Assembly (NCBI GenBank): GCA_965637545.1 | Contig: OZ281494.1 | Span: forward strand, 3,596,001 to 3,660,000 | From: Phallusia mammillata | Taxonomy: Eukaryota | Direction of reading: 5' to 3' | Length of the DNA stretch: 64,000 nucleotides | Shown: positions 1 to 64,000 of the stretch, one piece after another | Position numbering within the stretch: position 1 is the stretch's first letter | Layout of the letters: every line of letters starts with the position of its first letter | Program-made: the position numbers and the translations under genes | Notes under the pieces: model-generated | What the model was told of the DNA's origin: nothing | What the model saw: the letters and a program-made list of their open reading frames with translations, nothing else | The model's database searches: none

Positions 1-643
1 AGCTGAGAGGGAAAATCTTTTTAACGGGACTATAGTTCCCACTGTCACGTGACCGAAACAAAAAATGGCAATTTTTATCTCAAAAACCAGTCTTACGTAA
101 ATCTTTGTTGGTGCTTTCGGAGGCCACGTTAACTCAAAGCTATGCATGGACGTGTGGTGTTTGTTTCGCTTTAATTAAAGAACAAGCTCACTGAGAACCA
201 CTGTAAGCAACATGTGCATGCTGTGAAAACACATAAGTTCGTGTGCAGCATAGATTTTTATGTATCTGGACATACACACAAGTCTCCTTAGTACACTGAG
301 AAACACTGTAGGCCAAATTAGATGTGTACGTTGTTACACAAACTATCTGTGGTCACACACTAGCTTGGAGCAACACGGACATTATTGTGCACAGGAAATA
401 AACGCGCATTCCGCAAGAGGGCAGTGTAGAGGGAATATTGTTGACCGGAAAACCTTTAAAGAAACTGACGTTGAGGTATGTTACGTTTGCCTGAATATTC
501 GTGTGCGTGTAATTTTTATTATTTAACTTGTGCGATTGCGTTAAAATATATGATTTATAACATGTACAATAGTGAGAAGCAAAGGAATATCTGTTATATC
601 GTGGCAGCTACAATTATAAATAATGCTAAATATTGTTAGCATC

Positions 644-1294
644 CTACTTCAGCAACTGGTTTAAAAGCCTATAAAACAGTGCGAGGGCTGTACATCTTCC
701 CAGCAAACGACAAGAGAAAATAGCACGTTCCATGAACACTTTCTGATATGCCTCGTTACTACGGTTTTGCCGGATGTAGTTGTTCATAGCAAAAGCTGTA
801 GCTGGTGCACCACCAATCAGTGTGAAAAGGTGAAGATGATCTTGTGTCCAACATTTCCAGCCAAAATTTTGGTCCCACACATTTACACCGAGAGTAACGA
901 TCAAAATGATCACAAAATATCGAACAAAAATCACGCATGTAGCTTCACCAAAAACAGAAAACACACAAATACAAACAACAATTTCTATGATGAAGACAGC
1001 GAGTCCTGTCAGGTAACACTGTTTCAATTGGTTTCTCTGATCCTAAACAATAAAAACGAAATAAATGTCTATGCTAGAAATTTTGTATTACGTTGTCAAG
1101 CTTCTTTAAAATTAACTTTCAGAGCTTTTAATCAATAGCAAGTATGACTAGTATGATTCATTCAAGAAGAAATATTTTAAAAAATAGACAATCAAAGTAC
1201 CAACTTTTCATCATAGGTGTCATTTATGTTAGGCCTAAATACCTATTTTTTATTTTTTGCCAAACCTAAATTAAGAATTTTGAATAGCTACCAT
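644..1294 (-). CDS. DUF1294/YsdA-like membrane protein, subfamily C (about 133 aa; exons 1294-1292 [ATG] and 1042-644)
   Basis: ORF 644-1027 contains YFVIILIVTLGVNVWDQ...LHLFTLIGGAPATAFAM. It stays open back to the acceptor ttgtttag|GAT at 1043/1042. The upstream tatcaaaaATG|gtagct is homologous to the ATG|gt sites at 6372 and 36188. Confidence 0.75.
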
Positions 1295-1550
1295 TTTTGA
1301 TATGATAGTTGTCTGTGTTTGTTCAATGAACAAAGTTGGTTGTAATCTGGTCAATTTTTAATCCTTTCGGTGTAAAATTTGTGGTGAAAACAACCTGGAG
1401 AAGGATATACCAATTAACAACTTTCCTACCTATTCATTAAATTTCACGGTATAGTTAACATTAGTGCACTTGCGATTTAAAAATGCTAAACATGAAAAAA
1501 TTACCAGTTTGTTTTGCGTTAAAATCAATTAAACTTTTTGGACAACAAGC

Positions 1551-1868
1551 CAGAGTTGTAAACGGGCCTGAAATTGGAGCCCGAACCCGGCCCAAACCCA
1601 AACGAAACAAGCCTGAAACCCGGCCCGAATCTGAATCGTTTTTGAGAGGCCCGTTAAGGCCCAAAAGTTTGATTGGCAGGCGTATAAGCCTCAGGAAAGA
1701 CCGAGACAACCAACACAATAGAATAGACAAAAGGTCTTGAACAAGGCGCTGTTTGACATTACGTCCGGTCCAGAAACTGGCTACTTAGCTAGTTAATTTT
1801 GTTCAAAAAAATACTGACACTGAGTGTAAAGTCAGGTCCAAATCAGGGCCGTTTTTTTTTCAACTCTG
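1551..1868. mobile_element. hAT-type MITE (TIR CAGAGTTG...CAACTCTG) with perfect 8-bp TSD caacaagc
   Basis: TSD at 1543-1550 and 1869-1876. Same family as 22062-22373 and a fragment near 36800-37020. Confidence 0.85.
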
Positions 1869-1879
1869 CAACAAGCCTC

Positions 1880-2570
1880 GATTTACCTTGAACGTTTCGG
1901 TCGTTCATATTCTGCAAACTGTTTTCCATCGATTACCATGAAACGCTTCTCCTGTTATACTCCACCCTTTAAACAAACGGTTCACCAAACCTCAATAACA
2001 TTGCGCTGTTGTTCAAGTTCATTTAACCAATCAAATCACGTGTAACGGTTGTTGACACGAACAAATGAAATTGGGTATAATATTGTTTGCAACATCAGGT
2101 AAACACATGTAATTTGGTCATGGCTTTTATCGGCGGTGACCTATACAATGAACAAAAGTTATGTGGTTTGCGAGCAACTGGCAGTCATTGTGCCTTGCCC
2201 ACATATTTCGGTGCTGGAAGTTGCCTCGGTTCTTTATGTTAACAGCAACGTCACAGAATTAAAGTTACGTCACAGAGCGAAACCATTGTTGCGGACTCGA
2301 GACTTTCCCGGTTTTTATACCCTCTTTCAGCGTTACCTATAACCCCCGTACTGGTGTCACCGTTGTGTAACGCCGTTGATGTGCGTGCAATTGTAAGGCA
2401 TATGTGGTTACAGGGTTATAAGCGGGCCCGAACCCAAAAGTACAACCCCTAAACCCGATTCGAACCTACATTTTAAGATAGAAATTCCCCTCGAATTATA
2501 GATTTACACAGGTGAAACTACTACACAGTTGTAAAGTCAGATTCGATTAAACCGGTTTCATTGAAACTAG
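1880..2570 (-). repeat. Conserved non-coding upstream module 'U' (inverted copy); direct-orientation copies at about 5400-6120, 35430-35950, 40800-41330 and 47330-47570
   Basis: The reverse complement of 2001-2180 aligns almost base for base with 5821-5995 (e.g. ...ttatacccaatttcatttgttcgtgtcaacaaccgttacacgtgatttgattggttaaatgaacttgaa). It lies upstream of subfamily-C genes and contains CACGTG and ATTGG (reverse CCAAT) motifs. Confidence 0.75.
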
Positions 2571-3004
2571 AGCCCGAATACTTTCTTTTTTCTTAGTTGC
2601 AAACAGACAAAATGTTTTGGGCTTAAAATTGAGATCCACTATAACAGGGCCAACAAAATCAGCAGAAAAAACCGGTTCATTTACCTTTTTAATTCCACAA
2701 CTTTTGAGGTTGCGTATATATTTCCGGCTTGGTGTTGATTTCTTTCATTAAATAGAAACAAACACACCTCAAGTTTTGCCATGTTTACATTTTGTCACGT
2801 GACAAAGGAAAACTACAGTTTCGTTGACGGGATTTTCCCTCTTAGCTTAACGCCTGGCTGACTTGTTGTTTCTGATACGCTTCAATCCTTCACTCCCGTC
2901 TTTTGTGTTATTTTCAGTTGCCTTACACAAACACCGCGCTACCAAGTATGTTTATTATTTACAAGTAATGCACACCCGAAAGTTATCACTCCTACGTCAG
3001 GAAC

Positions 3005-3643
3005 TTATTTATCAATGGTTTTCACAACAATCAAAATAACACAGACAATAACCAAAACACCAACAAGCAACACAGAAGCGCAAATGAAACCTTGTTTGTA
3101 AGTATATTTGCTGCGTTTATGTCTTATGGAACAGTCACTCATTACAAATACTTTTGCAGGCGCTCCACCAATCTGTGTAAAAATATGCAACACTATTTCG
3201 GGAACTCGCCAATAACAGCAGTCACAACATTCTTCTTTGGCAATACGTTTGTCAGTAATAAGAGTTGACAATAACAGTTGATAATAAAATGACAGTAAAA
3301 TATGCAGCCAAACCATGACCGAAAAGCACACAAATAAAGCAAAAATACATGCGGCAACTTCTAATGCAATGTCAATCCACCCAAACAGTACCACCAGCAA
3401 AGCAAATCTTTCTTGTCGCGATTTTCTAACAGTTGGTAGTGATGGTTTGCCTAAATTCGCCTAAAACCTAATTTTTTTAAGGCCCTAAAAGACATGTGTA
3501 TCAAACAATACCATACGTGAATAATGTGCGTAAGTGATAGATGAAAAGCGTTTCATTTGTAGATCAAAATACACTGATGATCTAAAGTTTACTAATTAGT
3601 AACAGAGGATTATAGGCTACGTTTAATCTATACCACTTACAAT
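3005..3643 (-). pseudogene. DUF1294-like pseudogene, subfamily D (start codon ATG->ATT; internal compensating indels)
   Basis: The first exon acacacaaaacatctaaaATT|gtaagtggtatagattaaacgtag matches acacacaaaacatttatcATG|gtaagtggcatagattaaacgtag of the 45980 gene. The body contains TDKRIAKEECCDCCYWRVPEIVLHIFTQIGGAPA..RHKRSK, with frameshifts relative to the 46107 exon. Confidence 0.8.
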
Positions 3644-3886
3644 TTTAGATGTTTTGTGTGTTCTGAGGATGCAAAGAAATCAAAATAGAATTGAGATTTT
3701 TGTTCCAGGAACCCAAACATTTTTATGCTCTTAAAACAAAAAAACTTTACCTGTGATTTTACAAACTTATAAACAATTTCTTTTCCATGCAACAGTCTAA
3801 TTGTATTTATTGTTTAGGGTTGGAGTAATTCCAACCAATATCAGTCACGTTTTGAGATGTAAGCTGCTCACAGGAAACATTTAGAC

Positions 3887-4857
3887 CAGTGGTTCCCAAA
3901 CTTTATCTACTCGCGTACCATTATTTGGGTTCATGCAGCGTTCTCGTACCACCTACAGTCCTACAATAATTGTTAGAAAACTCTTCACAAATTCACAAAT
4001 AAAAAATGATGGGCAAAATGTTTAATGAATAAAAATGTTACTAAACTTTACTAACTAACTTTATCTTTAGTAACCAAAAGCAAAATTTAGTCAAACTTTT
4101 ACCGCCCTCGCTACAGTGCTACTGTCAACACAACTAGTAGCTGATTACCAAATCTGACTTTAAGGATTTATTACGTCATAATAACAGATTCATAACGTCA
4201 TAATACACCTGTTTCGTCACAAAGAAACCCTGCTTTACAGTTCGATGCGTCAATACATCAAGGAATTAGAATTTAGTAGGGAATGTAGTATGAAATTTCA
4301 CGCTCTACGTAACTTGTGTGAATTAAAATAATGCTTACGATAATCACTAGAACAGGGGTCTCAAACTCAAACTGCTTTGGGGGCCAAAAATAAACTTCTA
4401 AGTAAGTCAAGGGCCGCACTATATCGATATCAAACAAAATATTGCAAGATTAAAAAATGAAATGTTCATTTGTGCCATTAGCTACATTAAAAACAATATT
4501 GTATTAAATAACAAACAGATATATGTATGAAATATGACGCAACAATCTCAATTGCTGATTCTAAAACTGAGCGAGTTTGATTATCTTGTGAAAACGTGAC
4601 ATATACCACTAATAGAAAAATGATTGTATTATGTAAACTTTCTAGTCAAAAACGGTATTCCGCCAGAGTAAAACACAACTTTTAAAAAGTTACTTCGGGG
4701 GCCGCACAAAAACCCTTGGCGGGCCGCGTGTTTGAGACCCCTGCACTAGAAGATCATTTGCGATCGTTTGGTGTGAACTGAATAAGTTGCTCGCGTACCA
4801 CGTTGGAGACCTTCGCGTACCACTAGTGGTACGCGTACCATAGTTTGGGAACCACTG
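3887..4857. mobile_element. Non-autonomous hAT element (TIR CAGTGGTTCCCAAACT), 8-bp TSD atttagac, inserted in a DUF1294 exon
   Basis: TIRs at both ends; TSD at 3879-3886 and 4858-4865. Removing the element restores AAA CAT TTA GAC GAA TGC TAT (KHLDECY). Confidence 0.9.
4353..4743. mobile_element. hAT MITE nested in the 3887-4857 element (TIR CAGGGGTCTCAAAC), 8-bp TSD cactagaa
   Basis: TIRs caggggtctcaaac / gtttgagacccctg; perfect TSD at 4345-4352 and 4744-4751. Confidence 0.9.
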
Positions 4858-6371
4858 ATTTAGACGAATGCTATGGTGCTGGAATTAAAGTGTTATATTT
4901 GGAGTGTGTCTTATGTGTGATTATGTATTGTGCTGTTGGTAAGTTTGCATGCATCTTATCCGCCGCGTATTTTGTTGGTGTTGGCTTCGTTACTATGATT
5001 TTAAATGTATATGACAAATGCCTTTCACGCAGTGGCTCCCGCGGGCGCATTTCAAAAAATATATACTCCATCGTTTCACGTTCATTGGTGATGCTCCGGC
5101 CACTGCTTTTGCTATGAATGATCCAATTCGACACAAATGTAGTAAAGTCTCCTATCAAGAGAGGTTTGTTTACTGTGCATTTGTTTGTTGCATTTTGCTG
5201 ATGTTGTGTTCTGTTTTCACACTATTTTATAGACAAGAACTTAAAAGTCTGATGGAAAAGTAGAATAGCTAAAAGGGCTTATCATTTAAATGTGTATCTT
5301 CAAAACGTATCATGTATAAAGATATTTTTGTGCGGTATGTCCAATGCTCTTTATTGCTGTATTATACGCGCTGACAAATATGTTAAAAACAAAAATGTAA
5401 TATTCGACTTAGGAACAAAAGGGTTCGGGCTCAAGTTTTAATAAAACGGGTTTAAATCGAGTTGACTTTACACTCGGCCACAATTGTGTAGTAGTTTCAC
5501 TTCTGTAAATCTAATTTGCGACGGGATTTCTAGTTTTAAATGCCGGTTTGGATCGGATTTCGGGCTTGTACTTTCGGGTTCGAGCCCGCTTATAACTCTG
5601 TATTCACATGTGCCCTACACTTGCACGCACATAAACGGCGTTACACAATGATGACACCAGTAAGGGGGGTTTATGTAAAGCTGATCACTGATCAGGGTAT
5701 GAAAATTGGGAAAGCACCAAGCTCGCAACAACGGTTTCGCTCTGTGACGTTGCTGTTAACATAAAGAACCAAGGTAACTTCCAACACCGAAATATGTGGG
5801 CAATGCACAATGACTGCTTGTTGTTCACAAACCACATAACTTTTATTCATTGTATAGGTCACCGCAGATAAAAGCCATGACCAAATTAAAAGTGTTTACC
5901 TGATGTTGCAAACAATATTATACCCAATTTCATTTGTTCGTGTCAACAACCGTTACACGTGATTTGATTGGTTAAATGAACTTGAATAACAGCGCAGTTA
6001 TTAAGGTTTGGTGAACCGTTTGTTTAAAGGGTGGAGTATGAAGAGAAGCGTTTCGGTGCAGTTGATGAAAATCAGTTTGCAGCAGAGAAACTACAGAAAC
6101 ATTCAAGATAAATCGAGGTTAGTTTATAAAAAAGTTTATTAATTGTAATGCAAACAGGCTGGTAATTTCTATTTTTCGCGTTTTGAAATTGCTAGTACAT
6201 AAATGGTAATTAAACCGCAATGTTATGTGAGATTTAATGAAAAGGTGTAGGACAGTTGTTAATTGCTATTTCGATTTCTAGGTTTTTTTCAAGCATCAAT
6301 TAAACACCGAAAGTGTTATAAATTAACCAGAAGTTTGTTCATTGTACAAGCACTAACAGCTGTCACATCAA

Positions 6372-6530
6372 ATGGTAACTACTTTTGATTCGGGCTTGGA
6401 CTATAACGAGCAAAATAGATATTTAACCTTAATAGTCAAACTGTTACTAAAATCGATTGTATTTTGGATAGAATGAAACTTTTCGAAAATACTTCTAGTT
6501 TAAATAAATAGAATTAATAAAAGCTGAAAC
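6372..6530 (+). pseudogene. Orphan ATG-only first exon and intron start of a subfamily-C gene whose coding exon is missing
   Basis: cagctgtcacatcaaATG|gtaact and about 150 bp downstream match 36188 onward. The sequence then switches to the unrelated B-type upstream module, and no DUF1294 exon follows. Confidence 0.65.
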
Positions 6531-7438
6531 CTATTATGCGTATGAACTGGTATGTGGTATTTGCGTTAGCATCTAATGTTGCTTACATTGCTCCTCGGTA
6601 CACTTAGAAACGTTTAGGTGTGCCCAGGCACCTAACAAATTAAGTAAAACATATCTTTGAAAATATTATAAGCGTCTTTTCCTGGCTGATGCGTCTTGTA
6701 CAGATCTGATATGTTCCACATAAATACACACCATGCTACGCAATTAAAAACTGTTTGATGATTTAGGCTATCACGTAAATAGCTACAACGTCATTTCCTT
6801 TACGTTAAACAAAAACTTAGTGCGGAGGTGGAATTGTTTGTTACAAACAGGCAGACAGTTTAAAAATAGTAGATCAGTTGATATGTTACCGATGGCTTTC
6901 AGCAAAACTTGATTTAAAACTGGATAATGTAAGTGGTAAGATAAAAAATAACGGGCCTACGCCAAACTCAGCCAATCTAAAAGCAGTGTTAATGTTAATC
7001 TGACGTTTGTTTTTGTTTTTTAATATACAGCAAAAAAGAGTTGGCTTTGTGTTAACGACACACCTTTTGGTGAAGAGCTGGGCCTTTTGAACGAGGATTA
7101 TAGTAGGTTGGTGTACAGCATGAACAGTTTGCTTTAGCTTAGAAGAGATTGCAGTGCTAAACTCGCTGTAGAAACAGCAATTGATTTTTATTGCATTGCA
7201 AGTGAATGTCATCTGTAAGGTTGTTTCCCTTTCTGACCATTTTCTGATGCACTTGTTCAATCTCATATATTAAACAACAAAGGTCATAAAATTTGGTGAA
7301 AAGTCCGACAGTAATGTGTTGTTTTTGTTTTAGTTAGATCATTAGGTTGTTTTAAAGTTAGATTGAACGTCCACACCGGAAGTTGTAATTTAAGCAAACT
7401 TTCTTCAACCGACAAGCAAAATCTTCAATTGACCGAGA

Positions 7439-8400
7439 ATGGTATTTACACTTTTCATAACTTTCCAGTGATTGTAAAATGCAAAAGTTGATATATGTAG
7501 CTATTGGGACGAAAATCTGGAAATCATTGGACGTTTTAAAGCAAGTGTAATAGCAGAGGCTCGAAAACACCTGCGCACTGTAAGTTGCGCCTATAGAGCC
7601 AACTTAATCACTAATTTTGTTGATTTAAAACAATTTGCATCAGATTAAACTGCGGCCCAACCAAAACAAAAGTTATATCTCTATAAGGTCCAGACGACGT
7701 ACGAAGGTGAAATTACGATACAAATGTTGGCAGTTTATAGCTAGACCCGATTCAAGCCCGTTTTGAAAAGGGTGGAATGACATAAATTTTTAGCTTAACC
7801 CTAAAGTGGGTGTTGAATTTCTGCTTGGTTAAGAAGCAAAATCAAAAAATATAACCTGCTTTAAAGCTGATTACAGCGAAAAAAATTACTTGTGATTTAA
7901 GCCCACTTAAATTAATTTCTTTTTCGTGCAACAGTCTAATTGTGTTTATTGTTTAGGAGTGTGGTAATTCCAACCAACATTGTTCACGATTTGAGAAGCA
8001 AGCTGCCAACAGGCAACTTTTAGAGGAATGCTATGGTGCTGGAATTATAGTGTTTACTTTTGAGTGTGTCTTTTGTGTGATCATGTATTTTGCTGTTGGT
8101 ATGCTTGCATGCATATTATCCGCGACATATTTTGTTGGTATTTGCGCTTTTACCTTGTTTTTAAATGCATATGACAAAAAACATGCGCGCCGTCGCTCCA
8201 GCGAGCGCATTCCAGAACGTGTGCTGCATGTTTTTACACTGATTGGTGGTGCTCCGGCCACAGCTTTTGCCATGAATGATTGCTGCATTCATCACAAATG
8301 TAGTAAAGGGCTCTATAAAAAAGTTTTTTTAAACCGTGCAGGTTGGTGCTGCTTTTGGTTGGTGATTTCTGCAGTTCTTTTGCTGAGTCTAATATATTAA
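7439..8400 (+). CDS. DUF1294/YsdA-like membrane protein, subfamily A (about 148 aa; exons 7439-7441 and 7957-8400)
   Basis: gaccgagaATG|gtattt is conserved upstream of all A-type copies. The acceptor gtttag|GAG opens a frame continuous with ORF 8050-8400 (LNAYDKKHARRRSSERIPERVLHVFTLIGGAPATAFAMNDCCIHHKCSK). Confidence 0.75.
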
Positions 8401-9106
8401 GCTAAATTGTCTAAACTTTCACACTATTGCTACTCACAACTAGTGATGTTTTTACAAAAGTACATCAAATAAATGGAAAGTCAAGCTTATTATTTGCTTC
8501 AGTTTGTACATAAGTCGTTTTTTGCATTATTTTTCTTTACATGTTGGTAACCATATGTGAACCAAATTTTCTTTCGTTTTTGCAAAATAACTTATCGCTT
8601 TTAGATAATTTGTTACGTCTTTTTCTGGCCTATACATCTTTCACAGATCAGAAAGGTTGCCAATAAATACATACACTACACTATGCAATTAATAACTGTT
8701 CGATGACGTATCACGTTAATAGCTACAACGTAATTTCCTTTGCGTTAAACAACTACGTAGTTCGGAGGTGGAATTGTTTAAAGCAAACAGTCAGACATTT
8801 TAAAATAAGTAGCTGAGTTTATCTGTTGTCGATGGCTTTCTGCAGAAAACCTAAATTTAAGACAAGGTAATGTAAATAGTAGATGAAAAATAACGAACCT
8901 ACGCCGAACGCTGCCAATCTCAAAACAGTGATAATGTTAATCTAATTTGGCTCTGTGTTATCGACCTTTTAAGGTTTAAATATATTCATGCCCAATGTTG
9001 AACAGCTTTTAGCTTTTGTTGTGTGTTTTTTCAACAGTTTAGAACTTTAGTTTTTAATCTTTAAACGTTTATTCATGCTGTTGGCATAAATGGAAACACA
9101 TAAATA

Positions 9107-9661
9107 ATGGTAAGTAGAATTCATCTTACAGTTTTACGACATGACAGTATATGTAGCGGTATAATTTAAAATCTAAAAAGTAAGGTGCCATTACAAGTCC
9201 ATCTCATAGTATTTATAAGCTGTGCCCTTCGAAGAAAAAAAACGTTTTATACAAACATATCTTGTAACTTTTTTTACAAAAGTATTTACCACATGATAAC
9301 GAAATTTGTATTTAACCTTTAGGATCAAGGCAATTCAAACTCACATCACTTATTTTACGAACCACAAACTACAACAACAAGTTACTTTGATACTTGCCAG
9401 GGCGCGGGAATTTTCATATTTGTTCTGGAAATTGTATTTTGTGTAATTATGCTTTGTGCTGTTGGTGCAAATGCATATGGCATATTCTTGATATATTTTG
9501 TTCTCATTTGGATCCGGACTCTTGCTGTAAATGCTCTTGACAAGGGCCTAGCATGCGATGGCTCTCCCCAGCGAATACCAGAAGATATGCTGCATTTTTT
9601 CACACTGATAGTTTCCTATCAAAATAGGAAAGTAAAGTTTCCTATCAAAATAAGTTTTTGA
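9107..9661 (+). pseudogene. DUF1294-like pseudogene, subfamily B (core GGAPA...RHKC motif deleted, frameshift)
   Basis: ATG|gtaagt at 9107 and acceptor at 9322/9323. Compared with the 14846 copy, 55 nt are replaced by a 21-nt insert (9610-9630) copied from the downstream flank. Confidence 0.85.
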
Positions 9662-9760
9662 GTTATGCAAGCTATTGCTGCATTTGGCTGATGATTTTTG
9701 CCGGTATTGCAGTTCTTAACGCAAAATGGTTTGCAGTGTCCCTTGTTCTATCAATGTAGC

Positions 9761-11235
9761 TTGTGCTCAATGTTAGAACTAAATGTTTCACCAAACTATT
9801 ACTATAGGCTCAAGTTTACGTTGATATGTACAAAAACACTAAGTATTGTTGTGGATGTTATACATCTAAAAACGACAACGCAAAGAGCAATTCAATAAGA
9901 CAGAGTTGTGGTGTTATCCAAAAGTTAATTTAATTCCCTTTATTCATGCTTACAAGCATTAATCGGAGAATCTGTAGATTGAATGGCGTTGAATGGCAGC
10001 GAATTCAACACCTTTGGGTGAAGGCTTGGGGCCTTTTAAACTTTTATTATACGTTTTGGTGTAGTCCACAGCATGAAAGCTTGGTAAAGCTTAATAGAGT
10101 ATGTAGTGCTAAACTTGCTGTCCAAACAGTGAATGATTTATATTGCTTTACAAGTAATTATAAACTGTTGATATGTTTTTTCTATCTTATTTTCTGAATC
10201 CTATGTTCACACTATATTTTCAATGCATTTTTAATGATAAAACCTTGCCCAAACCCTAATAGCTATAACTGTGAGCATTTTTTGGAGATATACGGTGTTA
10301 AAAAGGTATTTGTGTTCTATTTCCCACCTATCGAAATTTACCTAAAGGTGGGTCTGCCGTGGGGTTTGTGTTCGTTGATTTTCCAGTTATTACAGTGTTA
10401 GCAGCTCTAACAAACTGACGCAAATAGAACCAACCCAACTCCGTTTAAAAATCATTCAGGCGTTAAACGTAGGCTCGTAGGGGAAGTAAACTGGAGAAGA
10501 AAAACGTGATCAAAACAACAGTTTGCCTTATGACGAGACTGAAACTTTTTTCTTTCTTAAAATGATTTGAACATCAAAAACCGTACAATTAACGGTTGTG
10601 TTGATAGGCGGGTAATGCATCAAACGGGCTGTCAGATATCTTCATTAAGTTTGCAGTTCAATGTCGCTAAACTTGTGCGCAATGGAAGTGTTAAATGTTT
10701 CACCATACTATTGCTATAATTTCAAGTTTACCTTGATATGTGGAAACGCAGTAAAATGTTGTGATATTTGTTATACATCTGAAAACGACAATACAAAGAG
10801 CAAGTCAGTCAGACGGTTTTCCTTTCATTCATGCTTACATCCATTAATTGAAGAATCCGTAGATTGAATGGCGTTGAATAGCAATGGATCCATTTTTAGT
10901 TAGACAAACCTTTGGGGAAAGGGTTGGGCGTTTTGAAACGAGGATTACAGTTGGTTGGCGTACAACATGAACAGTTGGCAGCAGAAACAGTATAGCTTAA
11001 TAGAAAATGTCGTGCCAAACTTGCTGTAGAAACAGCAGTTCATTTATATTGCTTTACAAGTAAATGTAAGCTGTTAAGTTGTTTTCCTTTCTGACCGTTT
11101 TCTGTTTCGCTTGTTCGCACTTGTATATCGAAAAACGGAGGTCATAACATTTGGTAAAAGGTCAGCCCTTCTTGTTGCTGTTTTAGATCATTGTGTGTGT
11201 TTTTTAAATTAGATTAAACATCCACACCTAGAAGT
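9761..11235 (+). repeat. Segmental duplication of non-coding module 'M', paralogous to about 17751-19178
   Basis: Near-identical colinear sequence. Module M (aggcgttaaacgtaggctcg...; ctcaatgttagaactaaatgtttcacc...) also occurs at about 27000-27860, 31240-31920, 42850 and 54920-55110, upstream of subfamily-A genes. Confidence 0.85.
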
Positions 11236-11297
11236 TGCCATGGCATTTCGGCAAAACATATTCAACAGTTTGTAAATTGAATTATAGTCTCCTTTGT

Positions 11298-12568
11298 TTA
11301 TTTGTGACGTCGTATTTTATCGTAGGGTGAATCCGATTCGTTACTAGCCCCGTGTCTGTTATCATAGATATTAGTTGGATTGCTACCGCTTGCGAATTGA
11401 TCGTGGACTTCCCCATGTTGAGATAATTGCAAAGTGTCGTAACTGACTTCATCCAACTGATTGTGATCGTATTTTCGAACATGTGATTGTTGTCCATTGT
11501 CGTGAACCTTTGTTGATTGTTTCAACTTTCTGACCTGAGCATAGACATCGCTGCTTCCTGCTGCTGGCTTTGCAACTTCGCCAACCGCAATGCTTTTGTG
11601 ACGTGCTTCCTGGATTTCGTCATAATGACTGACTGCATGTTTTTGATGACGTGTCGAAGGTTGTGTTGAATGGTTGGCGAAACTGTTTTCTTCGTTATGA
11701 GGAATGTTGTACGTTTCTTCGGGTTCAAATTCGTCGCCTGTAACACAATTAATTCGATCCTGTTTAATTTTTTCAGCAAGCCGAATAGTTTTATTCTGAA
11801 ACTGACAATAATGGTTGTAAAATGGAAACAACAATTATGAAAGGTAATACAGTGTATGTAAGTTTACCATTGTTGAATTATTTTTCAAAAACAAACAAAT
11901 TATAGTTTAAACAAGTTATAGTTACTGTTATAAACAACTGTCGTATGTTTTCTACCCTCTACATCATATTCAATCACTGCAGCTGCGTTCACCGGTTTGT
12001 TTCTCCTGCGGAAGGAAACGCCGAATTTACTTTCTTAAAGAGTGAGAAAACATCAGTACAAGTGACTTATTGCAAACTTTCAGAGAAAGTTCCAAAATCA
12101 CAAAATGATTTTCCTACTTATAGTCTTACTTGGACAGGTTGTTGATCAAATTTGTCCTATGTGTTGAGTAAAGTAAAGTTATGTACAGAAACCTACTGCA
12201 GTTACCTTCTTTTCTTGTGTGACGTAACAAAGAAAACGAAAATGCAGATTATGACTAATATGACGCATCCGCTTGCTGTTGAAGCAATGATGGCTGTGTT
12301 AGCATTCGTTATGGCTGCAAAAATCAGAGAAAAAAACGTTTTAAATTTATCAACAGCATACACTTGACAAAATTAAATGTGATGTTTCGTTTTTCCGGGT
12401 TTTTGTGTCTGAAAATTGTTTATTCAACAATTTGTTCCGGTAAGTTTCTAATCAGTCAATTTGGTAATTGTTTCTTACCTTGTGTAGTGGTGTCAGTTGG
12501 CGAAATTTTGGTTGTATTTCTTACTATGGATGGTGTTAATGTAGTGGAAATAGTTGATTTGGCAGATT
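11298..12568 (-). pseudogene. 5'-truncated duplicate of the C-type lectin/ITIM receptor (end of stalk, TM exon and cytoplasmic tail only)
   Basis: Colinear with about 22638-23972. Intact TM exon and tail (SHYDEI, DVYAQV, VSYDTL, NIYDN, SPYDKI). No signal-peptide or lectin exons; homology breaks at about 12568 into module M. Confidence 0.8.
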
Positions 12569-12915
12569 GGCAGATTATAGTAGGTTGGTGTACAGCATGA
12601 ACAGTTTGCTTTAGCTTAGAAGAGATTGCAGTGCTAAACTCGCTGTAGAAACAGCAATTGATTTTTATTGCATTGCAAGTGAATGTCATCTGTAAGGTTG
12701 TTTCCCTTTCCGACCATTTTCTGATGCACTTGTTCAATCTCATATATTAAACAACAAAGGTCATAAAATTTGGTGAAAAGTCCGACAGTAATGTGTTGTT
12801 TTTGTTTTAGTTAGATCATTAGGTTGTTTTAAAGTTAGATTAAACGTCCACAACGGCAGTTGTAATTTAAGCAAACTTTCTTCAACCGACAAGCAAAATC
12901 TTCAACTGACCGAGA

Positions 12916-13948
12916 ATGGTATTTACACTTTTCATAACTTTCCAGTGATTGTAAAATGCAAAAGTTGATATATGTAGCTATTGGGGCGAAAATCTGGAAA
13001 TCATTGGACGTTTTAAAGCAAGTGTAATAGCAGAGGCTCGAAAACACCTGCGCACTGTAAGTTGCGCCTATAGAGCCAACTTAATCACTAATTTTGTTGA
13101 TTTAAAACAATTTGCATCAGATTAAACTGCGGCCCAACCAAAACAAAAGTTATATCCCTATAAGGTCCAGACGACGTACGAAGGTGAAATTACGATACAA
13201 ATGTTGGCAGTTTATAGCTAGACCTGATGCAAGGCAGTTTTGAAAAGGGTGGAATGACATAAATTTTTAGCTTAACCCTAAAGTGGGTGTTGAATTTCTG
13301 CTTGGTTAAGAAGCAAAATCAAAAAATATAACCCGTTTTAAAGCTGATTACAGCGAAAAAAATTACTTGTGATTTAAGCCCACTTAAATTAATTTCTTTT
13401 TCGTGCAACAGTCTATTTGTGTTTATTGTTTAGGAGTGGGGTAATTCCAACCAACATTGTTCACGATTTGTGAAGCAAGCTGCCATCAGGCAACTTTTAG
13501 GCGAATGCTATGGTGCTGGAATTATAGTGTTTACTTTTGAGTGTGTCTTTTGTGTGATTATGTATTTTGCTGTTGGTATGCTTGCATGCATATTATCCGC
13601 GACATATTTTGTTGGTATTTGCGCTTTTACCTTGTTTTTAAATGCCTATGACAAAAAACATGCGCCCCGTCGCTCCCACGAGCGCATTCCAGAACGTGTG
13701 CTGCATTTTTTTACACTGATTGGTGGTGCTCCGGCCACAGCTCTTGCCATGAATGATTGCTGCATTCATCACAAATGTAGTAAAGGGCTCTATAAAAAAT
13801 TTTTTTAAACCGTGCAGGTTGGTGCTGCTTTTGGTTGGTGATTTCTGCAGTTCTTGTGCTGAGTCTAATATATGAAGCTAAATTGTCTAAACTTTCACAC
13901 TATTGCTACTCACAACTAGTGATGTTTTTACAAAAGTACATCAAATAA
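12916..13948 (+). pseudogene. DUF1294-like gene, subfamily A, with a 1-nt deletion near 13800 (possible pseudogene or sequencing error)
   Basis: ATG|gtattt at 12916 and acceptor at 13433/13434. It reads aaaaaattttttt where the twin reads aaaaaagttttttt, giving TAA at 13806-13808. The restored frame runs to TAA at 13946-13948. Confidence 0.7.
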
Positions 13949-14629
13949 ATGGAAAGTCAAGCTTATTATTTGCTTCAGTTTGTAAATAAGTTGTTTTTTG
14001 CATTATTTTTCTTTACATGTTGGTAACCGTATGTGAACCAAATTTTCTTTCGTTTTTGCAAAATTACTTATAGCTTTTAGATAATTCGTCACGTCTTTTT
14101 CTGGCTTATACATCTTTCACAGATCAGAAAGGTTCCCAATAAATACATACACTACACTATGCAATTAATAACTGTTCGATAACGTATCACGTTAATACCT
14201 ACAACGTCATTTCCTTTACGTTAAACAACTACGTAGTTCGGAGGTGGAATTGTTTAAAGCAAACAGGCAGACATTTTAAAATAAGTAGCTGAGTTTATCT
14301 GTTGTCGATGGCTTTCTGCCAAAAACTTAAATTTAAAGCTGGGTAATATAATTAGTAGATGAAAAATAACGGACCTCGGCCAATCAAAAAAAGTGATAAT
14401 GATGATTTGACGTTTGTTTGCTTATTTTTTAATTTACTGCAAATACACATTTGGCTGTGTGTTTACGACATTTTAAGGTTAAAGATATTCATGTGCAATG
14501 TTGAATGCTTTTAGCTTTTGTTGTGGTTTTTATTAACAGTTTACAACTTTAGTTTGCAATCTGGTATTGTTCACTGATTCTTGTTTGTTTTCCAAAATGC
14601 TGTTGACCTGAATTGAAACAAATAAAAAA

Positions 14630-15349
14630 ATGGTATGTAGAATTTATTCTGTAGTTTTTAAAGATACGAGATTACCAAATGTGTAGCGGGAAAGTCGAAT
14701 AATTTAACATTAACTGAGCGGTTACAAATGCATCTCATAGTATCTAAAAGCTGTGCTTGAAAAAAAAAAAACGTTTATAACACACTGACCTACGAAGAGT
14801 TTCTGTTTCAACCACAGAATAACGAAATTTGTGTTTAACCTTTAGGATCAAGGCAATTCAAACTCACATCACTTATTTTATGAACCACAAACTGCAACAA
14901 CAAGTTACTTTGATACTTGCCAAGGCGCGGGAATTTTCATATTTGTTCTGGAAATTGTATTTTGTGTATTTATGCTTTGTGCTGTTGGTGCAAATGCTTA
15001 TGGCATATTCTTGATATATTTTGTTCTCATTTGGATTCTGACTCTTGCTGTAAATGCTTTTGACAAGGGCCTAGCATGCGATGGCTCTCCCCAGCGAATA
15101 CCAGAAGATATGCTGCATTTTTTCACACTGATTGGTGGTGCTCCGGCCACAGCTTTCGCAATGAATGATCCTATTCGACACAAATGCAGTAAAGTTTCCT
15201 ATCAAAAGAAGTTTTTGAGTCATGCAAGCTGTTGCTGCATTTGGCTGATGATTTTTGCCGGTATTGCACTTCTTAACGCAAAATGGTTTGCGGTGTCCCT
15301 TGTCCTATCAATGTACCATTCCATTCACTACTACAAAAATAACGAGTAG
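14630..15349 (+). CDS. DUF1294/YsdA-like membrane protein, subfamily B (about 168 aa; exons 14630-14632 and 14846-15349)
   Basis: aaaaATG|gtatgt; acceptor cctttag|GAT; open frame with AVNAFDKGLACDGSPQRIPEDMLHFFTLIGGAPATAFAMNDPIRHKCSK; AATAAA about 30 nt after the stop. Confidence 0.85.
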
Positions 15350-15656
15350 TTACCACGAGTAGAGTATTGTCTGATTAATAAAAGTCACATTTTTTGCAAG
15401 TTGTCACTAAATGTTTTTCATTTTTGCATCCCGTCCATCTGCATGCAAACATATTGCAAAGTTTATGAAGTATTGTTTCTATAAATCATGTTTTTTTTTA
15501 ATGCCAGATTTTGTTGTTACCAGTTTATAGGTTTGCGGTTCATTTGATATGTGATGTATTGTTGGTGGGCAAATATCTTTCATTTTGAATGGTTATAGAA
15601 AAAGTTTCAAAAGACCCCTTGTATTAGCCTATACATACAAGACCGAGACTGTAGAT

Positions 15657-16664
15657 CAGGGGTTCTTAAACTTTGGGGCGCGCCCCCCTAGGGGGCGTGA
15701 AGGGTTGGCAAGGGGGGCGCAGCACAATCTGGCTGCAAAGTTTTCACTTGCAAACAATTGTAAATGAATGAATTGGAAATATGTCGGCACTGATTTCGAA
15801 CTTATTGTTTAAAATAAACGCTTCATTACTCTGAAATGGATGTCCAGTTGTACTAACCAAACTTTTCTACATTGCGGGCCGGATACGTTTAATACTAATT
15901 CGCGCGGGCCGCATAGTTTACATGCCCTAGTGCCGTCTTCTCAAGCTTAACCCATGAGGCTATTTTTATGGGGGTGCCAAGTTTTTTTTGGTCTTTTCAA
16001 AAACCCATTTAAAATCTGTTAAATTGTATAGTTAGTCTCATCTTACAAGGAATATTTACATATTACGTCACAAGTAACACAATAAGGCAATTGTTTGCGC
16101 ACAATTAACACTTTTTGTTTTGTCTGTGACGTAATAAACTGACTTTGGATCAATCCTGGGCGTTGCAATCTTGTGAAAGTCGGTAATATTAATTTTACAT
16201 GTCGTAACAGTAAACTTTCGCAAGGAGTAGATCAATTTTTGACAGTATGAAGTTATCAATACGTTTTGGCAAACCTAAAAAATGGGATCGCGGGCCGTAG
16301 TTTGGTAACCCCTTTGCTATATAGTCGGCCGCACATTCTTTATTTTTTCGCAATTTCGCATTAGAGAATGCCTTGACTTTGAGTGAATCAACAATTTCTG
16401 GGCAACATATGCGTAGTTTACAAGAATACTGGCAACGGGGCTCTGTGCGCGCAAAAAAAACTGGTTTTCGCAACTTATCAGTGTTAAAGTGGCTTTTTCT
16501 AACGATTGGAACTAACTTGACAGTAGCTTAAGGCGGACCTACGATGTATGTTGTTTTCAAAAAAACAAGACAAGCATCATCAGTGCTAACGTTTTTTAGG
16601 GGGGGCGTGAGAATAAATAAATAGTGTCAAGTGGGGCATGGCCGAAAAAGTTTAAGAACCCCTG
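15657..16664. mobile_element. Non-autonomous hAT element (TIR CAGGGGTTCTTAAACTTT), degenerate TSD ctgtagat/ctgtaaaa
   Basis: Perfect terminal inverted repeats. The interior contains fragments of other MITE ends (gggccgtagtttggtaacccct). Confidence 0.75.
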
Positions 16665-19238
16665 CTGTAAAAGAAACAGGTGTGCAATTACTGGGAATGC
16701 CCCTTACTCGAAACAACAGTTTCGACTTGCGACTGATGAAGAACAGAACCATAACAACTACGCGGTTGATGTCTATGTAAAGTTTATAAACAGATCTCTT
16801 GAACCATTTGGTAGAGTTTAATGTTTTTGCACCATCGCTAAACTCGGGTGTGTTTTATTAATCATACACAATTAATAGGCTATTTTTATACGCGATTTCG
16901 ACCTACATTGATATTTCTGTGCCTGTATGCTGTTACGTAAAAACGAGTTGAATATACCATAGTACCAGAGTGAGTAAATACAAAGTGTATGTGGTCTGAA
17001 TACATTTATAAAATAAAAATTTAGCATACCAGAAAGTGTGTCATACTATTCATACTAAAACTTCCACAGGTTAGCATTCCTATTTTATGCATCACATTGT
17101 TGTACATATTATCAACATTATCAAAAATCTGCATCAAAACTTCGTCCGAATAGGAACAAATTTAGCATTGACAAATTATACAATACAATGCCCTTCCAGT
17201 TAAAACATGTTGATTTAATGTAATTCCTTACAGATTGCACATACAACTTTTAATTATTTTTACATTTGTAAATTGTAGTGGATTTCGTTATTGTGTTTTA
17301 ATACAAAAGAGCCTTGGAATGCTTGCTCCAATTGTTGTAAGAAAGTTTTATTATATTTACAGTTACAGCTGGTAACACTTAGCTCTGAGAGCTTTGTAAA
17401 AATCTTTGGTCATCAGTGCAATGCAAGAATTGTGTTAATAGGCAAAACAACGTCAAATAAAAACTTTGCGAATGTGGGGGTGGATTAAATTGGTTAAGAA
17501 TCACTGACCCAGACAGAATCTACCTAACTCGGTGGAATCATTCAGACGTGAAACGAAGGCTCGTAGGGGGCCTATGATCGAAAAGCAGTTTTGTCTTGTG
17601 ACGTAGCTGAAATTACTTTTTTCCTTCAAATGATTTGAGCGTCAGAAACTTTACAATGAACGATTGTGATGTTAGACTTTAGAGTCTAACAGATACATCA
17701 AACGTGCTGTCAGATATATTCATTAAATTTGCTATCTAACGTCGTTAAAGTTGTGCTCAATGTTAGAACTAACTGTTTCACCAAATTATTACTATAGGCT
17801 CAAGTTTACGTTGATATGCACAAAAACACTAAATTTTTTTTTTTCAATAAGACAGAGTTGTGGTGTTATCCAAAAGTTAATTTAATTCCCTTCATTCATG
17901 CTTACAAGCAATAATCGGAGAATCTGTAGATTGAATGGCGTTGAATGGCAGCGAATTCAACACCTTTGGGTGAAGGCTTGGGGCCTTTCAAACTTTTATT
18001 ATACGTTTTGGTGTAGTCCACAGCATGAAAGCTTGGTAAAGCTTAATAGAGTATGTAGTGCTAAACTTGCTGTCCAAACAGTGAATGATTTATATTGCTT
18101 TACAAGTAATTATAAACTGTTGATATGTTTTTTCTATCTTATTTTCTGAATCCTATGTTCACACTATATTTTCAATGCATTTTTAATGATAAAACCTTGC
18201 CCAAACCCTAAAAGCTATAACTGTGAGCATTTTTTGGAGATATACGGTGTTAAAAAGGTATTTGTGCTCTATTTCCCACCTATCGAAATTTACCTAAAGG
18301 TGGGTCTGCCGTGGGGTTTGTGTTCGTTGATTTTCCAGTTATTACAGTGTTAGCAGCTCTAACAAACTGACGCAAATAGAAGCGACCCAACTCCGTTTAA
18401 AAATCATTCAGGCGTTAAACGTAGGCTCGTAGGGGAAGTAAACTGGTAAAGAGAAACACGTGATCGAAACAACAGTTTGCCTTATGACGAGACTGAAACT
18501 ATTTTCTTTCTTAAAATGATTTGAACATCAAAAACCGTACAATTAACGATTATGTTGATAGGCGGGTAATGCATCAAACGGGCTGTCAGATATCTTCATT
18601 AAGTTTGCAGTTCAATGTCGCTAAACTTGTGCGCAATGGAAGTGTTAAATGTTTCACCATACTATTACTATAATTTCAAGTTTACCTTGATATGTGGAAA
18701 CGCAGTAAAATGTTGTGATATTTGTTATACATCTGAAAACGACAATACAAAGAGCTAGTCAGTCAGACGGTTTTCCTTTCATTCATGCTTACAGGCATTA
18801 ATTGAAGAATCCGTAGATTGAATGGCGTTGAATAGCAATGGATCCATTTTTAGTTAGACACACCTTTGGGGAAAGGGTTGGGCGTTTTGAAACGAGGATT
18901 ACAGTCGGTTGCCGTACAGCATGAACAGTTGGCAGCAGAAACAGTATAGCTCAATAGAGAATGTCGTGCCAAACTTGCTGTAGAAACAGCAGTTTATTTA
19001 TATTGCTTTACAAGTAAATGTAAGCTGTTAAGTTGTTTTCCTTTCTGACCATTTTCTGTTTCGCTTGTTCGCACTTGTATATTGAAAACGGAAGTCACAA
19101 CATTTGGTAAAAGGTCCGCCCTTAACTTGTTGCTGTTTCAGATCATTAATAAGATTAAACATCAACATCCAGAAGTTATAAATTGACCAGATTGCGTGGA
19201 CAAGTTTTCATCAACTGGCAAGCAACATCTGCGATTGA

Positions 19239-20403
19239 ATGGTATTTATACTTGTAACTTTTCAGTTGTTGTAAATTACAAAACGTTGTTATACTTAGCT
19301 ATTGAGGCAAATATCTGGAAAATACGGGGCGTTCTAAAACATAGAAAAAATTCTGCAACCTGCTGCCTTTCGGATAGAAATTAAGTACCCCTTAGAGAGA
19401 GGGTTTAAGCTATAGTTGTTATGCATTGCGAAAACGCCCACAGCTAAAATTCTAAAATCATTTTTCGGCAAAGTTTTAATATTACTATGATCACTGCAAT
19501 GATCTAAACCATGGTTTAAACGCCACAAAACAGTGATAAAAAAATCGGGGCTCACGATTTTATAAGCCTAATTGTATATGACTCTCGCGAAATAAAAGTT
19601 GCACACCCTGCTCTGAGGTGCAACTCAAACTTATTTTTTTAAGTTATACCTATAGTAGTTCCACAAGACTTACTAAGGTAAATTTACAATAGAAAGATGG
19701 CTAAGTGTAAAGTCAGACCCAATTCAAGCCCGTTTTGTCCAGACTTAAGCCCGAACTGGTATAACAAAACTTTAGGCTAGGTCTAAAGAGTGTGTAATGT
19801 TTCTTGTGGGTGGATAATTTAAGAAACAAAACCGAAATATACAGCTTGAGTTAAAGCGGTTTGAGCCATGTAGTTTGACGGTATCAACGTGTGGTGTAGC
19901 AAAACCCACCTAAAATCATTCACGTGCTTTTCAAAACTTTATAATTGTGTTTTTTTGTTTAGGAGTGGAACAGTCACAACCAATATCGTCCACATCATTA
20001 TGGAGTCAATCGTTTAGACGATTGCTATGTTGCTGGTGGTTTTGTGTTTATCCTTGAGTGTTTGGTTTGTTACCTGGCTGGTAAACCTGAAAGTGACATA
20101 TGTGCGATATACTTCTTTGGTATTTGCTGTTTTACTTTGCTTCTAAATATCTTGGATAAAACCCTTGCAATTGTTGACTGTTGTTTACGCATACCAGAAT
20201 GTGTGTTGCATTTTTTGACCATATTTGGTGGTGCTCCCGCCACAGCTTTTGCCATGAATGATTGCTGCCCTCGACACAAACGCAGTAAAGTGCCTTATCA
20301 AGAATGGTTTTTGATTTGTGCGACTGTCTGTATCTTTGGGCTTATGGTGTGTTGTGTTGGCCTATTTGTTGTAAAAAATATCAAACAACTGCCAAAATAT
20401 TAA
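19239..20403 (+). CDS. DUF1294/YsdA-like membrane protein, subfamily A-related (about 147 aa; exons 19239-19241 and 19963-20403)
   Basis: ATG|gtattt in module M; acceptor tgtttag|GAG; LNILDKTLAIVDCCLRIPECVLHFLTIFGGAPATAFAMNDCCPRHKRSK; AATAAA about 45 nt after the stop. Confidence 0.8.
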
Positions 20404-22061
20404 ATGTATAGTCACCAAGATATGATGATTTAAATTTCAAATGTTTCAATAAAGCCCACGTATTGTACATAAGCCACATTTAAACCATCATTTCGACTGA
20501 TATTACAATCTGTATTCAACTGTGTGCTGAAGTTTTCTTAAAATTTAATAATTTTAGGGTCGAAAAAATGAGAATATGGAAAGTTTTCTGAAAGAAAAAC
20601 ATCTACAAAAGTTTATAACAGCTGTCAAAGATCGACTGACAACGACTTAAGGCAGCTTCCAGAGTGATTTTTACGCCGTGCTGTAGCCTACAAACTTATT
20701 TAGATTTCAAGTCCAGAAACAAAACATATACGTTTATGGGTTTCTGTCCAGAAAATTAGGATTAGACAAACTTTAGGGCAAGGTGTTAATTTTTGTAGTC
20801 AAGATAGCCCAAATGGTAAGGTCTTGAAAACGTTTATTAGAGGTTTGCACCAACTGAAATGTATACTGTAATAAAGCAGAGCGAATCGTGCATACTGGCT
20901 GGGTTATTTGCTATCAAATTGTAACAAAGTACTTGTTTTAACTATGTTACAAATAGCTTTCGTTCATAAACTTAAGAACTATTTAGACTAGGGTGGTATG
21001 AATATTTGTCGTGCCAGGAATTGCAGAACCTTAATGAAATGTGGGATAACATGCAGGCTGTAGACTTAAGTCAAATAGTTAATTTGATTTATTGCTGCCA
21101 AATTTAGTTTAGATGGTTTGTAAACACGCTGGAGCACTTGTACCAAATTGCTTTAAAACAGTTTTAAAAATGTACGGCAAGATAAGTGTACAAAACAATA
21201 AAACTCGCAGTAAATAGTTTCTCAAAAGAAACACCAGCTTTTCAGGTATGTTTTTTGCAGTATTATTATCAAACAAAAAAGACAATAGGCAGTGTGTAAC
21301 AATAATTAAACTATATTATATTTTAGTTTGTGGAGGAAAAGTATGTCAGTTGTTTTCCAGTGTATTGCCAGCTCTATGTCAAAAAAAGGTTTACAAGCAT
21401 TTTTTAAGTCAACGTATGTATAAACAATGTCTTATACCCAGCAACTTGGAACGCGACTGCGGTTTGCAAATTGAGATGGTGAAGGTTATAATTTCACATA
21501 TATTTTAAAATTGCATCAAAACGAAAGCATTTTTTCTTGCACATAAAAAAACATTAGCAGTGGGCCTTATTACCTTCCGGGCCTATATACCTTCAGGTAC
21601 CTTACATCATATTTATAATTGCCAAAACTTTACATGACACAAGTGGTTTATTAAAATCGTTTTTACATGTTTATTACGCTATTTACAATATGTTTAAAAA
21701 TTGAGCAACATAACATCCGAATTTGTGAGTTCACCAAAAAAGATTTTTTACAGTCGGCCTTAACACATTATTACGCTATATTTAGATTAAAGTATACATT
21801 AAAATGATTAAAGTGAAATAAAATGCTGTCGTGAATTGTTGTATCACCGCCAGACCAGCGGATGTCGCTAGAGTCACACTAAATTCACTTGCTCAACCAA
21901 AAATCTATTTGAAGGGCAGGAACTTGGCCAAATGGTCTAGCGCGTCTGACCCACTTACAGACATATAAAACCTGATCGGGATTCGTCCCCAGAAGCATCC
22001 TGGGTTCGAACCCCGTAAAGAAAAAAATTTACTGCCCAGCAGTTTTTGGAATGGTCCAAGG

Positions 22062-22373
22062 CAGAGTTGCAAGCGGGCCTGAAATCTGAGCCCGAACCCG
22101 GCCCAAACCCGAAACGTTGTGAGAAGCGTGTTTGGGCCCGAAATTTTGATTGACAGGCCTACACAATGAACAATCGTTGACAATGGGGTAAACAATACGT
22201 TTTAGAGTAGGGTGGGCATTAGGTCAAAGCCAGAGAATTGTTACTAAAAATGGCAGAAACGGAACGTAAAGTCAGGTCCGTTTTGAGCCCGTTTTTTGAC
22301 AAACACCTAAGCCCGAAACCGAACCCGGCCCGAAAAGCCCGGCCCGAAAAGCCCGGCCCGAATTGCAACTCTG
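22062..22373. mobile_element. hAT-type MITE (TIR CAGAGTTGCAA), perfect 8-bp TSD gtccaagg
   Basis: TIRs cagagttgcaa / ttgcaactctg; TSD at 22054-22061 and 22374-22381; subterminal (g)cccggcccgaaaa tandem motifs. Confidence 0.9.
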
Positions 22374-22700
22374 GTCCAAGGCGCTTAATACGGAAACAGA
22401 CACGAAAACAGTGATTAGAATTCGTGCTTTTGAATGTTTTCGGTTCCCGTCAATCATAATTTGTATAAAAGGTTTAAGGAATAAAAAAACAATTGCGATA
22501 TATACTGATTCGAAACCTCCAGAAAATTTAAACGTATACACCATAGTATTGGGAATATCGGATGAAATCACAATACTTTGGGCAATTAGTGCAAACACTT
22601 TGCATTGTTTTCTACAATATAAGGGACTTACTTCAGATTGCCATGGCATTTCGGCAAAAAACAATCAACAGTTTGTAAATTGAATTATAGTTTCCTTTGT

Positions 22701-25314
22701 TTATTTGTGACGTCGTATTTTATTGTAGGTTGAATCCGATTCGTCACTAGCCCCGTGTCTGTTATCATAGATATTAGTTGGATTGCTGCCGCTTGCAAAT
22801 TGATCGTGGACTTTCACATGTTGAGATAGTTGCAAACTGTCGTAACTGACTCCATCCAATTGATTGTGATCGTATTTTCGAACATGTGATTGTTGTCCAT
22901 TGTCGTGAACCTTTGTTGATTGTTTTGTCTTTCTGACCTGAGCATAGACGTCACTGCATCCTGCTGCTGGCTCTGCAATTTCGTCAAACGCGATGATTTC
23001 GTGACGTGTTTTCTGGATTGCGTCATACTGACTGACGTCATCGTTTTGATGACGCGTTGAAGGTTGGGTTGAATGGGTAGCGAAACTGTTTTCTTCGTTA
23101 TGAGGAATGTTGTACGTTTCTTCGGGTTCAAATTCGTCGCCTGTAACACAATTAATTCGATCCTGTTGAATTTTTTTTTCATCAGCAAACCGAATAGTTT
23201 TATTCTGAAACTGACAATAATGGTTGTAAAATGGAAACAACAATTATGAAAGGTAATACAGTGTATGTAAGTTTACCATTGTTGGATTATTTTTCAAAAA
23301 CAAACAAATTATAGTTTAAACAAGTTATAGTTACTGTTACAAACAACTGTCGTATGTTTTCTACCCTCGACGTCATATTGAATCACTGCAGCTGCGTTCA
23401 CCGGTCTGTTTCTCCTGCGGAAGGAAACGCCGAATTTACTTTCTTAAAGAGTGAGAAAACATCAGTACAAGTAACTTATTGCAAGTCAGAAAGTTCCAAA
23501 ATCACAAAATGGTTTTCCTACTAAAAGTCTTACTTGGACAGGTTGTTGATCAAATTTGTCCTATGTGTTAAGTAAAGTAAAATTATGTACAGAAACCTTC
23601 TGTAGTTACCTTCTTTTCTTGTGTGACTTAACAAAGAAAACGAAAATGCAGATTATGACTAATATGAGGCATCCGCTTACTGTTGAAGCAATGATGGCTG
23701 TGTGAGCATTCGTTATGGCTGCAAAAATCAGAGAAAAAAACGTTTTGATGTTATCAACCGCATACACTTGACAAAATTAAATGTGATGTTTCGTTTTTCC
23801 GGGATTTTATGTCTGAAAATTGTAAAGGTTTATTCAACAAATTGTTCCGGTAAGTTTCTAAAATTTGGTAATTGTTTCTTATCTCCTGTAGTGGTGTCAG
23901 TTGGCGAAATTTTGGTTGTATTTCTTACTTTGAATGGTGTTAATATAGTGGAAATAGTTGGTTTGACAGATTGTTGCATGTTTGTTGTTGTCAGTTCGGT
24001 AAATGGTAGAATGGTGTTTGTGGTTGTTGTGGTGGATGGCAATATTTCTGAAATAGCTGGTTGTAGGCTTGTTGTTGGTGCTTTGGAGGATGGTAAGTTG
24101 TGTGTAGCTGTAACTGATGTGACAGATAAATGTAAGTTTTTTTAGTTTTTTTTTAATAGGCATTATCCAGGCATGTATGGTTTGTTTTCCTACCATTGTT
24201 CAGTGCAATTGTGTTGCTATATGTGTTGTTTCACCAAATGAACTCAATAAAAACACCATTTTACATACAATCGCCGTAATGGAGACATGTTTACCTGACA
24301 TGCTTTTTTCACAAATGTATCTCGCTCTGTGTCGTGTACATCGTACGTCATACCATTGGTAAGTGGTGTTTTGTACACACCGGTTTTTATGACCCATTGT
24401 AACGCAATGTTTCTTTCTGCTTTTGTTATTTGGTCGACCATTTTTCCACATGGTTGTTGTAGGGGAAACATCGCTTCCATCACTCCATCGAAACGCATTT
24501 GTGTTTCCGACCCGTTTTGCACCGATGTATAGCGAAAAGGGTTTATCTGAATAAACAAAAACAGTCGATTCTCAACACACACTCCAAATAATGCTGGATT
24601 ACCCAAAAGGTAAAGTAATCACGTGCATCAAGAGAAGTGGGGCACCACAAAACATCTACTGAACTGAATTTGCGGTCTCATTATTTCAGTAAGTGAGTAA
24701 GTAAGTTTATTTTGCACAGAATATTACATGCACTACCATGTTGAATATTTAGAGTTAAAACTGAGCGTTTCATACCAATATAATTATAGAAACAACACAA
24801 AAATAATTTAGGTTTTCAAGCTTTCTTGCGGACCCCAGACATAAAATGCCATAAGCTTAAGTGCTTGGACCTCAAAGAGTTTCAGCTGGACCTAAATACG
24901 AGCAACTGGGTGTTATTTGTCAGCGGTAACCGTAAAAGGCAAAAAAGGAAACAATATTTTGTGCATGGATTGCTAAACACACAAAAATAATTTGGAATTT
25001 TTATGCCACATAGAAACTAAAAACTAATTATGGTTGCCAATTTCTATTTTTCACTTTCACGCTTGTCAAGCCTTTAAATAGCTGAGATTATTCTTACCGG
25101 TCAGGTTTATAGATGACCTTAAAAAGATGAAAATGTCTAAAGTTTTAACATTAGCTACATTGGCTTGCAATGCAGAACATTTCTCTTTTGCTTCAGCATA
25201 CGAATTGACTGAATTCATTTCGATAGAATATTGTAATCCATTGAAGTTATGCCAACTTCGTCCGTTAGCAGAAACAGATAAACACAACGTAAACAACAAA
25301 ACTATAACCGCCAT
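22701..25314 (-). CDS. Type I membrane C-type lectin receptor with mucin-like stalk and ITIM-like tail (model about 447 aa; exons 25314-25098, 24546-24295, 24113-23883, 23812-23768, 23718-23610, 23414-23365, 23140-22701)
   Basis: Signal peptide MAVIVLLFTLCLSVSA. CTLD motifs EAKEKC, LYIGAKR, FRWSDGS, WKNGRPNN, HCV, WYDVRC, YICEK. T/S/P-rich stalk. TM AIIASTVSGCLILVIICIFVFFV followed by KSHKKRR. Tail Tyr motifs. Splice phases are mutually consistent, except that the exon-3 donor reads AT instead of GT. Confidence 0.8.
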
Positions 25315-25459
25315 ATTTGTTCAAACAATCATAGCCCGTCCAAGTTTTCTAAGAGGTAAATAAAGCATTACCAAGCATTGTCCAGTCTTGCAAACTACGC
25401 TGTTACTCGTGGTCTGCGATTAACCTGACTTTCTGTCCATGAAATGAAACTAAACTAAA

Positions 25460-26120
25460 ATAATGGCTTCCCAAGCAGAAACTGCAACAAAGAAGTTCTA
25501 TCCAGATGACGTCACTCTGCCTTTGTTTTCATCGCGTGAACTGTTAGTAAAAAGAGGGAACAGTCAAGTTAACTACTTCATGTATATATATATATATTTT
25601 ATATCCTTTTTGTAAACTGCAAAAGGGACAATATCACCTTAGTTCTGTTTAGCTGCTGTGGAATCATGTATATTGCTTTCGAGTTCAAATTGTGCTTACG
25701 TTACGCTACTTTCCTTATCATTACGGAAAATTGATTAACTGATCGCGAAATTAAATTTTAGTTTACAGTTTGATGTATATTGTGAAAAGTCGTGCTGTTG
25801 TGTTTTCATGTTTTTTTCGTTTCATTTCAGAGGTTTTTTAAGTTTCCCGTTACAGAAGGGATTATACCATACGTACAGCGACATAGACAATCAATTCCTA
25901 AATTAACTATCATGACTATTATATTAACTATTATCCAAGTATTTTACAATTGTCACAAAGTCATTCTTGTTTTTCAGTTCAAAGTATAACCTGGCTAGCT
26001 CATTGACTGCAGCAAAAAACAAAAACAACCAACTGACAATCTTCCTTATGCCCATAAACTACCACACGGAAGTTTTATAGAGATGACGTCATTGCACTTT
26101 CTTATCATCACGTGAAAGGA
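25460..26120. promoter_or_regulatory. Duplicated upstream module with two CRE/ATF palindromes (TGACGTCA at 25507 and 26084) upstream of the lectin receptor
   Basis: Two diverged copies of gaagtt.tat..agaTGACGTCA.t..c.tt...t.atc(g/a)cgtgaa, about 190 and 770 bp upstream of the ATG. Function not shown. Confidence 0.35.
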
Positions 26121-27853
26121 GTTGATTGATCATATAACGAAAATAAAATCAAGTTAACAGCTTTCAAATTCGTGCTGGCGCGTTTACATTTTGTTTTCAA
26201 TTTTCGCTTTCACATTTTCTTGGATAGACATATACTAAACACCTGGCGACATCGATATTGAATTTTAATTATTTTAAGTTTGTTATCTACGTCTTGTGCA
26301 ATTAGCAAAAAAATCTTTCTTGTTTTTGTTTTTGATGTATAGCCTTACTACATCCATCTCTGCCGTGAAAACAATCGACCAACTAATGCTTTTCCTCGTG
26401 CACGTAAACTACACTACGGAAATTTCATGTGACTCAAATTTCGATTGTTGTCATAACGTGGGAGGAATTGATTGTTTTTTGGCAAGAGTAAATTAGAATA
26501 TAATGTTCATTTATTTTGATCTAAAATGTATTACCACATTTCAGCTTTTTTCACTGCACGACAACAGACAGGCCTGGATTAACCTTTTTGATAATCAAAG
26601 GTTAAAAGAAATAAAGGAAAAAGGGACACCAAAGAACCTATTACCAAATTTTAGTATTTTCTCAAACGCTATTTTGAAGTTAGTGTAAATGTTTAAAAAT
26701 ATATTTTGCAGCATTCATTTTTATTATTTTAAGTGGCTGATTGATATTTAAGGTGAAGTAAAGGTCAGGACAAATGTACACGAGGATGTAGGAAACACAG
26801 AAAAACTAAAGGACAAATGTACTAAAGCATTTGAATTTTGTTGTGTTTATTGTTCACTGAAGGTCGGTTTTATTTACTTCTGTTGCAGAGTTGACAATTC
26901 CCTGTCTCATGGGACACAGATTTTAATTTGCAGGCTCAAAAATTCACAGACAAAAAAATGCCCTGAAATGCTTGCAGCCATTTTTGTAAGAAGGTTTTAG
27001 TGTAGGAATCAATCACGCGTTAAACGTAGGCTCGTAGGGGACCCATGACCGAAACAGCAGTTTCGTCTTGTGACGTTTCTGAAATTACTTTGTACCCTAA
27101 ATAGATCTAAGCGTCAGAAACTGTACAATGAACGATTGTGTTGTTAGACCGGCCATGCAAGAAACGTGCTGCAAGGTAGATTGCATTGCATTTTGGATTT
27201 AACTTCGTTAAAGTTATGCTCAATGTTAGAGTTAAATGTTTCACCAAACTTTTACTATAAGTTCAAGTTTACTTTGTGTGACAATACACTGCGTAGTAGT
27301 GAACGATGTTAAACATCTGAAAACGACAATGCAGTGAGCAATTCAATAAGACAGAGATATGATGTTATTGAAAAAGTTATTTAGTTTCTTTCATTCATGT
27401 TTACAACCATTATTCGGAGAACCATACAATGAAATAGCGTTGAATAGAAGCGAATTCATTTTTAGTCAAAAACACCTTTGGGCGAAGAGCTGGGGCCTTT
27501 TTAAACAAGGTTTATTTGGTGTAGGTCACAGCATGGACAGTTTGCTAAAGCTCAATAGAGTATGTAGTGCTAAACTTGCTGTCCCAACAATGAATGATAT
27601 ATATGAATTTAAGTTATTGTAAGTAGTTGTTGATTTGTTTTTCTTTTCTTATTTTTTGAATCTCATGTTTACACTTGTATATCCAACAAAAGTCGTAAAG
27701 TTTGGTGAAGGGCCAGACAGAAATGTGTTGCTGTTTTAGATCATAAGTTGTTTGTAAATGGAATTAAACATCTACACTTAAACGTTATAAATAGACCACA
27801 ATACACCGACCAGTTTTCTTCAACTGACAAGCAACATCTTCAATTGACCCAAA

Positions 27854-28837
27854 ATGGTATTGATACTTACTTTGAATTTTTTTAGTTGTTGTAAATTACA
27901 AAACGTTGGTGATATTCAGTGATTGGAGAAAATTTCTGAAGAATACGGGGCGTTCGAAAATATAGACAACAACAGGGGCTCGGAAACAGCCGGTAACGGT
28001 GCGTTGTAACACCGTGAAGTATTTCTGCGCTGTGCAGATTAACTGGGCCGTTTAAAAACTACCCACAAACCATAAACAGGGGGTCTACTGGCTCAAAATT
28101 GTTGCCTGCACCCTCTTGGATAAAAATTGCGCATGCCGCGGACATGTCGGAATTAAAACTATACTTTGGCTCTCGACACTGTTTTAGGGCAGTGCTAGCG
28201 AGCGATTCAAATCTTTTATATTTTTGAGCAGATGTTTGCATCGCAAAATCGGCGAGAGCTGTTTTTGCTCGAGTTATAATGTCACTAGAATAACTTTGTG
28301 TCCTAAATCTAAAGTATATGACCCAAAACCCGATCTAATCTTTATTTGTTAACAGTTATGCCTGTACTGCATCCACAAGTTACACTTATTAAGACAAAAT
28401 GCGATACAAATGTGACTCAGAGTAAATTCAGGCCCGATGCAAGCCCGTTATATTTAAACGCAAGCCCGAATCTTTCATGAAAATGTGGACACGGCACCTG
28501 AAGCGAGGGTTTCTTTTTTTAAGTGCAAAATTTCAGAAGCAGAACCAGAAAATAAAGTCTAAATGTTTACAGTCGAATCAGTTACGCGACATCAATATAT
28601 ATTTCGGCGAAGTCATCTGAAAGCAATTTCTGTATAACACTCCAGTCTAATTGTGTTTTTTTGTTTAGGAGTGGAAAACCGTTCACTCCATGAAGAGCAA
28701 GCAGTCAATTATTTAAACGATTGCAATGACTTTGGTGTTTTTGTGTTTATCCTTGAGTTTTTTGTTTGTTGTCAGGTTGGTGGAATAGCAAGTGCCTTTC
28801 ACGTTCAGTATTTTGTTATTATTTTTATTGCTACTTT
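27854..28837 (+). pseudogene. 3'-truncated DUF1294-like pseudogene, subfamily A-related
   Basis: cccaaaATG|gtattg; acceptor at 28668/28669. The N-terminal part (LNDCNDFGVFVFILEFFVC...QYFVIIFIATLV) is out of frame with the acceptor and ends at a MITE-like sequence; the DK/RIPE/GGAPA core is absent. Confidence 0.75.
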
Positions 28838-29115
28838 GGTTTCGGCAACCCCTGGCACGCATGCCACGCAAGGTGGTTTCCGTGGCACTCCACCCGATTT
28901 GCGTGTTTATATTGAAGGAACATTTTCACATATTGCAGTTTTTATCATGTCATTGTCTTAAAATTAGCCTTACATGCACAAACACTACTTTCTCTTTATT
29001 ATTGATATCTGCTGGCACGAACCACTATTATTTAGAAAAACGTTGGCACGCGAGGTCTTTGACACGTGGAGATAAAAGTAAATTGGCACGCGTCGCCTAA
29101 CAGGTTTACCACAGT
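28838..29115. mobile_element. Degenerate MITE remnant truncating the 27854 pseudogene
   Basis: Ends resemble hAT-MITE termini (tcggcaacccctggcacgcatgcc ... ggcacgcgtcgcctaacaggtttacca). No clean TSD. Confidence 0.45.
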
Positions 29116-29341
29116 ACATTTTGAACAGTTACATGGTGGAACTTATTTTAGTCATACATTTCACATCACATAGTGTTTATGGAATTAAAAAGTTAGCCTT
29201 AAAAGTATAAAATCTTATGGTCTATGCTTACACGTACACAAGCGGCATTATTAAAATTCAGCCAAGTCTAAGAAACGGATTGGCAAATACTGGGAAAGTT
29301 ACTCGAGACAACAGTTTGCATTTTGACGTGACTGTATAGAA

Positions 29342-29757
29342 CAGCAGTTCTCAAACTGGGGTCTGCGGTCCTTTAGGGGTCCGTGAGGCAATTTTGGGGG
29401 GACCGCGAAGCGGTTGAAGTAAATCTATAATCTTATTTGGCGTCAGTTTGTGCCACTAAATCAAATCAAAGTAGAATTGAGAATCGACTGTCAGTATTGC
29501 TAAACAATAGCCTTTATTGCATGACAACTTGTAGCAAAGGCAATTGTTGGCGCACAATCATAATGTTGTTTTTTTGTCTCGACTGTGATGTCACAAGCTG
29601 TCTTTGGATCATAATTATGTGCAATTTTGCATAACTAGCTAAAATCCTGCAATCAACTTTCGTTTTTCTAAAATACACATTCAAGGACCGCGAGCCCTCG
29701 AAATAATGGCAAATGGACCCTTTTGAAAAAAATAATGAAAAAGTTTGAGAACCACTG
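29342..29757. mobile_element. hAT MITE (TIR CAG(C/T)(A/G)GTTCTCAAACT), TSD gtatagaa/gtgtagaa
   Basis: TIRs and a 7/8 TSD match. An empty paralogous site lies at about 30850-30930, and an inverted copy at 62974-63321. Confidence 0.85.
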
Positions 29758-31918
29758 GTGTAGAACAAAGCTTTAGCGACGCCCAACACAGAAATGCCTA
29801 CGTACCACTACTCTATTAGGTATAGTGACAAACCGTTTACACTGTTTTGAGTTATCGAATCTGAATTTAAAAATCAGAAAGTGTTTTTTCGTATCCTTAG
29901 AGTACCAAACACTGTTTTCATTTTTTGCAATTGTTGCAAGTGTCATTGGCATCGAAAGCCTGTTGTAACACCCATCTCTTATTCGAAACGTTTTAAGTAT
30001 AGAAGAGGAGTTGGAATGGGTTGAGAGAGACTGGTCAGTACATGAAGTAACACCATAACTTACGGCAGCCGAACATATAGCTAATTTAAGACGGGTGGTG
30101 CAAAGACCACTAACACCTACAAACGATCCATCTCCAAAACAGTGTGATGGTTGGGGCCAGTGTTTTTTTAAGGTGTTTTGGGGGACCGAAACGGCCCCCC
30201 AAATTTCTCCAGCGGTTTCCCAAAATTTGGACTTGCAACTACAACTACAGTTTTAGGTATTTAAATGAAACACTTGCGGTATCTTAAAACTACTTAGCGG
30301 TCACCCAAACCAAACCTTAAAAAAAACTGGTTGGGGCTATTAGGGTTGTAGTTAGGTATTATCATTAAAAAGGTGATGAAACGAACTTTAAAACTTAGAT
30401 CTTAATGTAACATTTTACTTTCCAAGCCTACCCATGTTTAGCTGCAAAATTAATAATTCAGCTCGCAACACCACCTACCCAATTTTAGCTAAATGTGGAA
30501 CTGACATGGGATATTACGGTAGAGCTATTATAACACCATACCTCATAGCAGACCCACATTTAGCTAAATTGTGATGGTGGCGCAAAGAGCTGAATTCTTA
30601 AATCAGCAGCTAAAGAGGAATCACGTATAAATATTTCGAGGTTTGAAAATGGAAAACGAAGACATTTTTAATCGGAAACGCGCGTACACCACATCTCACG
30701 TCAGCTGTTAACATTTTGCTGAGTACCGAAATGTAATGCAGGGTGTAAACTCTGGCCCACACATGCGGCATACTTTAAAGTCAGTCAAGTTTGAAGCTAA
30801 GGGTGAAAGGGGTTAGCAAATACTAGGGAAAGTCCCTTGATCGAAACATCAGTTTGCATTGTAAAGTGGCTGTGTAGAACAGAACTATGGGAACGTCCGA
30901 CATAAAAATGCCTGCCACTACTCTTGGTATAGTTTTAAACCGTTAACACCGTTTTGATTGCGTCAATGAGTTATCTAACCTGATTTTGAAAATTAGAGAG
31001 TGTTCTTTGTAATCCTTAATTGCAGTGTCAAACACTGTTTTTATAATTTTCCTAGCATTGTAATAGTTGCAGCAATTGATGTAAGTGCTATTCATCGAAA
31101 GATTTTTAAAGTCTGCAGTAACAATTAACCACTTCTTATGTTTGTGGGCAAAAAACGTCAAATGAAAAAAATAAATAAATGCGAATTAGGTAGAGGGAGT
31201 TGAATTGGATGAATTTCAGAAGCGACCCGACTCAATGTAGAAATCAATCAGGCGTTAAACGTAGGCTCGTCGGGACCCATGATCGAAACAACAGTTTTGC
31301 CCTGTTACGTGGCTAAAATTTAATCCATTTTTCCTTGAAATGGTTTGAGCATTAGAAACTGTACAATGAACGGTTGTGTTATCAGGCGGGAATGGCATCA
31401 AACGGGCCATTATATATCTCGTTTGTATTTAAATTTACTATTCAACGTTATTATTACTATAATTTTAATTTTACCTTGATTTGGGGAAATACAGTAAATT
31501 GTTGTGATGGACGTCCATTTTTAGATGGACACACCTTTTGGGTGAAGGGTTGGGCCGTTTGAGACGAGGATTACTCTCCGTTGGTGTACACTGGAGAGTT
31601 GTACACTACGAACAGTTTGCATGAGATTAATGGAGAATGTAGTGCTGAAGAGGATTTGATTTATACTGCTTTACTAGTGAATATAAGCTGTTAAGTTGTT
31701 TTCCTTTCTGACCATTTTTCGATTCGCTTGTTCACCTTGTTTACGAAACAACAAAAGTCTTCAAATTTGGTACAAGTTTAGACACTATTTTTTCCCGTTT
31801 TAGATCATTAGGTTGTTTTCAAGTTGGGTTAAACATCAACACCTAGAAGTTATAAATTGACCGGATTACTTCGACAAGTTTTTATCATCTGACAAGCAAC
31901 ATCTTCATTTGACCCAGT

Positions 31919-32823
31919 ATGGTATTTGTACTAACTTTTCAGTTGTTGTAAATTACAAAAATTAATATATTTAGCTATTGGAGCAAAAAAGTGGGAAATA
32001 CCGAGCTTTCCAAAGCAAATAGGCAGAGGCTCGGATACACCTGGTCATGGTGGTTGCAAACCATTTTTTATTAAGTAAAAATTGAGTCCATTAAGTAATA
32101 ATATCACCGGACGTACAAACACGAAACCAGCCCGATCTAAAAAAGTAATACCTGTGTCAGGTCTACATGACTTACCAAGGTGAAATTACGATACAAATGT
32201 CTCACAGACTAACGTTGGACCCGATTAAAGTCCGTTTTGAAAGGACGGCATGACACAAAACCTGATTACAGCGAATTAATAAAGTGATTAAAATTTTAAA
32301 AAAAATGATCCTGATCAAAAAAGGGCTTGTGATTTTACAAAGCCCGTTAAAAGATAATTTGTGCCACAGTCTAATTGTGTTCATTGTTTAGGAGTGGGAT
32401 AATTCCAACCAACATCGTTCACAATTTAAGATGCAAGCTGCCAACAAGAAGCGTTTAGACAAACACTATATTGCTGGAGTTATAGTGTTTATTTTTGAGT
32501 GTGTCTTATGTGTGATTATGTATTATGCTGTTGACAAACACGCATGCATTGTATGCGTGGCATATTTTGTTGTCATTTGCATCGTAACTTTGTTGTTAAA
32601 TTTATTTGACAAATGCCTTGCTTGCAGTGGCTCCAGCGAGCGCATTCCAGAGGTTGTGCTGCACTTTTTGACACTGATTGGTGGTGCTCCGGCCACAGCT
32701 TTAGTCATTAATGATCCCATTCGACACGAATGCAGTAAAGTTTCCTATCGAGAGGCGTTTGTTTGTCTGTGCATTTGTTTGTTGCATTTTGCTGATACGT
32801 GCTGTTTACACACTATTTTGTAG
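31919..32823 (+). CDS. DUF1294/YsdA-like protein, subfamily A (about 144 aa; exons 31919-31921 and 32392-32823), C-terminal helix frameshifted
   Basis: ATG|gtattt; acceptor tgttta g|GAG; LNLFDKCLACSGSSERIPEVVLHFLTLIGGAPATALVINDPIRHECSK. A +1 nt change near 32765 relative to the 5018 paralog alters the last helix, and RHK has become RHE. Confidence 0.65.
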
Positions 32824-34506
32824 TCTAATAGCAAAAATATAATGGCCAAAATGGCAAGTTAATCAAACATGTATTCATCACGACCTTTATGTACAGTATG
32901 TTTGGTGCTTATTACTGCTGTGTTGTACGCGCTGACAAATATATTCAAGACAAGAATGTAATATTGAGCTTAAAGCTTTTTTCTCAGATACTTACAGGAC
33001 AAACGGTCACATCCCATAGCAACAATGCAAATGGCTGTAAACAATAGTAAAGAACTTGGTCAGCATTATTAGTTATGATTGTCGATCTTTGTAGCACACT
33101 ACAAACCTTGATTTGATGTCATGTTTGCCCAGACAAAAACTTTTCAGGGATAGGTTTGGAATCCTGGAAAATCCTAATTCCGGGACTGCAGTATAGCTTA
33201 TTACACTTTATAGGGATAGGTGTTTGTTAAATTCCAAAAACTTTGCATATCAGCCTTCCTAGGCAAAATTTTTGTAATGAAACATCATGATAAAATTATT
33301 GCGTGGTCCCCAACATTTTCTATTTGAATTCTACTGGGACGTGCTCATTTTTTTGCAGATTTATAGTATTGTGACCAAATAAATGTTTCGTGTTGCCATT
33401 AACAGATAGGGGATCTAAGATAATATTCGTGAAATACAGCTTCACTTCAAGTATTACGGAAAATTAAATATGCCCCGTTAAGAACCTTATAAAAAATGGA
33501 TTTGACGCAACGCGAAAGCTAAAAAACAGAATTAAATGCACGTTTTAAGCTCAGTATCCTAATCGCTGAAAATCCCGGGATTTTTCAATTTGGTCTCGAA
33601 ATTTCAGCCAAATTCATTGTTATTACATTCTAAATAGAACAGCAGTAAAGCAAAAATCGTTATTTCATAATACGAAGCCTTGGCGACATCTTCTGTTCAA
33701 TGTTCAATTTATTACTTCAAACCATTGCCAAATCCTAAACTTCACAAATGTGCCTTTGATATGCATTATTGCTTACAATCAAACTTTAGTGTTGCCTATT
33801 TAAACAGTTTGAGCCACAGTTTTTTGAGTCTCGTAGACCTTGATGCCTATTAGTTAATGGGACGTACAGAAACAGTACCACACAACGTTTGCTGACTACA
33901 AACAACACAATACGGGTGTATGGAAACATCTTATTGTGGTAAAATCATACCATGTCTAATGTTAAATCAGGGTGATAATCATAAAATTTATAACAACTGT
34001 GCATCCTTTTTTGTTGTTTTTGCGATGAACGGCTCCCAAAAAATCAGACATAAACCGGGTTCTAATACTCAAAGAGCTCTGGTTAAAAACAATACCAAAT
34101 TTTATGGGCTGTTATACCTGCATTATTTTCGAACAATACAAAGACAATAGTCATTGTGCAACTATAAACTTGCCAAAAACTTACCATATTAGCTTGGACT
34201 GTTGGTTAATGTCAGTCATTTAAACTTACTTGTAATAGTTTGTTAAGTAATTGTTTTGTAAATAAACCTCATAATTATTGTGTAAATAATATTTACGTTT
34301 CTTTACCAGATAGGGAAATGACTTTCCTGTTTTAGAATAAATCAAAGAAAGTTATATGTACCAGGGAGTATAGATTCACTGCAAAAAAATCCAGGAGTAA
34401 CAAAGAATTTGAAGACTGTATCATTACAAAGTGTGTTATTTACGTGACGAAAAGTTGAAGTCACATTCAGTGGGAACGTCTCTTGACACAAGCAACAACA
34501 AAAAAC

Positions 34507-35081
34507 ATGGTAACTAACAGCTGCGTTTGTTTTTAATATTTAAATCAAAACTCTAGGTTCAACCGTCGTTTCTTAATGACTACCATTTTTTAACGTTGGT
34601 TTCGTTTTGATATTTACGTGTTTTTGCGTTATAGGATTGGATAGAAACCGACAGGCATCCATTTTATGACGAAAGCCACGACCCAAGCTACTTGGATACT
34701 TGCTATGCTGTCGGATTTGTAACTTTATACTTGGAACTTGTCGTTTGTGTTTCAGCCCATTCCTACGCAAAATCGCCCGTCTTTGGGATCTACATAGTAA
34801 CTGTTCTACTTTTTACCTTGATTATCAACATTGCGGACAAACTGTTGATTTATGAAGGAAAAAATGGTATCCCTGAATATTTTTTACACGCTCTGACAGT
34901 AGTTGGTGGAGCGCCATCTAGCGCATTTGCTATGAACCATTGTTGTATTCGACATAAACGCAGAAAGGCCAGCTATCAAAATGACTTTATAACATATGCA
35001 ACTATAGGTTGTTCTTTTTTAGGGGGCATGCTTTGCCAAATACTGTATTCTGGGAGCAGTTACCAGAAACAACCAAGTTGA
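34507..35081 (+). CDS. DUF1294/YsdA-like membrane protein, subfamily E (about 149 aa; exons 34507-34509 and 34635-35081)
   Basis: aaaacATG|gtaact; acceptor gttatag|GAT; INIADKLLIYEGKNGIPEYFLHALTVVGGAPSSAFAMNHCCIRHKRRK; AATAAA about 40 nt after the stop. Confidence 0.85.
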
Positions 35082-36187
35082 AAATATATGAAGTTGTTTC
35101 TGTGATATGAAAACTAAAAATAAAGGCTATGGTGTCATTGCAAAATGTGTAGTCACTGAAATGTCATTTTGTTTTTTATGTATAGCAACGTCATTAAATT
35201 AAATTAAAAGAGTGCCATTTTTGTTTAAAATGCTATTGTGTCGTTTTACATGAATGTTGTATTTAAACGTGTTTTTTTTACCCTTTCATTTTCATTTGGC
35301 ATTAGATTGACCAAGCAAAAAAAAACTGTTTACGCTTCAATAAGATTCCAGTTACAGTACTTCGGATGTTTTTCTGAAGGTAGCGGATTTATCTTAAAGT
35401 TTCTTTTCATTTATTGCGTTGTTTGGTCGTTGGTTGGCTGATGTAACTCTTGTACCTGATGTAACTTTTTACCATCTTTAAATTGCACTTTATAACATGT
35501 AAGCTATACACAATCTTTACACAACGGGGATACCTGCAAGGAAAACCGGGAAAGCCCAAAAAACCGTTTTCTTCTGTGACGTGACTGTTAACATAAAAAT
35601 CAAGGCAACTTTCTGCACCGAAATATGTGGTCACGGCACAATGACTGTTAGTTGCTCACAATTTACATCACTCTTATTCATTGTATAGGTCAACGCCGAT
35701 AAATGCCATGACCAAATTAAATGTGTTTACCTAAAGTTGCAAACAATATTATACCCAATTTCATTTGTTCGTGACATACAACAGTTACACGTGATTTTAT
35801 TGGTAAATGAACTTGAATACCAGGGCAGTTATTAAGGTTTGGTGAACCGTTTGTTTAAAGAGATTACGTTTCGGTGCAGTTATAAAAAAACAGTTTGCAG
35901 CAGAGAAACTACAGAAACGTTCAAGATAAATCGAGGTTAGTTGAGAAAAAAAAGTATTAACTTTAATGCAAACCGGCTGGTAATTTCTAGTTTGAGCATT
36001 TTAAAATTGCTAGTATATAAATGTTAATTAAACCGCAATCTTGTGTGAAATTTAATAAAAAAAGTATAGGACAGTTGTTAATTGCTATTACATTTTCTAG
36101 GTTTTTCTAGCACCAATTGAACACCGAAACTGCTATAAATAAGCAAGAAGTTTGTCATTGTACAAGCACTAACAGCTGTCACATCAA

Positions 36188-36792
36188 ATGGTAGGCTAAG
36201 TACCTTTGATTCTGACTTGAAATATAGCGAGCAAAATAGAGATTCAACCTTAGTAGTGAAACTGCTACAAAAATCGATTGTATTTGGAAAGAATGGAACT
36301 ATTTAAAAAAAGATTTCTTGTTTAAATAATTAGAATTATTAATTAAAAGCTGTTAATGTAAAGTTCTGAAAACTATTTTTTTGAAATAAGCTCAACAAAC
36401 TATTTTAAAATTTTGAAAGATCACGTTTGTTTTCGTTTCTTGTTGTTTAGGACGAGAAAAACGAATTGGAAAAATGCTATCTGGCTGGATGCAAAGTGTT
36501 TTCTATGGAACTTGTTTTTTGCATTTGTGTGTTTTATATTTTTGGTGAAGCTACATGCGGGATTTTTGTTCCATATTTCGTGATTATTTTGACCTCTACT
36601 CTCGGTGTAAATGTCTTGGACCAAATCTTCACACGTCGTGGATGGCAACATTTGTCAAAATATGGCCTGCATTTATTCACACTTATTGGTGGTGCCCCGG
36701 CCACAGCTCTGGCCATGAACAGCTATATCCGGCAAAACCAACGTAACGAGAGATATCAGAAAGTGTTCCTGGATTGTGCTTGTTTCTCGTAG
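36188..36792 (+). CDS. DUF1294-like protein, subfamily C, C-terminally truncated (about 114 aa; exons 36188-36190 and 36451-36792)
   Basis: catcaaATG|gtaggc; acceptor gtttag|GAC; LHLFTLIGGAPATALAM. The last TM helix present in the 644 paralog is replaced by a MITE fragment just after the stop. Confidence 0.6.
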
Positions 36793-37221
36793 TACAAGCA
36801 CGAACCCGAATCGTTTTTAAGAAGTCCGTTTAGGCCCGAAAGTTTGATTGACAAGCCTCTACATAAAAACGCACTAAACTGTACAGAATATAATTGAAAA
36901 AGGCGTTTTAGGGCTCGTGGGAACTAAGTGAAGTTCACCAACTAGCTACTTAGTTGGGTAACATTCTGAAAAAAAAACACTGAATTTAAAATCTGACCCC
37001 CAATCAAGTCCATTTGTTTAATAGTTTGTTTGTTTTTTCTTTAATTGACTGCAAATAAATATTTGGTTTTGTGTTAACGACATTATAATGTTAAAGATAC
37101 TCATGCTCACTGTTTAACCGCTTTTAGCTTTTGTTGTGGTTTTCATTAACAGCTTAGAAATTTAGTTTTTAATCTTCAAAAGTTTGTTTATGCTGTTGAC
37201 CTAAATGTAAACAAATTTAAA

Positions 37222-37903
37222 ATGGTAAGTAGAATTTATTCTGTAATTTTGGTGTCGAAAATCTAAATAGTTCGGAGCAATTACAAGTGGATTTCATAGC
37301 ATGTAAACATTGTAAAGGCTGTGCTTGAACAAAAAAATGTTTAAAACACACTCACCTACGAAGTGTTTTTGTTTCAACCACAGGATAACGAAATTTGTCT
37401 TTTACCTTTAGGATCAAGGCAATGGAAATTCAAATCACTTGATTTACGAACCACAAACGGCAACAACAATTTACTTAAAAGCTTGTCAAGGGGCAGGATT
37501 TATCATTTTTGTCATGGAAATTGCAATTTGTGTATTTATGCTTTGTGGTGTTGATGAAAATGCGTTTGGCTTATTCTTATATTTTGTTCTCATTTGGACC
37601 CTGACTCTTGCTTTAAACGCTTTTGATCTAGCATGCAATGACTCCCCCATGCGTATACCAGAAAATGTGCTGCATTTTTTCACGCTGATTGGTGGTGCTC
37701 CGGCTACAGCTTTAGCCATGAGCGATCCTATTCGACACAAACGCAGTAAAGTTTCCTATCAAAAAAAGTTTCTGGAACATGCAGGCATTGGGTGCTTTTG
37801 TCTGTTGACTTCTACCGCCCTACACTTTCTTATTACAAACTGGTTTAAGTTGTTAATTGTCTTATCAATGTGCCTTTTCAAACGCTACTACACAAATAAC
37901 TAG
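37222..37903 (+). CDS. DUF1294/YsdA-like membrane protein, subfamily B (about 164 aa; exons 37222-37224 and 37412-37903)
   Basis: aaaATG|gtaagt; acceptor cctttag|GAT; LNAFDLACNDSPMRIPENVLHFFTLIGGAPATALAMSDPIRHKRSK; AATAAA about 60 nt after the stop. Confidence 0.85.
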
Positions 37904-38359
37904 TAGTTACCAAGAACTGCTTATCAAGAAGAGTTAAGTAAAAGTATTGTCTAGTCTAGTTAATAAAAACCACACTTTTTTGCAGCTTGTCACTAAAGAT
38001 TTTCCTTTTTTGCATACTGTTCAGCTACATGTATGCGTATTTGCCCTTTAATAATTATAAAAAATAAATATGTTTCAAATCAAATCATATGAAGAAGTGT
38101 AAAACTATGTCAGATTTTGTTGTTACTTTCGTACAGTCAGATTTGTGGTCCATTTCACAGATTGATTGTCTTTGGGCAAAAACTTTCTCTTTATGGGTTA
38201 TAGGAACAGTTTTAGCAACACAACTGCTGGGTATGCCCCGTAATCAAAACAACATGTAGCTGTACAGAACAGAACCATAATGACATCTGCACGGTGTTGC
38301 CTCTGTAAAGGTTCAAATTACATCTCTCCAATTATTTTTTAGTGTTTAATGATTTTGCT

Positions 38360-38930
38360 GTCCTGGGTATTTTGCTACATTAACTGCATTCGTATAGGAG
38401 AAGGAAAACTCTGACTTCAAACCACCTACCTCGGTAAGAGTTCTGATCGGATCTGGAGGAAGAGGCCTCGACACAAGCTCCGGCGGAAGGAAACTGGGTC
38501 TCCCACCGCCCTTGTATACAATCATGATAGTACAACAAAAAGGATTTCGGCTGAACGGCGTAAATGGGTCTAAAGCGTCTGCTTACGCGCGGGGGTTCTC
38601 GCCCGGTAGGAGGCAGGTGAAAACGTGGTCCACCTCCGATCGTCATACAGCTACTGCCTTAAGCTTAAACAAGGAAATGTCAATCTGACTAGGAACTCTG
38701 GGAACTCTCAATCAGCTATCAGCAAGGGAGAATACGGAATACGATACAGGAAATTCGCAGAGTCAATATCAATATCTTGGGAGTCAGTGAAATAAGATGG
38801 ACGCAATCACGAAAGACGAAAATCGGTGACACCACCATCGTTCACTCGGGCCCGGTGGAAGATTATGTTCGAAAAGTCGGTTTGCTGCTTGACTCACAGG
38901 CAGCAGCTTTTACCTTGTGGCCTGGTCGTT
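38360..38930 (+). mobile_element. 5' fragment of an RTE-type non-LTR retrotransposon (5' UTR plus start of the AP endonuclease)
   Basis: Degenerate translation ...QEIRRVNINILGVSEIRWTQSRKTKIGDTTIVHSG...VGLLLDSQAA matches the APE N-terminus (LGVSEVRW motif). The upstream ggagaaggaaaactctga..tcaaacc is typical of RTE 5' UTRs. Confidence 0.7.
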
Positions 38931-38949
38931 GCCAAAACACACATAATAA

Positions 38950-39760
38950 CTTTTATCTACTGAAGAAATATAACCTACGGTCAATAATTGACATTTTCTG
39001 TTGCAACAAACTGTCTTATCCTTTTGCTAACACGTCCAGTTTCGCGTAAGGTCATACGTATATTTTATCTGTTATGCTCACAAAAGACCTCTAATTTGAT
39101 ACAAGCTAATCTGACCTTCTATAGTTACCATTTAAGGTTACCATTGTGGCAGATGGTTAACCCCTACGTGGGTTGTCGTAATTATTATTACGACTGAGGT
39201 ATCATCACCATTATCATTAAAACGTCAATGAACTACCAATGTGAACATATGCACGAACTGGGATCAGCCATGAAGAGTTCATGCAGACCTGCGATCACGG
39301 CATATTTGTAAATCAAAGCGAGTCAGTCCCATTAAAGTCTGTCCCATTAAAGGAAAAAATCTTGATTCTTTATGGCGTCTCCAACAGGCCTGGCATAGTA
39401 TTAAACGTCAATAAAAGGATAAAAATTTGCCATGTACTGTATTTTTACCACGTGTTTTTGTGAGGACGCTTCAACGAGATTAACCAACATTTTGTGTTTA
39501 ATTTGTAAATAAAGGCTTACATTAACTAGAAGCAGGTTTTAAAAAGTAACTAGAAGAAAATAAAACATTTAAAACAAAACACATTTTTGGCAGTGACTGT
39601 CTTACATTGTTGCAAGAATCCTATTAAAACGTCACATGATGAACTAATTGTACGTCACACCTACGCATGTTAATGTGTAAGAGCAGTGCACAACTCTTAA
39701 CTGGACCTAAACTTTAAAAGGTCGTTGCATTAGTAATGAATCTTTTGTGTTCCCGTAAGG
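38950..39760. repeat. Unclassified interspersed repeat, diverged copy at about 54130-54920
   Basis: Colinear similarity (e.g. aactttta tctactgaag..., atgcagacctgcgatcacg, ctattaaaacgtcacatgatgaactaattgta). Confidence 0.7.
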
Positions 39761-40101
39761 TGAGGCTCAGTTGCAGAGCTCTTGTCTTCTAGCTGTAGTT
39801 CGTGTTAGGTAGTATCATTCTTTTCTTTCCATTTCAATGTTCTTGCTCTATTAGACGTTATTTCAAAAAAGATCTTGTCTTATAAAACAAATTTAAAATC
39901 GTTTATATTTTCTGCATTCTTCGTCAGAAAAATAAAATACGTAAGAAAAAAAAGTATTTTAAACTTATAGTTTTTTGAAATGTACACTGATTGCAGAACA
40001 TTGATGTGTTTTAACAGTGCGTTTGGCAACCACGACCCGACGAAAGAAATCCCCTCCTATTGATAACATGAAAACATAACATTTACGTAACATTTTACTT
40101 T

Positions 40102-40346
40102 ATGGCGAACTATCACTATGAACTGGTGGAAAACAAAAATCACGACAAGAAAGACTTACTTTGGTGTCGCTTCTGTTTGGGTGGATTGACATTTGTTTTA
40201 GAAGTTGCAGCATGTATTTTGCTTTATTTCTATACTTTGCACATTTCCAGTCTTGGTTTACCAAATATACCTACAAAGTAGATTTCATTTACGCTTCTGT
40301 GTTACTCGTGGTTGTTTTGGTTGTTGTGAAAACCACTGTCAAATAA
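40102..40346 (+). pseudogene. Internally deleted DUF1294-like pseudogene, subfamily D
   Basis: MANYHYELVENKNHDKKDLLWCRFCLGGLTFVLEVAAC is joined at about 40260 directly to the KYTYK C-terminal segment in another frame; the whole DK-RIPE-GGAPA core is deleted. Confidence 0.8.
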
Positions 40347-41653
40347 GCTCCTGACGTAGCAGTGGTTACTTTCGTGGATGCATTACTTGTAAATAATAAA
40401 TATACTTTGTTGCGCGGTGTTAATAGAAAATTATAAGAAACTTTCTTAAATCGATTTTGCATCTTAAATCGATTTTGCATCAACCCTAAAAGAGCAAGAG
40501 CATGTCTAAACATTATTTTTGTCAAATAAAATCGGCAGTTAAGGGTTAATTTAAAGCACAACTGAAACCAAATAACACAAAAAAACGGGAGTGGAGGAGT
40601 AAAGCGTATCGAAAACAACAAGTCAATTAAGCGATAAGCTGAGAGGGAAAATCCCGTCAACGAAACTATAGTTTCCCCATGTCACGCGACAAAACAAAAA
40701 AAATGCATTTTTTATCTCAAAACCAGTGTTACGTTAATCGTTGCTCGTGCTTTTTGAATCCACGTTAACACAATACTATTGCATGGACGGGTTCGAGCCC
40801 GTGTTGAGGTTGATACGGGTAAAGCTGCAGAGGGTATGAAACCGGAAAAGCCCCAAGCTCGCAAAAAGTTTCCGTTGCTGTTGAGAAGGCAACCAAGGCA
40901 ACTTCCCAAACCGAAATATGCGGGCAAGGTATAAACATGATTACATCGATGCTTAGGAACAAAATTTAGTTTTAAAGTAATTCAAAGCACTGTACAGTAC
41001 TTCTCGTTGCATACACCATATACCTATTCCTTTTTATTCATCGTCGACATAGGTCATGGCTTAGTTAAATGCGTTTACGTAGTGTTGCTACCAATATTAT
41101 ACCCAACTCTATTTGTTCGGGCTAACAACCGTTAAATGAGATTTGATTGGTCCAGTAAACTTGAATAACAGCGTAGCTATTGAAATTTGGCGCACCTGTT
41201 GTTTTAAGGGGAGGGGTATGACTACAGAACAGTTTCGGTTTAGTCGATGGAAAACAAGTGAAAAACAGTTTGTAGAAGAGGAGCCACGGAAAGGTTCAAG
41301 GTAAAACAAGTAACGAGGCTAGTCTTAAAAGTTGGATTGATTTTATTGTAAACAAGCAGGCAATTTTTATGTTTGTGATACAGGGTTAAATTCCTCTGTT
41401 TCAGTCTGACTCTTTCAATATTCACTCAATGTTAAACGGTCGGAAAGTAAATTTTCAGTTTCCGATTATATACCTGTTGGACTCGTTTGCCAGTAAATTT
41501 GAAATCCAAGCGTGTCGGCGGGCCGCACAACCTTTATTCAAGGTCTGCAGGTTGCACACCCCTGCCTTATAGTAAGTTGTAAAAAAATTCTTGAGGCAAA
41601 ACCTAAACATATTCCCTTTTTTATTGTTTTAGGATCGTGACATTTCAAACGAG

Positions 41654-42115
41654 ATGCGTCCACAAGCTACCAACGCAAGCTATGCAAACGCTTGCAATAG
41701 AGCTGCATGCAAAGTATTTTTTGCTGAGTTTCTCTTTTTATTGTTTAAGTGTTGTGCAGTTGGTTTTGCTGAAGGTGCCGAATTCCTTGTTTTTTTCGTT
41801 CGTCTTTGGTTCTTTACTTTGATTTTAAATATCTTGGATCAAATTCTCGCATGTACTGGCTTTTGCCGTCGTATACCCGAAGGTGTGTTGCACTTTTTCA
41901 CAGTGGTAGGTGGTGCCCCGGCCACAGCGATAGCTATGAATGATTTCTTCACCAGACATAACCGCAATAGTGTGGCTTATCAGAAAGTTTTTATTGACCG
42001 TGCAAACAAATGTTGCTCGTATCTGGTGTTTAAGGCAGTTATTTTATATTTCTTCAAAAAACACATTGAAAACTGTTTCCTAAAAGCCATTGAATTGATT
42101 TTCAATAACCACTAA
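41654..42115 (+). CDS. DUF1294/YsdA-like membrane protein (153 aa from the internal ATG; acceptor at 41632/41633, first exon not found)
   Basis: LNILDQILACTGFCRRIPEGVLHFFTVVGGAPATAIAMNDFFTRHNRNS. The frame is open from ttttag|GAT. No ATG|GT was found in the upstream module, which ends in a MITE terminus. Confidence 0.7.
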   Translation: MRPQATNASYANACNRAACKVFFAEFLFLLFKCCAVGFAEGAEFLVFFVRLWFFTLILNILDQILACTGFCRRIPEGVLHFFTVVGGAPATAIAMNDFFTRHNRNSVAYQKVFIDRANKCCSYLVFKAVILYFFKKHIENCFLKAIELIFNNH

Positions 42116-42304
42116 GGATAAAATGTGTACTCGGTACATACCAAAAATTTTTGTAGTTTGGCATCCGTACTTTGTGCACGATATACTTTATTGTACATAT
42201 TATCAACTGTATTTGCAACAAAACTGAATTATGTAGTACGAAAAGATTCGACAAATTATACGAATCGATGCTTCGTTAGTAAAAATATACAATATCGAGT
42301 TGGG

Positions 42305-42657
42305 TAGGCCTACCATACGTCCTCTTTTTTGAGGACATGTCCTCCTTTTTAACAAAAACCATGTCCTCCGAAGACAAGAAAAGTGCTCAAATGTCCTCTT
42401 TTCGAAGAATTTTTGATTTACCAAATACGTATGTGACAATTATGCCTTACAGCCAAATATCACCTTATTTTTTTGAAGAATTTAACATTTTTTTGAAATA
42501 TGTGATAAACGTTAAACTTTATGAAAACTGTTCTATCCCGTCTAATTTGGAAGGCTTTTATTTTAAGGGTGCCCTTAAAATATTTTTTCCTATTTTCTTT
42601 CAACAATGTGTCCTAAATGTGTCCTCCTTTTTTGGGAATGAAGATATGGTAGGCTAA
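42305..42657. mobile_element. MITE with TAGGCCTACCATA termini, 8-bp TSD gagttggg/gagttgtg (hAT-like)
   Basis: Terminal inverted repeats and a 7/8 TSD match; inverted full copy at 60783-61145. Confidence 0.8.
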
Positions 42658-42932
42658 GAGTTGTGTAACCTTCACAGATGTCGCAAACAATTTTCACGAT
42701 CTTTCAGCTGTAAAATGTAGTAGTTTTGTAATTGTTTTAAAAGACAAAATGCTTTAGTTGAAAATCGACCAACAATGTAATGCTTGCGGTACGACTAAGC
42801 TCTGGCCGTGCAAAGTTCTTTCGGCAGCTCTAAAATACAAGAAAATGCAAAACCATTCAGGCGTATAAAGTGTAGAGGTTGTGACAAGCGAGGGATAGTC
42901 CCGTCATCGAAACAACAGTTTTGCCGTTTGAC

Positions 42933-44667
42933 CATAGTATACTAACATGGTAGTCCAGCTATTGTTACCGTCACGCTTGATTAACTCTGCACGCTTATCG
43001 GATGGTTGCATGGAGTTGGGTGCTTTAAGAGCAGGAAAATGACAAAACTGAGCGTGCGTGGTCGGTTTTATATCTACCATGTGTAATATTACTACGTTTG
43101 GTTGAAATTGTGCTGTTGGGGAGAATTTACTGAGTTTTTTGCCTTTTAGTCCTTTTTTAAACGCGTTGAAGTGATTTTAGCGTGCTTTTACCTAACATAT
43201 TCAAGGGTGCATCAGCTTGTTACTGAGTAAGTTAAAGTCTGGTGAAAATTGAACTTTGCCAAACTGACTGCATTTTTAATGAACTGATATTTAACGACTT
43301 TGACCCCGACCAGGAACTCGATTCGGACAGACGAAAAGTCAAGCTTAAACGAAGACCATATTTTTTTCCAAAGTTACTCATTTCAAACTGTCAACAAGCG
43401 GCTGATTTTTCACAAAAGAACTGATTAGATGAGAAACTAAGCAAAAGAGTGCTGTGAAGCAAAAAGTTTATTTGAAAAAAATTCAAGGTACAAAAACAAT
43501 TGCTAGACATCATAAACAATAAAACAGTTAAATGCTGTGATAAGTAACATGGAGTTTAGAGTATTTAAAGGTGATGTTTTGTTCAAGGCAAAAAACAATT
43601 TTACAAAAGTAAGCAAAATTGTTAGCAAGTTGCCCACCATGCACTTACAGCAGGGCAAGCTGATTTCTTCAATGGAGCAAAGCCCTGGAGGTCTCACTTA
43701 TTCTTCATCAGAGTTACTGCAACTTTTACAAAGTGTGTACCTGAAATGCTTGAGAAAGAGTTGTTGGCCAACCAACAAGCTAGACTTTTTTGTGTATTCC
43801 AAAAGTTTTTCCATGATCTTTATTATGAAAGTTTCTAAAATAGGACATGTGATATTCTGGAAGTTGATGTGGATAAAGAGAAAGTACTCAATAGGTTTTA
43901 ATACTCGTGGATTTATTTATTTGTGTCTTGTCGTTCACGTTTGCCGAAAAGCTCTTTTCTAAAATGTTCCAAAGGTCTACCAAGGAAACCAAAAAAATGG
44001 GCTCTGAAAAATATATCAAAATAAAACTGTCAAAAGTGTCTGTACTTTTTGCACAATGTGCTTCTTTTTTCAAATTACAAAAAATGATGCCTCACCAAAA
44101 TCTGTTCAATACCACAAATGGGTATAAACCACAGAAAACAACTGATTTTTAATGCCTAATTAAGCAACTGCTGGGGAACCAAAGTGATGGCAATATGATT
44201 AATAAGCCAATAGATAGAGGATAAGTAATCTGCAAATACTGCTCGCTGTTTTGACAAGGTCTCATCAGTGCACCTGATGACAAGACACAGGCCATGTTGG
44301 CTAGTGTAGTAACATGCTGAAAAACCTTGACTCGCCAATTCGGATCATTGCCTCAATTTTAAAGCAATTTCTACAAGAAGATGCCTGTCTATAAGTTTTT
44401 AAAAATACACTTCAAAGAGTTCATACAATTTAAAGCTAAAAACGTTTTAATAGCTCTACATACATTAAACAATAAACCCAATAACTAAAAAACTTCAAAA
44501 CGGACACGGATTTGTCGCCAGCGGCCTTTAAAAACTAGCTGTTTACCACGTACCTCATACAAAACTTCAGGCGACGTGCAGTGTTAGTCATGCGTAACCG
44601 AAATGCGCAGGATAATAAAAGAAACGAGAGGAAAAGAGGAGCTGGACTACCATGTTAGTATACTATG
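42933..44667 (+). mobile_element. Defective P-superfamily-like DNA transposon: 28-bp perfect TIR CATAGTATACTAACATGGTAGTCCAGCT, 7-bp TSD gtttgac
   Basis: TIRs and TSD (42926-42932 and 44668-44674) read directly; inserted in module M. The internal ORF 43537-43962 (GDVLFKAKNNF.K.SK.VS.L...GGLTYSSSELLQLL) resembles the C-terminal region of P/THAP9-type transposases (by-eye similarity only). Confidence 0.7.
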
Positions 44668-45979
44668 GTTTGACATTGCAAATATTACTTTTTACACGAT
44701 ATGGTTTTGAGGACCTAAAACAATACAATCAACTATTTTGTTATCAGGTTTAGAGGTGTTCCGGTTAACAACAGTTCCTCTGCACTGCCCTCTTGCGGAA
44801 TGCAGGTTCAATATTTTCTGTGCAAAATAATAATATCTATGTTGCTCCATCTAGTGTGTTACCACAGCTAGTTTGTGTGTAAGGCCACATCTAATGTTGC
44901 TCATGTGGTCCTCAGTGTTCTCAGGAAGTTCGTGTGTTTGTCAAGACACATGCAAATCAATGCTGCGTATAAAATGGTGTGTGGTCACAGCGTGCACATC
45001 TAACGTCTTATAGTTGTCATCAGTGTACTCAGGGGGCTTTTGTGTATGTCCCGACACATTGAAAAACACAAAGAAACTTTTTGTTTAAATCTGTGAATAT
45101 ATAACTACATTACGCGGCGCGTTTTTTCGATGATGTATCTTAATGCATCACGACACGTGACTTACTAAATCGTCACTTCCTTGACGTTAAACAACACCAT
45201 AGTGCAGAGGTATAAACGTTTGGAGCACTGAATGGGTTTATTGGTGTTAATGGCTTCCAACACAACTGACAGCGAAAAATAATAAAAATCATCGAATAGT
45301 AACACTTGGTTGGCAAGACAGTCAGACGTGACAAAATCTTGAAACCTGTCGGCGTTTACAAAAGTTTGTCTATGTGAGTTATGGCGACAAAACAATCTCC
45401 TCCATTTTTTTCCATCCATTAGAAAATCGCTGAAGCGCAAACTGTTTTCATTGTAAACATACCAGCTTTTTGTATTGACGTAGAATCAAAACAAACGTCA
45501 CCAAAACTTCAGTGTGTCCATGATGGTCTTATCAATGGTATATTTCACCAAGATCTCAGTCTTCAATATCAAATCTTCAAGGTACGTTCGTAATTGTAAT
45601 GTAATAGTTTAAAAGTTTTATTGTTTGTGGGCATTGTTGGAAAAGAAAAAATCTCTCAGCTTCGTCGATGACGGGTTTTTAACAATTATTTGTTTCCAGT
45701 TCTATCTAATTTTTCCAGTTTGTAACGATCTTTAAATTTCATCAATAACGTTCATGATCATGCCAGACAAGGTTTAAATCATATGTTACATCTTTGTTTT
45801 ACTCGATTGTTTTGATTCTTTTAGTGGACTTTTATATTACAACCACTTAAGCATATGATAACGACTTTTTTGTTTTTTTTACGAATTTCATTCCAGAGCA
45901 TAAAAAAATTGCGTTCCTGGAAAAAAAATCAATTCTAATTTGATTTCTTTGCACTTTCAGAACACACAAAACATTTATC

Positions 45980-46559
45980 ATGGTAAGTGGCATAGATTAA
46001 ACGTAGCCCATAATCCTCCTTTACTAATTAGTAAACTTTAGATCATCAGTAAATTTTGAATGAATTTCCATCAAATACATATAATTTATAGTCACCTATA
46101 TTTTAGGCGAACCATCACCACCAGCAACTGTTGGAAAACAAAAATCACGACAAAGAAGATTTGCTTTGCTGGTGTTACTTTTTGGGTGCAGTAACATTTG
46201 TGTTGGTGGTTGTTACTTGTTGTTTGCTGTATTTCTGTAATTTGCAAATTTCCAGTTTAAGTTTGGCTGCTTATTTTGTAATTATTATATTATTGACTCT
46301 AATTGTCAACGTTACTGACAAGGGCATTGCTAAAGAAGAATGTTGTGACTGCTGTTGGCGAGTGCCAGAAAAAGTGCTGCACTTTTTCACACTGATTGGT
46401 GGAGCGCCTGCAACAGCACTTGCAATGAGTGATTGTTGTATTAGACATAAACGCAGCAAATATACCTACAAAAAGAATTTTATTTCTGTTGCTGCATTGC
46501 TTGATACCCTTTTGCTTGCTATTTGTATTTACTTGGCGCACACTATTGCTGTAAAATAA
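45980..46559 (+). CDS. DUF1294/YsdA-like membrane protein, subfamily D (about 151 aa; exons 45980-45982 and 46107-46559)
   Basis: ttatcATG|gtaagt; acceptor ttttag|GCG; VNVTDKGIAKEECCDCCWRVPEKVLHFFTLIGGAPATALAMSDCCIRHKRSK; AATAAA about 45 nt after the stop. Confidence 0.85.
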
Positions 46560-47737
46560 GTTTCTGATGCAGTTATGAAAATTATTGAGTTCGTTATTAC
46601 TTGTAAATAAAAAGTACTTTGTAGTGAGGTGATAATTCAAGTTGCAAAACAAATACAGTGACACAAAGAAAAACTACGTCACAAACGATGAGAGTGAAAG
46701 AAAGAACGCGTTTAAGAAACGATCAAGTCAGTGAGAAAGGCTGCTACAACCTGGTGAGTTTCTGATACCAGCTGCAATCAGCTTATAAAGATCGACATTT
46801 CTATAAATCCATTGGATGCAACCAATTAATCCTCAGTTATTTTTTACACTCTTTAAATTGCACCCCACAACATGTAGGCAATGTTAGACGATCTTTGTCC
46901 GCTGCTGGCAAATTCAGTCAGGCGTTAAATTTAGGGGGAAATCCCGTACACGAAACTATAGTTTCCCTCTGTATCGTGACAAAAAAATGGTAATTTTGTT
47001 CACAAAACACTGCGCTACGTGGCTTGTTTTATTCGAATATGTTAACTACAGCATAAAAGTGAATCCACTTTAACATAATGCCACTGCTTGTGTTTAAGTG
47101 GTATTTATTTCGCTTGCTGAAAAAAAAATCGTCAACAATGCGCAACCTTAGAATCTGTACGATCGCTCACTGATCAACCACTGATTACGTATGAGATAAA
47201 ATTAAATTGATCCAAGGCGATTTTGTTGACCTGTTAACGCGGCTGCCAATTTGAAGCCGAAAAACATTTTTGAAAAAGAGGGTTTCGGGATTATACTTTA
47301 CGTTTCGGGCCAGATTTCAACTCTGTAACCACAATCCTGTAATCATATATGGATATATATGGATATATACCCTTACAATTGCACGCACACAACGCCGTTA
47401 CGCGATGGAAGCACCAACAGGTCGGGATGAAAGTTAAAGCTGAAGATTGCATGAAAACAGGGAAAGTCCCAAGCCAGCAACAACAGTTTTGCTCTATGAC
47501 GTGCTGTTAGCATAAAGAACCAAGGCAATCACCAGCAAAGAAATATGTGGGCTAGGTACAAACATGATTACATCGATATTTGGGACGCAAAAAGTATCGA
47601 ATTAATTTAAAGCATTACACTGCTCGTTTCTCATTGCCCTACTAAATCTGGCGATCCCCTACTACGAAGCTGACATGTGCTGCATACGAGGCAGGCAACG
47701 GTGCTTGTGATTTGACTTTCGGCGAAATCTCTACTGA

Positions 47738-47770
47738 GCCTGCATAGCTCAGTTGGTAGAGCGAGAGTCC
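47738..47770 (+). other. tRNA 5'-half-like fragment (probable SINE head or tRNA relic)
   Basis: gcctgcaTAGCTCAGTTGGTAGAGCg matches a Pol III A-box/D-arm; no T-arm, B-box or acceptor-stem partner follows. Confidence 0.4.
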
Positions 47771-48418
47771 TGGAATGCTTCTTAGTTTTTAACGCCATGC
47801 ACAGAACCAAAATGCAAATACAATACTTATTTTAGATTTTCTTCATGAATCTTATCTCCAGCCAATACCGATGAAGGATTACGTTAATACTGATTGTACA
47901 AGGAAAACTGACTTCCAAGCATCAGTGTATGAAAACTAAAATCATATGTAGTGTTAACTGTAAAGTTTGTTTCGTAAACTCGTTGCAAATTTTCGATCTC
48001 AGGTCGAACATGTTGACCACTTGATGATAGTAGAGAACCCTGAAAAATGTTTTTAATTTTATTTTGAAATTTCACTTGTGGTAAAATTCAAACTTCTAAT
48101 TTTTCACCACAATGATCAAAAGACAAGGAAAACAGACCTTAAAGCACCAGGTTATGAAAACTAACCGCAAAGAGTGTAATATAATCAAAACGAAGGATTT
48201 ATTCAAGACATACAATAAAAAAATACTTGAGTCGATGAAACGTACATTTTAGAACATTTATTGAAATTTAATTCGATGAGTGGCATAGCTTTTTGATTAT
48301 TTTTATGTGTTGCTATGTAACAATACACAATGCAAATTCATACGTTCCAAGAACTTGTACAAATTGAAGTTGTTAGAAAAAGCACAGACACTGTCTTACA
48401 TCTCTATTAAAATTTTCT

Positions 48419-48730
48419 GATAGAGCTACTTTAACACCATACCTCACGGCAGACCCACATATATTTAGCTAATTTTCAATAGGTGGCGTAAAGAACTAAA
48501 CTATTATTTTAGCAGCTGAAGAAGGGTATATGGTTAGAATATACATTAGGAACTAAGTTCTATTGCTAGTTTTTTTTTTAATGTTGAATTGTAACACCTT
48601 ACCCCGACCCTAATAGCCCTATCCGTGAGCATTTTTAGAGATATAACGTTCCAAATGGGTAAAAAGTGCTTCTTGCGCTACCTATCGAAAATCGGTTAAA
48701 TGCTGGTCTGTCGTGAGGTGTGGTGTTTTA
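48419..48730. mobile_element. Foldback/MULE-like non-autonomous element (TIR family GGTAGAGCTA(C/T)TAACAC...)
   Basis: Inverted termini tagagctactttaacaccatacctcacggcagaccc / ggtctgtcgtgaggtgtggtgtt. Relatives at about 10240-10380, 18190-18330, 30519-30600 and 50843-51377. Confidence 0.55.
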
Positions 48731-49462
48731 TGATTTTCCCATTTTCTCTATGAAAATTTATTATCATAACAAACGCAACACCAAGCATAAACATCATTAC
48801 TAGAGTTGAAATGAAATAAAAATGAGAAGAACTTTTGGGGGAAGGAACTGTCATTCATTAATGTGACCAAACCAGAAATGTTAACAAAGTGACGGGACAG
48901 TTTTTCTGTTACGATGGCAATAATTTACACTACCAGGAGAGTTTTAGCAATGTAAAGGAAATATTTCAATGAAAACCAAAATAGAGTAAAAGGTCATTAT
49001 TTGGAACTGAAAATAACATACACTGAACAAGTACAGTAGATAGACGTGCAGGACATATGATGAAACCTATGAAAGGCATGGTCCTATGTTCTTTTATGGT
49101 CTGTTGGGCTTGTTTTAACCAAATTCGTTTGAGGCATTATGGCTTCAATTCCAATGAATTACTTTTAGTTGGAGCCTTTTAGTTGGAGCTGCTGCACGAT
49201 TAAGAGGTACATTGAACAGGTTATTATCAAGTCAAACCCTAACAAAGGTAAGTTCACTAACAAAATTCAGTTTATGATAAGTATTTGTCTGAATACCAAA
49301 GTAAACAAGACAAACGTCAGGGCAAATTAACAGCGGAATGTTATTTTTCCCCTTGTCTTGCACCACCGCCAAAAATTAAGGCACATTATTTACTGAATTT
49401 GTATTTGTTGTACGCGCACATTTTAACCATGATTTCATATTTGTGTTATTATTTTTACAGAC

Positions 49463-49717
49463 ATGACTTCGGACACAGACAACCATGATCCCACAATATT
49501 TTTTGCAATGGTTGGTGGACTTTGGATCATTATTAATGTACTTTCTTTCGTGTCGACGCTTATCTGCGGATGTGCAGAGAAGAGGCACATGTGTTCCGGA
49601 AGAGATTTGTATCACCTGTTAGTTTTTGTCGGTGGATCGCCAGGAATCGAAATGGCAAAATGGCTGAGGAGTAGTCTGTGCCACAAGCCCACCGAAAATA
49701 AAAATGGTGTGGTGTAG
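49463..49717 (+). CDS. Highly divergent DUF1294-like small membrane protein, subfamily F (84 aa)
   Basis: ttttacag|acATG with an upstream donor aaag|gtaagt at 49248 (5'-UTR intron). IINVLSFVSTL...YHLLVFVGGSPGIEMAKWL aligns to the IN-x2-(T/S)F...LL-x3-GGSPG DUF1294 pattern. Conserved paralog at 56219. Confidence 0.6.
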   Translation: MTSDTDNHDPTIFFAMVGGLWIIINVLSFVSTLICGCAEKRHMCSGRDLYHLLVFVGGSPGIEMAKWLRSSLCHKPTENKNGVV

Positions 49718-50842
49718 TTTTACGTGTTTAAGTCAATACGGTGTGGATATTTTGTAATATATTAAAGTTCTAGTTGTTAAATCCGATATGTGTTCTTTCC
49801 ATGACAAGTAAGTTACTACAGTGCAGCATGATTATAAAATTGATGAACTAGCTCCGCAGTATCTAAGTGGCTGGAAAGGTGAATAAGTTAAGTAGTAACA
49901 CGTTACCCACCCAAAATAGCCATTTTCATAAAATATTATTATTATCACAGAGATAACAAGCGCAATTTTGTTTCTGAATATGTTACAAAACAGAAAGTGT
50001 TACAAGATCCGGCCCTTTTAAATGAATATTGACAGCTTTTTAAGACGCGTATAGTTGTGTGAATATACGCAGCAGGGTGCATCGTACATCAAAATCAGCA
50101 ACGACAATGTATCCTATCAGTCCCCCTATCTCCTGTAGATTAAGCTACTAGTCGTAAAAATTCCGGACATTACAAGTGCTTTTGAAAATAATTTCCGGAC
50201 ACATATTTTACCCTCTGATTCCGAACCTGTCAGGGAAATTCCAGGCGTCTGGTAACCCTATAGTGTAAGTTAAATAAGGCCTTAAAACATTTGAAACGAT
50301 ACCGAATGGCAAAGGCAAAACCAATGTTTCAAACAGAGGTAATTCCCAAGTGCGCCAGACGAGTTCTTCGTAGGCAATAGAAAATAGCTGAAGCGTTAAC
50401 TCTATTATCAAAAACACTGGAAGTTTTAGTTTTGGCTCTCCGACTAAACAATCCATTTTTATAGGTTATTATCGCTATAGTGAAAGAGAACGATTTCAAA
50501 TTGAGCAATATACAGCTGACAGGTGTATTTTAATCGAGGCTATAACTTTTAATTTACTCTTCAACAAAGGTACATTAGTGAAGAAAGCTAAACACATGTA
50601 ACAGAACAGATATATAACTATTTCCTGTTATATGCTCTCTATGAATAGATGTTACAAACAGCTTCTGCTGTTTAACGAAGTTGTGTGCAGCAGAATATTC
50701 GAGTGCATGCCTCATTTCAAGTTATTAAACTGGGTGACGGTTTTTAAGTGTTTGATTCTTAGGACAAACTCATACATTGCATTTGAAGTGATAAAGTAAT
50801 TTTGTAAATAATGGTTATGGTTTAATCCGCAACGTGTTCGTT

Positions 50843-51377
50843 GGTAGAGCGACTACTATCATACCTCAAGGGACTTCCAAAATTAGCTAATTTTCGATAG
50901 GTGACGCAAAGAGCACGTTTTTACATTTAAAGCGAAATATCTCCGAAAATACTCACGGATAAGGCTATCAGGGTCGGGGTAAGGTATTAGCATTTAAAAT
51001 TTATAAAGAACTAGCTTACTAATGTAAAAATTTAAAAAAACTTTTTTCCCCATCCAACCCCTCTTTAGCCGCTAAATAAATAATTATGATCTTTCCGCCA
51101 CCTTGTGAAAGTGGATCACCCGTGAGGTATGGTGTTAATAGGTAGAGCTACTAACACTGAGCTTCACCTTTGGCCCGACCTGAGAACTTCTGGTAGGTGG
51201 CGCATAAAAGCATTGGCGTTTATGGTGCTGACTCAGCAATTATTCTTACCATTAACCCAAATTGCTGTAACAGCACCATAAACGCCTATGCTCTTTTGCG
51301 TCACCTACCAGAAGTTTTCAGGTCGGGCCAAAGGTGAAGCTCAGTGTTAGTAAGTCTACCGTGTTAATAGCTCTACC
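50843..51377. mobile_element. Foldback/MULE-like host element (degenerate 9-bp TSD gtgttcgtt/gtgtccact) carrying a nested insertion
   Basis: Termini ggtagagcgactactatcatacctc / gaggtatggtgttaatagctctacc. Confidence 0.55.
51141..51360. mobile_element. 220-bp almost fully palindromic foldback element with perfect 9-bp TSD gtgttaata
   Basis: Arms of about 100 bp (ggtagagctactaacactgagcttcacctttggcccgacctg... / ...caggtcgggccaaaggtgaagctcagtgttagtaagtctacc) around a loop of about 20 nt. TSD at 51132-51140 and 51361-51369. Confidence 0.85.
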
Positions 51378-52189
51378 GTGTCCACTAGCCACAAAGCCAC
51401 TTCGACACAATGTGTTCACTTTGACGTCAGTGGCGAAACAGAACAAAATTTTGAAAAAGGCAAAGTTTTGTTTCTACTTTTATTATTTTGGGAGCATGTA
51501 GGAGATGTTGTAGCTCTGATTACAAGTTAGTTTTAAATACACCATTTGAGTTATGAGGTCGAATACATGCTTTATAAAAAGAGTTTATTTGAATTAGTGG
51601 TCTTGGTTTTTGATTATTTTATGTGTTGCTATGTTGCAATACACAATACAAGTACATTCCATGAGTTGTCCAAACAAAGGTTGTGAGTAAATTGTTCACA
51701 CAAAAACATTAGACATGTGTATTGGACTGAAACAAAATAGTTAAAGCACAGACCCTTACTTGCATCCCTAATGCACCGTTTCCTGAATTAAACATGATTA
51801 AGAAAAACAAAACACCAAGTATACCCAATTACTAAGTTAGAGCTGAAATAAAAGGAAAATATTAAAGATATTTTGAGTAATGGAACCAGTCAGTCATTAT
51901 GTGTAACCAAACCAGAAATGTTAACAAGAGGACGGCAGTTTCCCTGCTACAATGACAATAATTTGCACTACCAGGTGAGTTTATTGTCAGTAATGCAACG
52001 CAAATGATTCAATTTAGAAACCAGTTTCTCTTACATTTCAATCGTTGTCTGGTCTTGTTCTATGGGAATTGTTGGAAATATATGGGAAATATATAACACC
52101 TCATGTATTATGTCGTCATTAATTTGTATGACGCCTAAGTTCAGTAAATCATTTGTAAGTCATATCACAATATATTCGATATTCGGTCA

Positions 52190-52641
52190 GAAATGAAAAC
52201 GACGCAAAAGCAAAGCCTATTTCAATCGTCTGGGTGGGAAAGAAGATCTGCATGAATGTTTCAAATACGGAAAAATTACACTTGGTCCTGAAATAATTAT
52301 TTGCATTTTGAACTATTCTATCGACTTCCAAATACACGTGCTTCAGTATTTTGTTGTAGTTTATTTTTACGTTTTTCTTAAATGTCGTTGACAAGTGTAT
52401 TGCTTGCAACTGTTGTTGTCATTGCTGTTGGCGAGTGCCAGAAAAGGTATTGCACTTTTTCACACTGATTGGTGGGGTACCTGCAACTGCTCTTGCAATG
52501 CAAGATCGCTGTTTACGCCATAAATGCAGTAAACTGGAATATCAGGTTGTTTATGAAAAAGTTGCCAAAGCATGCGTTTTGTGCTGTTCAATTAAGCTTA
52601 TACTGTTTATCTGCATTTTTTGTGCAAAAACATTTGAATAA
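52190..52641 (+). pseudogene. Frameshifted DUF1294-like pseudogene related to subfamily D
   Basis: KEDLHECFKYGKITLGPEIIICIL...QYFVVV is in one frame, and LNVVDKCIACNCCCHCCWRVPEKVLHFFTLIGGVPATALAMQDRCLRHKCSK in another. Frameshift near 52360-52368; the 5' end is also disrupted. Confidence 0.75.
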
Positions 52642-52692
52642 CAGAAATAAAATTATTTCCATAAAACTGATTTGGTAAAAAAAAGATAGTTT

Positions 52693-53951
52693 TGTAGCGA
52701 CTTCACTACCGTGTTTGCTTATGCGCATCGAAGCGTGTTATTTGCTTTTTTCTTTTAATCGCCATTGCCTCTTTATAAACGCCGATTTCGCGTTGCTCTA
52801 CCTCTTGACACGTTTCGAATTGACTCGGACCTGGCGCCGCTGCTCAATAAAGCTTCGACCGCCTCAATGGTGACCCCGCAACTCTCAAACGGACTTTGAA
52901 GGTCATGTAACACGCTGTCTCAAAGTTTCCATGTGTTCGCCAACTCAGCCACGTAGTTTGCTTCAAGTACGAGTTTCGTTCCAAACTGTGGCAGATAAAA
53001 CAGATTCTTCACGTCGACTCAACGTTGGAACTACATCTCGGCACACTGGAACAAGCTACAGCAATGTTACTTATTTTTTTGTTGGAACAACCTCTGCAAC
53101 AGATGCGTATCAAGTACAACGCCGACTTCAAGCATTTGCGATATCCAGGCAGAAACAAGCAGCGCGACTCCTGCACGTGCCTCTGGACATTTGATTTGAT
53201 TGAACGGCAGCCTGTAACAGTTAAGTACAAAGCACACGCACAACGCTTGCTTCAATCGATTACTCTACCCGGCACGACCGTGCAGCGCGACTCCTGCACT
53301 TGCCTCGGGGTATTCGATTTGCTTTGCCCGATGAGGATCCGACTGATCTTCATTATTTGGCTGAAAAGGCAACCGTGTTGTTGCTACTGAAAAAGCAACC
53401 GTGTTGTTGCTATTTCTTGTACCTCAAGCTTGCTCAGAGCACCGCCTTGCTCTACTGCGTTACGTCATCCCGCAGTGCCCCAGCAACACGTGCAGACCGC
53501 GCCTCCCGAACAAGCCTTCTGAACACACCTCTTCGGGCATTAAAAACCAACCCGGTTTTTGGATGAAATCCTCGCTCCGCCCCGAAACCGCCAGTCATCT
53601 GTCCTCCACGAACACTGTTCCCGCGGCACATGCCTGAGGATAATTGATTGGATTTTCGGCCAAGTAAGTACCGACTGTTCTTCGTAAATTGGCTCAGACA
53701 GCTGACATTTCTCTCCGTGCGACATTACGTTACCCACTGGCCATCGTAACACAAGCCCGCTTCTGGAGGGGGGGTCCTGTAGCGACTTCACTACCGTGTT
53801 TGCTTATGCGCATCGAAGCGTGTTATTTGCTTTTTTCTTTTAATCGCCATTGCCTCTTTATAAACGCCGATTTCGCGTTGCTCTACCTCTTGACACGTTT
53901 CGAATTGACTCGGACCTGGCGCCGCTGCTCAATAAAGCTTCGACCGCTTTA
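52693..53951 (+). mobile_element. Small non-autonomous Gypsy-type LTR retrotransposon (174-bp LTRs, tRNA-Trp PBS, 4-bp TSD gttt)
   Basis: LTRs at 52693-52866 and 53778-53951 are identical except for 2 of the last 4 nt. PBS TGGTGACCCCG at 52868; polypurine tract ggagggggggt before the 3' LTR; TSD at 52689-52692 and 53952-53955. The interior contains only degenerate gag-like remnants. Confidence 0.9.
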
Positions 53952-56218
53952 GTTTCAACTTTACCGAGAATATGTTGGTGGTAAAACCGAATTACGGCCA
54001 GGCTCGTCTCCTAAGGTTTTTGAATCCAGCGCTCAACTCAAATGTTCGTTTCAGCTACCAACCATCGTTAAAAGGAAGGTAGGAAAGTCAAGTTTGAAAT
54101 ACTGCTTTGTACCTTGTGACCTGGCCGTTGTCAAAAGTAGCATAAAAACTTTTATCTACTGAAGTACTATAACTTGCAGTCGTTAAATGTACATGTTATG
54201 TTGGAACAAAATGTCTTACCCTTTTGCCAGCACGTTTCGTTTTACGCATGATCACACACATGTTTTTTCTGTTATGCTCACATTAAAAACCATTAATTTG
54301 TTACATGGTAATCTGAGCTTCTGTTCACTTACTACTTTTTGCGGATGGTTAACCCGTACGTGGGTGGTTAAAATACTCATTACGACTGGGGTGTCATCAC
54401 GATTATCATTCAAACGTCAATAAGCTATTAAGGTGAACATATGCACGTACTTGGGTCAGGCATGAATCATCCATGCAGACCTGCGATCACGACATACTTA
54501 TAAAAGACCTGGGCCTTGCTGTATGAGAATGATTGGGAGACCGGCTTGATTTGACATGACGCTCTTAACAAGCCTGGCGTGCTATATAGTCACATGAAAC
54601 GTCAAATAATTACGATCTATTTTGATCACGTGTTTTTGTGAGGTTGTTTCAACTAGATTAACCAACATGTTTTGTTTTTTGTACAAAAAATTTACTGGAA
54701 GCATTTCCAGGCAGGTATTAAAAAGGAATTAGAAGACAATTTGAAAACAAGATTGGAAATGACTGGCTTAGACTGTCGCAACATTGATGAAGCCTATTAA
54801 AACGTCACATGATGAACTAATTGTAATCCTTCATCTATATACCTACGCACGCTAATGTGTAAGATCAGTGCACATCGCTTAACTGGACATAAACTTTAAA
54901 CGGTCGTTGAATTTGTAATGAATCTTGTAAAAACGACAATACAAAGAGCAAGTCAGTCAGACAGAGATGTGATGTTATTCAAAGGTTAATTCAATTCTTT
55001 TCATTCATGCGCTTACAACCATTAATCGGAGAATCTGTAGATTGAATAGCAGCGAATCTATTTTTAGTTCGACACACCTTCGGGAAACGAGGATTACAGC
55101 CAGTTGGTGTACACTGTACAGCAGGGGTCACCAAACTACGGCCCCACAAATCTCGCAACGCGATTTCATAGGGCACGCAGCAGGTATAATGTTGATATAC
55201 CCTGACTTTGCTTGATCTTTATGGGAATATAATATTAATGGTCTCAAGCAAACGTTTGTAGCGTAGAAAGAAATTAATAATAGCATCTTGTAGCGTGGGA
55301 TCCAAGCCTACTGTACCCCATCACAGTTTATTGAAACAATCAAACGGCGGAGTGACAAGTTCATATTCCTTATGCGGTCGTGAACGTGGTTGATTTATCT
55401 GGAACATAGCTTGCACTACAGATTTCACGATTATTAATTAGTTTCCAGATATGTGACCAACGTAAAGCGGTTGTGATTATAATCGTTAGGTATTGCAGCC
55501 TCTTTTGAGTTGTTTTGGATAGCTTCGGCTCGCTTTGTTTGCGTTGCGGTTATCGATTTTTGGTTTGCATTTGTTTGTAATATTGGTATTCCCAGAAACC
55601 TTGCTATTTGGTATTCCCAGAAACGTTTAAACACAATCAGCAAATCTGTGGTGTACAACATTCTTGGTAAACAATGTATCAACTAACAGCTTTACTTTAC
55701 TAGAACTTTAATTTAACAAAAGAGCAGATAGTTTGCCTGTTATGATGATAACAAACAATATCAAAAAAATACACTGTCGGATACATTATATTGACTCGTA
55801 GGACAATTAAGTGATGAAGCATTTGAAATGGATGAACCAAATTCTTTCATGGGCTGCTGAACTTAAATAAAAAAAAATATTTTCAGAGGCAAATATCGCT
55901 TCAGAAATAAAATATATTTTTTGATTGAAAGTCTGACTGCTGCACGATCGAAAGATAAATTGAACAAGGTTTCAACAAGGGAAAGTTTTATTTAAGGTAA
56001 GATAATGAAGAAAAAAAAGAGTATAACTAGTATTTGTCTGAATATTTGTCAAAATAAACACACCAAAGTCAGGCCAAATTAATAGCAGAATTTTACATTT
56101 TGTTTGCTTTGCACCTTGGCTAAAATTTAGGGCACATTTTTTTATTAAATTTTTATTTGTTGTTCGCGCACATTTGAACTCTGATTTCATAATCGCCTAT
56201 TTAATTATTTTTACAGAC

Positions 56219-56471
56219 ATGACTTCATGCAACAATGATCCCTTAATAGTCTTTGCAATAGTTGGTGGAGTTTGGACCATTATTAATACGCTTTCTTTCG
56301 TGTTGACACTTTTTTGCGGATGTGCAGCGAAGGAATGTGTGTGTTGCGGAAACGATGTGTATCAAATGTTTTTTTTTGGGGGGGGGGGGATCACCAGGAA
56401 TAACATTTGCAAAATTTCTGAGGGAATGTTGCGGTCCCATACCAATCGAAAGTAAAAATAATTTGGTGTAG
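56219..56471 (+). pseudogene. Subfamily-F divergent DUF1294-like gene with a +1 frameshift in a T9-G12 homopolymer (pseudogene or sequencing error)
   Basis: ttttacag|acATG TSCNNDPLIVFAIVGGVWTIINTLSFVLTLF. Removing one G restores GGSPGITFAKFLRECCG...NNLV*, colinear with the 49463 gene. Confidence 0.65.
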
Positions 56472-57827
56472 TTTTATGTGTTTAAGCCAATACAATGTAA
56501 ATATTTTGTAATATATTAAACAGTTTTAGTTGTGAAGCCCGATATGCGCTTTCCGTTACTTTACCACAGTGCATGATAATAGAAGTGATGAATTAGGTCA
56601 ACAGAATCTAAATGGTTTGAAAGGTGAATATGAGCCAATCATGCATGGGCGGGTTTCAAAAGAAGAAAGAGTAGAGCCTGCTACTCAGTAGGCAATGTTG
56701 AACTAGACATGAGATCAAACATAAAACCGACAACTTGAAACTTTGATTCAAGAAAAAATGCTGTTGTTTTCGTTATGTACCTGCACTTTTAACTAGTTAT
56801 GTTGAAAAGTAACTTTCGAAGATTATTCGCAATATCTTTAGTATGTCTGAATTAGGGTTGCCATATTTGCATGGGCGACATTTCCGAAGGCTCCAGGAAC
56901 TATATATGGCGACACCAAAGTACCGTTACAATGCATTATACAGCATGTTGTTACAGGTTACCAACCCTAAAAGTGTCATTTTTCATTAAATATCTTTTCT
57001 ATCACCTTTCTTTCACAGAGATAAAAAGCGCAGTTTTGATGCTAAATAAGTTACAAAACAGAAAGTGTAACAAGATTCAGCCATTTTAACAGAATATAGT
57101 CATTTTTACGACGCGTGGTCGCGTAAATATACGCGGATTGTGAAAACCCATGTAGCTACTTGGAATTAAAACATTATTTTTAAAATTCATTATTGGACAT
57201 AGATTTTACGCACTGATTTCGGTTATATCAAAGACATTTGAGATTGGACAATTTGACCAAACAACGGGTTTTATGGGCAACACAGATTAAAATAACACAT
57301 TGGATGCAAATGCACAATTAATTTGTGGTTCCAATTCTGAAGATTTTCCCAAATTAGCGGATATTGCAAAATTGGAATCTCGGAACGAAAAAAACGCATT
57401 TTATTTTTTGATTTGCACTTTTTTATCTTGACTTATATAAGAACGACGATTGATAGATACGAATCAGACACTGAAAACAAAGGAACAAAACAACTAAGGT
57501 AAGTGAATTTACCATTCGTAATATTTTAGAGAAATCGTAGTACCAGGCCAGAATTGTTAAATTCTTGTTTTGTTTTTTAGAAGTATAATAGACCAACCTT
57601 AAACAAACCTGTCGAAGACTGTAACACACAGTTCATTGACCGTTTTAGGATCGCTACTTAGGTAAGTGAGTAAATCGTAAAAAGTATATGGGTAAAGTCG
57701 TACTTAAATGGATAAAGTCGTACGTTAAATTAACTTTGCTTTAAACAAGTCAAATGGACATGCACGAAATCATTGCTTATCATTAAGTATACTTTCTATT
57801 TAGATTGTTTAGAACAAGTCGTCAAAA

Positions 57828-60800
57828 ATGAAGAGGAAAATCACAACTTTCATCATGTTCTGCTTTTTTGCTCTTAGTCAGTCGTTCCCTCACAAAAGCA
57901 CGTATTTAAGGTTGGTAAAAAGGCGAAAGTGCGAAATAAAATAATTTCCATGAGGGGTATAAACTGGTAAATACGCAATAAGTTACGAAATTTGAAACGT
58001 CCGATGGCATGGAATGTCTGGGCAAATTTGAGTTGGATCCTTTAAAAATGTAGTCAGAAGTGAATTTTTTGGATACCTTTTTTAAGATAAATACACTTTA
58101 TTCGACCAGAATGTTAAAAAAGAAAAGAAAAAAGCAAAGATCAAAGCAATCAAATTAATGTTAAAGTTGTCACCAAAGACTGTACTGTTTGAAATGCACC
58201 CTATGTTGCGTTCTATTGAAGCATATTGTAGTTTTCATCTCTCTTAAGAAGATTTTAGACGAATGAACGAATTGAGTTGCAAATTGTCTTTAATTCTTTT
58301 TGTATTTCTTTGTGTATTTTTAAAATATGTTTTTTGCAGGAATTTTCGGTCGCCCACGAAACGGAACCGGCATACATGCCCTACAGGTAAAAAAATTACC
58401 CTTTTTCTGAAAGTTTGCTGTTTTTTTTTTATAAAATTTAAATATAAGTGCTATGGGTTATATGAATTAGTTTAAACACCAAAAACGCAAGCACAAATTG
58501 AAACAAACTTGCTATTAGATACCGGGTAAATTTTTTGGAAATAAAAAAAATGTAAAAAATCAAAGAAAGGTTTTAAAATGACTTAAGAACTGGTTTAGGC
58601 GAGAAAAAGTTTATTTTGTTAAATCACCTGTAGTTTGTATGTTTGTGGTGCTATCACAGTTTTAAATTTTAAGCAAATACAAAAAAAGAAATACTTCATT
58701 CCACTTTTTGTTTTCGTTTATAGGTAGCATGTTTACCGTTTTATTTAGGAACAACTGCGATTATATTTTGTTTTTACATCGAATGATTTGTTTTTCCTTA
58801 AAACGAGTGGCCATAGGCATTATTTTTTTCATACAACACTAATCGTCTATAAATATATTGGTTTTCGAAAAGTCAAATACTGCCCTCTAAAACTCTTGTT
58901 AGACCAAATAAAAAGTAATATAACATGATGGTAATATTTGTTACATTTTTACAAATTAAGATTCCACACCATCCACAAATTTTGCTGCGTGGTATGGGTG
59001 GGACACAATCGAATGCATTTCCTGTGGACAGACCTGCTGCAAAATAAATCGAAACAGCGACAACAAACAGATCGACAAGCGAATATGTACGTTAACTAGA
59101 TAGTTAAGTAAACCACATGATGAGTGTAATTAATCTAAACATACGAAGTAAATCAATTTATCGATATGTATGCCGTGATCGCTGGAATGCATCGACGCTT
59201 CAGGGCTGATTCCAGTATGAATATGTTTATCTTAGCATATGAAGTAAATCAGTTATTGCTAACAGGCATGCTGTACTAACATTCAATACAAAAAAATGTA
59301 ATTGATAATGACATTTTGATGTCCAATATGAGACGCCTTCATCAGGATAGTAACATGTCATAAAACACAAAGCTTCTGTAAAGCAACAAAGCATCGAAAA
59401 AACAAAAAAATGGGTTTAAAATTCAAAAATGGAATATTTTTTCAGTATGCAGCATATTGCCCTGAATCTGATAAAAAATAACTAAAGAGGGGCCACACGT
59501 AATGATACTTAACGGTGATGGCATTCTGCACAGGGAATGGACAATTTGCAGAAACTGGTCAGTTTCCTTGGTCCGTAGCTATATTCAAATCAACGTCCAT
59601 AGGTTGGAAATTTCTTTGCGGGGGAGTGTTGCTTAGTGACAATAAAATAGCTACAGCTGCTCACTGCATGTAAGTATTAAAATGTTCGAAACATTTCTAA
59701 ACACAACTAGTTTGATTCGTTCCATGTTCGATGTTAACCGAACTGTTGTTGGTGCGATCTATATTAACTTGTATAACCTTTTTTGACCCCTCATAGCATT
59801 CGATAAACTGTTTAAACATACATCAATGTTTTTTTTTGTAATTTAACTATTTTGTCATTGATCCGTAAACTCATACCGAGAAAGCCAAAATTAATGTTGT
59901 ATACTGTCGCAATATTTACATTGTTTAAAGACAAACGACAAAACTGCAAGTAAAGCATCAGAAATGACATTATATTTAAGTTATAAACTTTTAGCTGTGA
60001 AAAATTGCTGTTTTTGTTTTTTTCACTTAATGCCATGGACAAGTGCTTTCTGGACCTAATGGTTAATCCAGTCATGTATACCACCATAAAACTGCGAATT
60101 GGCCAACAAAACAAAATAATTTAAACTGGGTAAAAATCGTTTTTGTAATGGCACAATATTTGGCCGAAATCGACAAATTGGTAATAACATGGACAAATGG
60201 CATGTCAAAGATATTTGAAAAATTGTTCTGATGTTATAATCACAAACACGATTTTCGCAGACCTGATAACGGCGTACAAACGAATCTGCGAGTAACGATT
60301 GGAGAAAACGATATCCACGTGAATCCCGAAACAGGAGTAAGAATAGATGAACGCAAACTAAAAACTTTAAGCTACAGTCACAAAATGGTATACAGACAAG
60401 CGCATCTACCCGGCAATACGTATGGCAAAATCAGAGGGTAATTATTAAAGAAGTATTGCAAATATAAACTAACATGTTTTTTAACAATTTTATAAAGCTG
60501 ATTTACGTAATTTCGTGTTCTAAGAAATTGATAGACAGATTTGTATTTAAAACAGTAGTTCCAAACCTTTTTTTGTCAAATTCCTCTCTAAGCTTTTTAA
60601 AACACTTTAATTCCTAAAGTACGTGATATCAGATGAAAAAAGAAAAATGTACAAAATTGCTTTACAAACAACTCAAAATGCCTTATCGTGCGGGGAAACA
60701 TAGGTTAAGTTTAACTGTGATTTAATTCAAAATTAAAGTCCTCTGTAGATTCCAAAAGGTTACCAGATTTTCAGCACTATAATAGGCTTACCAGATTTTC

Positions 60801-62412
60801 ATCCCCACAAAGGAGGACACATTGTTAAATAGAACAATAAAACATGCTTCAAGGGCCCCCAAAAAATAAAAGCTTTAGAAATTAGATGGTATTGAATTAT
60901 AGTTTGGATAAAGTTGAAAGCTTATATTCTCAAAAAATGTAAAATCCACCTGTATTTAAAAAAAATCAGCTGAAGAAGTATATTTGGCTGTTTTCAAAGG
61001 CATAATTGTTACTTGTGTATTCGGTAAATCAGAAATTCTTTAAAAAGGAAGACATTTGGGCACTTTTTCTTGTCCTCGGAGGACCACTTGGTTTTTGTTA
61101 AAAAGGAGGACATGTCCTCCAAAAAGAGGACGTATGGTAGGCCTACATTATAACGTTACATCAACATGCAGTAATGATCTTGCCATTCTTACACTTGCCC
61201 AGCCGGTTGACAATCCAAGAATCTGTATTCGACGATCAAGAGATTGGCCAGAGGCACCTAAATGTTACGGTATTGGTCACGGTTATACAAGAGAAGGTAC
61301 ATTGGTTTACTTTTGCTTTTATTTATTGTGATTTATTAAGATGGGCATTACAAGTCAAAGGTTATCCCTTAGGGTTAGTTAAGACCAAACAAAATCGACT
61401 TTAACTCAACAACACCTATTGAGACAAGCAAGCAATTTTATTACATTTTTAACTTCGAAACATATATCTGCAGTTTTAAAATCAAGCCAAGCAAATAACT
61501 TACTTTGTTTTCTTTGTTGGTTACTTAGATAATATTATGTCTCGTAAGCTGCAATATACCGAAGTGGAATTAGACTTCAACAACAGCTGTATAGGCTCAT
61601 GGAATAAAGACATGATATGTGCCACAACGAAAGACAACGAAAACACGGCCAGTTGCCAAGTTAGTGTGTACCAAAGGGGAACAATACGTGTCGTATGAAA
61701 AAAAATGACAGCTACTTTTTTTACAATTTAGACTTCTGCACGTTTTAATTTCTTTACCCTCTTCCTGGATATTATTCAGCAAGCAATCAGTTATAAAATA
61801 AAATTATTTATGTCCGGAGACATTTATCAATGACAGAAATGAGTCTTTTACACTTTAGTTGGGTCGGACCAAACGCTGCCCGAATCAACCCGACACAAGC
61901 TGGTTAATAAAAATTATATTGGGTGAGGCCGAATTAAGCGTGTTTTATTGTCAAACCAAGTCCGAACCCGAACCAGACCGAAATAGTATGGCGACTTACA
62001 ACTTTGCTTAACATAGCTTTCAGACGCCTTTACTTTTTTACTTTATTTACTTTACTTTAAACATAATTGTCACCCTCGCATTCATCTTAGGTTCTCATTT
62101 ATAATGTCGTTCATTAAACCACTACTAGGCGCTGTTTTCAAGTTTACATGTATGTGCAAATTTTAGATGGATAGCGGAAGCCCTGTGATTTGTCGAATTG
62201 ACCCTGAAGACGAATGTTCAAGCTACTTTCTCGCTGGTATCTTCTCTTTCAAACCGACACCTCAGAATGGCCATTGTAACGGAAAGTTTTCTGTGCTCAC
62301 CAATCTATTAAATAAGAGCTCAAATAGCATTCATCATGCCGTATTCACATCAGCTCAAATTACAGAACCTTTTATGCACGAACATGGCGATCAACAGTGT
62401 GCACGAGTTTGA
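57828..62412 (+). CDS. Secreted chymotrypsin-fold (S1) serine protease zymogen, model 356 aa (exons 57828-57910, 58340-58386, 58961-59086, 59534-59669, 60261-60437, 61172-61296, 61529-61659, 62167-62412)
   Basis: Signal peptide MKRKITTFIMFCFFALSQS; activation site DKR|IWNG; GQFPW, LCGGVLL, TAAHC (His57), NDLAIL (Asp102), MICA, SCQMDSGSP (Ser195), LAGIFSF. All GT-AG phases are consistent and the total is 1071 nt. A 5'-UTR donor lies at about 57661. Confidence 0.9.
60783..61145. mobile_element. Intronic MITE (inverted copy of the 42305 family), TSD cactataa/cattataa
   Basis: Termini taggcttacca / tatggtaggccta; 7/8 TSD match; ends 26 nt before the Asp102 exon. Confidence 0.8.
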
Positions 62413-62973
62413 CAAATCACGGACACATGTTTTCTTAAGTTGTACTAACTCTGTGAATTGTTTATGTGCTAAAACACATGGATTTTCATTCAAATACCTT
62501 TTGTATTTTACTTCTTACTAGATGGCATCGTTGTATTGCCACCAGGTATAGTGTTTAGTCGACTAAAGCATTTAAATTAACAATTGTTAACAAACGTAGC
62601 ATGAAGCATAAAGATTCCATTTTTTTTTCGAGGTCTTGAGTTGTATATTTTTTAAAGACTAAATTTATAACACAAACATCGTTGACTTGTCCAATGCTGA
62701 CCAACATTTTTGTAAAAACATAGAGCTTTTTTTTTATTTTTCGTCTATGCCTTTGCTTACTGTGTTTAATGCAATGTTATCTGCGGTATGCGTTAACGGA
62801 CTGGAAACGTATTTTGACCATGAATTTTGCTCTGTAAATACTCTTGACTTACATTCTTTATTCATTAAACGGGGGTAATGAAGGTATGTTGCTTTTTATA
62901 TTGGTAATTTCGTAGCAGTACAGCGTATCGGGGCAGCTGTTTTTGTTACCCTGAACAGCAAATCAACCTAGAA

Positions 62974-63321
62974 CAGTGGTTCTCAAACTTTAAAACTGTC
63001 TCTTTGCCATTGGTTCGAGGGCTTGCGGTCCTTAATCCTGAATGTGTATTTTTAGAAAAAGCAAAATCGCGCATGACAATGATCCAACGACCGATTGTGA
63101 CACCACAGATAACACAAAAACATTACCATTGTATGCGAAAGGCTATTGTTTAGCAATAGAGACAGTCGATTCTCAATTATACTTTGATTTAAACTGATTC
63201 AGTGGCACACACTGACGCCAAATAAGATTATAGAAGTACTTCAAACTTCAAACCTTTTCGCACCCCCCCCCCCTCAAATTGCTTCACGGACCCCATAAGG
63301 CCCGCGGAACCTAGTTTGAGA
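62974..63321. mobile_element. hAT MITE (inverted copy of the 29342 family), TSD acctagaa, right TIR missing its last bases
   Basis: Begins cagtggttctcaaact and ends agtttgaga; acctagaa flanks both sides (62966-62973 and 63322-63329). Confidence 0.8.
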
Positions 63322-63704
63322 ACCTAGAACGTTATACAGCAGGCGCAATTAACTTGGTAAAACCATTTCAAGCAGAAGTACTGCGTCGCAAAATAAAATA
63401 TACTTCACTGGGGTTAACGACTGAGCTGAGTTAAGGTAATGTAGACATTCCGACAAAGCATTTGACGAAACAAGCTTTACAGTTCTTCAGTCAATTTTCC
63501 GCGTGCAATACGAATTAAAGCCAGGACAAATTTGATCTTATTTTGAAAACAGAGTTAATAAATCTAGCAATTCTAAATGTATATTGATTAGCATTTATTA
63601 TTTCAACTGTATATCACGAGATTTACACTGGAGTTGGACCGATAATACTCTATCGCCGCCGATACCAATACCAGTGCTAAAATGGTACACACTTACTTCT
63701 AGGG

Positions 63705-64000
63705 CAGGGGTCGCCAACCCGCGGCTCCGGAGCCGCATGCGGCTCTTTGGTCCCTCTGATGCGGCTCAGTTTTTGAATTTACCAAATGTACTTTTGAATA
63801 AAAATTATGTGACGATTATGCCGAACACAAAAGTCGAACACGAAAATTGAGGTGCAGTAGCATGACTGTACTCGCTTGTTGTAGTTACCTAGCTGCAACC
63901 CCGCCTCTATAATACCATCAAACGTGAAGTCTGAAAGAGGCAAACTGGCGGCTCACAGGTTGACACGCAATATGAGACAATACTGTTTTTGTTTGCAGTG
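63705..64000. mobile_element. Left end of a hAT MITE (CAGGGGTCGCCAACC, gcggctc subterminal repeats), probably continuing beyond the window
   Basis: TIR-like start preceded by ttctaggg; no right TIR inside the window. Confidence 0.55.

What the first reader, a model, noticed from the sequence alone, without database searches (positions are those of the whole stretch)
644..56471. Expanded tandem array of at least 19 DUF1294/YsdA-family genes in an intron-containing animal-like genome
Seen: 19 loci share the signature Y-F...L-N-x2-D-K...R-I-P-E...L-H-x-F-T-L-I-G-G-A-P-A...R-H-K-x-S-K (two in a highly divergent form). They fall into at least six subfamilies, about 9 are intact, and most carry an N-terminal extension with an extra TM helix. 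Known: this motif corresponds to DUF1294 (Pfam PF06961; B. subtilis YsdA, COG3326), an uncharacterised family best known as single-copy, sometimes cold-shock-domain-fused, prokaryotic membrane proteins. Inference: a large, diversifying cluster in an animal genome suggests a domesticated (possibly horizontally acquired) membrane protein co-opted for a fast-evolving role such as defence or recognition. This is the strongest candidate for an undescribed system in the window.
Basis: partly seen in the sequence, partly recalled or inferred. Interest (0 to 1): 0.9.

Follow-up and report, generated by a model that had tools for sequence, protein, structure and literature searches.

The report
Tandem DUF1294 membrane-protein gene array
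A probable sea-squirt genome carries 19 neighbouring copies, about eight still intact, of a small four-helix membrane-protein gene of unknown function (DUF1294); this is a real lineage-specific gene-family expansion, but nothing yet shows an immune role or a recent bacterial import.

Summary
A family profile and tblastn find 19 DUF1294-type loci between 644 and 56455. Nine ORFs pass Pfam PF06961's own threshold. Eight loci look intact, two are doubtful and nine are broken or fragmentary.

Each gene has a main exon that begins right after a ...tttag acceptor. Most also have a conserved upstream exon that ends in ATG|GTA.

The conserved core is under purifying selection (dN/dS 0.2-0.5). The outer helices evolve close to neutrally.

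AlphaFold models are confident (pLDDT 92-93) four-helix bundles. They match only other DUF1294 models, including B. subtilis YsdA, and no solved structure.

In a careful tree the eukaryote-type proteins, which include the two Ciona species, separate from the bacterial ones (99/97). The window's copies form one clade with two genes from another sequencing run (100/94). This points to a lineage-specific birth-and-death expansion, not a recent transfer.

No RNA contigs cover four of the genes in the two RNA runs I laid. I found no evidence for a defence or recognition role.

The scan's other DUF1294 notes all lie on this same window; none is on other DNA.

Verdict: a real, ordinary-type gene-family expansion of an uncharacterised family. 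Moderate interest.

The parts
644..1294 (-). c01 (subfamily C). Exon 2 is 647-1042, the stop is 644-646 and the putative exon-1 ATG is 1292-1294. The ORF is intact, but the family motifs have degenerated: D-Q replaces D-K, and R-I-P-E and H-K are lost.
   Evidence: HMM E 7e-50. No Pfam hit at E<=0.01. Acceptor and ATG|GTA.
3008..3646 (-). c02 (subfamily D). Exon 2 is 3008-3460. The site homologous to c15's start codon reads ATT, and there is a 3-residue deletion in helix 2. Status doubtful.
   Evidence: Pfam 28.1 bits.
3821..5254 (+). c03 pseudogene. Its N-terminal piece (3821-3895) is separated from the rest (4815-5254) by about 0.9 kb of inserted DNA, and it also carries a frameshift.
7439..8400 (+). 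c04 (subfamily A), intact. ATG 7439-7441, exon 2 7957-8397. Full canonical motif set.
   Evidence: Pfam 47.3 bits..
9107..9756 (+). c05 (subfamily B) pseudogene. An internal deletion or frameshift falls after ...FFTLI.
   Evidence: Two HMM pieces in different frames..
12916..13873 (+). c06 (subfamily A), a near copy of c04. A 1-nt deletion in an A-run shifts the frame before helix 4.
   Evidence: dS to c04 is 0.03.
14630..15349 (+). c07 (subfamily B), intact. ATG 14630-14632, exon 2 14846-15346.
   Evidence: Pfam 39.2 bits..
19239..20403 (+). c08 (subfamily A), intact. ATG 19239-19241, exon 2 19963-20400.
   Evidence: Pfam 33.8 bits. Conserved exon 1.
27854..28901 (+). c09 (subfamily A) pseudogene. 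Exon 1 is conserved, exon 2 is shifted in frame near its start, and only the N-terminal half is recognisable.
31919..32841 (+). c10 (subfamily A). The ORF is open, but a 1-nt frameshift after ...SKVSYRE puts the ancestral helix 4 in another frame. There is no poly(A) signal within 400 nt. Status doubtful.
   Evidence: dN/dS about 1 against c04 and c06.
34507..35081 (+). c11 (subfamily E), intact. G-I-P-E replaces R-I-P-E.
   Evidence: Pfam 29.4 bits..
36188..36792 (+). c12 (subfamily C). The ORF is cut short before helix 4, exactly where a very high-copy ~55-nt repeat (36797-36860) begins.
37222..37903 (+). c13 (subfamily B), intact. The K of the D-K motif is deleted.
   Evidence: Pfam 32.4 bits..
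40105..40263 (+). N-terminal fragment resembling c15 (64% identity over 55 aa). It has no AG acceptor.
41633..42115 (+). c14 (subfamily F), intact. It has the acceptor and an in-exon ATG at 41654. D-Q and H-N variants of the motifs.
   Evidence: Pfam 24.2 bits, just under the threshold..
45980..46559 (+). c15 (subfamily D), intact. ATG 45980-45982, exon 2 46107-46556. Full canonical motif set, with a CCDCC loop.
   Evidence: Pfam 40.2 bits. AlphaFold model pLDDT 93.2 with four helices.
49463..49717 (+). c16, a highly divergent short relative (84 aa, two helices). D-K and R-I-P-E are lost.
   Evidence: hhalign probability 89%, E 2e-6, in register. HMM E 0.055.
52248..52635 (+). c17, a frameshifted pseudogene of subfamily D.
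56174..56455 (+). c18, a paralogue of c16 (60% identity over 52 aa), disrupted at a G-run.
   Evidence: No direct profile match.

Best explanation
The window holds a lineage-specific tandem array of eukaryote-type DUF1294 genes in a probable ascidian (tunicate) genome. The array evolves by birth and death.

Gene structure. Each gene has two exons. Exon 1 is a 5'UTR ending in the start codon (ATG|GTA...). A phase-0 intron of 127-817 nt follows. Exon 2 carries the rest of the roughly 150-aa protein.

How the array grew and decayed. It grew by repeated tandem and segmental duplication; synonymous divergence ranges from 0.03 to saturation. About half of the copies have been lost to frameshifts, DNA insertion, truncation or loss of the start codon.

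The protein. It is a cysteine-rich four-helix integral membrane protein. Its conserved core runs from helix 2 through the D-K...R-I/V-P-E loop and the L-H...G-G-A-P helix 3 to the R-H-K-x-S-K loop, and is homologous to bacterial YsdA/DUF1294.

Inference, not shown. The invariant polar residues at the helix ends form one functional site at a membrane face, used for transport, channel activity or membrane-embedded catalysis. The paralogues keep this core while varying the outer helices 1 and 4 and the Cys-rich juxtamembrane loops. Several intact copies have lost core residues, so they have probably diverged in function or lost it. The biochemical function is unknown for the whole family.
For: - 19 loci, with profile E-values down to 1e-58. 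PF06961 scores above its threshold for 9 ORFs.
- Every main exon starts directly after ...tttag, in frame.
- ATG|GTR lies 127-817 nt upstream in 13 copies and is conserved within subfamilies. The strict form (A at -3 plus GTA) occurs in 5 of 5 independent subfamilies, against 17% at random sites.
- A poly(A) signal lies within 126 nt of the stop in 8 of 10 copies.
- Core dN/dS is 0.22-0.5; the flanking helices give 0.4-1.6.
- The segmental duplications are mapped.
- AlphaFold models have pLDDT 91.7 and 93.2, each with four helices.
- Fold matches are to DUF1294 models only, including YsdA.
- An exhaustive profile search gives 2051 hits. The best are unnamed eukaryotic contigs, then Ciona, then bacterial DUF1294 proteins.
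- Careful tree: eukaryote-type against bacterial 99/97; window copies plus P0001/P0035 100/94; eight window copies monophyletic at 100/91.
- Cysteine content is 6.6% in the window copies, 4.3% in eukaryote-type proteins and 1.1% in bacterial ones.
Against: - No transcript evidence. Twelve RNA runs of the species hold about none of the sampled words of 32-42 kb. The contigs of two RNA runs do not cover c10-c13.
- The two-exon model is therefore predicted, not observed.
- dS is saturated for many pairs, so the deep dN/dS values are rough.
- The youngest pairs (c04/c06/c10) have dN/dS close to 1.
- Membrane orientation is unresolved. Positive-inside counts put the R-H-K loop in the cytosol. Bacterial fusions to a cold-shock domain imply that the D-K/R-I-P-E loop is cytosolic.
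- The organism is inferred only from Ciona being the best named relative and from other readers' notes.
Confidence: 0.8

Rival explanations
1. One reading: a horizontally acquired membrane protein that was domesticated and diversified for defence or self/non-self recognition.
For: - Birth-and-death dynamics, with about half the copies pseudogenes.
- Near-neutral or faster change in the N-terminal and C-terminal helices.
- A possible deletion allele that removes c10.
- A C-type-lectin-like receptor gene lies inside the array, though its Pfam hit is weak.
Against: - There is no ectodomain or signal peptide. The loops are 18 aa or shorter and the variable parts are transmembrane helices.
- The core is under purifying selection.
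- PADLOC gives no hit for the DUF1294 part.
- The proteins sit in a eukaryote-type clade together with Ciona, not inside the bacterial ones.
- No expression data of any kind.
Confidence: 0.08
2. The array is a transcriptionally silent, decaying relic, and none of the copies is functional today.
For: - No RNA contigs over c10-c13, and about zero word share in 12 RNA runs.
- 9 to 11 of the 19 loci are broken.
- Several of the intact ORFs lack family-invariant residues.
- dN/dS is about 1 in the youngest pairs.
Against: - Eight ORFs of 130-167 codons remain open, each with an acceptor, and all but c14 with an upstream ATG exon (c14 starts at an in-exon ATG). Seven of the eight have a poly(A) signal within 126 nt of the stop; c14 has none.
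- Core dN/dS is 0.22-0.5 over pairs with dS 0.3-1.4. That requires long-lasting constraint after the duplications.
- The RNA runs were small (16-34 Mb of contigs), and contigs show presence, not absence.
Confidence: 0.1
3. The genes are passengers of a transposable element, and the array reflects repeated TE insertion.
For: Dispersed repeats lie between the genes: 1870-2584 matches 6124-5418, and 5727-6520 matches 35559-36342. A high-copy repeat abuts c12.
Against: - Similarity between subfamilies is confined to the coding exon and, within subfamilies, to contiguous flanks that are typical of segmental duplication.
- No terminal repeats frame the genes.
- 17 of the 19 loci share one orientation in one place.
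Confidence: 0.02

Closest known systems
Bacillus subtilis YsdA (P94519) and bacterial DUF1294 / PF06961 / COG3326 proteins
   Same: - Homologous core, with the motifs N...D-K, R-I/V-P-E, L-H, G-G-x-P and R-H-K-x-x-K.
- Pfam hits.
- The window profile finds bacterial members at E about 1e-11.
- The predicted fold superposes: TM-score by hit 0.71 for YsdA, and 0.66/0.79 for a 122-aa bacterial cluster.
   Different: - YsdA has three helices; the window proteins have four.
- The window proteins have about six times the cysteine content, including CC/CCxCC next to the membrane.
- The genes have a spliceosomal intron.
- They sit on a separate eukaryote-type branch (99/97).
- They have no cold-shock-domain fusion.
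Ciona intestinalis LOC113474161 (XP_026689846.1) and Ciona savignyi H2ZMI3/H2ZMI4
   Same: These are the only named animal relatives found. They are eukaryote-type DUF1294 proteins with the same four-helix layout. The C. intestinalis model contains two tandem DUF1294 units, so local duplication occurs there too.
   Different: They lie outside the window's clade and share 25-30% identity with the window copies. No large array is documented for Ciona in the data I could reach.
DUF1294 counts in cnidarian genomes (Hydra viridissima 5, H. vulgaris 1, Clytia 1, Aurelia 1, Morbakka 2; PMC7642931) and the Dictyostelium DUF1294 gene listed as a candidate horizontal transfer (PMC3188802)
   Same: They show that DUF1294 is already known to occur, sometimes in several copies, in animals and other eukaryotes.
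   Different: These are domain counts only. No array, gene structure or selection analysis is given. The window's 19 loci in 56 kb is a far larger and denser set.
Bacterial cold-shock-domain-DUF1294 fusion proteins (for example P0049, P0051)
   Same: They have the same membrane core, preceded by an extra hydrophobic helix. The membrane part therefore also has four helices.
   Different: They carry an N-terminal nucleic-acid-binding cold-shock domain that the window genes lack.

Membership tests
DUF1294 (Pfam PF06961; YsdA; COG3326) | Match to the Pfam model at or above its gathering score (25 bits) | tested here: met
   Nine ORFs score 28-47 bits: c02, c04, c06, c07, c08, c10, c11, c13 and c15. 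c14 scores 24.2. c01, c16 and c18 have no hit.
DUF1294 (Pfam PF06961; YsdA; COG3326) | Conserved motif set: N..D-K, R-I/V-P-E, L-H, G-G-x-P, R-H-K-x-x-K | tested here: met
   The set is complete in c02, c04, c06, c07, c08 and c15. There are single changes in c10, c11 and c13, two changes in c14, and larger losses in c01, c12, c16 and c18.
DUF1294 (Pfam PF06961; YsdA; COG3326) | Predicted fold superposes on known family members | tested here: met
   All of the best AlphaFold DB cluster hits that carry a name are DUF1294 or cold-shock-DUF1294 proteins; the rest are unnamed (TM 0.55-0.77). The only Swiss-Prot match is YsdA. The top Atlas hit is a bacterial DUF1294 cluster.
DUF1294 (Pfam PF06961; YsdA; COG3326) | An experimentally defined biochemical activity shared with the family | not testable with these tools
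   No function is known for any member. The 7 papers that mention DUF1294 give none, and searches for PF06961 and COG3326 return no papers.
Diversified immune or recognition receptor array | A variable, exposed ligand-binding domain | tested here: not met
   The proteins are about 150 aa and consist of four helices with loops of 18 aa or less. The variable parts are helices 1 and 4.
Diversified immune or recognition receptor array | Positive selection and immune-linked expression | tested here: inconclusive
   Regional dN/dS exceeds 1 only in small counts for the terminal segments. No RNA coverage was found.
Recently horizontally acquired bacterial gene | Nested inside a bacterial clade and absent from related animals | tested here: not met
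   Eukaryote-type proteins are separated from the sampled bacterial ones at 99/97. Relatives occur in two Ciona species and on many large eukaryotic contigs. An ancient transfer into eukaryotes is not excluded.

The most novel reading that the evidence does not exclude
The eukaryote-type, cysteine-rich DUF1294 proteins are a so-far unrecognised class of small membrane proteins with a tunicate-specific physiological role. Candidate roles are metal or redox handling, or palmitoylation-dependent membrane organisation in blood cells. The 19-locus array would then be the genetic basis of a diversified repertoire: the paralogues that lost the D-K/R-I-P-E/H-K site (c01, c14) would act as regulators or decoys of the canonical ones.
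Probability: 0.1. Interest if true: 0.7.

Novelty: new member of a known kind. Interest (0 to 1): 0.4.

Why it matters
DUF1294 is a widespread membrane-protein family, mostly bacterial, for which no function is known in any organism. An animal lineage that has amplified it to 19 loci offers a natural mutational series. Canonical paralogues, paralogues with altered motifs and dead paralogues sit side by side, and the core is clearly under constraint.

This gives a handle for working out which residues matter. It also gives a eukaryotic system, ascidian embryos, in which localisation and loss of function can be tested.

The data also show that eukaryote-type DUF1294 proteins form their own clade, which is cysteine-rich and almost unannotated. 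Beyond that, this is an ordinary example of tandem gene-family expansion and decay.

Tried and rejected
- Word-indexed protein searches. The search with c13 gave nothing. Searches with two alignments gave only unnamed contigs plus Ciona. The animal range of the clade could therefore not be named.
- Fold searches. PDB by Foldseek had no match at E<=0.001 (best E 1.7). The wide VIA search peaked at Z 8.5, which is noise level for helical bundles. BFVD viral models gave nothing. The sub-threshold Foldseek PDB matches to copper-storage four-helix proteins (E 2.4-4.3, TM 0.26) were rejected as chance.
- PADLOC and NCBIfam gave no hit for the DUF1294 part; only the cold-shock domain of a bacterial fusion matched.
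- Rfam and tRNA scans of the window found nothing.
- Literature. DUF1294 appears in 7 papers, none functional. 'YsdA' in E. coli papers refers to the unrelated tisAB locus. A search for the run accession DRR090687 gave no paper.
- RNA evidence. No holder was found among the listed RNA runs, and two laid runs gave no coverage. This is absence of evidence only.
- Spliced-leader trans-splicing as the source of the start codon was considered and set aside. The coding frame is open and constrained from the first base of exon 2, and several copies have no in-exon ATG before helix 1. From my own knowledge, not tested here, the tunicate leader carries no AUG. A cis-spliced ATG exon is therefore needed.
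- A simple hydropathy scan merged neighbouring helices and was not used for topology.


Full report
**Observation**

The window has no N runs and about 36% G+C. The ORF list already shows many ORFs that share ...R-I-P-E..L-H-F-F-T-L-I-G-G-A-P-A-T-A...R-H-K-x-S-K.

Pfam-A assigns PF06961 (DUF1294) above its gathering score to nine ORFs: c02, c04, c06, c07, c08, c10, c11, c13 and c15, at 28-47 bits. c14 falls just below, at 24.2 bits. c05 and c12 give weak hits.

I built a profile from twelve window ORFs and ran it over all six-frame stop-to-stop fragments. It finds 15 strong loci. It also finds an N-terminal half copy at 28713-28880, a frameshifted copy at 52248-52611 and a weak hit at 49439-49651.

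tblastn adds a c15-like fragment at 40105-40263. It also shows that c03 is split: 3821-3895 and 4815-5254 are separated by about 0.9 kb.

The 49463-49717 ORF aligns to the family profile in the correct register (hhalign probability 89%, E 2e-6). The 56174-56455 ORF is 60% identical to it over 52 residues, although it does not match the profile by itself.

The total is 19 loci, two of them highly divergent.

**State of the copies**

Eight copies have clean full-length ORFs: c01, c04, c07, c08, c11, c13, c14 and c15. Two are doubtful:
- c02: the site homologous to c15's start codon reads ATT.
- c10: a 1-nt frameshift moves the ancestral helix 4 into another frame.

The other nine are broken:
- c03: inserted DNA plus a frameshift.
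- c05: internal deletion or frameshift.
- c06: 1-nt deletion in an A-run.
- c09: frame shifted near the start of the exon, and only the N-terminal half is left.
- c12: the ORF ends where a very high-copy ~55-nt repeat begins.
- The 40.1-kb fragment.
- c17: frameshift.
- c18: disrupted at a G-run.
- c16: a short two-helix ORF that lacks the core motifs.

Among the intact copies, only c04, c07, c08 and c15 keep every family-invariant residue. c11 has G-I-P-E. c13 has lost the K of D-K. c14 has D-Q and H-N. c01 has lost D-K, R-I-P-E and H-K.

**Gene structure**

In 13 copies the stop-to-stop frame that holds the domain begins at the base right after a pyrimidine-rich ...tttag. The TAG is itself the in-frame stop, so the junction is phase 0. 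Several copies (c04, c07, c13, c15, c08) have no ATG before the first helix, so the start codon must lie upstream.

An ATG|GTR site lies 127-817 nt upstream in 13 copies. Within each subfamily it sits in a conserved block; in subfamily A, for example, all five members share ...acaagcaa.atct.c...ATG|gtatt.

A random site in this window has such a hexamer in that range 39% of the time. The stricter form (A at -3, GTA donor) occurs at 17% of random sites. That stricter form is present in all five independent subfamilies that have an upstream ATG, roughly 1e-4 if the subfamilies are independent.

Two relatives from another sequencing run (L001, L005) have the same acceptor in the same place, followed by 8 nt and an in-exon ATG. 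The intron position is therefore conserved, while the start codon lies on the other side of it.

AATAAA or ATTAAA lies within 126 nt of the stop in 8 of 10 open copies; c10 and c14 lack it.

None of this structure is confirmed by RNA.

**Expression**

The two runs that hold the region (X1, X2) are DNA: their coverage is contiguous and even. Twelve RNA runs of the same species label hold next to none of the sampled words of 32-42 kb. Contigs of the two RNA runs I laid (X3, X8) cover nothing in 31910-37909 except the high-copy repeat at 36.8 kb.

The RNA runs are small, and contigs show presence rather than absence. Expression therefore remains open.

**Evolution inside the array**

Self-comparison shows a segmental duplication of 7096-12569. 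Its copies lie at 12573-15315, 17751-19177 and 22638-23973, at 90-93% identity. The 49.0-49.9 kb and 55.8-56.6 kb pair is 72% identical.

Synonymous divergence between paralogues runs from 0.03 (c04/c06) through 0.3-0.6 (c07/c13, c04/c10, c01/c12) to saturation.

I split the alignment into regions. The core, from helix 2 to the Y-Q-x-x-F after the R-H-K loop, has dN/dS 0.22-0.5 in nearly all pairs. The N-terminal segment with helix 1, and helix 4, give 0.4-1.6. The young c04/c06/c10 group is near 1 throughout.

This is the pattern of birth-and-death evolution with a constrained core. It does not show diversifying selection on a recognition surface.

**Relatives and phylogeny**

An exhaustive profile search of 1.84 billion representatives gave 2051 hits at E<=1e-3 and 50 at E<=1e-10. 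The best hits are:
- P0001 and P0035, both from run DRR090687.
- Ciona intestinalis XP_026689846.1, a model with two tandem DUF1294 units.
- Ciona savignyi H2ZMI3/H2ZMI4.
- Several dozen unnamed proteins on contigs of up to 2.2 Mb.
- Ordinary bacterial DUF1294 proteins, many fused to a cold-shock domain.

In a careful maximum-likelihood tree (89 rows, 139 columns) the eukaryote-type sequences separate from the sampled bacterial ones at 99/97. The ten window copies plus P0001 and P0035 form a clade at 100/94. Eight window copies are monophyletic at 100/91. c02 and c15 pair at 100/90.

Most of the array therefore arose within the window's own lineage. Only the split of the c02/c15 subfamily may be older.

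Other eukaryotic contigs carry one or two copies per 20 kb. Three lie on one 933-kb contig and two lie within 45 kb on a 1.59-Mb contig, again with pseudogenes. Small multi-copy loci are thus not unique to this genome, though none seen here approaches 19 loci in 56 kb.

In the literature, DUF1294 has been counted in medusozoan cnidarians, with Hydra viridissima at 5 (PMC7642931). It is listed as a candidate horizontal transfer in Dictyostelium (PMC3188802).

Some AlphaFold DB cluster hits carry the hyphenated name 'DUF1294-domain-containing protein'. From memory, that style and those accessions belong to fungi; this was not checked.

The family's eukaryotic distribution is patchy. An ancient transfer cannot be excluded, but the window's lineage did not acquire the gene recently.

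That the genome is a tunicate's rests on two things: Ciona is the only named close relative, and other first-stage notes call it a 'probable tunicate'. I did not test those notes independently.

**Protein**

AlphaFold2 with the family alignments gives confident models. P0001 has pLDDT 91.7 and window c15 has 93.2, both with pTM 0.84. Each has four helices; in c15 these are residues 2-43, 47-76, 88-106 and 119-149.

Foldseek finds no solved structure. The wide VIA search stays at noise level for helical bundles, and no viral model matches. The only real matches are other DUF1294 models:
- B. subtilis YsdA, which aligns to helices 2-4 only.
- Bacterial and other clusters in AlphaFold DB.
- A 122-aa bacterial cluster in the ESM Atlas that aligns over all four helices (TM 0.66/0.79).

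The extra N-terminal helix is therefore real relative to YsdA and to the 55-residue Pfam model. It is not an animal invention.

A derived feature of the animal branch is cysteine enrichment: 6.6% in the window copies, 4.3% in eukaryote-type proteins and 1.1% in bacterial ones. CC or CCxCC motifs sit next to helices 2 and 3, and many cysteines lie in helices 1 and 4.

Charge counts make the R-H-K loop the only strongly positive segment (net +2.6 to +3.4). This predicts that it is cytosolic. Bacterial fusions, in which a cytosolic cold-shock domain precedes two hydrophobic helices, predict instead that the D-K/R-I-P-E loop is cytosolic.

Both predictions would hold if the G-G-x-P helix 3 were re-entrant, which would put all the invariant polar residues on one face. 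That is a hypothesis. I could not inspect the model coordinates.

**How it most likely works**

Shown:
- Membership of the family.
- The anatomy of the array.
- The constrained core.
- The four-helix model.
- The lineage-specific expansion.

Inferred:
- The proteins are small integral membrane proteins. Their invariant polar residues (N, D-K, R-x-P-E, H, G-G-x-P, R-H-K) form a single functional site at the membrane surface.
- Conservation of this kind from bacteria to animals fits a binding, transport or catalytic site better than a purely structural role.
- The paralogues differ mainly in the lipid-facing or partner-facing outer helices and in the Cys-rich juxtamembrane segments, which may be palmitoylated or bind metal. 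Several have lost core residues and have probably changed or lost activity.

I put about 0.8 on the descriptive account: a lineage-specific birth-and-death array of eukaryote-type DUF1294 genes with a constrained core. I put much less, about 0.3-0.4, on any particular biochemical role.

I found nothing that links the array to immunity. The only hint is its neighbour, a lectin-like receptor gene whose C-type lectin exon gives just a weak Pfam hit (E 0.0035).

**Verdict**

- The family assignment and the description of the array are right.
- The ideas of horizontal transfer and of a defence or recognition role are not supported.
- The finding is a new and unusually large set of members of a known but uncharacterised family.
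- The scan's other DUF1294 notes all concern this same window; none concerns other DNA.

Noticed in passing
window 7096-12569 against 12573-15315, 17751-19177 and 22638-23973: A segmental duplication (90-93% identity) copies two DUF1294 genes. It also copies the 180-aa tyrosine-rich tail ORF of the lectin-receptor gene (11298-11834 against 22701-23243). The second copy is interrupted by about 2.4 kb and about 3.5 kb of other DNA, and the latter stretch holds c08.
   Followed up: partly
window 36797-36860: A very high-copy ~55-nt repeat. Its word depth is about 278,000 against a baseline of about 460 in DNA run X1, and it also appears in RNA-run contigs. It sits exactly where the c12 ORF is cut short. 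Its loose ends in the reads point to a dispersed element.
   Followed up: partly
window 32065-32778: A DNA contig present in both DNA runs joins 32065 to 32778. It skips 712 nt, including almost all of c10's exon 2. This is either a deletion allele or a similar remnant elsewhere in the genome.
   Followed up: no
window 34955-35016: In the C-terminal coding part of c11, the DNA-run contigs differ from the window. One form has an 8-nt deletion at 34981, which would shift the frame. The other has six substitutions. These may be allelic variants or an assembly difference.
   Followed up: no
window 22701-25314 (- strand): A multi-exon gene with a C-type-lectin-like exon (24200-24451, Pfam E 0.0035, below threshold) and a Tyr-rich tail ORF lies inside the array.
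   Followed up: partly
window 1870-2584 against 6124-5418; 5727-6520 against 35559-36342; 38906-39744 against 54104-54926: Dispersed repeats of 73-84% identity lie between the genes. They are probably transposable elements.
   Followed up: no
window 52900-53950: A locally G+C-rich stretch (0.44 against about 0.36) with overlapping ORFs on both strands and no Pfam hit for the ORF I tested. It may be part of a mobile element.
   Followed up: no
L001 330-350 and L005 3040-3065: Two relatives from run DRR090687 have the same ...tgtttag acceptor, followed by 8 nt and an in-exon ATG. The intron position is conserved between species, but the start codon lies on the opposite side of it.
   Followed up: partly

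What the first reader, a model, noticed from the sequence alone, without database searches (positions are those of the whole stretch)
1292..45982. Start-codon-only first exon (ATG|GT) conserved across all main DUF1294 subfamilies
Seen: each main-type coding exon begins at a phase-0 AG acceptor with a G-starting codon and no upstream in-frame ATG. An ATG immediately followed by GT lies 125-810 nt upstream at 1294(-), 7439, 9107, 12916, 14630, 19239, 27854, 31919, 34507, 36188, 37222 and 45980, even though the surrounding promoter sequences differ between subfamilies. The whole protein is otherwise one exon. Inference: this is what an intronless (prokaryote-derived or retroposed) ORF captured by a host promoter and ATG exon would look like. 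It also makes standard ORF callers mis-start every gene.
Basis: partly seen in the sequence, partly recalled or inferred. Interest (0 to 1): 0.7.

Follow-up and report, generated by a model that had tools for sequence, protein, structure and literature searches.

The report
Start-codon-only first exons in DUF1294 genes
In this sea-squirt-type genome a tandem family of small membrane-protein genes (DUF1294) keeps only its ATG start codon on a short upstream exon, with the rest of the protein on one exon; this layout is a known kind of gene structure, so the finding mainly matters for annotating these genes correctly.

Summary
All 12 claimed ATG|GT sites exist, and all read ATG|GTA. Each lies 124-812 nt upstream of a DUF1294 body exon whose open frame begins right after a ttTAG acceptor.

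Chance does not explain this. ATGGTA occurs about 3e-4 times per nt. In an unbiased list of ATG-to-GT phase-0 candidates, the claimed site is the best or tied-best donor for every intact gene. In four genes the first in-frame Met of the body exon lies at residue 86-107, inside the domain, so the start codon must come from upstream.

Paralogues act as natural experiments and agree. One copy has ATT at the homologous site. One chimera pairs an A-type ATG exon with an E-type body exon. One copy carries a 4.3-kb insertion between the ATG and an intact body.

No transcript data could be reached, so splicing is inferred, not shown.

The genome carries the Ciona 16-nt spliced leader (3179 copies followed by GT). 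Trans-splicing onto the body exon would give no start codon.

An outgroup paralogue and homologues elsewhere keep the ATG inside the body exon, so the ATG-only exon is a derived state.

"Start codon introns" were described in 2006. This is a new member of a known kind.

The parts
644..1294 (-). C-type gene. ATG 1294-1292. Intron 1291-1043 (249 nt, GTAGCT...TTTAG). Body CDS 1042-647, stop 646-644.
7439..8400 (+). A-type gene. ATG 7439-7441. Intron 7442-7956 (515 nt, GTATTT donor). Body CDS 7957-8397 plus TAA. A second donor-like site CACT|GTAAGT lies at 7579/7580.
9107..9661 (+). B-type copy. ATG 9107-9109. Intron 9110-9322 (213 nt, GTAAGT). Body 9323-9658 is frameshifted or truncated, so probably a pseudogene.
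12916..13808 (+). A-type copy. ATG 12916-12918. Intron 12919-13433 (515 nt). Body 13434-13805 is truncated at the C-terminus.
14630..15349 (+). B-type gene. ATG 14630-14632. Intron 14633-14845 (213 nt, GTATGT). Body CDS 14846-15346 plus TAG.
19239..20403 (+). A-type gene. TATAAAT box at -62. ATG 19239-19241. Intron 19242-19962 (721 nt). Body CDS 19963-20400 plus TAA. First in-frame Met of the body is at residue 98.
27854..28961 (+). A-type pseudogene. ATG 27854-27856. Intron 27857-28668 (812 nt, GTATTG). Degenerate body from 28669.
31919..32823 (+). A-type gene. ATG 31919-31921. Intron 31922-32391 (470 nt). Body CDS 32392-32820 plus TAG. A second ATG|GTGGTT lies at 32047.
34507..35081 (+). D-type gene. 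ATG 34507-34509. Intron 34510-34634 (125 nt, GTAACT). Body CDS 34635-35078 plus TGA. First in-frame Met of the body is at residue 100.
36188..36792 (+). C-type gene. TATAAAT box at -54. ATG 36188-36190. Intron 36191-36450 (260 nt, GTAGGC). Body CDS 36451-36789 plus TAG, which is short at the C-terminus.
37222..37903 (+). B-type gene. ATG 37222-37224. Intron 37225-37411 (187 nt, GTAAGT). Body CDS 37412-37900 plus TAG.
45980..46559 (+). E-type gene. Acceptor-like ctttcag ends at 45960, 19 nt before the ATG. ATG 45980-45982. Intron 45983-46106 (124 nt, GTAAGT). Body CDS 46107-46556 plus TAA. First in-frame Met of the body is at residue 107.
3005..3643 (-). E-type copy that has lost the start. The site homologous to 45980 reads ATT (3643-3641) followed by GTAAGTGG. 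Body 3460-3008 has a divergent N-terminal half. Another ATG|GTATTG lies at 3514-3512, only 51 nt before the acceptor.
41429..42115 (+). F-type gene without an ATG|GT exon. No ATGGT within 1.5 kb upstream. tata|GTAAGT lies 60 nt upstream. The best alternative is a 6-codon exon (ATG at 41429, donor AAA|GTAAAT, intron 186 nt), or the body's own Met at residue 8. Body CDS 41633-42112.

Best explanation
Proposed gene model (inferred from DNA): each main gene of the array has two exons. Exon 1 is a short 5' UTR ending in the initiator ATG. It is roughly 20-35 nt if transcription starts about 30 nt after the TATAAAT-like box of the A and C types. The splice donor GT(A) follows the ATG directly. A phase-0 intron is removed by ordinary cis-splicing; it is 54 nt to 5.5 kb long and 124-812 nt in this window. 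The ATG is then joined to the first codon of a single body exon that encodes the whole DUF1294 membrane protein (about 130-170 residues). The spliced message reads A..ATG|G, a good initiation context.

Shown from DNA:
- The donor, acceptor and branch-point-like signals.
- The open frames.
- The absence of a usable Met in the body exon.
- The behaviour of paralogues.

Inferred:
- That the splice actually occurs.
- Where transcription starts.
- Whether exon 1 is itself capped or receives the spliced leader at an AG 12-25 nt upstream of the ATG.

Proposed origin (inferred): one ancestral unit of this form was multiplied by tandem and segmental duplication. That ancestor came from a gene with the ATG in the body exon.
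For: 1. All 12 sites read ATG|GTA. Each is bounded by an upstream in-frame stop, so only one codon is contributed. Each is the best or tied-best donor among all ATG-to-GT phase-0 candidates in 1.2 kb for the intact genes. B, D and E types score 5-6 of 7.

2. Body-exon frames open exactly at ttTAG| in 13 of 15 copies. A conserved CTAAT branch-like motif lies in A types.

3. N-terminal residues next to the acceptor are shared between subfamilies ([DE]-[WQ]-G-N-S-N in A and B types). The first in-frame Met is at residue 86-107 in four genes. Translation must therefore enter from upstream.

4. The chance of ATGGTA at these distances is about 2e-8 over six unalignable groups. A and C types share a TATAAAT/TAAATTGACCAGATTA box 52-68 nt before the ATG.

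5. Natural experiments:
- L001 carries an A-type promoter and ATG exon fused, inside the intron, to an E-type body exon. The E-type ATG|GT there has decayed and the ORF is intact.
- The L024/L031 copy has a 4.3-kb insertion between ATG|GTATTT and an intact body exon.
- Copy 3460(-) has ATT at the start site and a divergent protein.
- The pseudogene L029 on contig C4 has an ATG exactly where C types have the acceptor TAG, and also its own upstream ATG|GTAAGT.

6. Spliced-leader trans-splicing uses only acceptors that have no upstream donor (PMC1488885).
Against: - No RNA evidence. No protein of this species is in the searched collections, so no gene model or transcript could be consulted.
- A- and C-type donors are weak (GTATTT, GTAGCT, GTAGGC; 4 of 7).
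- A-type introns keep a conserved block of about 150 nt ending at a second donor-like site. Its role is unknown.
- Paralogues are not independent. Within subfamilies the flanks are conserved too, so conservation of ATGGT there says little.
- B, D and E types show no recognisable promoter.
- Two genes in the window lack the feature.
- Several copies are pseudogenes.
Confidence: 0.8

Rival explanations
1. The body-exon acceptor is a spliced-leader trans-splice site. The upstream ATG|GT is discarded with the outron, and translation starts at an internal or non-AUG codon.
For: The genome carries the Ciona-type leader ATTCTATTTGAATAAG followed by GT 3179 times, including a 553-bp tandem array (leader sequence from PMC1488885). 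Homologues on the contigs of sample DRR090687 have tttag, then 8 nt, then ATG. This looks like a typical trans-splice acceptor.
Against: - The leader ends in AAUAAG, and joining it to G... makes no AUG.
- The first in-frame Met of the body exon lies at residue 86-107 in four genes, inside the DUF1294 core.
- The frame is open and conserved from the first codon after the acceptor.
- An upstream donor is present, and this normally turns such an acceptor into a cis acceptor (PMC1488885).
Confidence: 0.05
2. Some subfamilies, above all the A type with its weak GTATTT donor, use another or a longer first coding exon or another donor. ATG|GTATTT would then be only the start of a short upstream ORF.
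For: - In A types the roughly 150 nt after ATG|GTATTT are conserved and end at a donor-like site. It reads CACT|GTAAGT at 7579/7580, ATG|GTGGTT at 32047, and ACG|GT in two other copies.
- Gene 41633 has no ATG|GT but has a possible 6-codon exon.
Against: - Only one A-type copy has an ATG at the second site. The others read ACG or ACT, which gives no start.
- No other ATG-to-GT candidate is shared among A-type copies.
- ATGGTATT is the longest invariant block in the A-type alignment.
- The A-type ATG exon is the one retained in the chimera L001.
Confidence: 0.1
3. The array is largely dead DNA. The ATG|GT sites are chance matches copied along by recent duplication.
For: - Several copies are frameshifted or truncated (9323, 13434, 28669).
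- Large segmental duplications inflate the count.
- A bare ATGGT occurs 1.2 times per kb.
Against: - More than 20 copies keep open frames of 130-170 codons across subfamilies that are only 27-50% identical.
- Groups whose flanks no longer align all keep ATG|GTA close to the acceptor.
Confidence: 0.03

Closest known systems
Start codon introns: phase-0 introns between codons 1 and 2 (Nielsen & Wernersson 2006, BMC Genomics 7:256, PMC1626468)
   Same: The intron directly follows the initiator ATG, is phase 0, and the second codon starts with G (ATG|G fits a proto-splice site). The proteins are short and have no signal peptide. The authors' idea that the 5' UTR plus ATG acts as an exchangeable module fits the L001 chimera seen here.
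   Different: The published class is enriched in conserved, lysine-rich, often ribosomal proteins. These are lineage-specific, fast-diverging three-helix membrane proteins in a tandem array. The feature here is inferred from DNA, not from transcripts.
Ascidian spliced-leader trans-spliced genes (Satou et al. 2006, PMC1488885)
   Same: Same leader sequence in the genome. Same kind of pyrimidine-rich AG acceptor close to the start of the coding region. Relatives in another sample have an acceptor 8 nt before their ATG.
   Different: Here the body exon has no ATG after the acceptor and a donor lies upstream. The acceptor is therefore expected to be cis-spliced. The leader could at most be added upstream of the ATG exon.
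DUF1294
   Same: Pfam matches above the cut-off. The conserved core is DK..A....R[IV]PE..LH..TLIGGAP...AM..HK.SK flanked by hydrophobic helices.
   Different: The eukaryote-type branch has Cys-rich loops and a variable N-terminal tail. It is expanded here to about 45 copies in 0.3 Mb. The function of the family is unknown.

Membership tests
Start codon intron (Nielsen & Wernersson 2006) | Splice donor GT immediately after the initiator ATG, with no further coding sequence in exon 1 | tested here: met
   All 12 sites are ATG|GTA with an upstream in-frame stop, so exon 1 holds one codon. This is shown at DNA level only.
Start codon intron (Nielsen & Wernersson 2006) | Phase-0 acceptor followed by the in-frame remainder of the protein | tested here: met
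   The open frame starts exactly after ttTAG in 13 of 15 copies. N-terminal residues are conserved from codon 1 of the body exon.
Start codon intron (Nielsen & Wernersson 2006) | The intron is actually removed in the mRNA | not testable with these tools
   No transcript or gene model of this species is in the reachable collections.
DUF1294 (PF06961) | Pfam HMM match above the gathering score | tested here: met
   8 of 10 body exons score 28.5-47.1 bits against a cut-off of 25. One scores 24.0 and one has no hit. The whole genome holds 26 Pfam matches and 58 profile matches.
SL trans-spliced acceptor (ascidian) | Acceptor with no partner donor upstream in the pre-mRNA, and a start codon downstream of the acceptor | tested here: not met
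   A donor-bearing ATG lies 124-812 nt upstream. There is no usable ATG after the acceptor. The leader itself is present in the genome.
Recently captured prokaryotic or retroposed ORF | Nearest relatives are prokaryotic, or the parent gene carries introns that the copy lacks, and the ATG exon is foreign to the family | tested here: not met
   The best hits of the profile search share the eukaryote-type motif. The only named one is Ciona XP_026689846.1. The outgroup paralogue and other homologues have their own ATG in the body exon. No poly(A) tail or retrocopy marks were looked for.

The most novel reading that the evidence does not exclude
The start-codon exon may be a freely exchangeable module in this array. 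It could have arisen when a pre-existing 5' UTR exon gained a terminal ATG and the acceptor slid onto the old ATG site; the C4 copy L029 would be an intermediate. It can be swapped between subfamilies by recombination within introns, as in L001. In some types (E type, and the C4 copy L029) it may be an internal micro-exon of about 15-25 nt that itself receives the spliced leader at the AG just upstream. The mature mRNA would then be leader, then about 20 nt, then ATG, then the body exon. Copies without their own ATG exon (41633, 3460-) might borrow a neighbour's.
Probability: 0.2. Interest if true: 0.5.

Novelty: new member of a known kind. Interest (0 to 1): 0.3.

Why it matters
Mainly for annotation. 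ORF finders and many gene predictors will mis-start or miss about 45 genes of this family, or fuse neighbours; the 287-residue two-domain Ciona model may be such a fusion.

The array is also a compact natural series for studying how start-codon introns arise and behave in a genome that also uses spliced-leader trans-splicing. It contains an exon-1 swap, a start-lost copy, an intron hit by a 4.3-kb insertion, and an acceptor that sits where a relative has its ATG.

It does not reveal a new mechanism.

Tried and rejected
- Word-based protein search with the 14846 body exon found nothing.
- The Ciona gene for P0002 is not on record, so its intron positions could not be compared.
- Pairwise local alignment of upstream regions between subfamilies was significant only for A versus C. 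Conservation of ATG|GT in B, D and E could not be shown by alignment and rests on statistics and donor ranking.
- The tree of paralogues and outside homologues is poorly resolved. An AU test does not reject that this genome's cluster is one clade (p = 0.09). A single origin versus several origins of the ATG exon stays open.
- The idea that L029 or L012 are retrocopies of spliced mRNA was rejected. L029 keeps an intron and its own upstream ATG|GT, and L012 has an acceptor-like site 32 nt before its ATG.
- Exons were searched apart, by reference.
- No structure prediction was made, because the question concerns gene structure and not fold.
Full report
**What the window is**

The window is G000:C1:3596001-3660000 of a 240-Mb assembly with about 36% G+C. 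The 16-nt leader ATTCTATTTGAATAAG is the Ciona intestinalis spliced leader (Table 1 of PMC1488885). Followed by GT, it occurs 3179 times in this genome, including a 553-bp tandem array on contig C3. The reversed control pattern occurs 0 times. This agrees with earlier notes of this scan that call the genome a sea squirt.

**The observation**

Stop-to-stop frames show about 15 DUF1294-like open frames in the window. Eight of 10 tested pass Pfam's PF06961 cut-off.
- In 13 of 15 the frame opens exactly after a pyrimidine-rich ttTAG. The next codon starts with G in all 12 body exons paired with the claimed sites.
- The in-frame codon before the body exon is therefore a stop, so no upstream in-frame ATG is possible in unspliced DNA.
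- All 12 claimed positions read ATG|GT, and all are ATG|GTA.
- ATG-to-acceptor distances are 124-812 nt.

**Is it more than chance?**

A bare ATGGT occurs 1.2 times per kb per strand, so one within 800 nt would mean little. Three results go further.
- **Background rate.** ATGGTA has a background rate of 3.2e-4 per nt. At the observed nearest distances P is 0.02-0.14 per group. The product over six groups whose upstream regions do not align is about 2e-8. The grouping was chosen after seeing the data.
- **Unbiased candidate list.** I listed every stop-free ATG...GT phase-0 first-exon candidate in the 1.2 kb upstream of each gene. The claimed one-codon exon is the top donor for the B, D and E types (5-6 of 7 consensus positions). 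It is tied for top in the intact A and C types.
- **No usable Met in the body exon.** The body exon cannot supply a start. Its first in-frame Met is at residue 86, 98, 100 and 107 in four genes, inside or beyond the DUF1294 core. Residues right at the acceptor are shared between subfamilies ([DE]-[WQ]-G-N-S-N in A and B types). The coding region thus begins at the acceptor, and the Met must be spliced in.

**Promoter context**

A and C types share a TATAAAT/TAAATTGACCAGATTA box 52-68 nt before the ATG. Their upstream regions align collinearly from -80 to -10 (z 4.6-6.2). This fits a TATA promoter with a 5' UTR of about 30 nt.

B, D and E upstream regions show no significant similarity to the others.

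In the E type and in the C4 copy, a good acceptor-like cag lies 13-19 nt before the ATG. I cannot tell whether the ATG exon there is capped or receives the spliced leader.

**Natural experiments among paralogues**

The whole genome holds 58 profile matches. About 45 gene copies lie in C1:3.50-3.80 Mb, and a large segmental duplication is present.
- **Start lost.** In the 3008-3460(-) copy, the site homologous to 45980 reads ATT|GTAAGTGG. Its protein has a divergent N-terminal half.
- **Exon-1 swap.** L001 (C1:3.524 Mb) has an A-type promoter, ATG|GTATTT and the first 100 nt or so of the A-type intron. These are joined to the 3' part of an E-type intron and an intact E-type body exon. The E-type ATG|GTAAGT inside it has decayed. 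This shows the ATG exon is interchangeable.
- **Insertion in the intron.** The duplicate of gene 19963 at C1:3.744 Mb has a 4.3-kb insertion between ATG|GTATTT and an intact body exon, giving an intron of about 5.5 kb. This is as expected for an intron.
- **ATG at the acceptor site.** L029, a pseudogene on contig C4, has an ATG exactly where C types have the acceptor TAG. It also has another acceptor 24 nt further upstream and its own ATG|GTAAGT 485 nt upstream.

**Relatives elsewhere**

A profile of 14 body exons found 2846 proteins at E up to 1e-3. The best hits carry the same eukaryote-type motif. Only one hit is named: Ciona intestinalis XP_026689846.1, a two-domain model.

Two close hits come from Logan contigs of sample DRR090687. 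Both have tttag, then 8 nt, then an ATG contiguous with the ORF. Two hits on long ENA contigs, and this genome's own divergent paralogues L012/L013, also have the ATG in the body exon.

The ATG-only exon is therefore derived within an already eukaryotic family. A tree and an AU test (p = 0.09) cannot decide whether it arose once.

DUF1294 has been listed as a candidate bacterial transfer in Dictyostelium (PMC3188802). It has also been counted in medusozoan cnidarians (PMC7642931). An old prokaryotic origin of the domain is possible, but it is not what produced the ATG exon.

**Mechanism**

The most likely mechanism is ordinary cis-splicing of a start-codon-only coding exon to one body exon. 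The start context after splicing is A at -3 (10 of 12 sites) and G at +4.

Trans-splicing onto the body exon would give a message without a start codon. It is also disfavoured because a donor lies upstream (PMC1488885).

The main residual doubt concerns the A types. Their donor GTATTT is weak, and a conserved 150-nt block after it ends at a second donor-like site.

**Comparison with what is known**

Phase-0 introns directly after the start codon are an established, over-represented class in animals, fungi and plants (Nielsen & Wernersson 2006, PMC1626468). Those authors suggested that ATG|G acts as a proto-splice site and that the 5' UTR is an exchangeable module. Both ideas fit here. The proteins differ from the typical class, which is short, lysine-rich and often ribosomal.

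**Limits**

No transcript evidence could be reached. I did not search the joined Met-plus-body sequence or the junction as a pattern.

**Verdict**

The gene model is probably right (0.8). The origin story is not supported. This is a new member of a known kind, with value mainly for annotation.

Noticed in passing
G000:C1:3596-3612 kb (window 1-16000) versus C1:3718-3735 kb: A large segmental duplication. The DUF1294 copies match pairwise with near-identical scores and identical open-frame lengths, so counts of 'conserved' sites are inflated.
   Followed up: partly
window 7442-7590, 19242-19400, 27857-28005, 31922-32060: The first 150 nt or so of A-type introns are conserved. They end at a second donor-like site: CACT|GTAAGT at 7579/7580, ATG|GTGGTT at 32047, and ACG|GT at about 28001. 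The block could be an alternative donor, an intronic enhancer or a decayed second start exon. It remains unexplained.
   Followed up: partly
window 19177-19195 and 31851-31870 (and the other A and C units): The motif AATTGACC(C)AGA occurs twice per A-type unit: once next to the TATAAAT box (about -66) and once directly before the ATG (about -14). It may be a shared factor-binding site.
   Followed up: no
G000:C3:11108338-11147465: A tandem array of spliced-leader RNA genes with a 553-bp period. The genome holds 3179 copies of the leader followed by GT in all.
   Followed up: no
window 11301-11863(-) and 22704-23272(-): Two near-identical ORFs of 178-180 residues, with neighbouring repeated ORFs at 12283-12746 and 23687-24142.
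   Followed up: no
L031/L024 (G000:C1:3739.4-3743.7 kb): A 4.3-kb insertion inside the intron of the duplicate of gene 19963. Its nature (possibly a transposon) was not examined.
   Followed up: no
P0002 (Ciona intestinalis XP_026689846.1): A 287-residue model with two DUF1294 units in one protein. It may be a predicted fusion of two tandem genes because the second unit's start was not found. The Ciona locus could not be fetched.
   Followed up: partly
L003 / L026 (G000:C1:3713 kb and 3592.6 kb, the latter just upstream of the window): A G-type copy with an 85-residue N-terminal extension that has an extra hydrophobic segment. The extension is in frame after ttttag|CTC. An ATG|GTAAGT lies only 54 nt upstream.
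   Followed up: no

What the first reader, a model, noticed from the sequence alone, without database searches (positions are those of the whole stretch)
22701..25314. Type I C-type lectin receptor with multiple ITIM-like motifs inside the DUF1294 array
Seen: signal peptide, CTLD, mucin stalk, TM and a tail of about 165 aa with ETYNIP, SQYDAI, DVYAQV, VSYDSL, NIYDN and STYNKI. Each Tyr and its +3 residue is conserved in the duplicate (SHYDEI, VSYDTL, SPYDKI). The CTLD has RPN and WYD in place of the canonical EPN/QPD and WND. Known: (I/V/L/S)xYxx(L/V/I) is the ITIM consensus, YxN binds Grb2, and EPN/QPD plus WND mark Ca2+-dependent sugar binding. Inference: an inhibitory-type receptor that probably binds a non-carbohydrate or atypical ligand.
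Basis: partly seen in the sequence, partly recalled or inferred. Interest (0 to 1): 0.75.

Follow-up and report, generated by a model that had tools for sequence, protein, structure and literature searches.

The report
Sea-squirt lectin receptor copy, splice-damaged
This is one outlying copy of a large, unstudied sea-squirt (Phallusia mammillata) family of cell-surface lectin-type receptors whose inner tail carries conserved tyrosine docking motifs, but this copy has lost a splice site and its sugar-binding residues, so it may be a shortened receptor or a decaying gene.

Summary
On the minus strand, 25314-22701, there is a signal peptide, a C-type lectin domain (CTLD) in two exons, a Thr/Ser/Pro stalk exon, a TM exon and a Tyr-rich tail.

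The gene model needed correction:
- A conserved 50-nt micro-exon, which adds an eighth Tyr, was missed.
- The stalk exon's donor is G|AT here. Every paralog checked has G|GT.

An in-frame membrane receptor therefore needs stalk-exon skipping, which gives 355 aa. Other routes stop at codon 218 or 249.

The "duplicate" at 11.2-12.6 kb lacks the CTLD.

The tail belongs to a family with at least 46 genomic matches, about 40 of them in a 2.2-Mb cluster on another contig. Among 1.84 billion protein representatives it matches one protein, an unstudied 355-aa Phallusia mammillata entry. That entry, and an RNA-run contig junction, confirm CTLD-TM-tail splicing in a paralog, not in this copy.

Two ITIM-consensus motifs are family-wide. 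So are YxxP, YxN and DVYAQV motifs. A phosphotyrosine docking receptor is likely; a net inhibitory sign is unproven.

The scan had already noted the main cluster on other DNA (s1-405477).

Interest is moderate.

The parts
25098..25314 (-). Exon 1: start codon, signal peptide and N-terminal half of the CTLD. Donor G|GTAAGA, phase 1.
   Evidence: It is 60-79% identical to exon 1 of paralogs. P0001 residues 8-73 map onto the equivalent exon of L016.
24295..24546 (-). Exon 2: C-terminal half of the CTLD, with RPN, RKKHC, an extra Cys (NRC), WYD and YICEK. Phase 1 in and out.
   Evidence: PF00059 at 40.1 bits, E = 6.6e-10. Paralog alignment.
23883..24107 (-). Exon 3: 225-nt Thr/Ser/Pro-rich, mucin-like stalk. 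Phase 1 in and out.
   Evidence: Stalk exons at the same position in paralogs L009, L012, L018 and L023-L025.
23881..23882 (-). Mutated splice donor of exon 3. It reads G|AT here and in the 99% twin on the same contig. The partial copy B, its twin B' and five copies on contig C4 read CAAG|GT.
   Evidence: There is no other phase-1 GT in the exon or in the read-through.
23610..23718 (-). Exon 4: short juxtamembrane piece, TM helix and KSHKKRR stop-transfer. The acceptor needs phase 1; the donor is AAG|GTAACT, phase 2.
   Evidence: Equivalent to P0001 residues 155-193.
23365..23414 (-). Exon 5: 50-nt micro-exon (RNRPVNAAAVIQYDVE) with a conserved Tyr. Phase 2 in, phase 1 out.
   Evidence: Conserved with cag|G...G|gta sites in 13 paralogs. 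Equivalent to P0001 residues 192-213.
22701..23140 (-). Exon 6: 145-aa tail with seven Tyr (TYNIP, SQYDAI, DVYAQV, KYDH, VSYDSL, IYDN, STYNKI) and the TAA stop at 22701-22703.
   Evidence: Lowest dN/dS in this frame. The profile hits P0001 residues 211-355.
11235..12569 (-). Copy B: a partial duplicate, 92.6% identical in nucleotides with introns included. It holds the 3' part of the stalk exon (intact GT donor), the TM exon, the micro-exon and the tail, but no CTLD or signal-peptide exon.

Best explanation
The locus is a diverged copy of a Phallusia-specific multigene family of type I, single-CTLD membrane receptors. It sits away from the main cluster, inside a DUF1294 gene array.

How the family most likely works:
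- The CTLD binds an extracellular ligand. The family motif is QPN plus W[YWF]D, so the site is not a classical EPN/QPD-WND sugar site.
- The roughly 170-aa tail, probably disordered (inferred from its polar, low-complexity composition, not predicted with a tool), is phosphorylated on up to eight conserved tyrosines and docks SH2 proteins.
- An SHP-type phosphatase would dock at the two family-wide ITIM-consensus motifs, VSYD[ST]L and SxY[DN]x[LI].
- Adaptor-type SH2 proteins would dock at YDN, YNIP and DVYAQV.
- The receptor therefore modulates cell signalling, probably dampening it.

This copy:
- The stalk exon has lost its GT donor.
- A membrane receptor can arise only by skipping that exon. 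The skip is in frame and gives 355 aa, the same stalk-less layout as the database paralog.
- Other splice routes give a truncated secreted product.
- Together with loss of the family's Ca/sugar-site residues and an extra unpaired Cys, this makes it either a stalk-less variant with a new ligand or a gene in early decay.

Shown: gene structure, family membership, motif conservation, the donor lesion, and the presence of SHP-type and Syk-type genes.
Inferred: phosphorylation, SH2 recruitment, the sign of signalling, and expression of this copy.
For: Exon structure and splice phases.

CTLD: exon 2 scores 40.1 bits against PF00059.

Family:
- At least 46 six-frame tail matches in the genome: 4 on contig C1 and about 40 on C4 between 26.8 and 29.0 Mb.
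- Paralogs keep the same exon order.
- The micro-exon is conserved.

Tail:
- 6 Tyr are invariant in 17 tails; enrichment p = 9e-5.
- The ITIM count exceeds shuffles, P = 0.0016.
- A profile of the 17 tails hit exactly one of 1.84e9 representatives, P0001.

P0001:
- It is a 355-aa Phallusia mammillata entry.
- It maps exon by exon, at 91-98% identity, onto paralog L016.
- The loose end of a run-X8 contig joins CTLD exon 2 to the TM exon of L016.

Donor: GT in every other copy checked, AT in A and its twin A'.

Signalling partners in this genome:
- An SH2-SH2-PTP gene at C5:12.13 Mb.
- Two Syk-like kinases.
- Ascidian genomes hold most ITIM/ITAM signalling proteins, and [A/D]VYxxV is a recurrent tunicate receptor-tail motif (PMC12582321).
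Against: - No RNA evidence for this copy. The only contigs laid (92-96% alike) trace to paralog L016.
- The canonical route from the CTLD and stalk to the TM exon is broken.
- Changes in A's tail since the split from B are 12 nonsynonymous to 6 synonymous. Copy B, which has no CTLD, shows 10 to 4. The two ratios do not differ from each other and are not clearly below neutral.
- All 10 exonic substitutions between A and A' appear to be nonsynonymous. This is inferred plus the exon identities; only the two tail changes were checked codon by codon.
- The ITIM consensus is loose and is a subset of the YxxPhi sorting signal.
- The tail mixes motif types, so the sign of signalling is open.
- The 39-residue gap between the two family ITIMs is wider than the 20-30 residues I recall for pairs that engage SHP tandem SH2 domains.
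Confidence: 0.55

Rival explanations
1. This copy, like its twin A' and the CTLD-less fragments B and B', is a non-functional relic. It would be a dispersed duplicate from the C4 cluster, caught early in pseudogenisation, whose reading frames are still open only because it is young.
For: - The splice donor is GT>AT, shared by A and A'.
- It has unique substitutions at CTLD positions that are otherwise family-conserved: Q>R in QPN, NDN>KKH, WND>WSD, plus an extra Cys.
- Tail changes on the A lineage (12 nonsynonymous to 6 synonymous) match those of the truncated copy B.
- Exonic differences between A and A' appear to be all nonsynonymous.
- No RNA contig fell on its CTLD exons.
Against: - All six exons are open and nine of ten splice sites are canonical.
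- Skipping exon 3 is exactly in frame and reproduces the 355-aa stalk-less layout of the expressed paralog.
- Every Tyr motif is retained.
- The RNA data were four small contig sets, so absence proves nothing.
Confidence: 0.35
2. The family are endocytic or phagocytic uptake receptors. In this view the YxxPhi motifs (YDAI, YAQV, YDSL, YNKI) are AP-2 sorting signals, not phosphotyrosine docking sites. Vertebrate type I CTLD receptors such as DEC-205, the mannose receptor and CD302 work this way.
For: - There are four YxxPhi motifs in the tail.
- The best solved-structure matches of the paralog's CTLD include DEC-205 and mannose-receptor CTLDs.
- The topology is type I.
Against: - Conservation extends to non-YxxPhi tyrosines (YNIP, YDN, IEYN) and to the -2 positions (V and S) that matter for the ITIM consensus but not for AP-2 binding.
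- Eight conserved Tyr is more than sorting needs.
- The two roles are not exclusive.
Confidence: 0.2
3. This copy mainly makes a secreted lectin or decoy. Use of the strong upstream GT at 23928 gives a stop at codon 218. Retention of intron 3 gives a stop at codon 249. Either product is a soluble CTLD with part or all of the stalk.
For: AAA|GTAAGA at 23928 is a good donor by consensus, and both routes end in early stops.
Against: - The GT at 23928 is also present in copy B and is evidently not the family's donor.
- A premature stop upstream of three junctions would normally trigger nonsense-mediated decay.
- There are no RNA data.
Confidence: 0.12
4. The tail is an activating or dual-purpose scaffold, not an inhibitory module. 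It would work like the transmembrane adaptors that ascidians lack (LAT-type), using the YxN, YxxP and core-2 motifs.
For: - IYDN, TYNIP and DVYAQV are invariant or nearly so.
- In Botryllus a dual [A/D]VYxxV tail partners the activating receptor, and LAT and SLP-76 are absent from ascidians (PMC12582321).
- Two Syk-like kinases are present.
Against: No ITAM, hemITAM or ITSM pattern occurs in the tail. The two best consensus matches are ITIMs.
Confidence: 0.25

Closest known systems
Phallusia mammillata 'C-type lectin domain family 4 member G-like' (CAB3231619.1 / UniRef100_A0A6F9DA46), 355 aa, uncharacterised
   Same: Same family. It has a signal peptide, a short-form CTLD, a TM helix, the micro-exon peptide and the same 145-aa tail. 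The tail profile hits it at E = 2.4e-78. It maps to paralog L016 on contig C4.
   Different: - It is a different locus.
- It has QPN and WWD, not RPN and WYD.
- It has no stalk exon at all.
- It has intact splice sites.
- It has transcript-level support: a spliced contig from an RNA-type run. The finding's copy has none.
Vertebrate ITIM-bearing CTLD receptors (DCIR/CLEC4A, CLEC12A, Ly49, NKG2A, KLRG1) and the tunicate CD94/NKR-P1-like receptors (BsCD94-1, CiCD94-1)
   Same: - A single CTLD ectodomain, often without sugar-binding residues.
- Tyrosine-motif signalling.
- Clustered multigene families.
- DCIR and CLEC4D are among the closest solved CTLDs.
   Different: - Those are type II proteins with a short N-terminal tail carrying one ITIM (my knowledge; PMC5465252 for the type II tunicate CD94).
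- This family is type I, with a 169-aa C-terminal tail and eight Tyr.
- There is no tail homology.
Simple type I single-CTLD receptors (layilin, chondrolectin, CD302)
   Same: The layout is signal peptide, one CTLD, a TM helix and a cytoplasmic tail.
   Different: The tails are unrelated. None of these appeared in the tail profile search. They are not known as expanded clusters or as ITIM receptors (my knowledge).
Botryllus schlosseri fester co-receptors (FcoR)
   Same: - A fast-evolving clustered tunicate receptor family.
- Tails combine canonical ITIMs, YxxI/L/V 'core-1' and [A/D]VYxxV 'core-2' motifs.
- DVYAQV in this family fits core-2 exactly (PMC12582321).
   Different: FcoR ectodomains are immunoglobulin-superfamily, not CTLD. 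No sequence homology was detected. No link to allorecognition is shown here.

Membership tests
C-type lectin-like domain (Pfam PF00059) | A profile match above the curated cut-off. | tested here: met
   Exon 2 alone scores 40.1 bits against a 22.6-bit cut-off. The paralog P0001 carries PF00059 and aligns over the whole domain to CLEC4D and DCIR.
C-type lectin-like domain (Pfam PF00059) | Four core cysteines (C1-C4 and C2-C3) and a WIGL-type core motif. | tested here: met
   The cysteines lie in EKC (exon 1), HCVTMG, DVRC and YICEK. LYIGA stands in place of WIGL. One extra Cys (NRC) is unique to this copy.
Ca2+-dependent carbohydrate-binding C-type lectins | An EPN or QPD triplet, an acidic/amide pair before Cys2, and WND. 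| tested here: not met
   This copy has RPN, RKKHC and WYD. The family has QPN, GNDNC and W[YWF]D, with WND in one paralog only.
ITIM-bearing inhibitory receptors | A cytoplasmic (S/I/V/L)xYxx(I/V/L) motif. | tested here: met
   SQYDAI, VSYDSL and STYNKI in this copy. VSYD[ST]L and SxY[DN]x[LI] are kept in most or all of 17 paralogs.
ITIM-bearing inhibitory receptors | Tyrosine phosphorylation and recruitment of SHP-1/2 or SHIP, with an inhibitory outcome. | not testable with these tools
   Only plausibility could be checked. An SH2-SH2-PTP gene lies at C5:12129497-12133100.
ITAM / hemITAM / ITSM receptors | Yxx[LI]x6-12Yxx[LI], [DE]3xYxxL, or TxYxx[VI]. | tested here: not met
   None of these patterns occurs in the 169-aa tail (tail sequence and motif scans, inspected by eye).
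NK-complex-type CTLD receptors (CD94/NKG2, Ly49, tunicate CD94-like) | Type II topology: an N-terminal cytoplasmic tail, a signal-anchor and a C-terminal CTLD. | tested here: not met
   The leader is N-terminal and cleavable in appearance. The CTLD precedes the TM helix, and a basic stretch follows it.
Phallusia CTLD-TM-Tyr-tail family (P0001 type) | The same exon order, including the micro-exon, and a tail homologous over its full length. | tested here: met
Phallusia CTLD-TM-Tyr-tail family (P0001 type) | Intact splice sites that allow the CTLD to be joined to the TM exon and tail. | tested here: inconclusive
   The stalk-exon donor is AT. An in-frame skip from exon 2 to exon 4 is possible but has not been observed.

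The most novel reading that the evidence does not exclude
The family (about 40 loci in 2.2 Mb, plus this dispersed outpost) is a convergent, NK-complex-like system of rapidly diversifying lectin-type receptors in a solitary ascidian. In this reading the CTLD exons diverge while one shared ITIM-bearing signalling tail is kept uniform. The system would serve self/non-self or microbial discrimination by blood cells. Copy A, stalk-less and without a sugar site, would be a neofunctionalised member with a protein ligand.
Probability: 0.12. Interest if true: 0.75.

Novelty: new variant of a known kind. Interest (0 to 1): 0.4.

Why it matters
Tunicates are the closest living relatives of vertebrates. 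How paired or inhibitory immune-receptor families arose is an open question.

This family offers a concrete, testable case:
- It is a large clustered family of type I CTLD receptors.
- All members share one conserved multi-tyrosine tail that has no detectable homolog elsewhere.
- Synonymous divergence is 0.19 in the tail exon against 0.54 in the CTLD exon of the same paralogs. This points to homogenisation of the signalling module while the ligand-binding module diversifies.

The copy in this window is a natural experiment. A single splice-donor change converts a stalked receptor into either a stalk-less receptor or a secreted or dead product. It is also useful for annotation, because ab initio models will mis-join it.

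The general idea of ascidian membrane proteins with CTLD ectodomains and ITIM tails dates from the first Ciona genome survey. PMC2248247 cites that survey. This finding is therefore an extension, not a surprise.

Tried and rejected
1. RNA support for this copy. One run search and one lay of four RNA-type contig sets gave no contig on the CTLD or stalk exons and no joints. The four short pieces on the TM and tail exons differ from both A and B. Their loose ends match paralog L016. This is no proof of silence.

2. The alternative open frame over the tail exon (124 aa, 22814-23188). I rejected it for three reasons. It needs the tttcag acceptor at 23205, which the family does not use.

3. A U12-type AT-AC intron as a rescue of the AT donor. 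I rejected it because the donor reads ATAAGA, not ATATCC, and the intron ends in AG.

4. Other in-frame donors. There is no phase-1 GT in exon 3 or in its read-through.

5. Homologs of the tail outside Phallusia.
- Profile search: one hit.
- Word searches with the tail and CTLD regions of P0001: only P0001 itself.
- ESM Atlas: best score 0.83, an unnamed molluscan cluster, below the useful range.

6. ETYNIP as a Grb2 YxN site. I rejected it because the Asn is at +1.

7. Tests for purifying selection on this copy were inconclusive.

8. Mapping the segmental duplication by DNA search was swamped by a 1-kb interspersed repeat.

9. Steps not done.
- No database search, fold or complex prediction was run with the joined (spliced) protein. 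The joined CDS was used only inside a local script, for lengths and motif counts.
- Complex prediction was not used, because unphosphorylated motif docking would not have moved the odds.
Full report
WHAT IS THERE

The window is AT-rich eukaryotic DNA with no N stretches. Reading the minus strand of 22600-25450 in three frames gives six exons.

| Exon | Coordinates | Content | Phase |
|---|---|---|---|
| 1 | 25314-25098 | Start codon, hydrophobic leader ending VSA\|NG, first half of a CTLD | out 1 |
| 2 | 24546-24295 | Second half of the CTLD | in 1, out 1 |
| 3 | 24107-23883 | Stalk, 38 Ser/Thr/Pro of 74 residues | in 1, out 1 |
| 4 | 23718-23610 | TM helix followed by KSHKKRR | in 1, out 2 |
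| 5 | 23414-23365 | 50-nt micro-exon, RNRPVNAAAVIQYDVE | in 2, out 1 |
| 6 | 23140-22701 | 145-aa tail and TAA stop | in 1 |

- Exon 2 alone scores 40.1 bits against Pfam Lectin_C, cut-off 22.6.
The TM exon leaves phase 2, which only the micro-exon can accept.
- The second open frame over the tail exon (124 aa) is therefore not used. It also has the higher dN/dS.

THE FAMILY AND THE ORGANISM

- The tail exon has at least 46 six-frame matches in the window's own 240-Mb assembly. Four are on the window's contig C1 and about 40 lie on C4 between 26.8 and 29.0 Mb. About 20 are full-length and open.
- Around those tails, paralogs show the same exon order: CTLD exon 1, CTLD exon 2, an optional stalk exon, TM exon, micro-exon, tail.
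- The micro-exon is conserved in 13 copies with canonical cag|G and G|gta sites and a conserved Tyr.
- A profile of 17 tails (alignment A2) was run against 1.84 billion cluster representatives. It found exactly one protein, P0001, at E = 2.4e-78.
- P0001 is CAB3231619.1 / A0A6F9DA46, 'C-type lectin domain family 4 member G-like [Phallusia mammillata]', 355 aa.
- P0001 maps exon by exon at 91-98% identity onto paralog L016 at C4:28.20 Mb. The genome is therefore Phallusia mammillata or a very close relative.
- P0001's sequence confirms three things in that paralog: the CTLD is joined to the TM exon and tail, the micro-exon exists, and the tail begins G-DE[FI]EPEETYNIP.
- Word-based searches with P0001's tail and CTLD regions returned only P0001 itself. 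The family is essentially absent from protein databases, and its tail has no detectable relative outside this species.
- The scan had already noted the C4 cluster on other DNA (s1-405477). My independent look at the C4 paralogs agrees with that note.

THE LESION IN THIS COPY

- The TM-exon acceptor needs phase 1.
- The partial copy B, its twin B' and five C4 copies end the stalk exon with CAAG|GT (GTAAGA, GTTAGA, GTGAGA or GTTGCA).
- The finding's copy (A) and its 99% twin A' (C1:3747758, 129 kb away) read GGAG|AT.
- There is no other phase-1 GT in the exon or in the read-through. The AT donor is not U12-like.

| Splice route | Product |
|---|---|
| Skipping exon 3 (in frame) | 355 aa, the same length and stalk-less layout as P0001 |
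| Use of the AT donor | 430 aa |
| Strong upstream GT at 23928 | Stop at codon 218 |
| Intron 3 retention | Stop at codon 249 |

This copy's CTLD also carries unique changes at positions that the paralogs conserve:
- QPN has become RPN.
- GNDNC has become RKKHC.
- WND(G) has become WSD(G).
- There is an extra Cys (NRC).

Selection evidence is inconclusive:
- Polarised with C4 outgroups, A's tail has 12 nonsynonymous and 6 synonymous changes since its split from B. Copy B, which has no CTLD, has 10 and 4.
- The exonic differences between A and A' appear to be all nonsynonymous (only the two tail changes were checked codon by codon).
- None of this separates a young pseudogene from a diverging receptor.

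THE 'DUPLICATE'

- Copy B (11235-12569) is 92.6% identical to A over 1.3 kb, introns included.
- It starts in the middle of the stalk exon.
- No CTLD or signal-peptide exon lies upstream before the next DUF1294 gene.
- Its twin B' also lacks them.
- B is a 5'-truncated fragment. Conservation of motifs between A and B is therefore weak evidence.
- The 17-paralog alignment is the real evidence.

THE TAIL

The cytoplasmic part is 169 aa with eight Tyr. In the 17-tail alignment the invariant tyrosines are those of TYNIP, HYDAI, DVYAQV, VSYDTL, NIYDN and SxYDEL.

| Test | Observed | Comparison | P |
|---|---|---|---|
| Tail-exon Tyr invariant | 6 of 7 | 19 of 139 other columns | 9e-5 |
| ITIM-consensus matches in this copy | 3 (SQYDAI, VSYDSL, STYNKI) | 0.23 mean in shuffles | 0.0016 for 3 or more |

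- Family-wide, only VSYD[ST]L and SxY[DN]x[LI] keep the ITIM consensus. The HYDAI site usually has Asn at -2.
- TYNIP is YxxP, a Crk-type SH2 preference by my knowledge. It is not YxN.
- IYDN is the only YxN.
- DVYAQV fits the [A/D]VYxxV 'core-2' motif described on Botryllus FcoR tails (PMC12582321).
- No ITAM, hemITAM or ITSM pattern is present.

Divergence among the same paralogs:

| Exon | dS | dN/dS |
|---|---|---|
| Tail (exon 6) | 0.19 | 0.51 |
| CTLD (exon 2) | 0.54 | 0.36 |

The tail exon looks homogenised among paralogs while the CTLD drifts apart.

SIGNALLING PARTNERS

- SH2 and PTP scans of the genome and a local tblastn show an SH2-SH2-PTP gene at C5:12129497-12133100, an SHP/corkscrew-type layout.
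- Two intronless ORFs at C2:25.608 and 25.619 Mb are tandem-SH2 tyrosine kinases of Syk type.
- The Botryllus paper reports that ascidians hold most ITIM/ITAM pathway proteins but lack LAT and SLP-76.

RNA EVIDENCE

- No listed holder of the stretch is on record as RNA.
- Four RNA-type contig sets gave four short pieces, on the TM and tail exons only. They are 92-96% alike and match neither A nor B exactly.
- Their loose ends are KTVADSPKP and IIVDEVARP, which are P0001/L016 sequence.
- One loose end is split in L016 exactly between the end of CTLD exon 2 and the TM exon.
- Paralog L016 therefore has a spliced contig in an RNA-type run, consistent with its expression. This copy has no support either way.

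READING

Family level: a type I, single-CTLD receptor with a phosphotyrosine docking tail is well supported by structure and conservation. SHP recruitment at the two ITIMs is the most likely single mechanism. The tail is mixed, however, and the sign of signalling is untested.

Locus level: this is a dispersed outlier, inside a DUF1294 array confirmed. It can only make a membrane receptor by exon skipping.

My probabilities:
- About 0.55 that it still encodes a functional family-type receptor or variant that works by tyrosine docking.
- About 0.35 that it is a relic.
- These two readings are alternatives and cover most of the probability. The other three rivals (endocytic receptor, secreted product, activating scaffold) overlap with them and with each other, so their confidences do not add to these figures.

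COMPARISON WITH KNOWN SYSTEMS

- It works like vertebrate ITIM-bearing CTLD receptors. It is not a member of those families: the topology is type I, not type II, and the tails are unrelated.
- Its layout resembles layilin, chondrolectin and CD302, but with an unrelated tail.
- Its motif vocabulary matches Botryllus FcoRs, but the ectodomain differs.
- The general notion of ascidian CTLD membrane proteins with ITIM tails goes back to the Ciona genome survey, cited in PMC2248247.
- I therefore class it as a new variant of a known kind, of moderate interest.

LIMITS

No search, fold or complex prediction was run with the joined protein. Exons were searched separately by reference. The joined CDS was used only in a local script.

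Noticed in passing
window 644-46559 (for example 8050-8400, 13470-13808, 14972-15349, 20044-20403, 32431-32823, 37439-37903, 41654-42115, 46131-46559): There is an array of at least 12 single-exon ORFs of 110-155 aa, on both strands, with the motif VLHFFTLIGGAPATAFAMN. Five were tested and all match DUF1294 (PF06961), four of them above the cut-off. DUF1294 is, to my knowledge, mainly a bacterial membrane-protein family, so a tandem expansion in an ascidian is odd. It might reflect an old horizontal acquisition.
   Followed up: partly
G000:C1:18,000-1,830,000, also C7:3.3-3.5 Mb and 10.5-10.8 Mb, C4:22.8 Mb: The protein tyrosine phosphatase domain (PF00102) is massively expanded. There are 544 first-look candidates, and dozens of near-identical N-terminal PTP exons are spread along the first 1.8 Mb of the window's contig.
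   Followed up: no
G000:C2:25608466-25610352 and 25619049-25620893 (L029, L030): Two intronless ORFs of 628 and 614 aa lie 11 kb apart. Both encode Syk/ZAP-70-type kinases with tandem SH2 domains and a tyrosine kinase domain. They may be retrogene-derived duplicates.
   Followed up: partly
window about 15649-16679: A roughly 1-kb interspersed repeat has more than 35 copies at 83-94% identity on all large contigs. It swamped the DNA search meant to map the segmental duplication.
   Followed up: no
G000:C1:3729000-3752500 (L021, L022) versus window 11235-25314: The block holding B and A is repeated about 125-129 kb downstream as B' and A'. A and A' are about 99% identical and share the AT donor. 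The spacing differs: 16.8 kb between B' and A', 11.4 kb between B and A. At residues 13-14 of the tail, A' reads QI, the C4 consensus, while A and B read HN. This hints at gene conversion.
   Followed up: partly
L027 (G000:C4:28428000-28437999) and L026, L028: The C4 cluster holds more CTLD exon pairs than tails. For example, the second gene in L027 has CTLD exons and a stalk-like Thr/Ser-rich ORF but no recognisable TM exon or tail before the next gene. The family may therefore include secreted or differently anchored members.
   Followed up: partly
Own genome, CTLD exons: There are 573 first-look PF00059 candidates. All 149 listed matches, from the 150 candidates scored, are above the cut-off. 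They form large clusters on C3 (24.9-28.9 Mb), C4 (23.4-29.0 Mb), C7 (10.5-10.8 Mb), C8 and C5. This is a very large CTLD repertoire for a 240-Mb genome.
   Followed up: no
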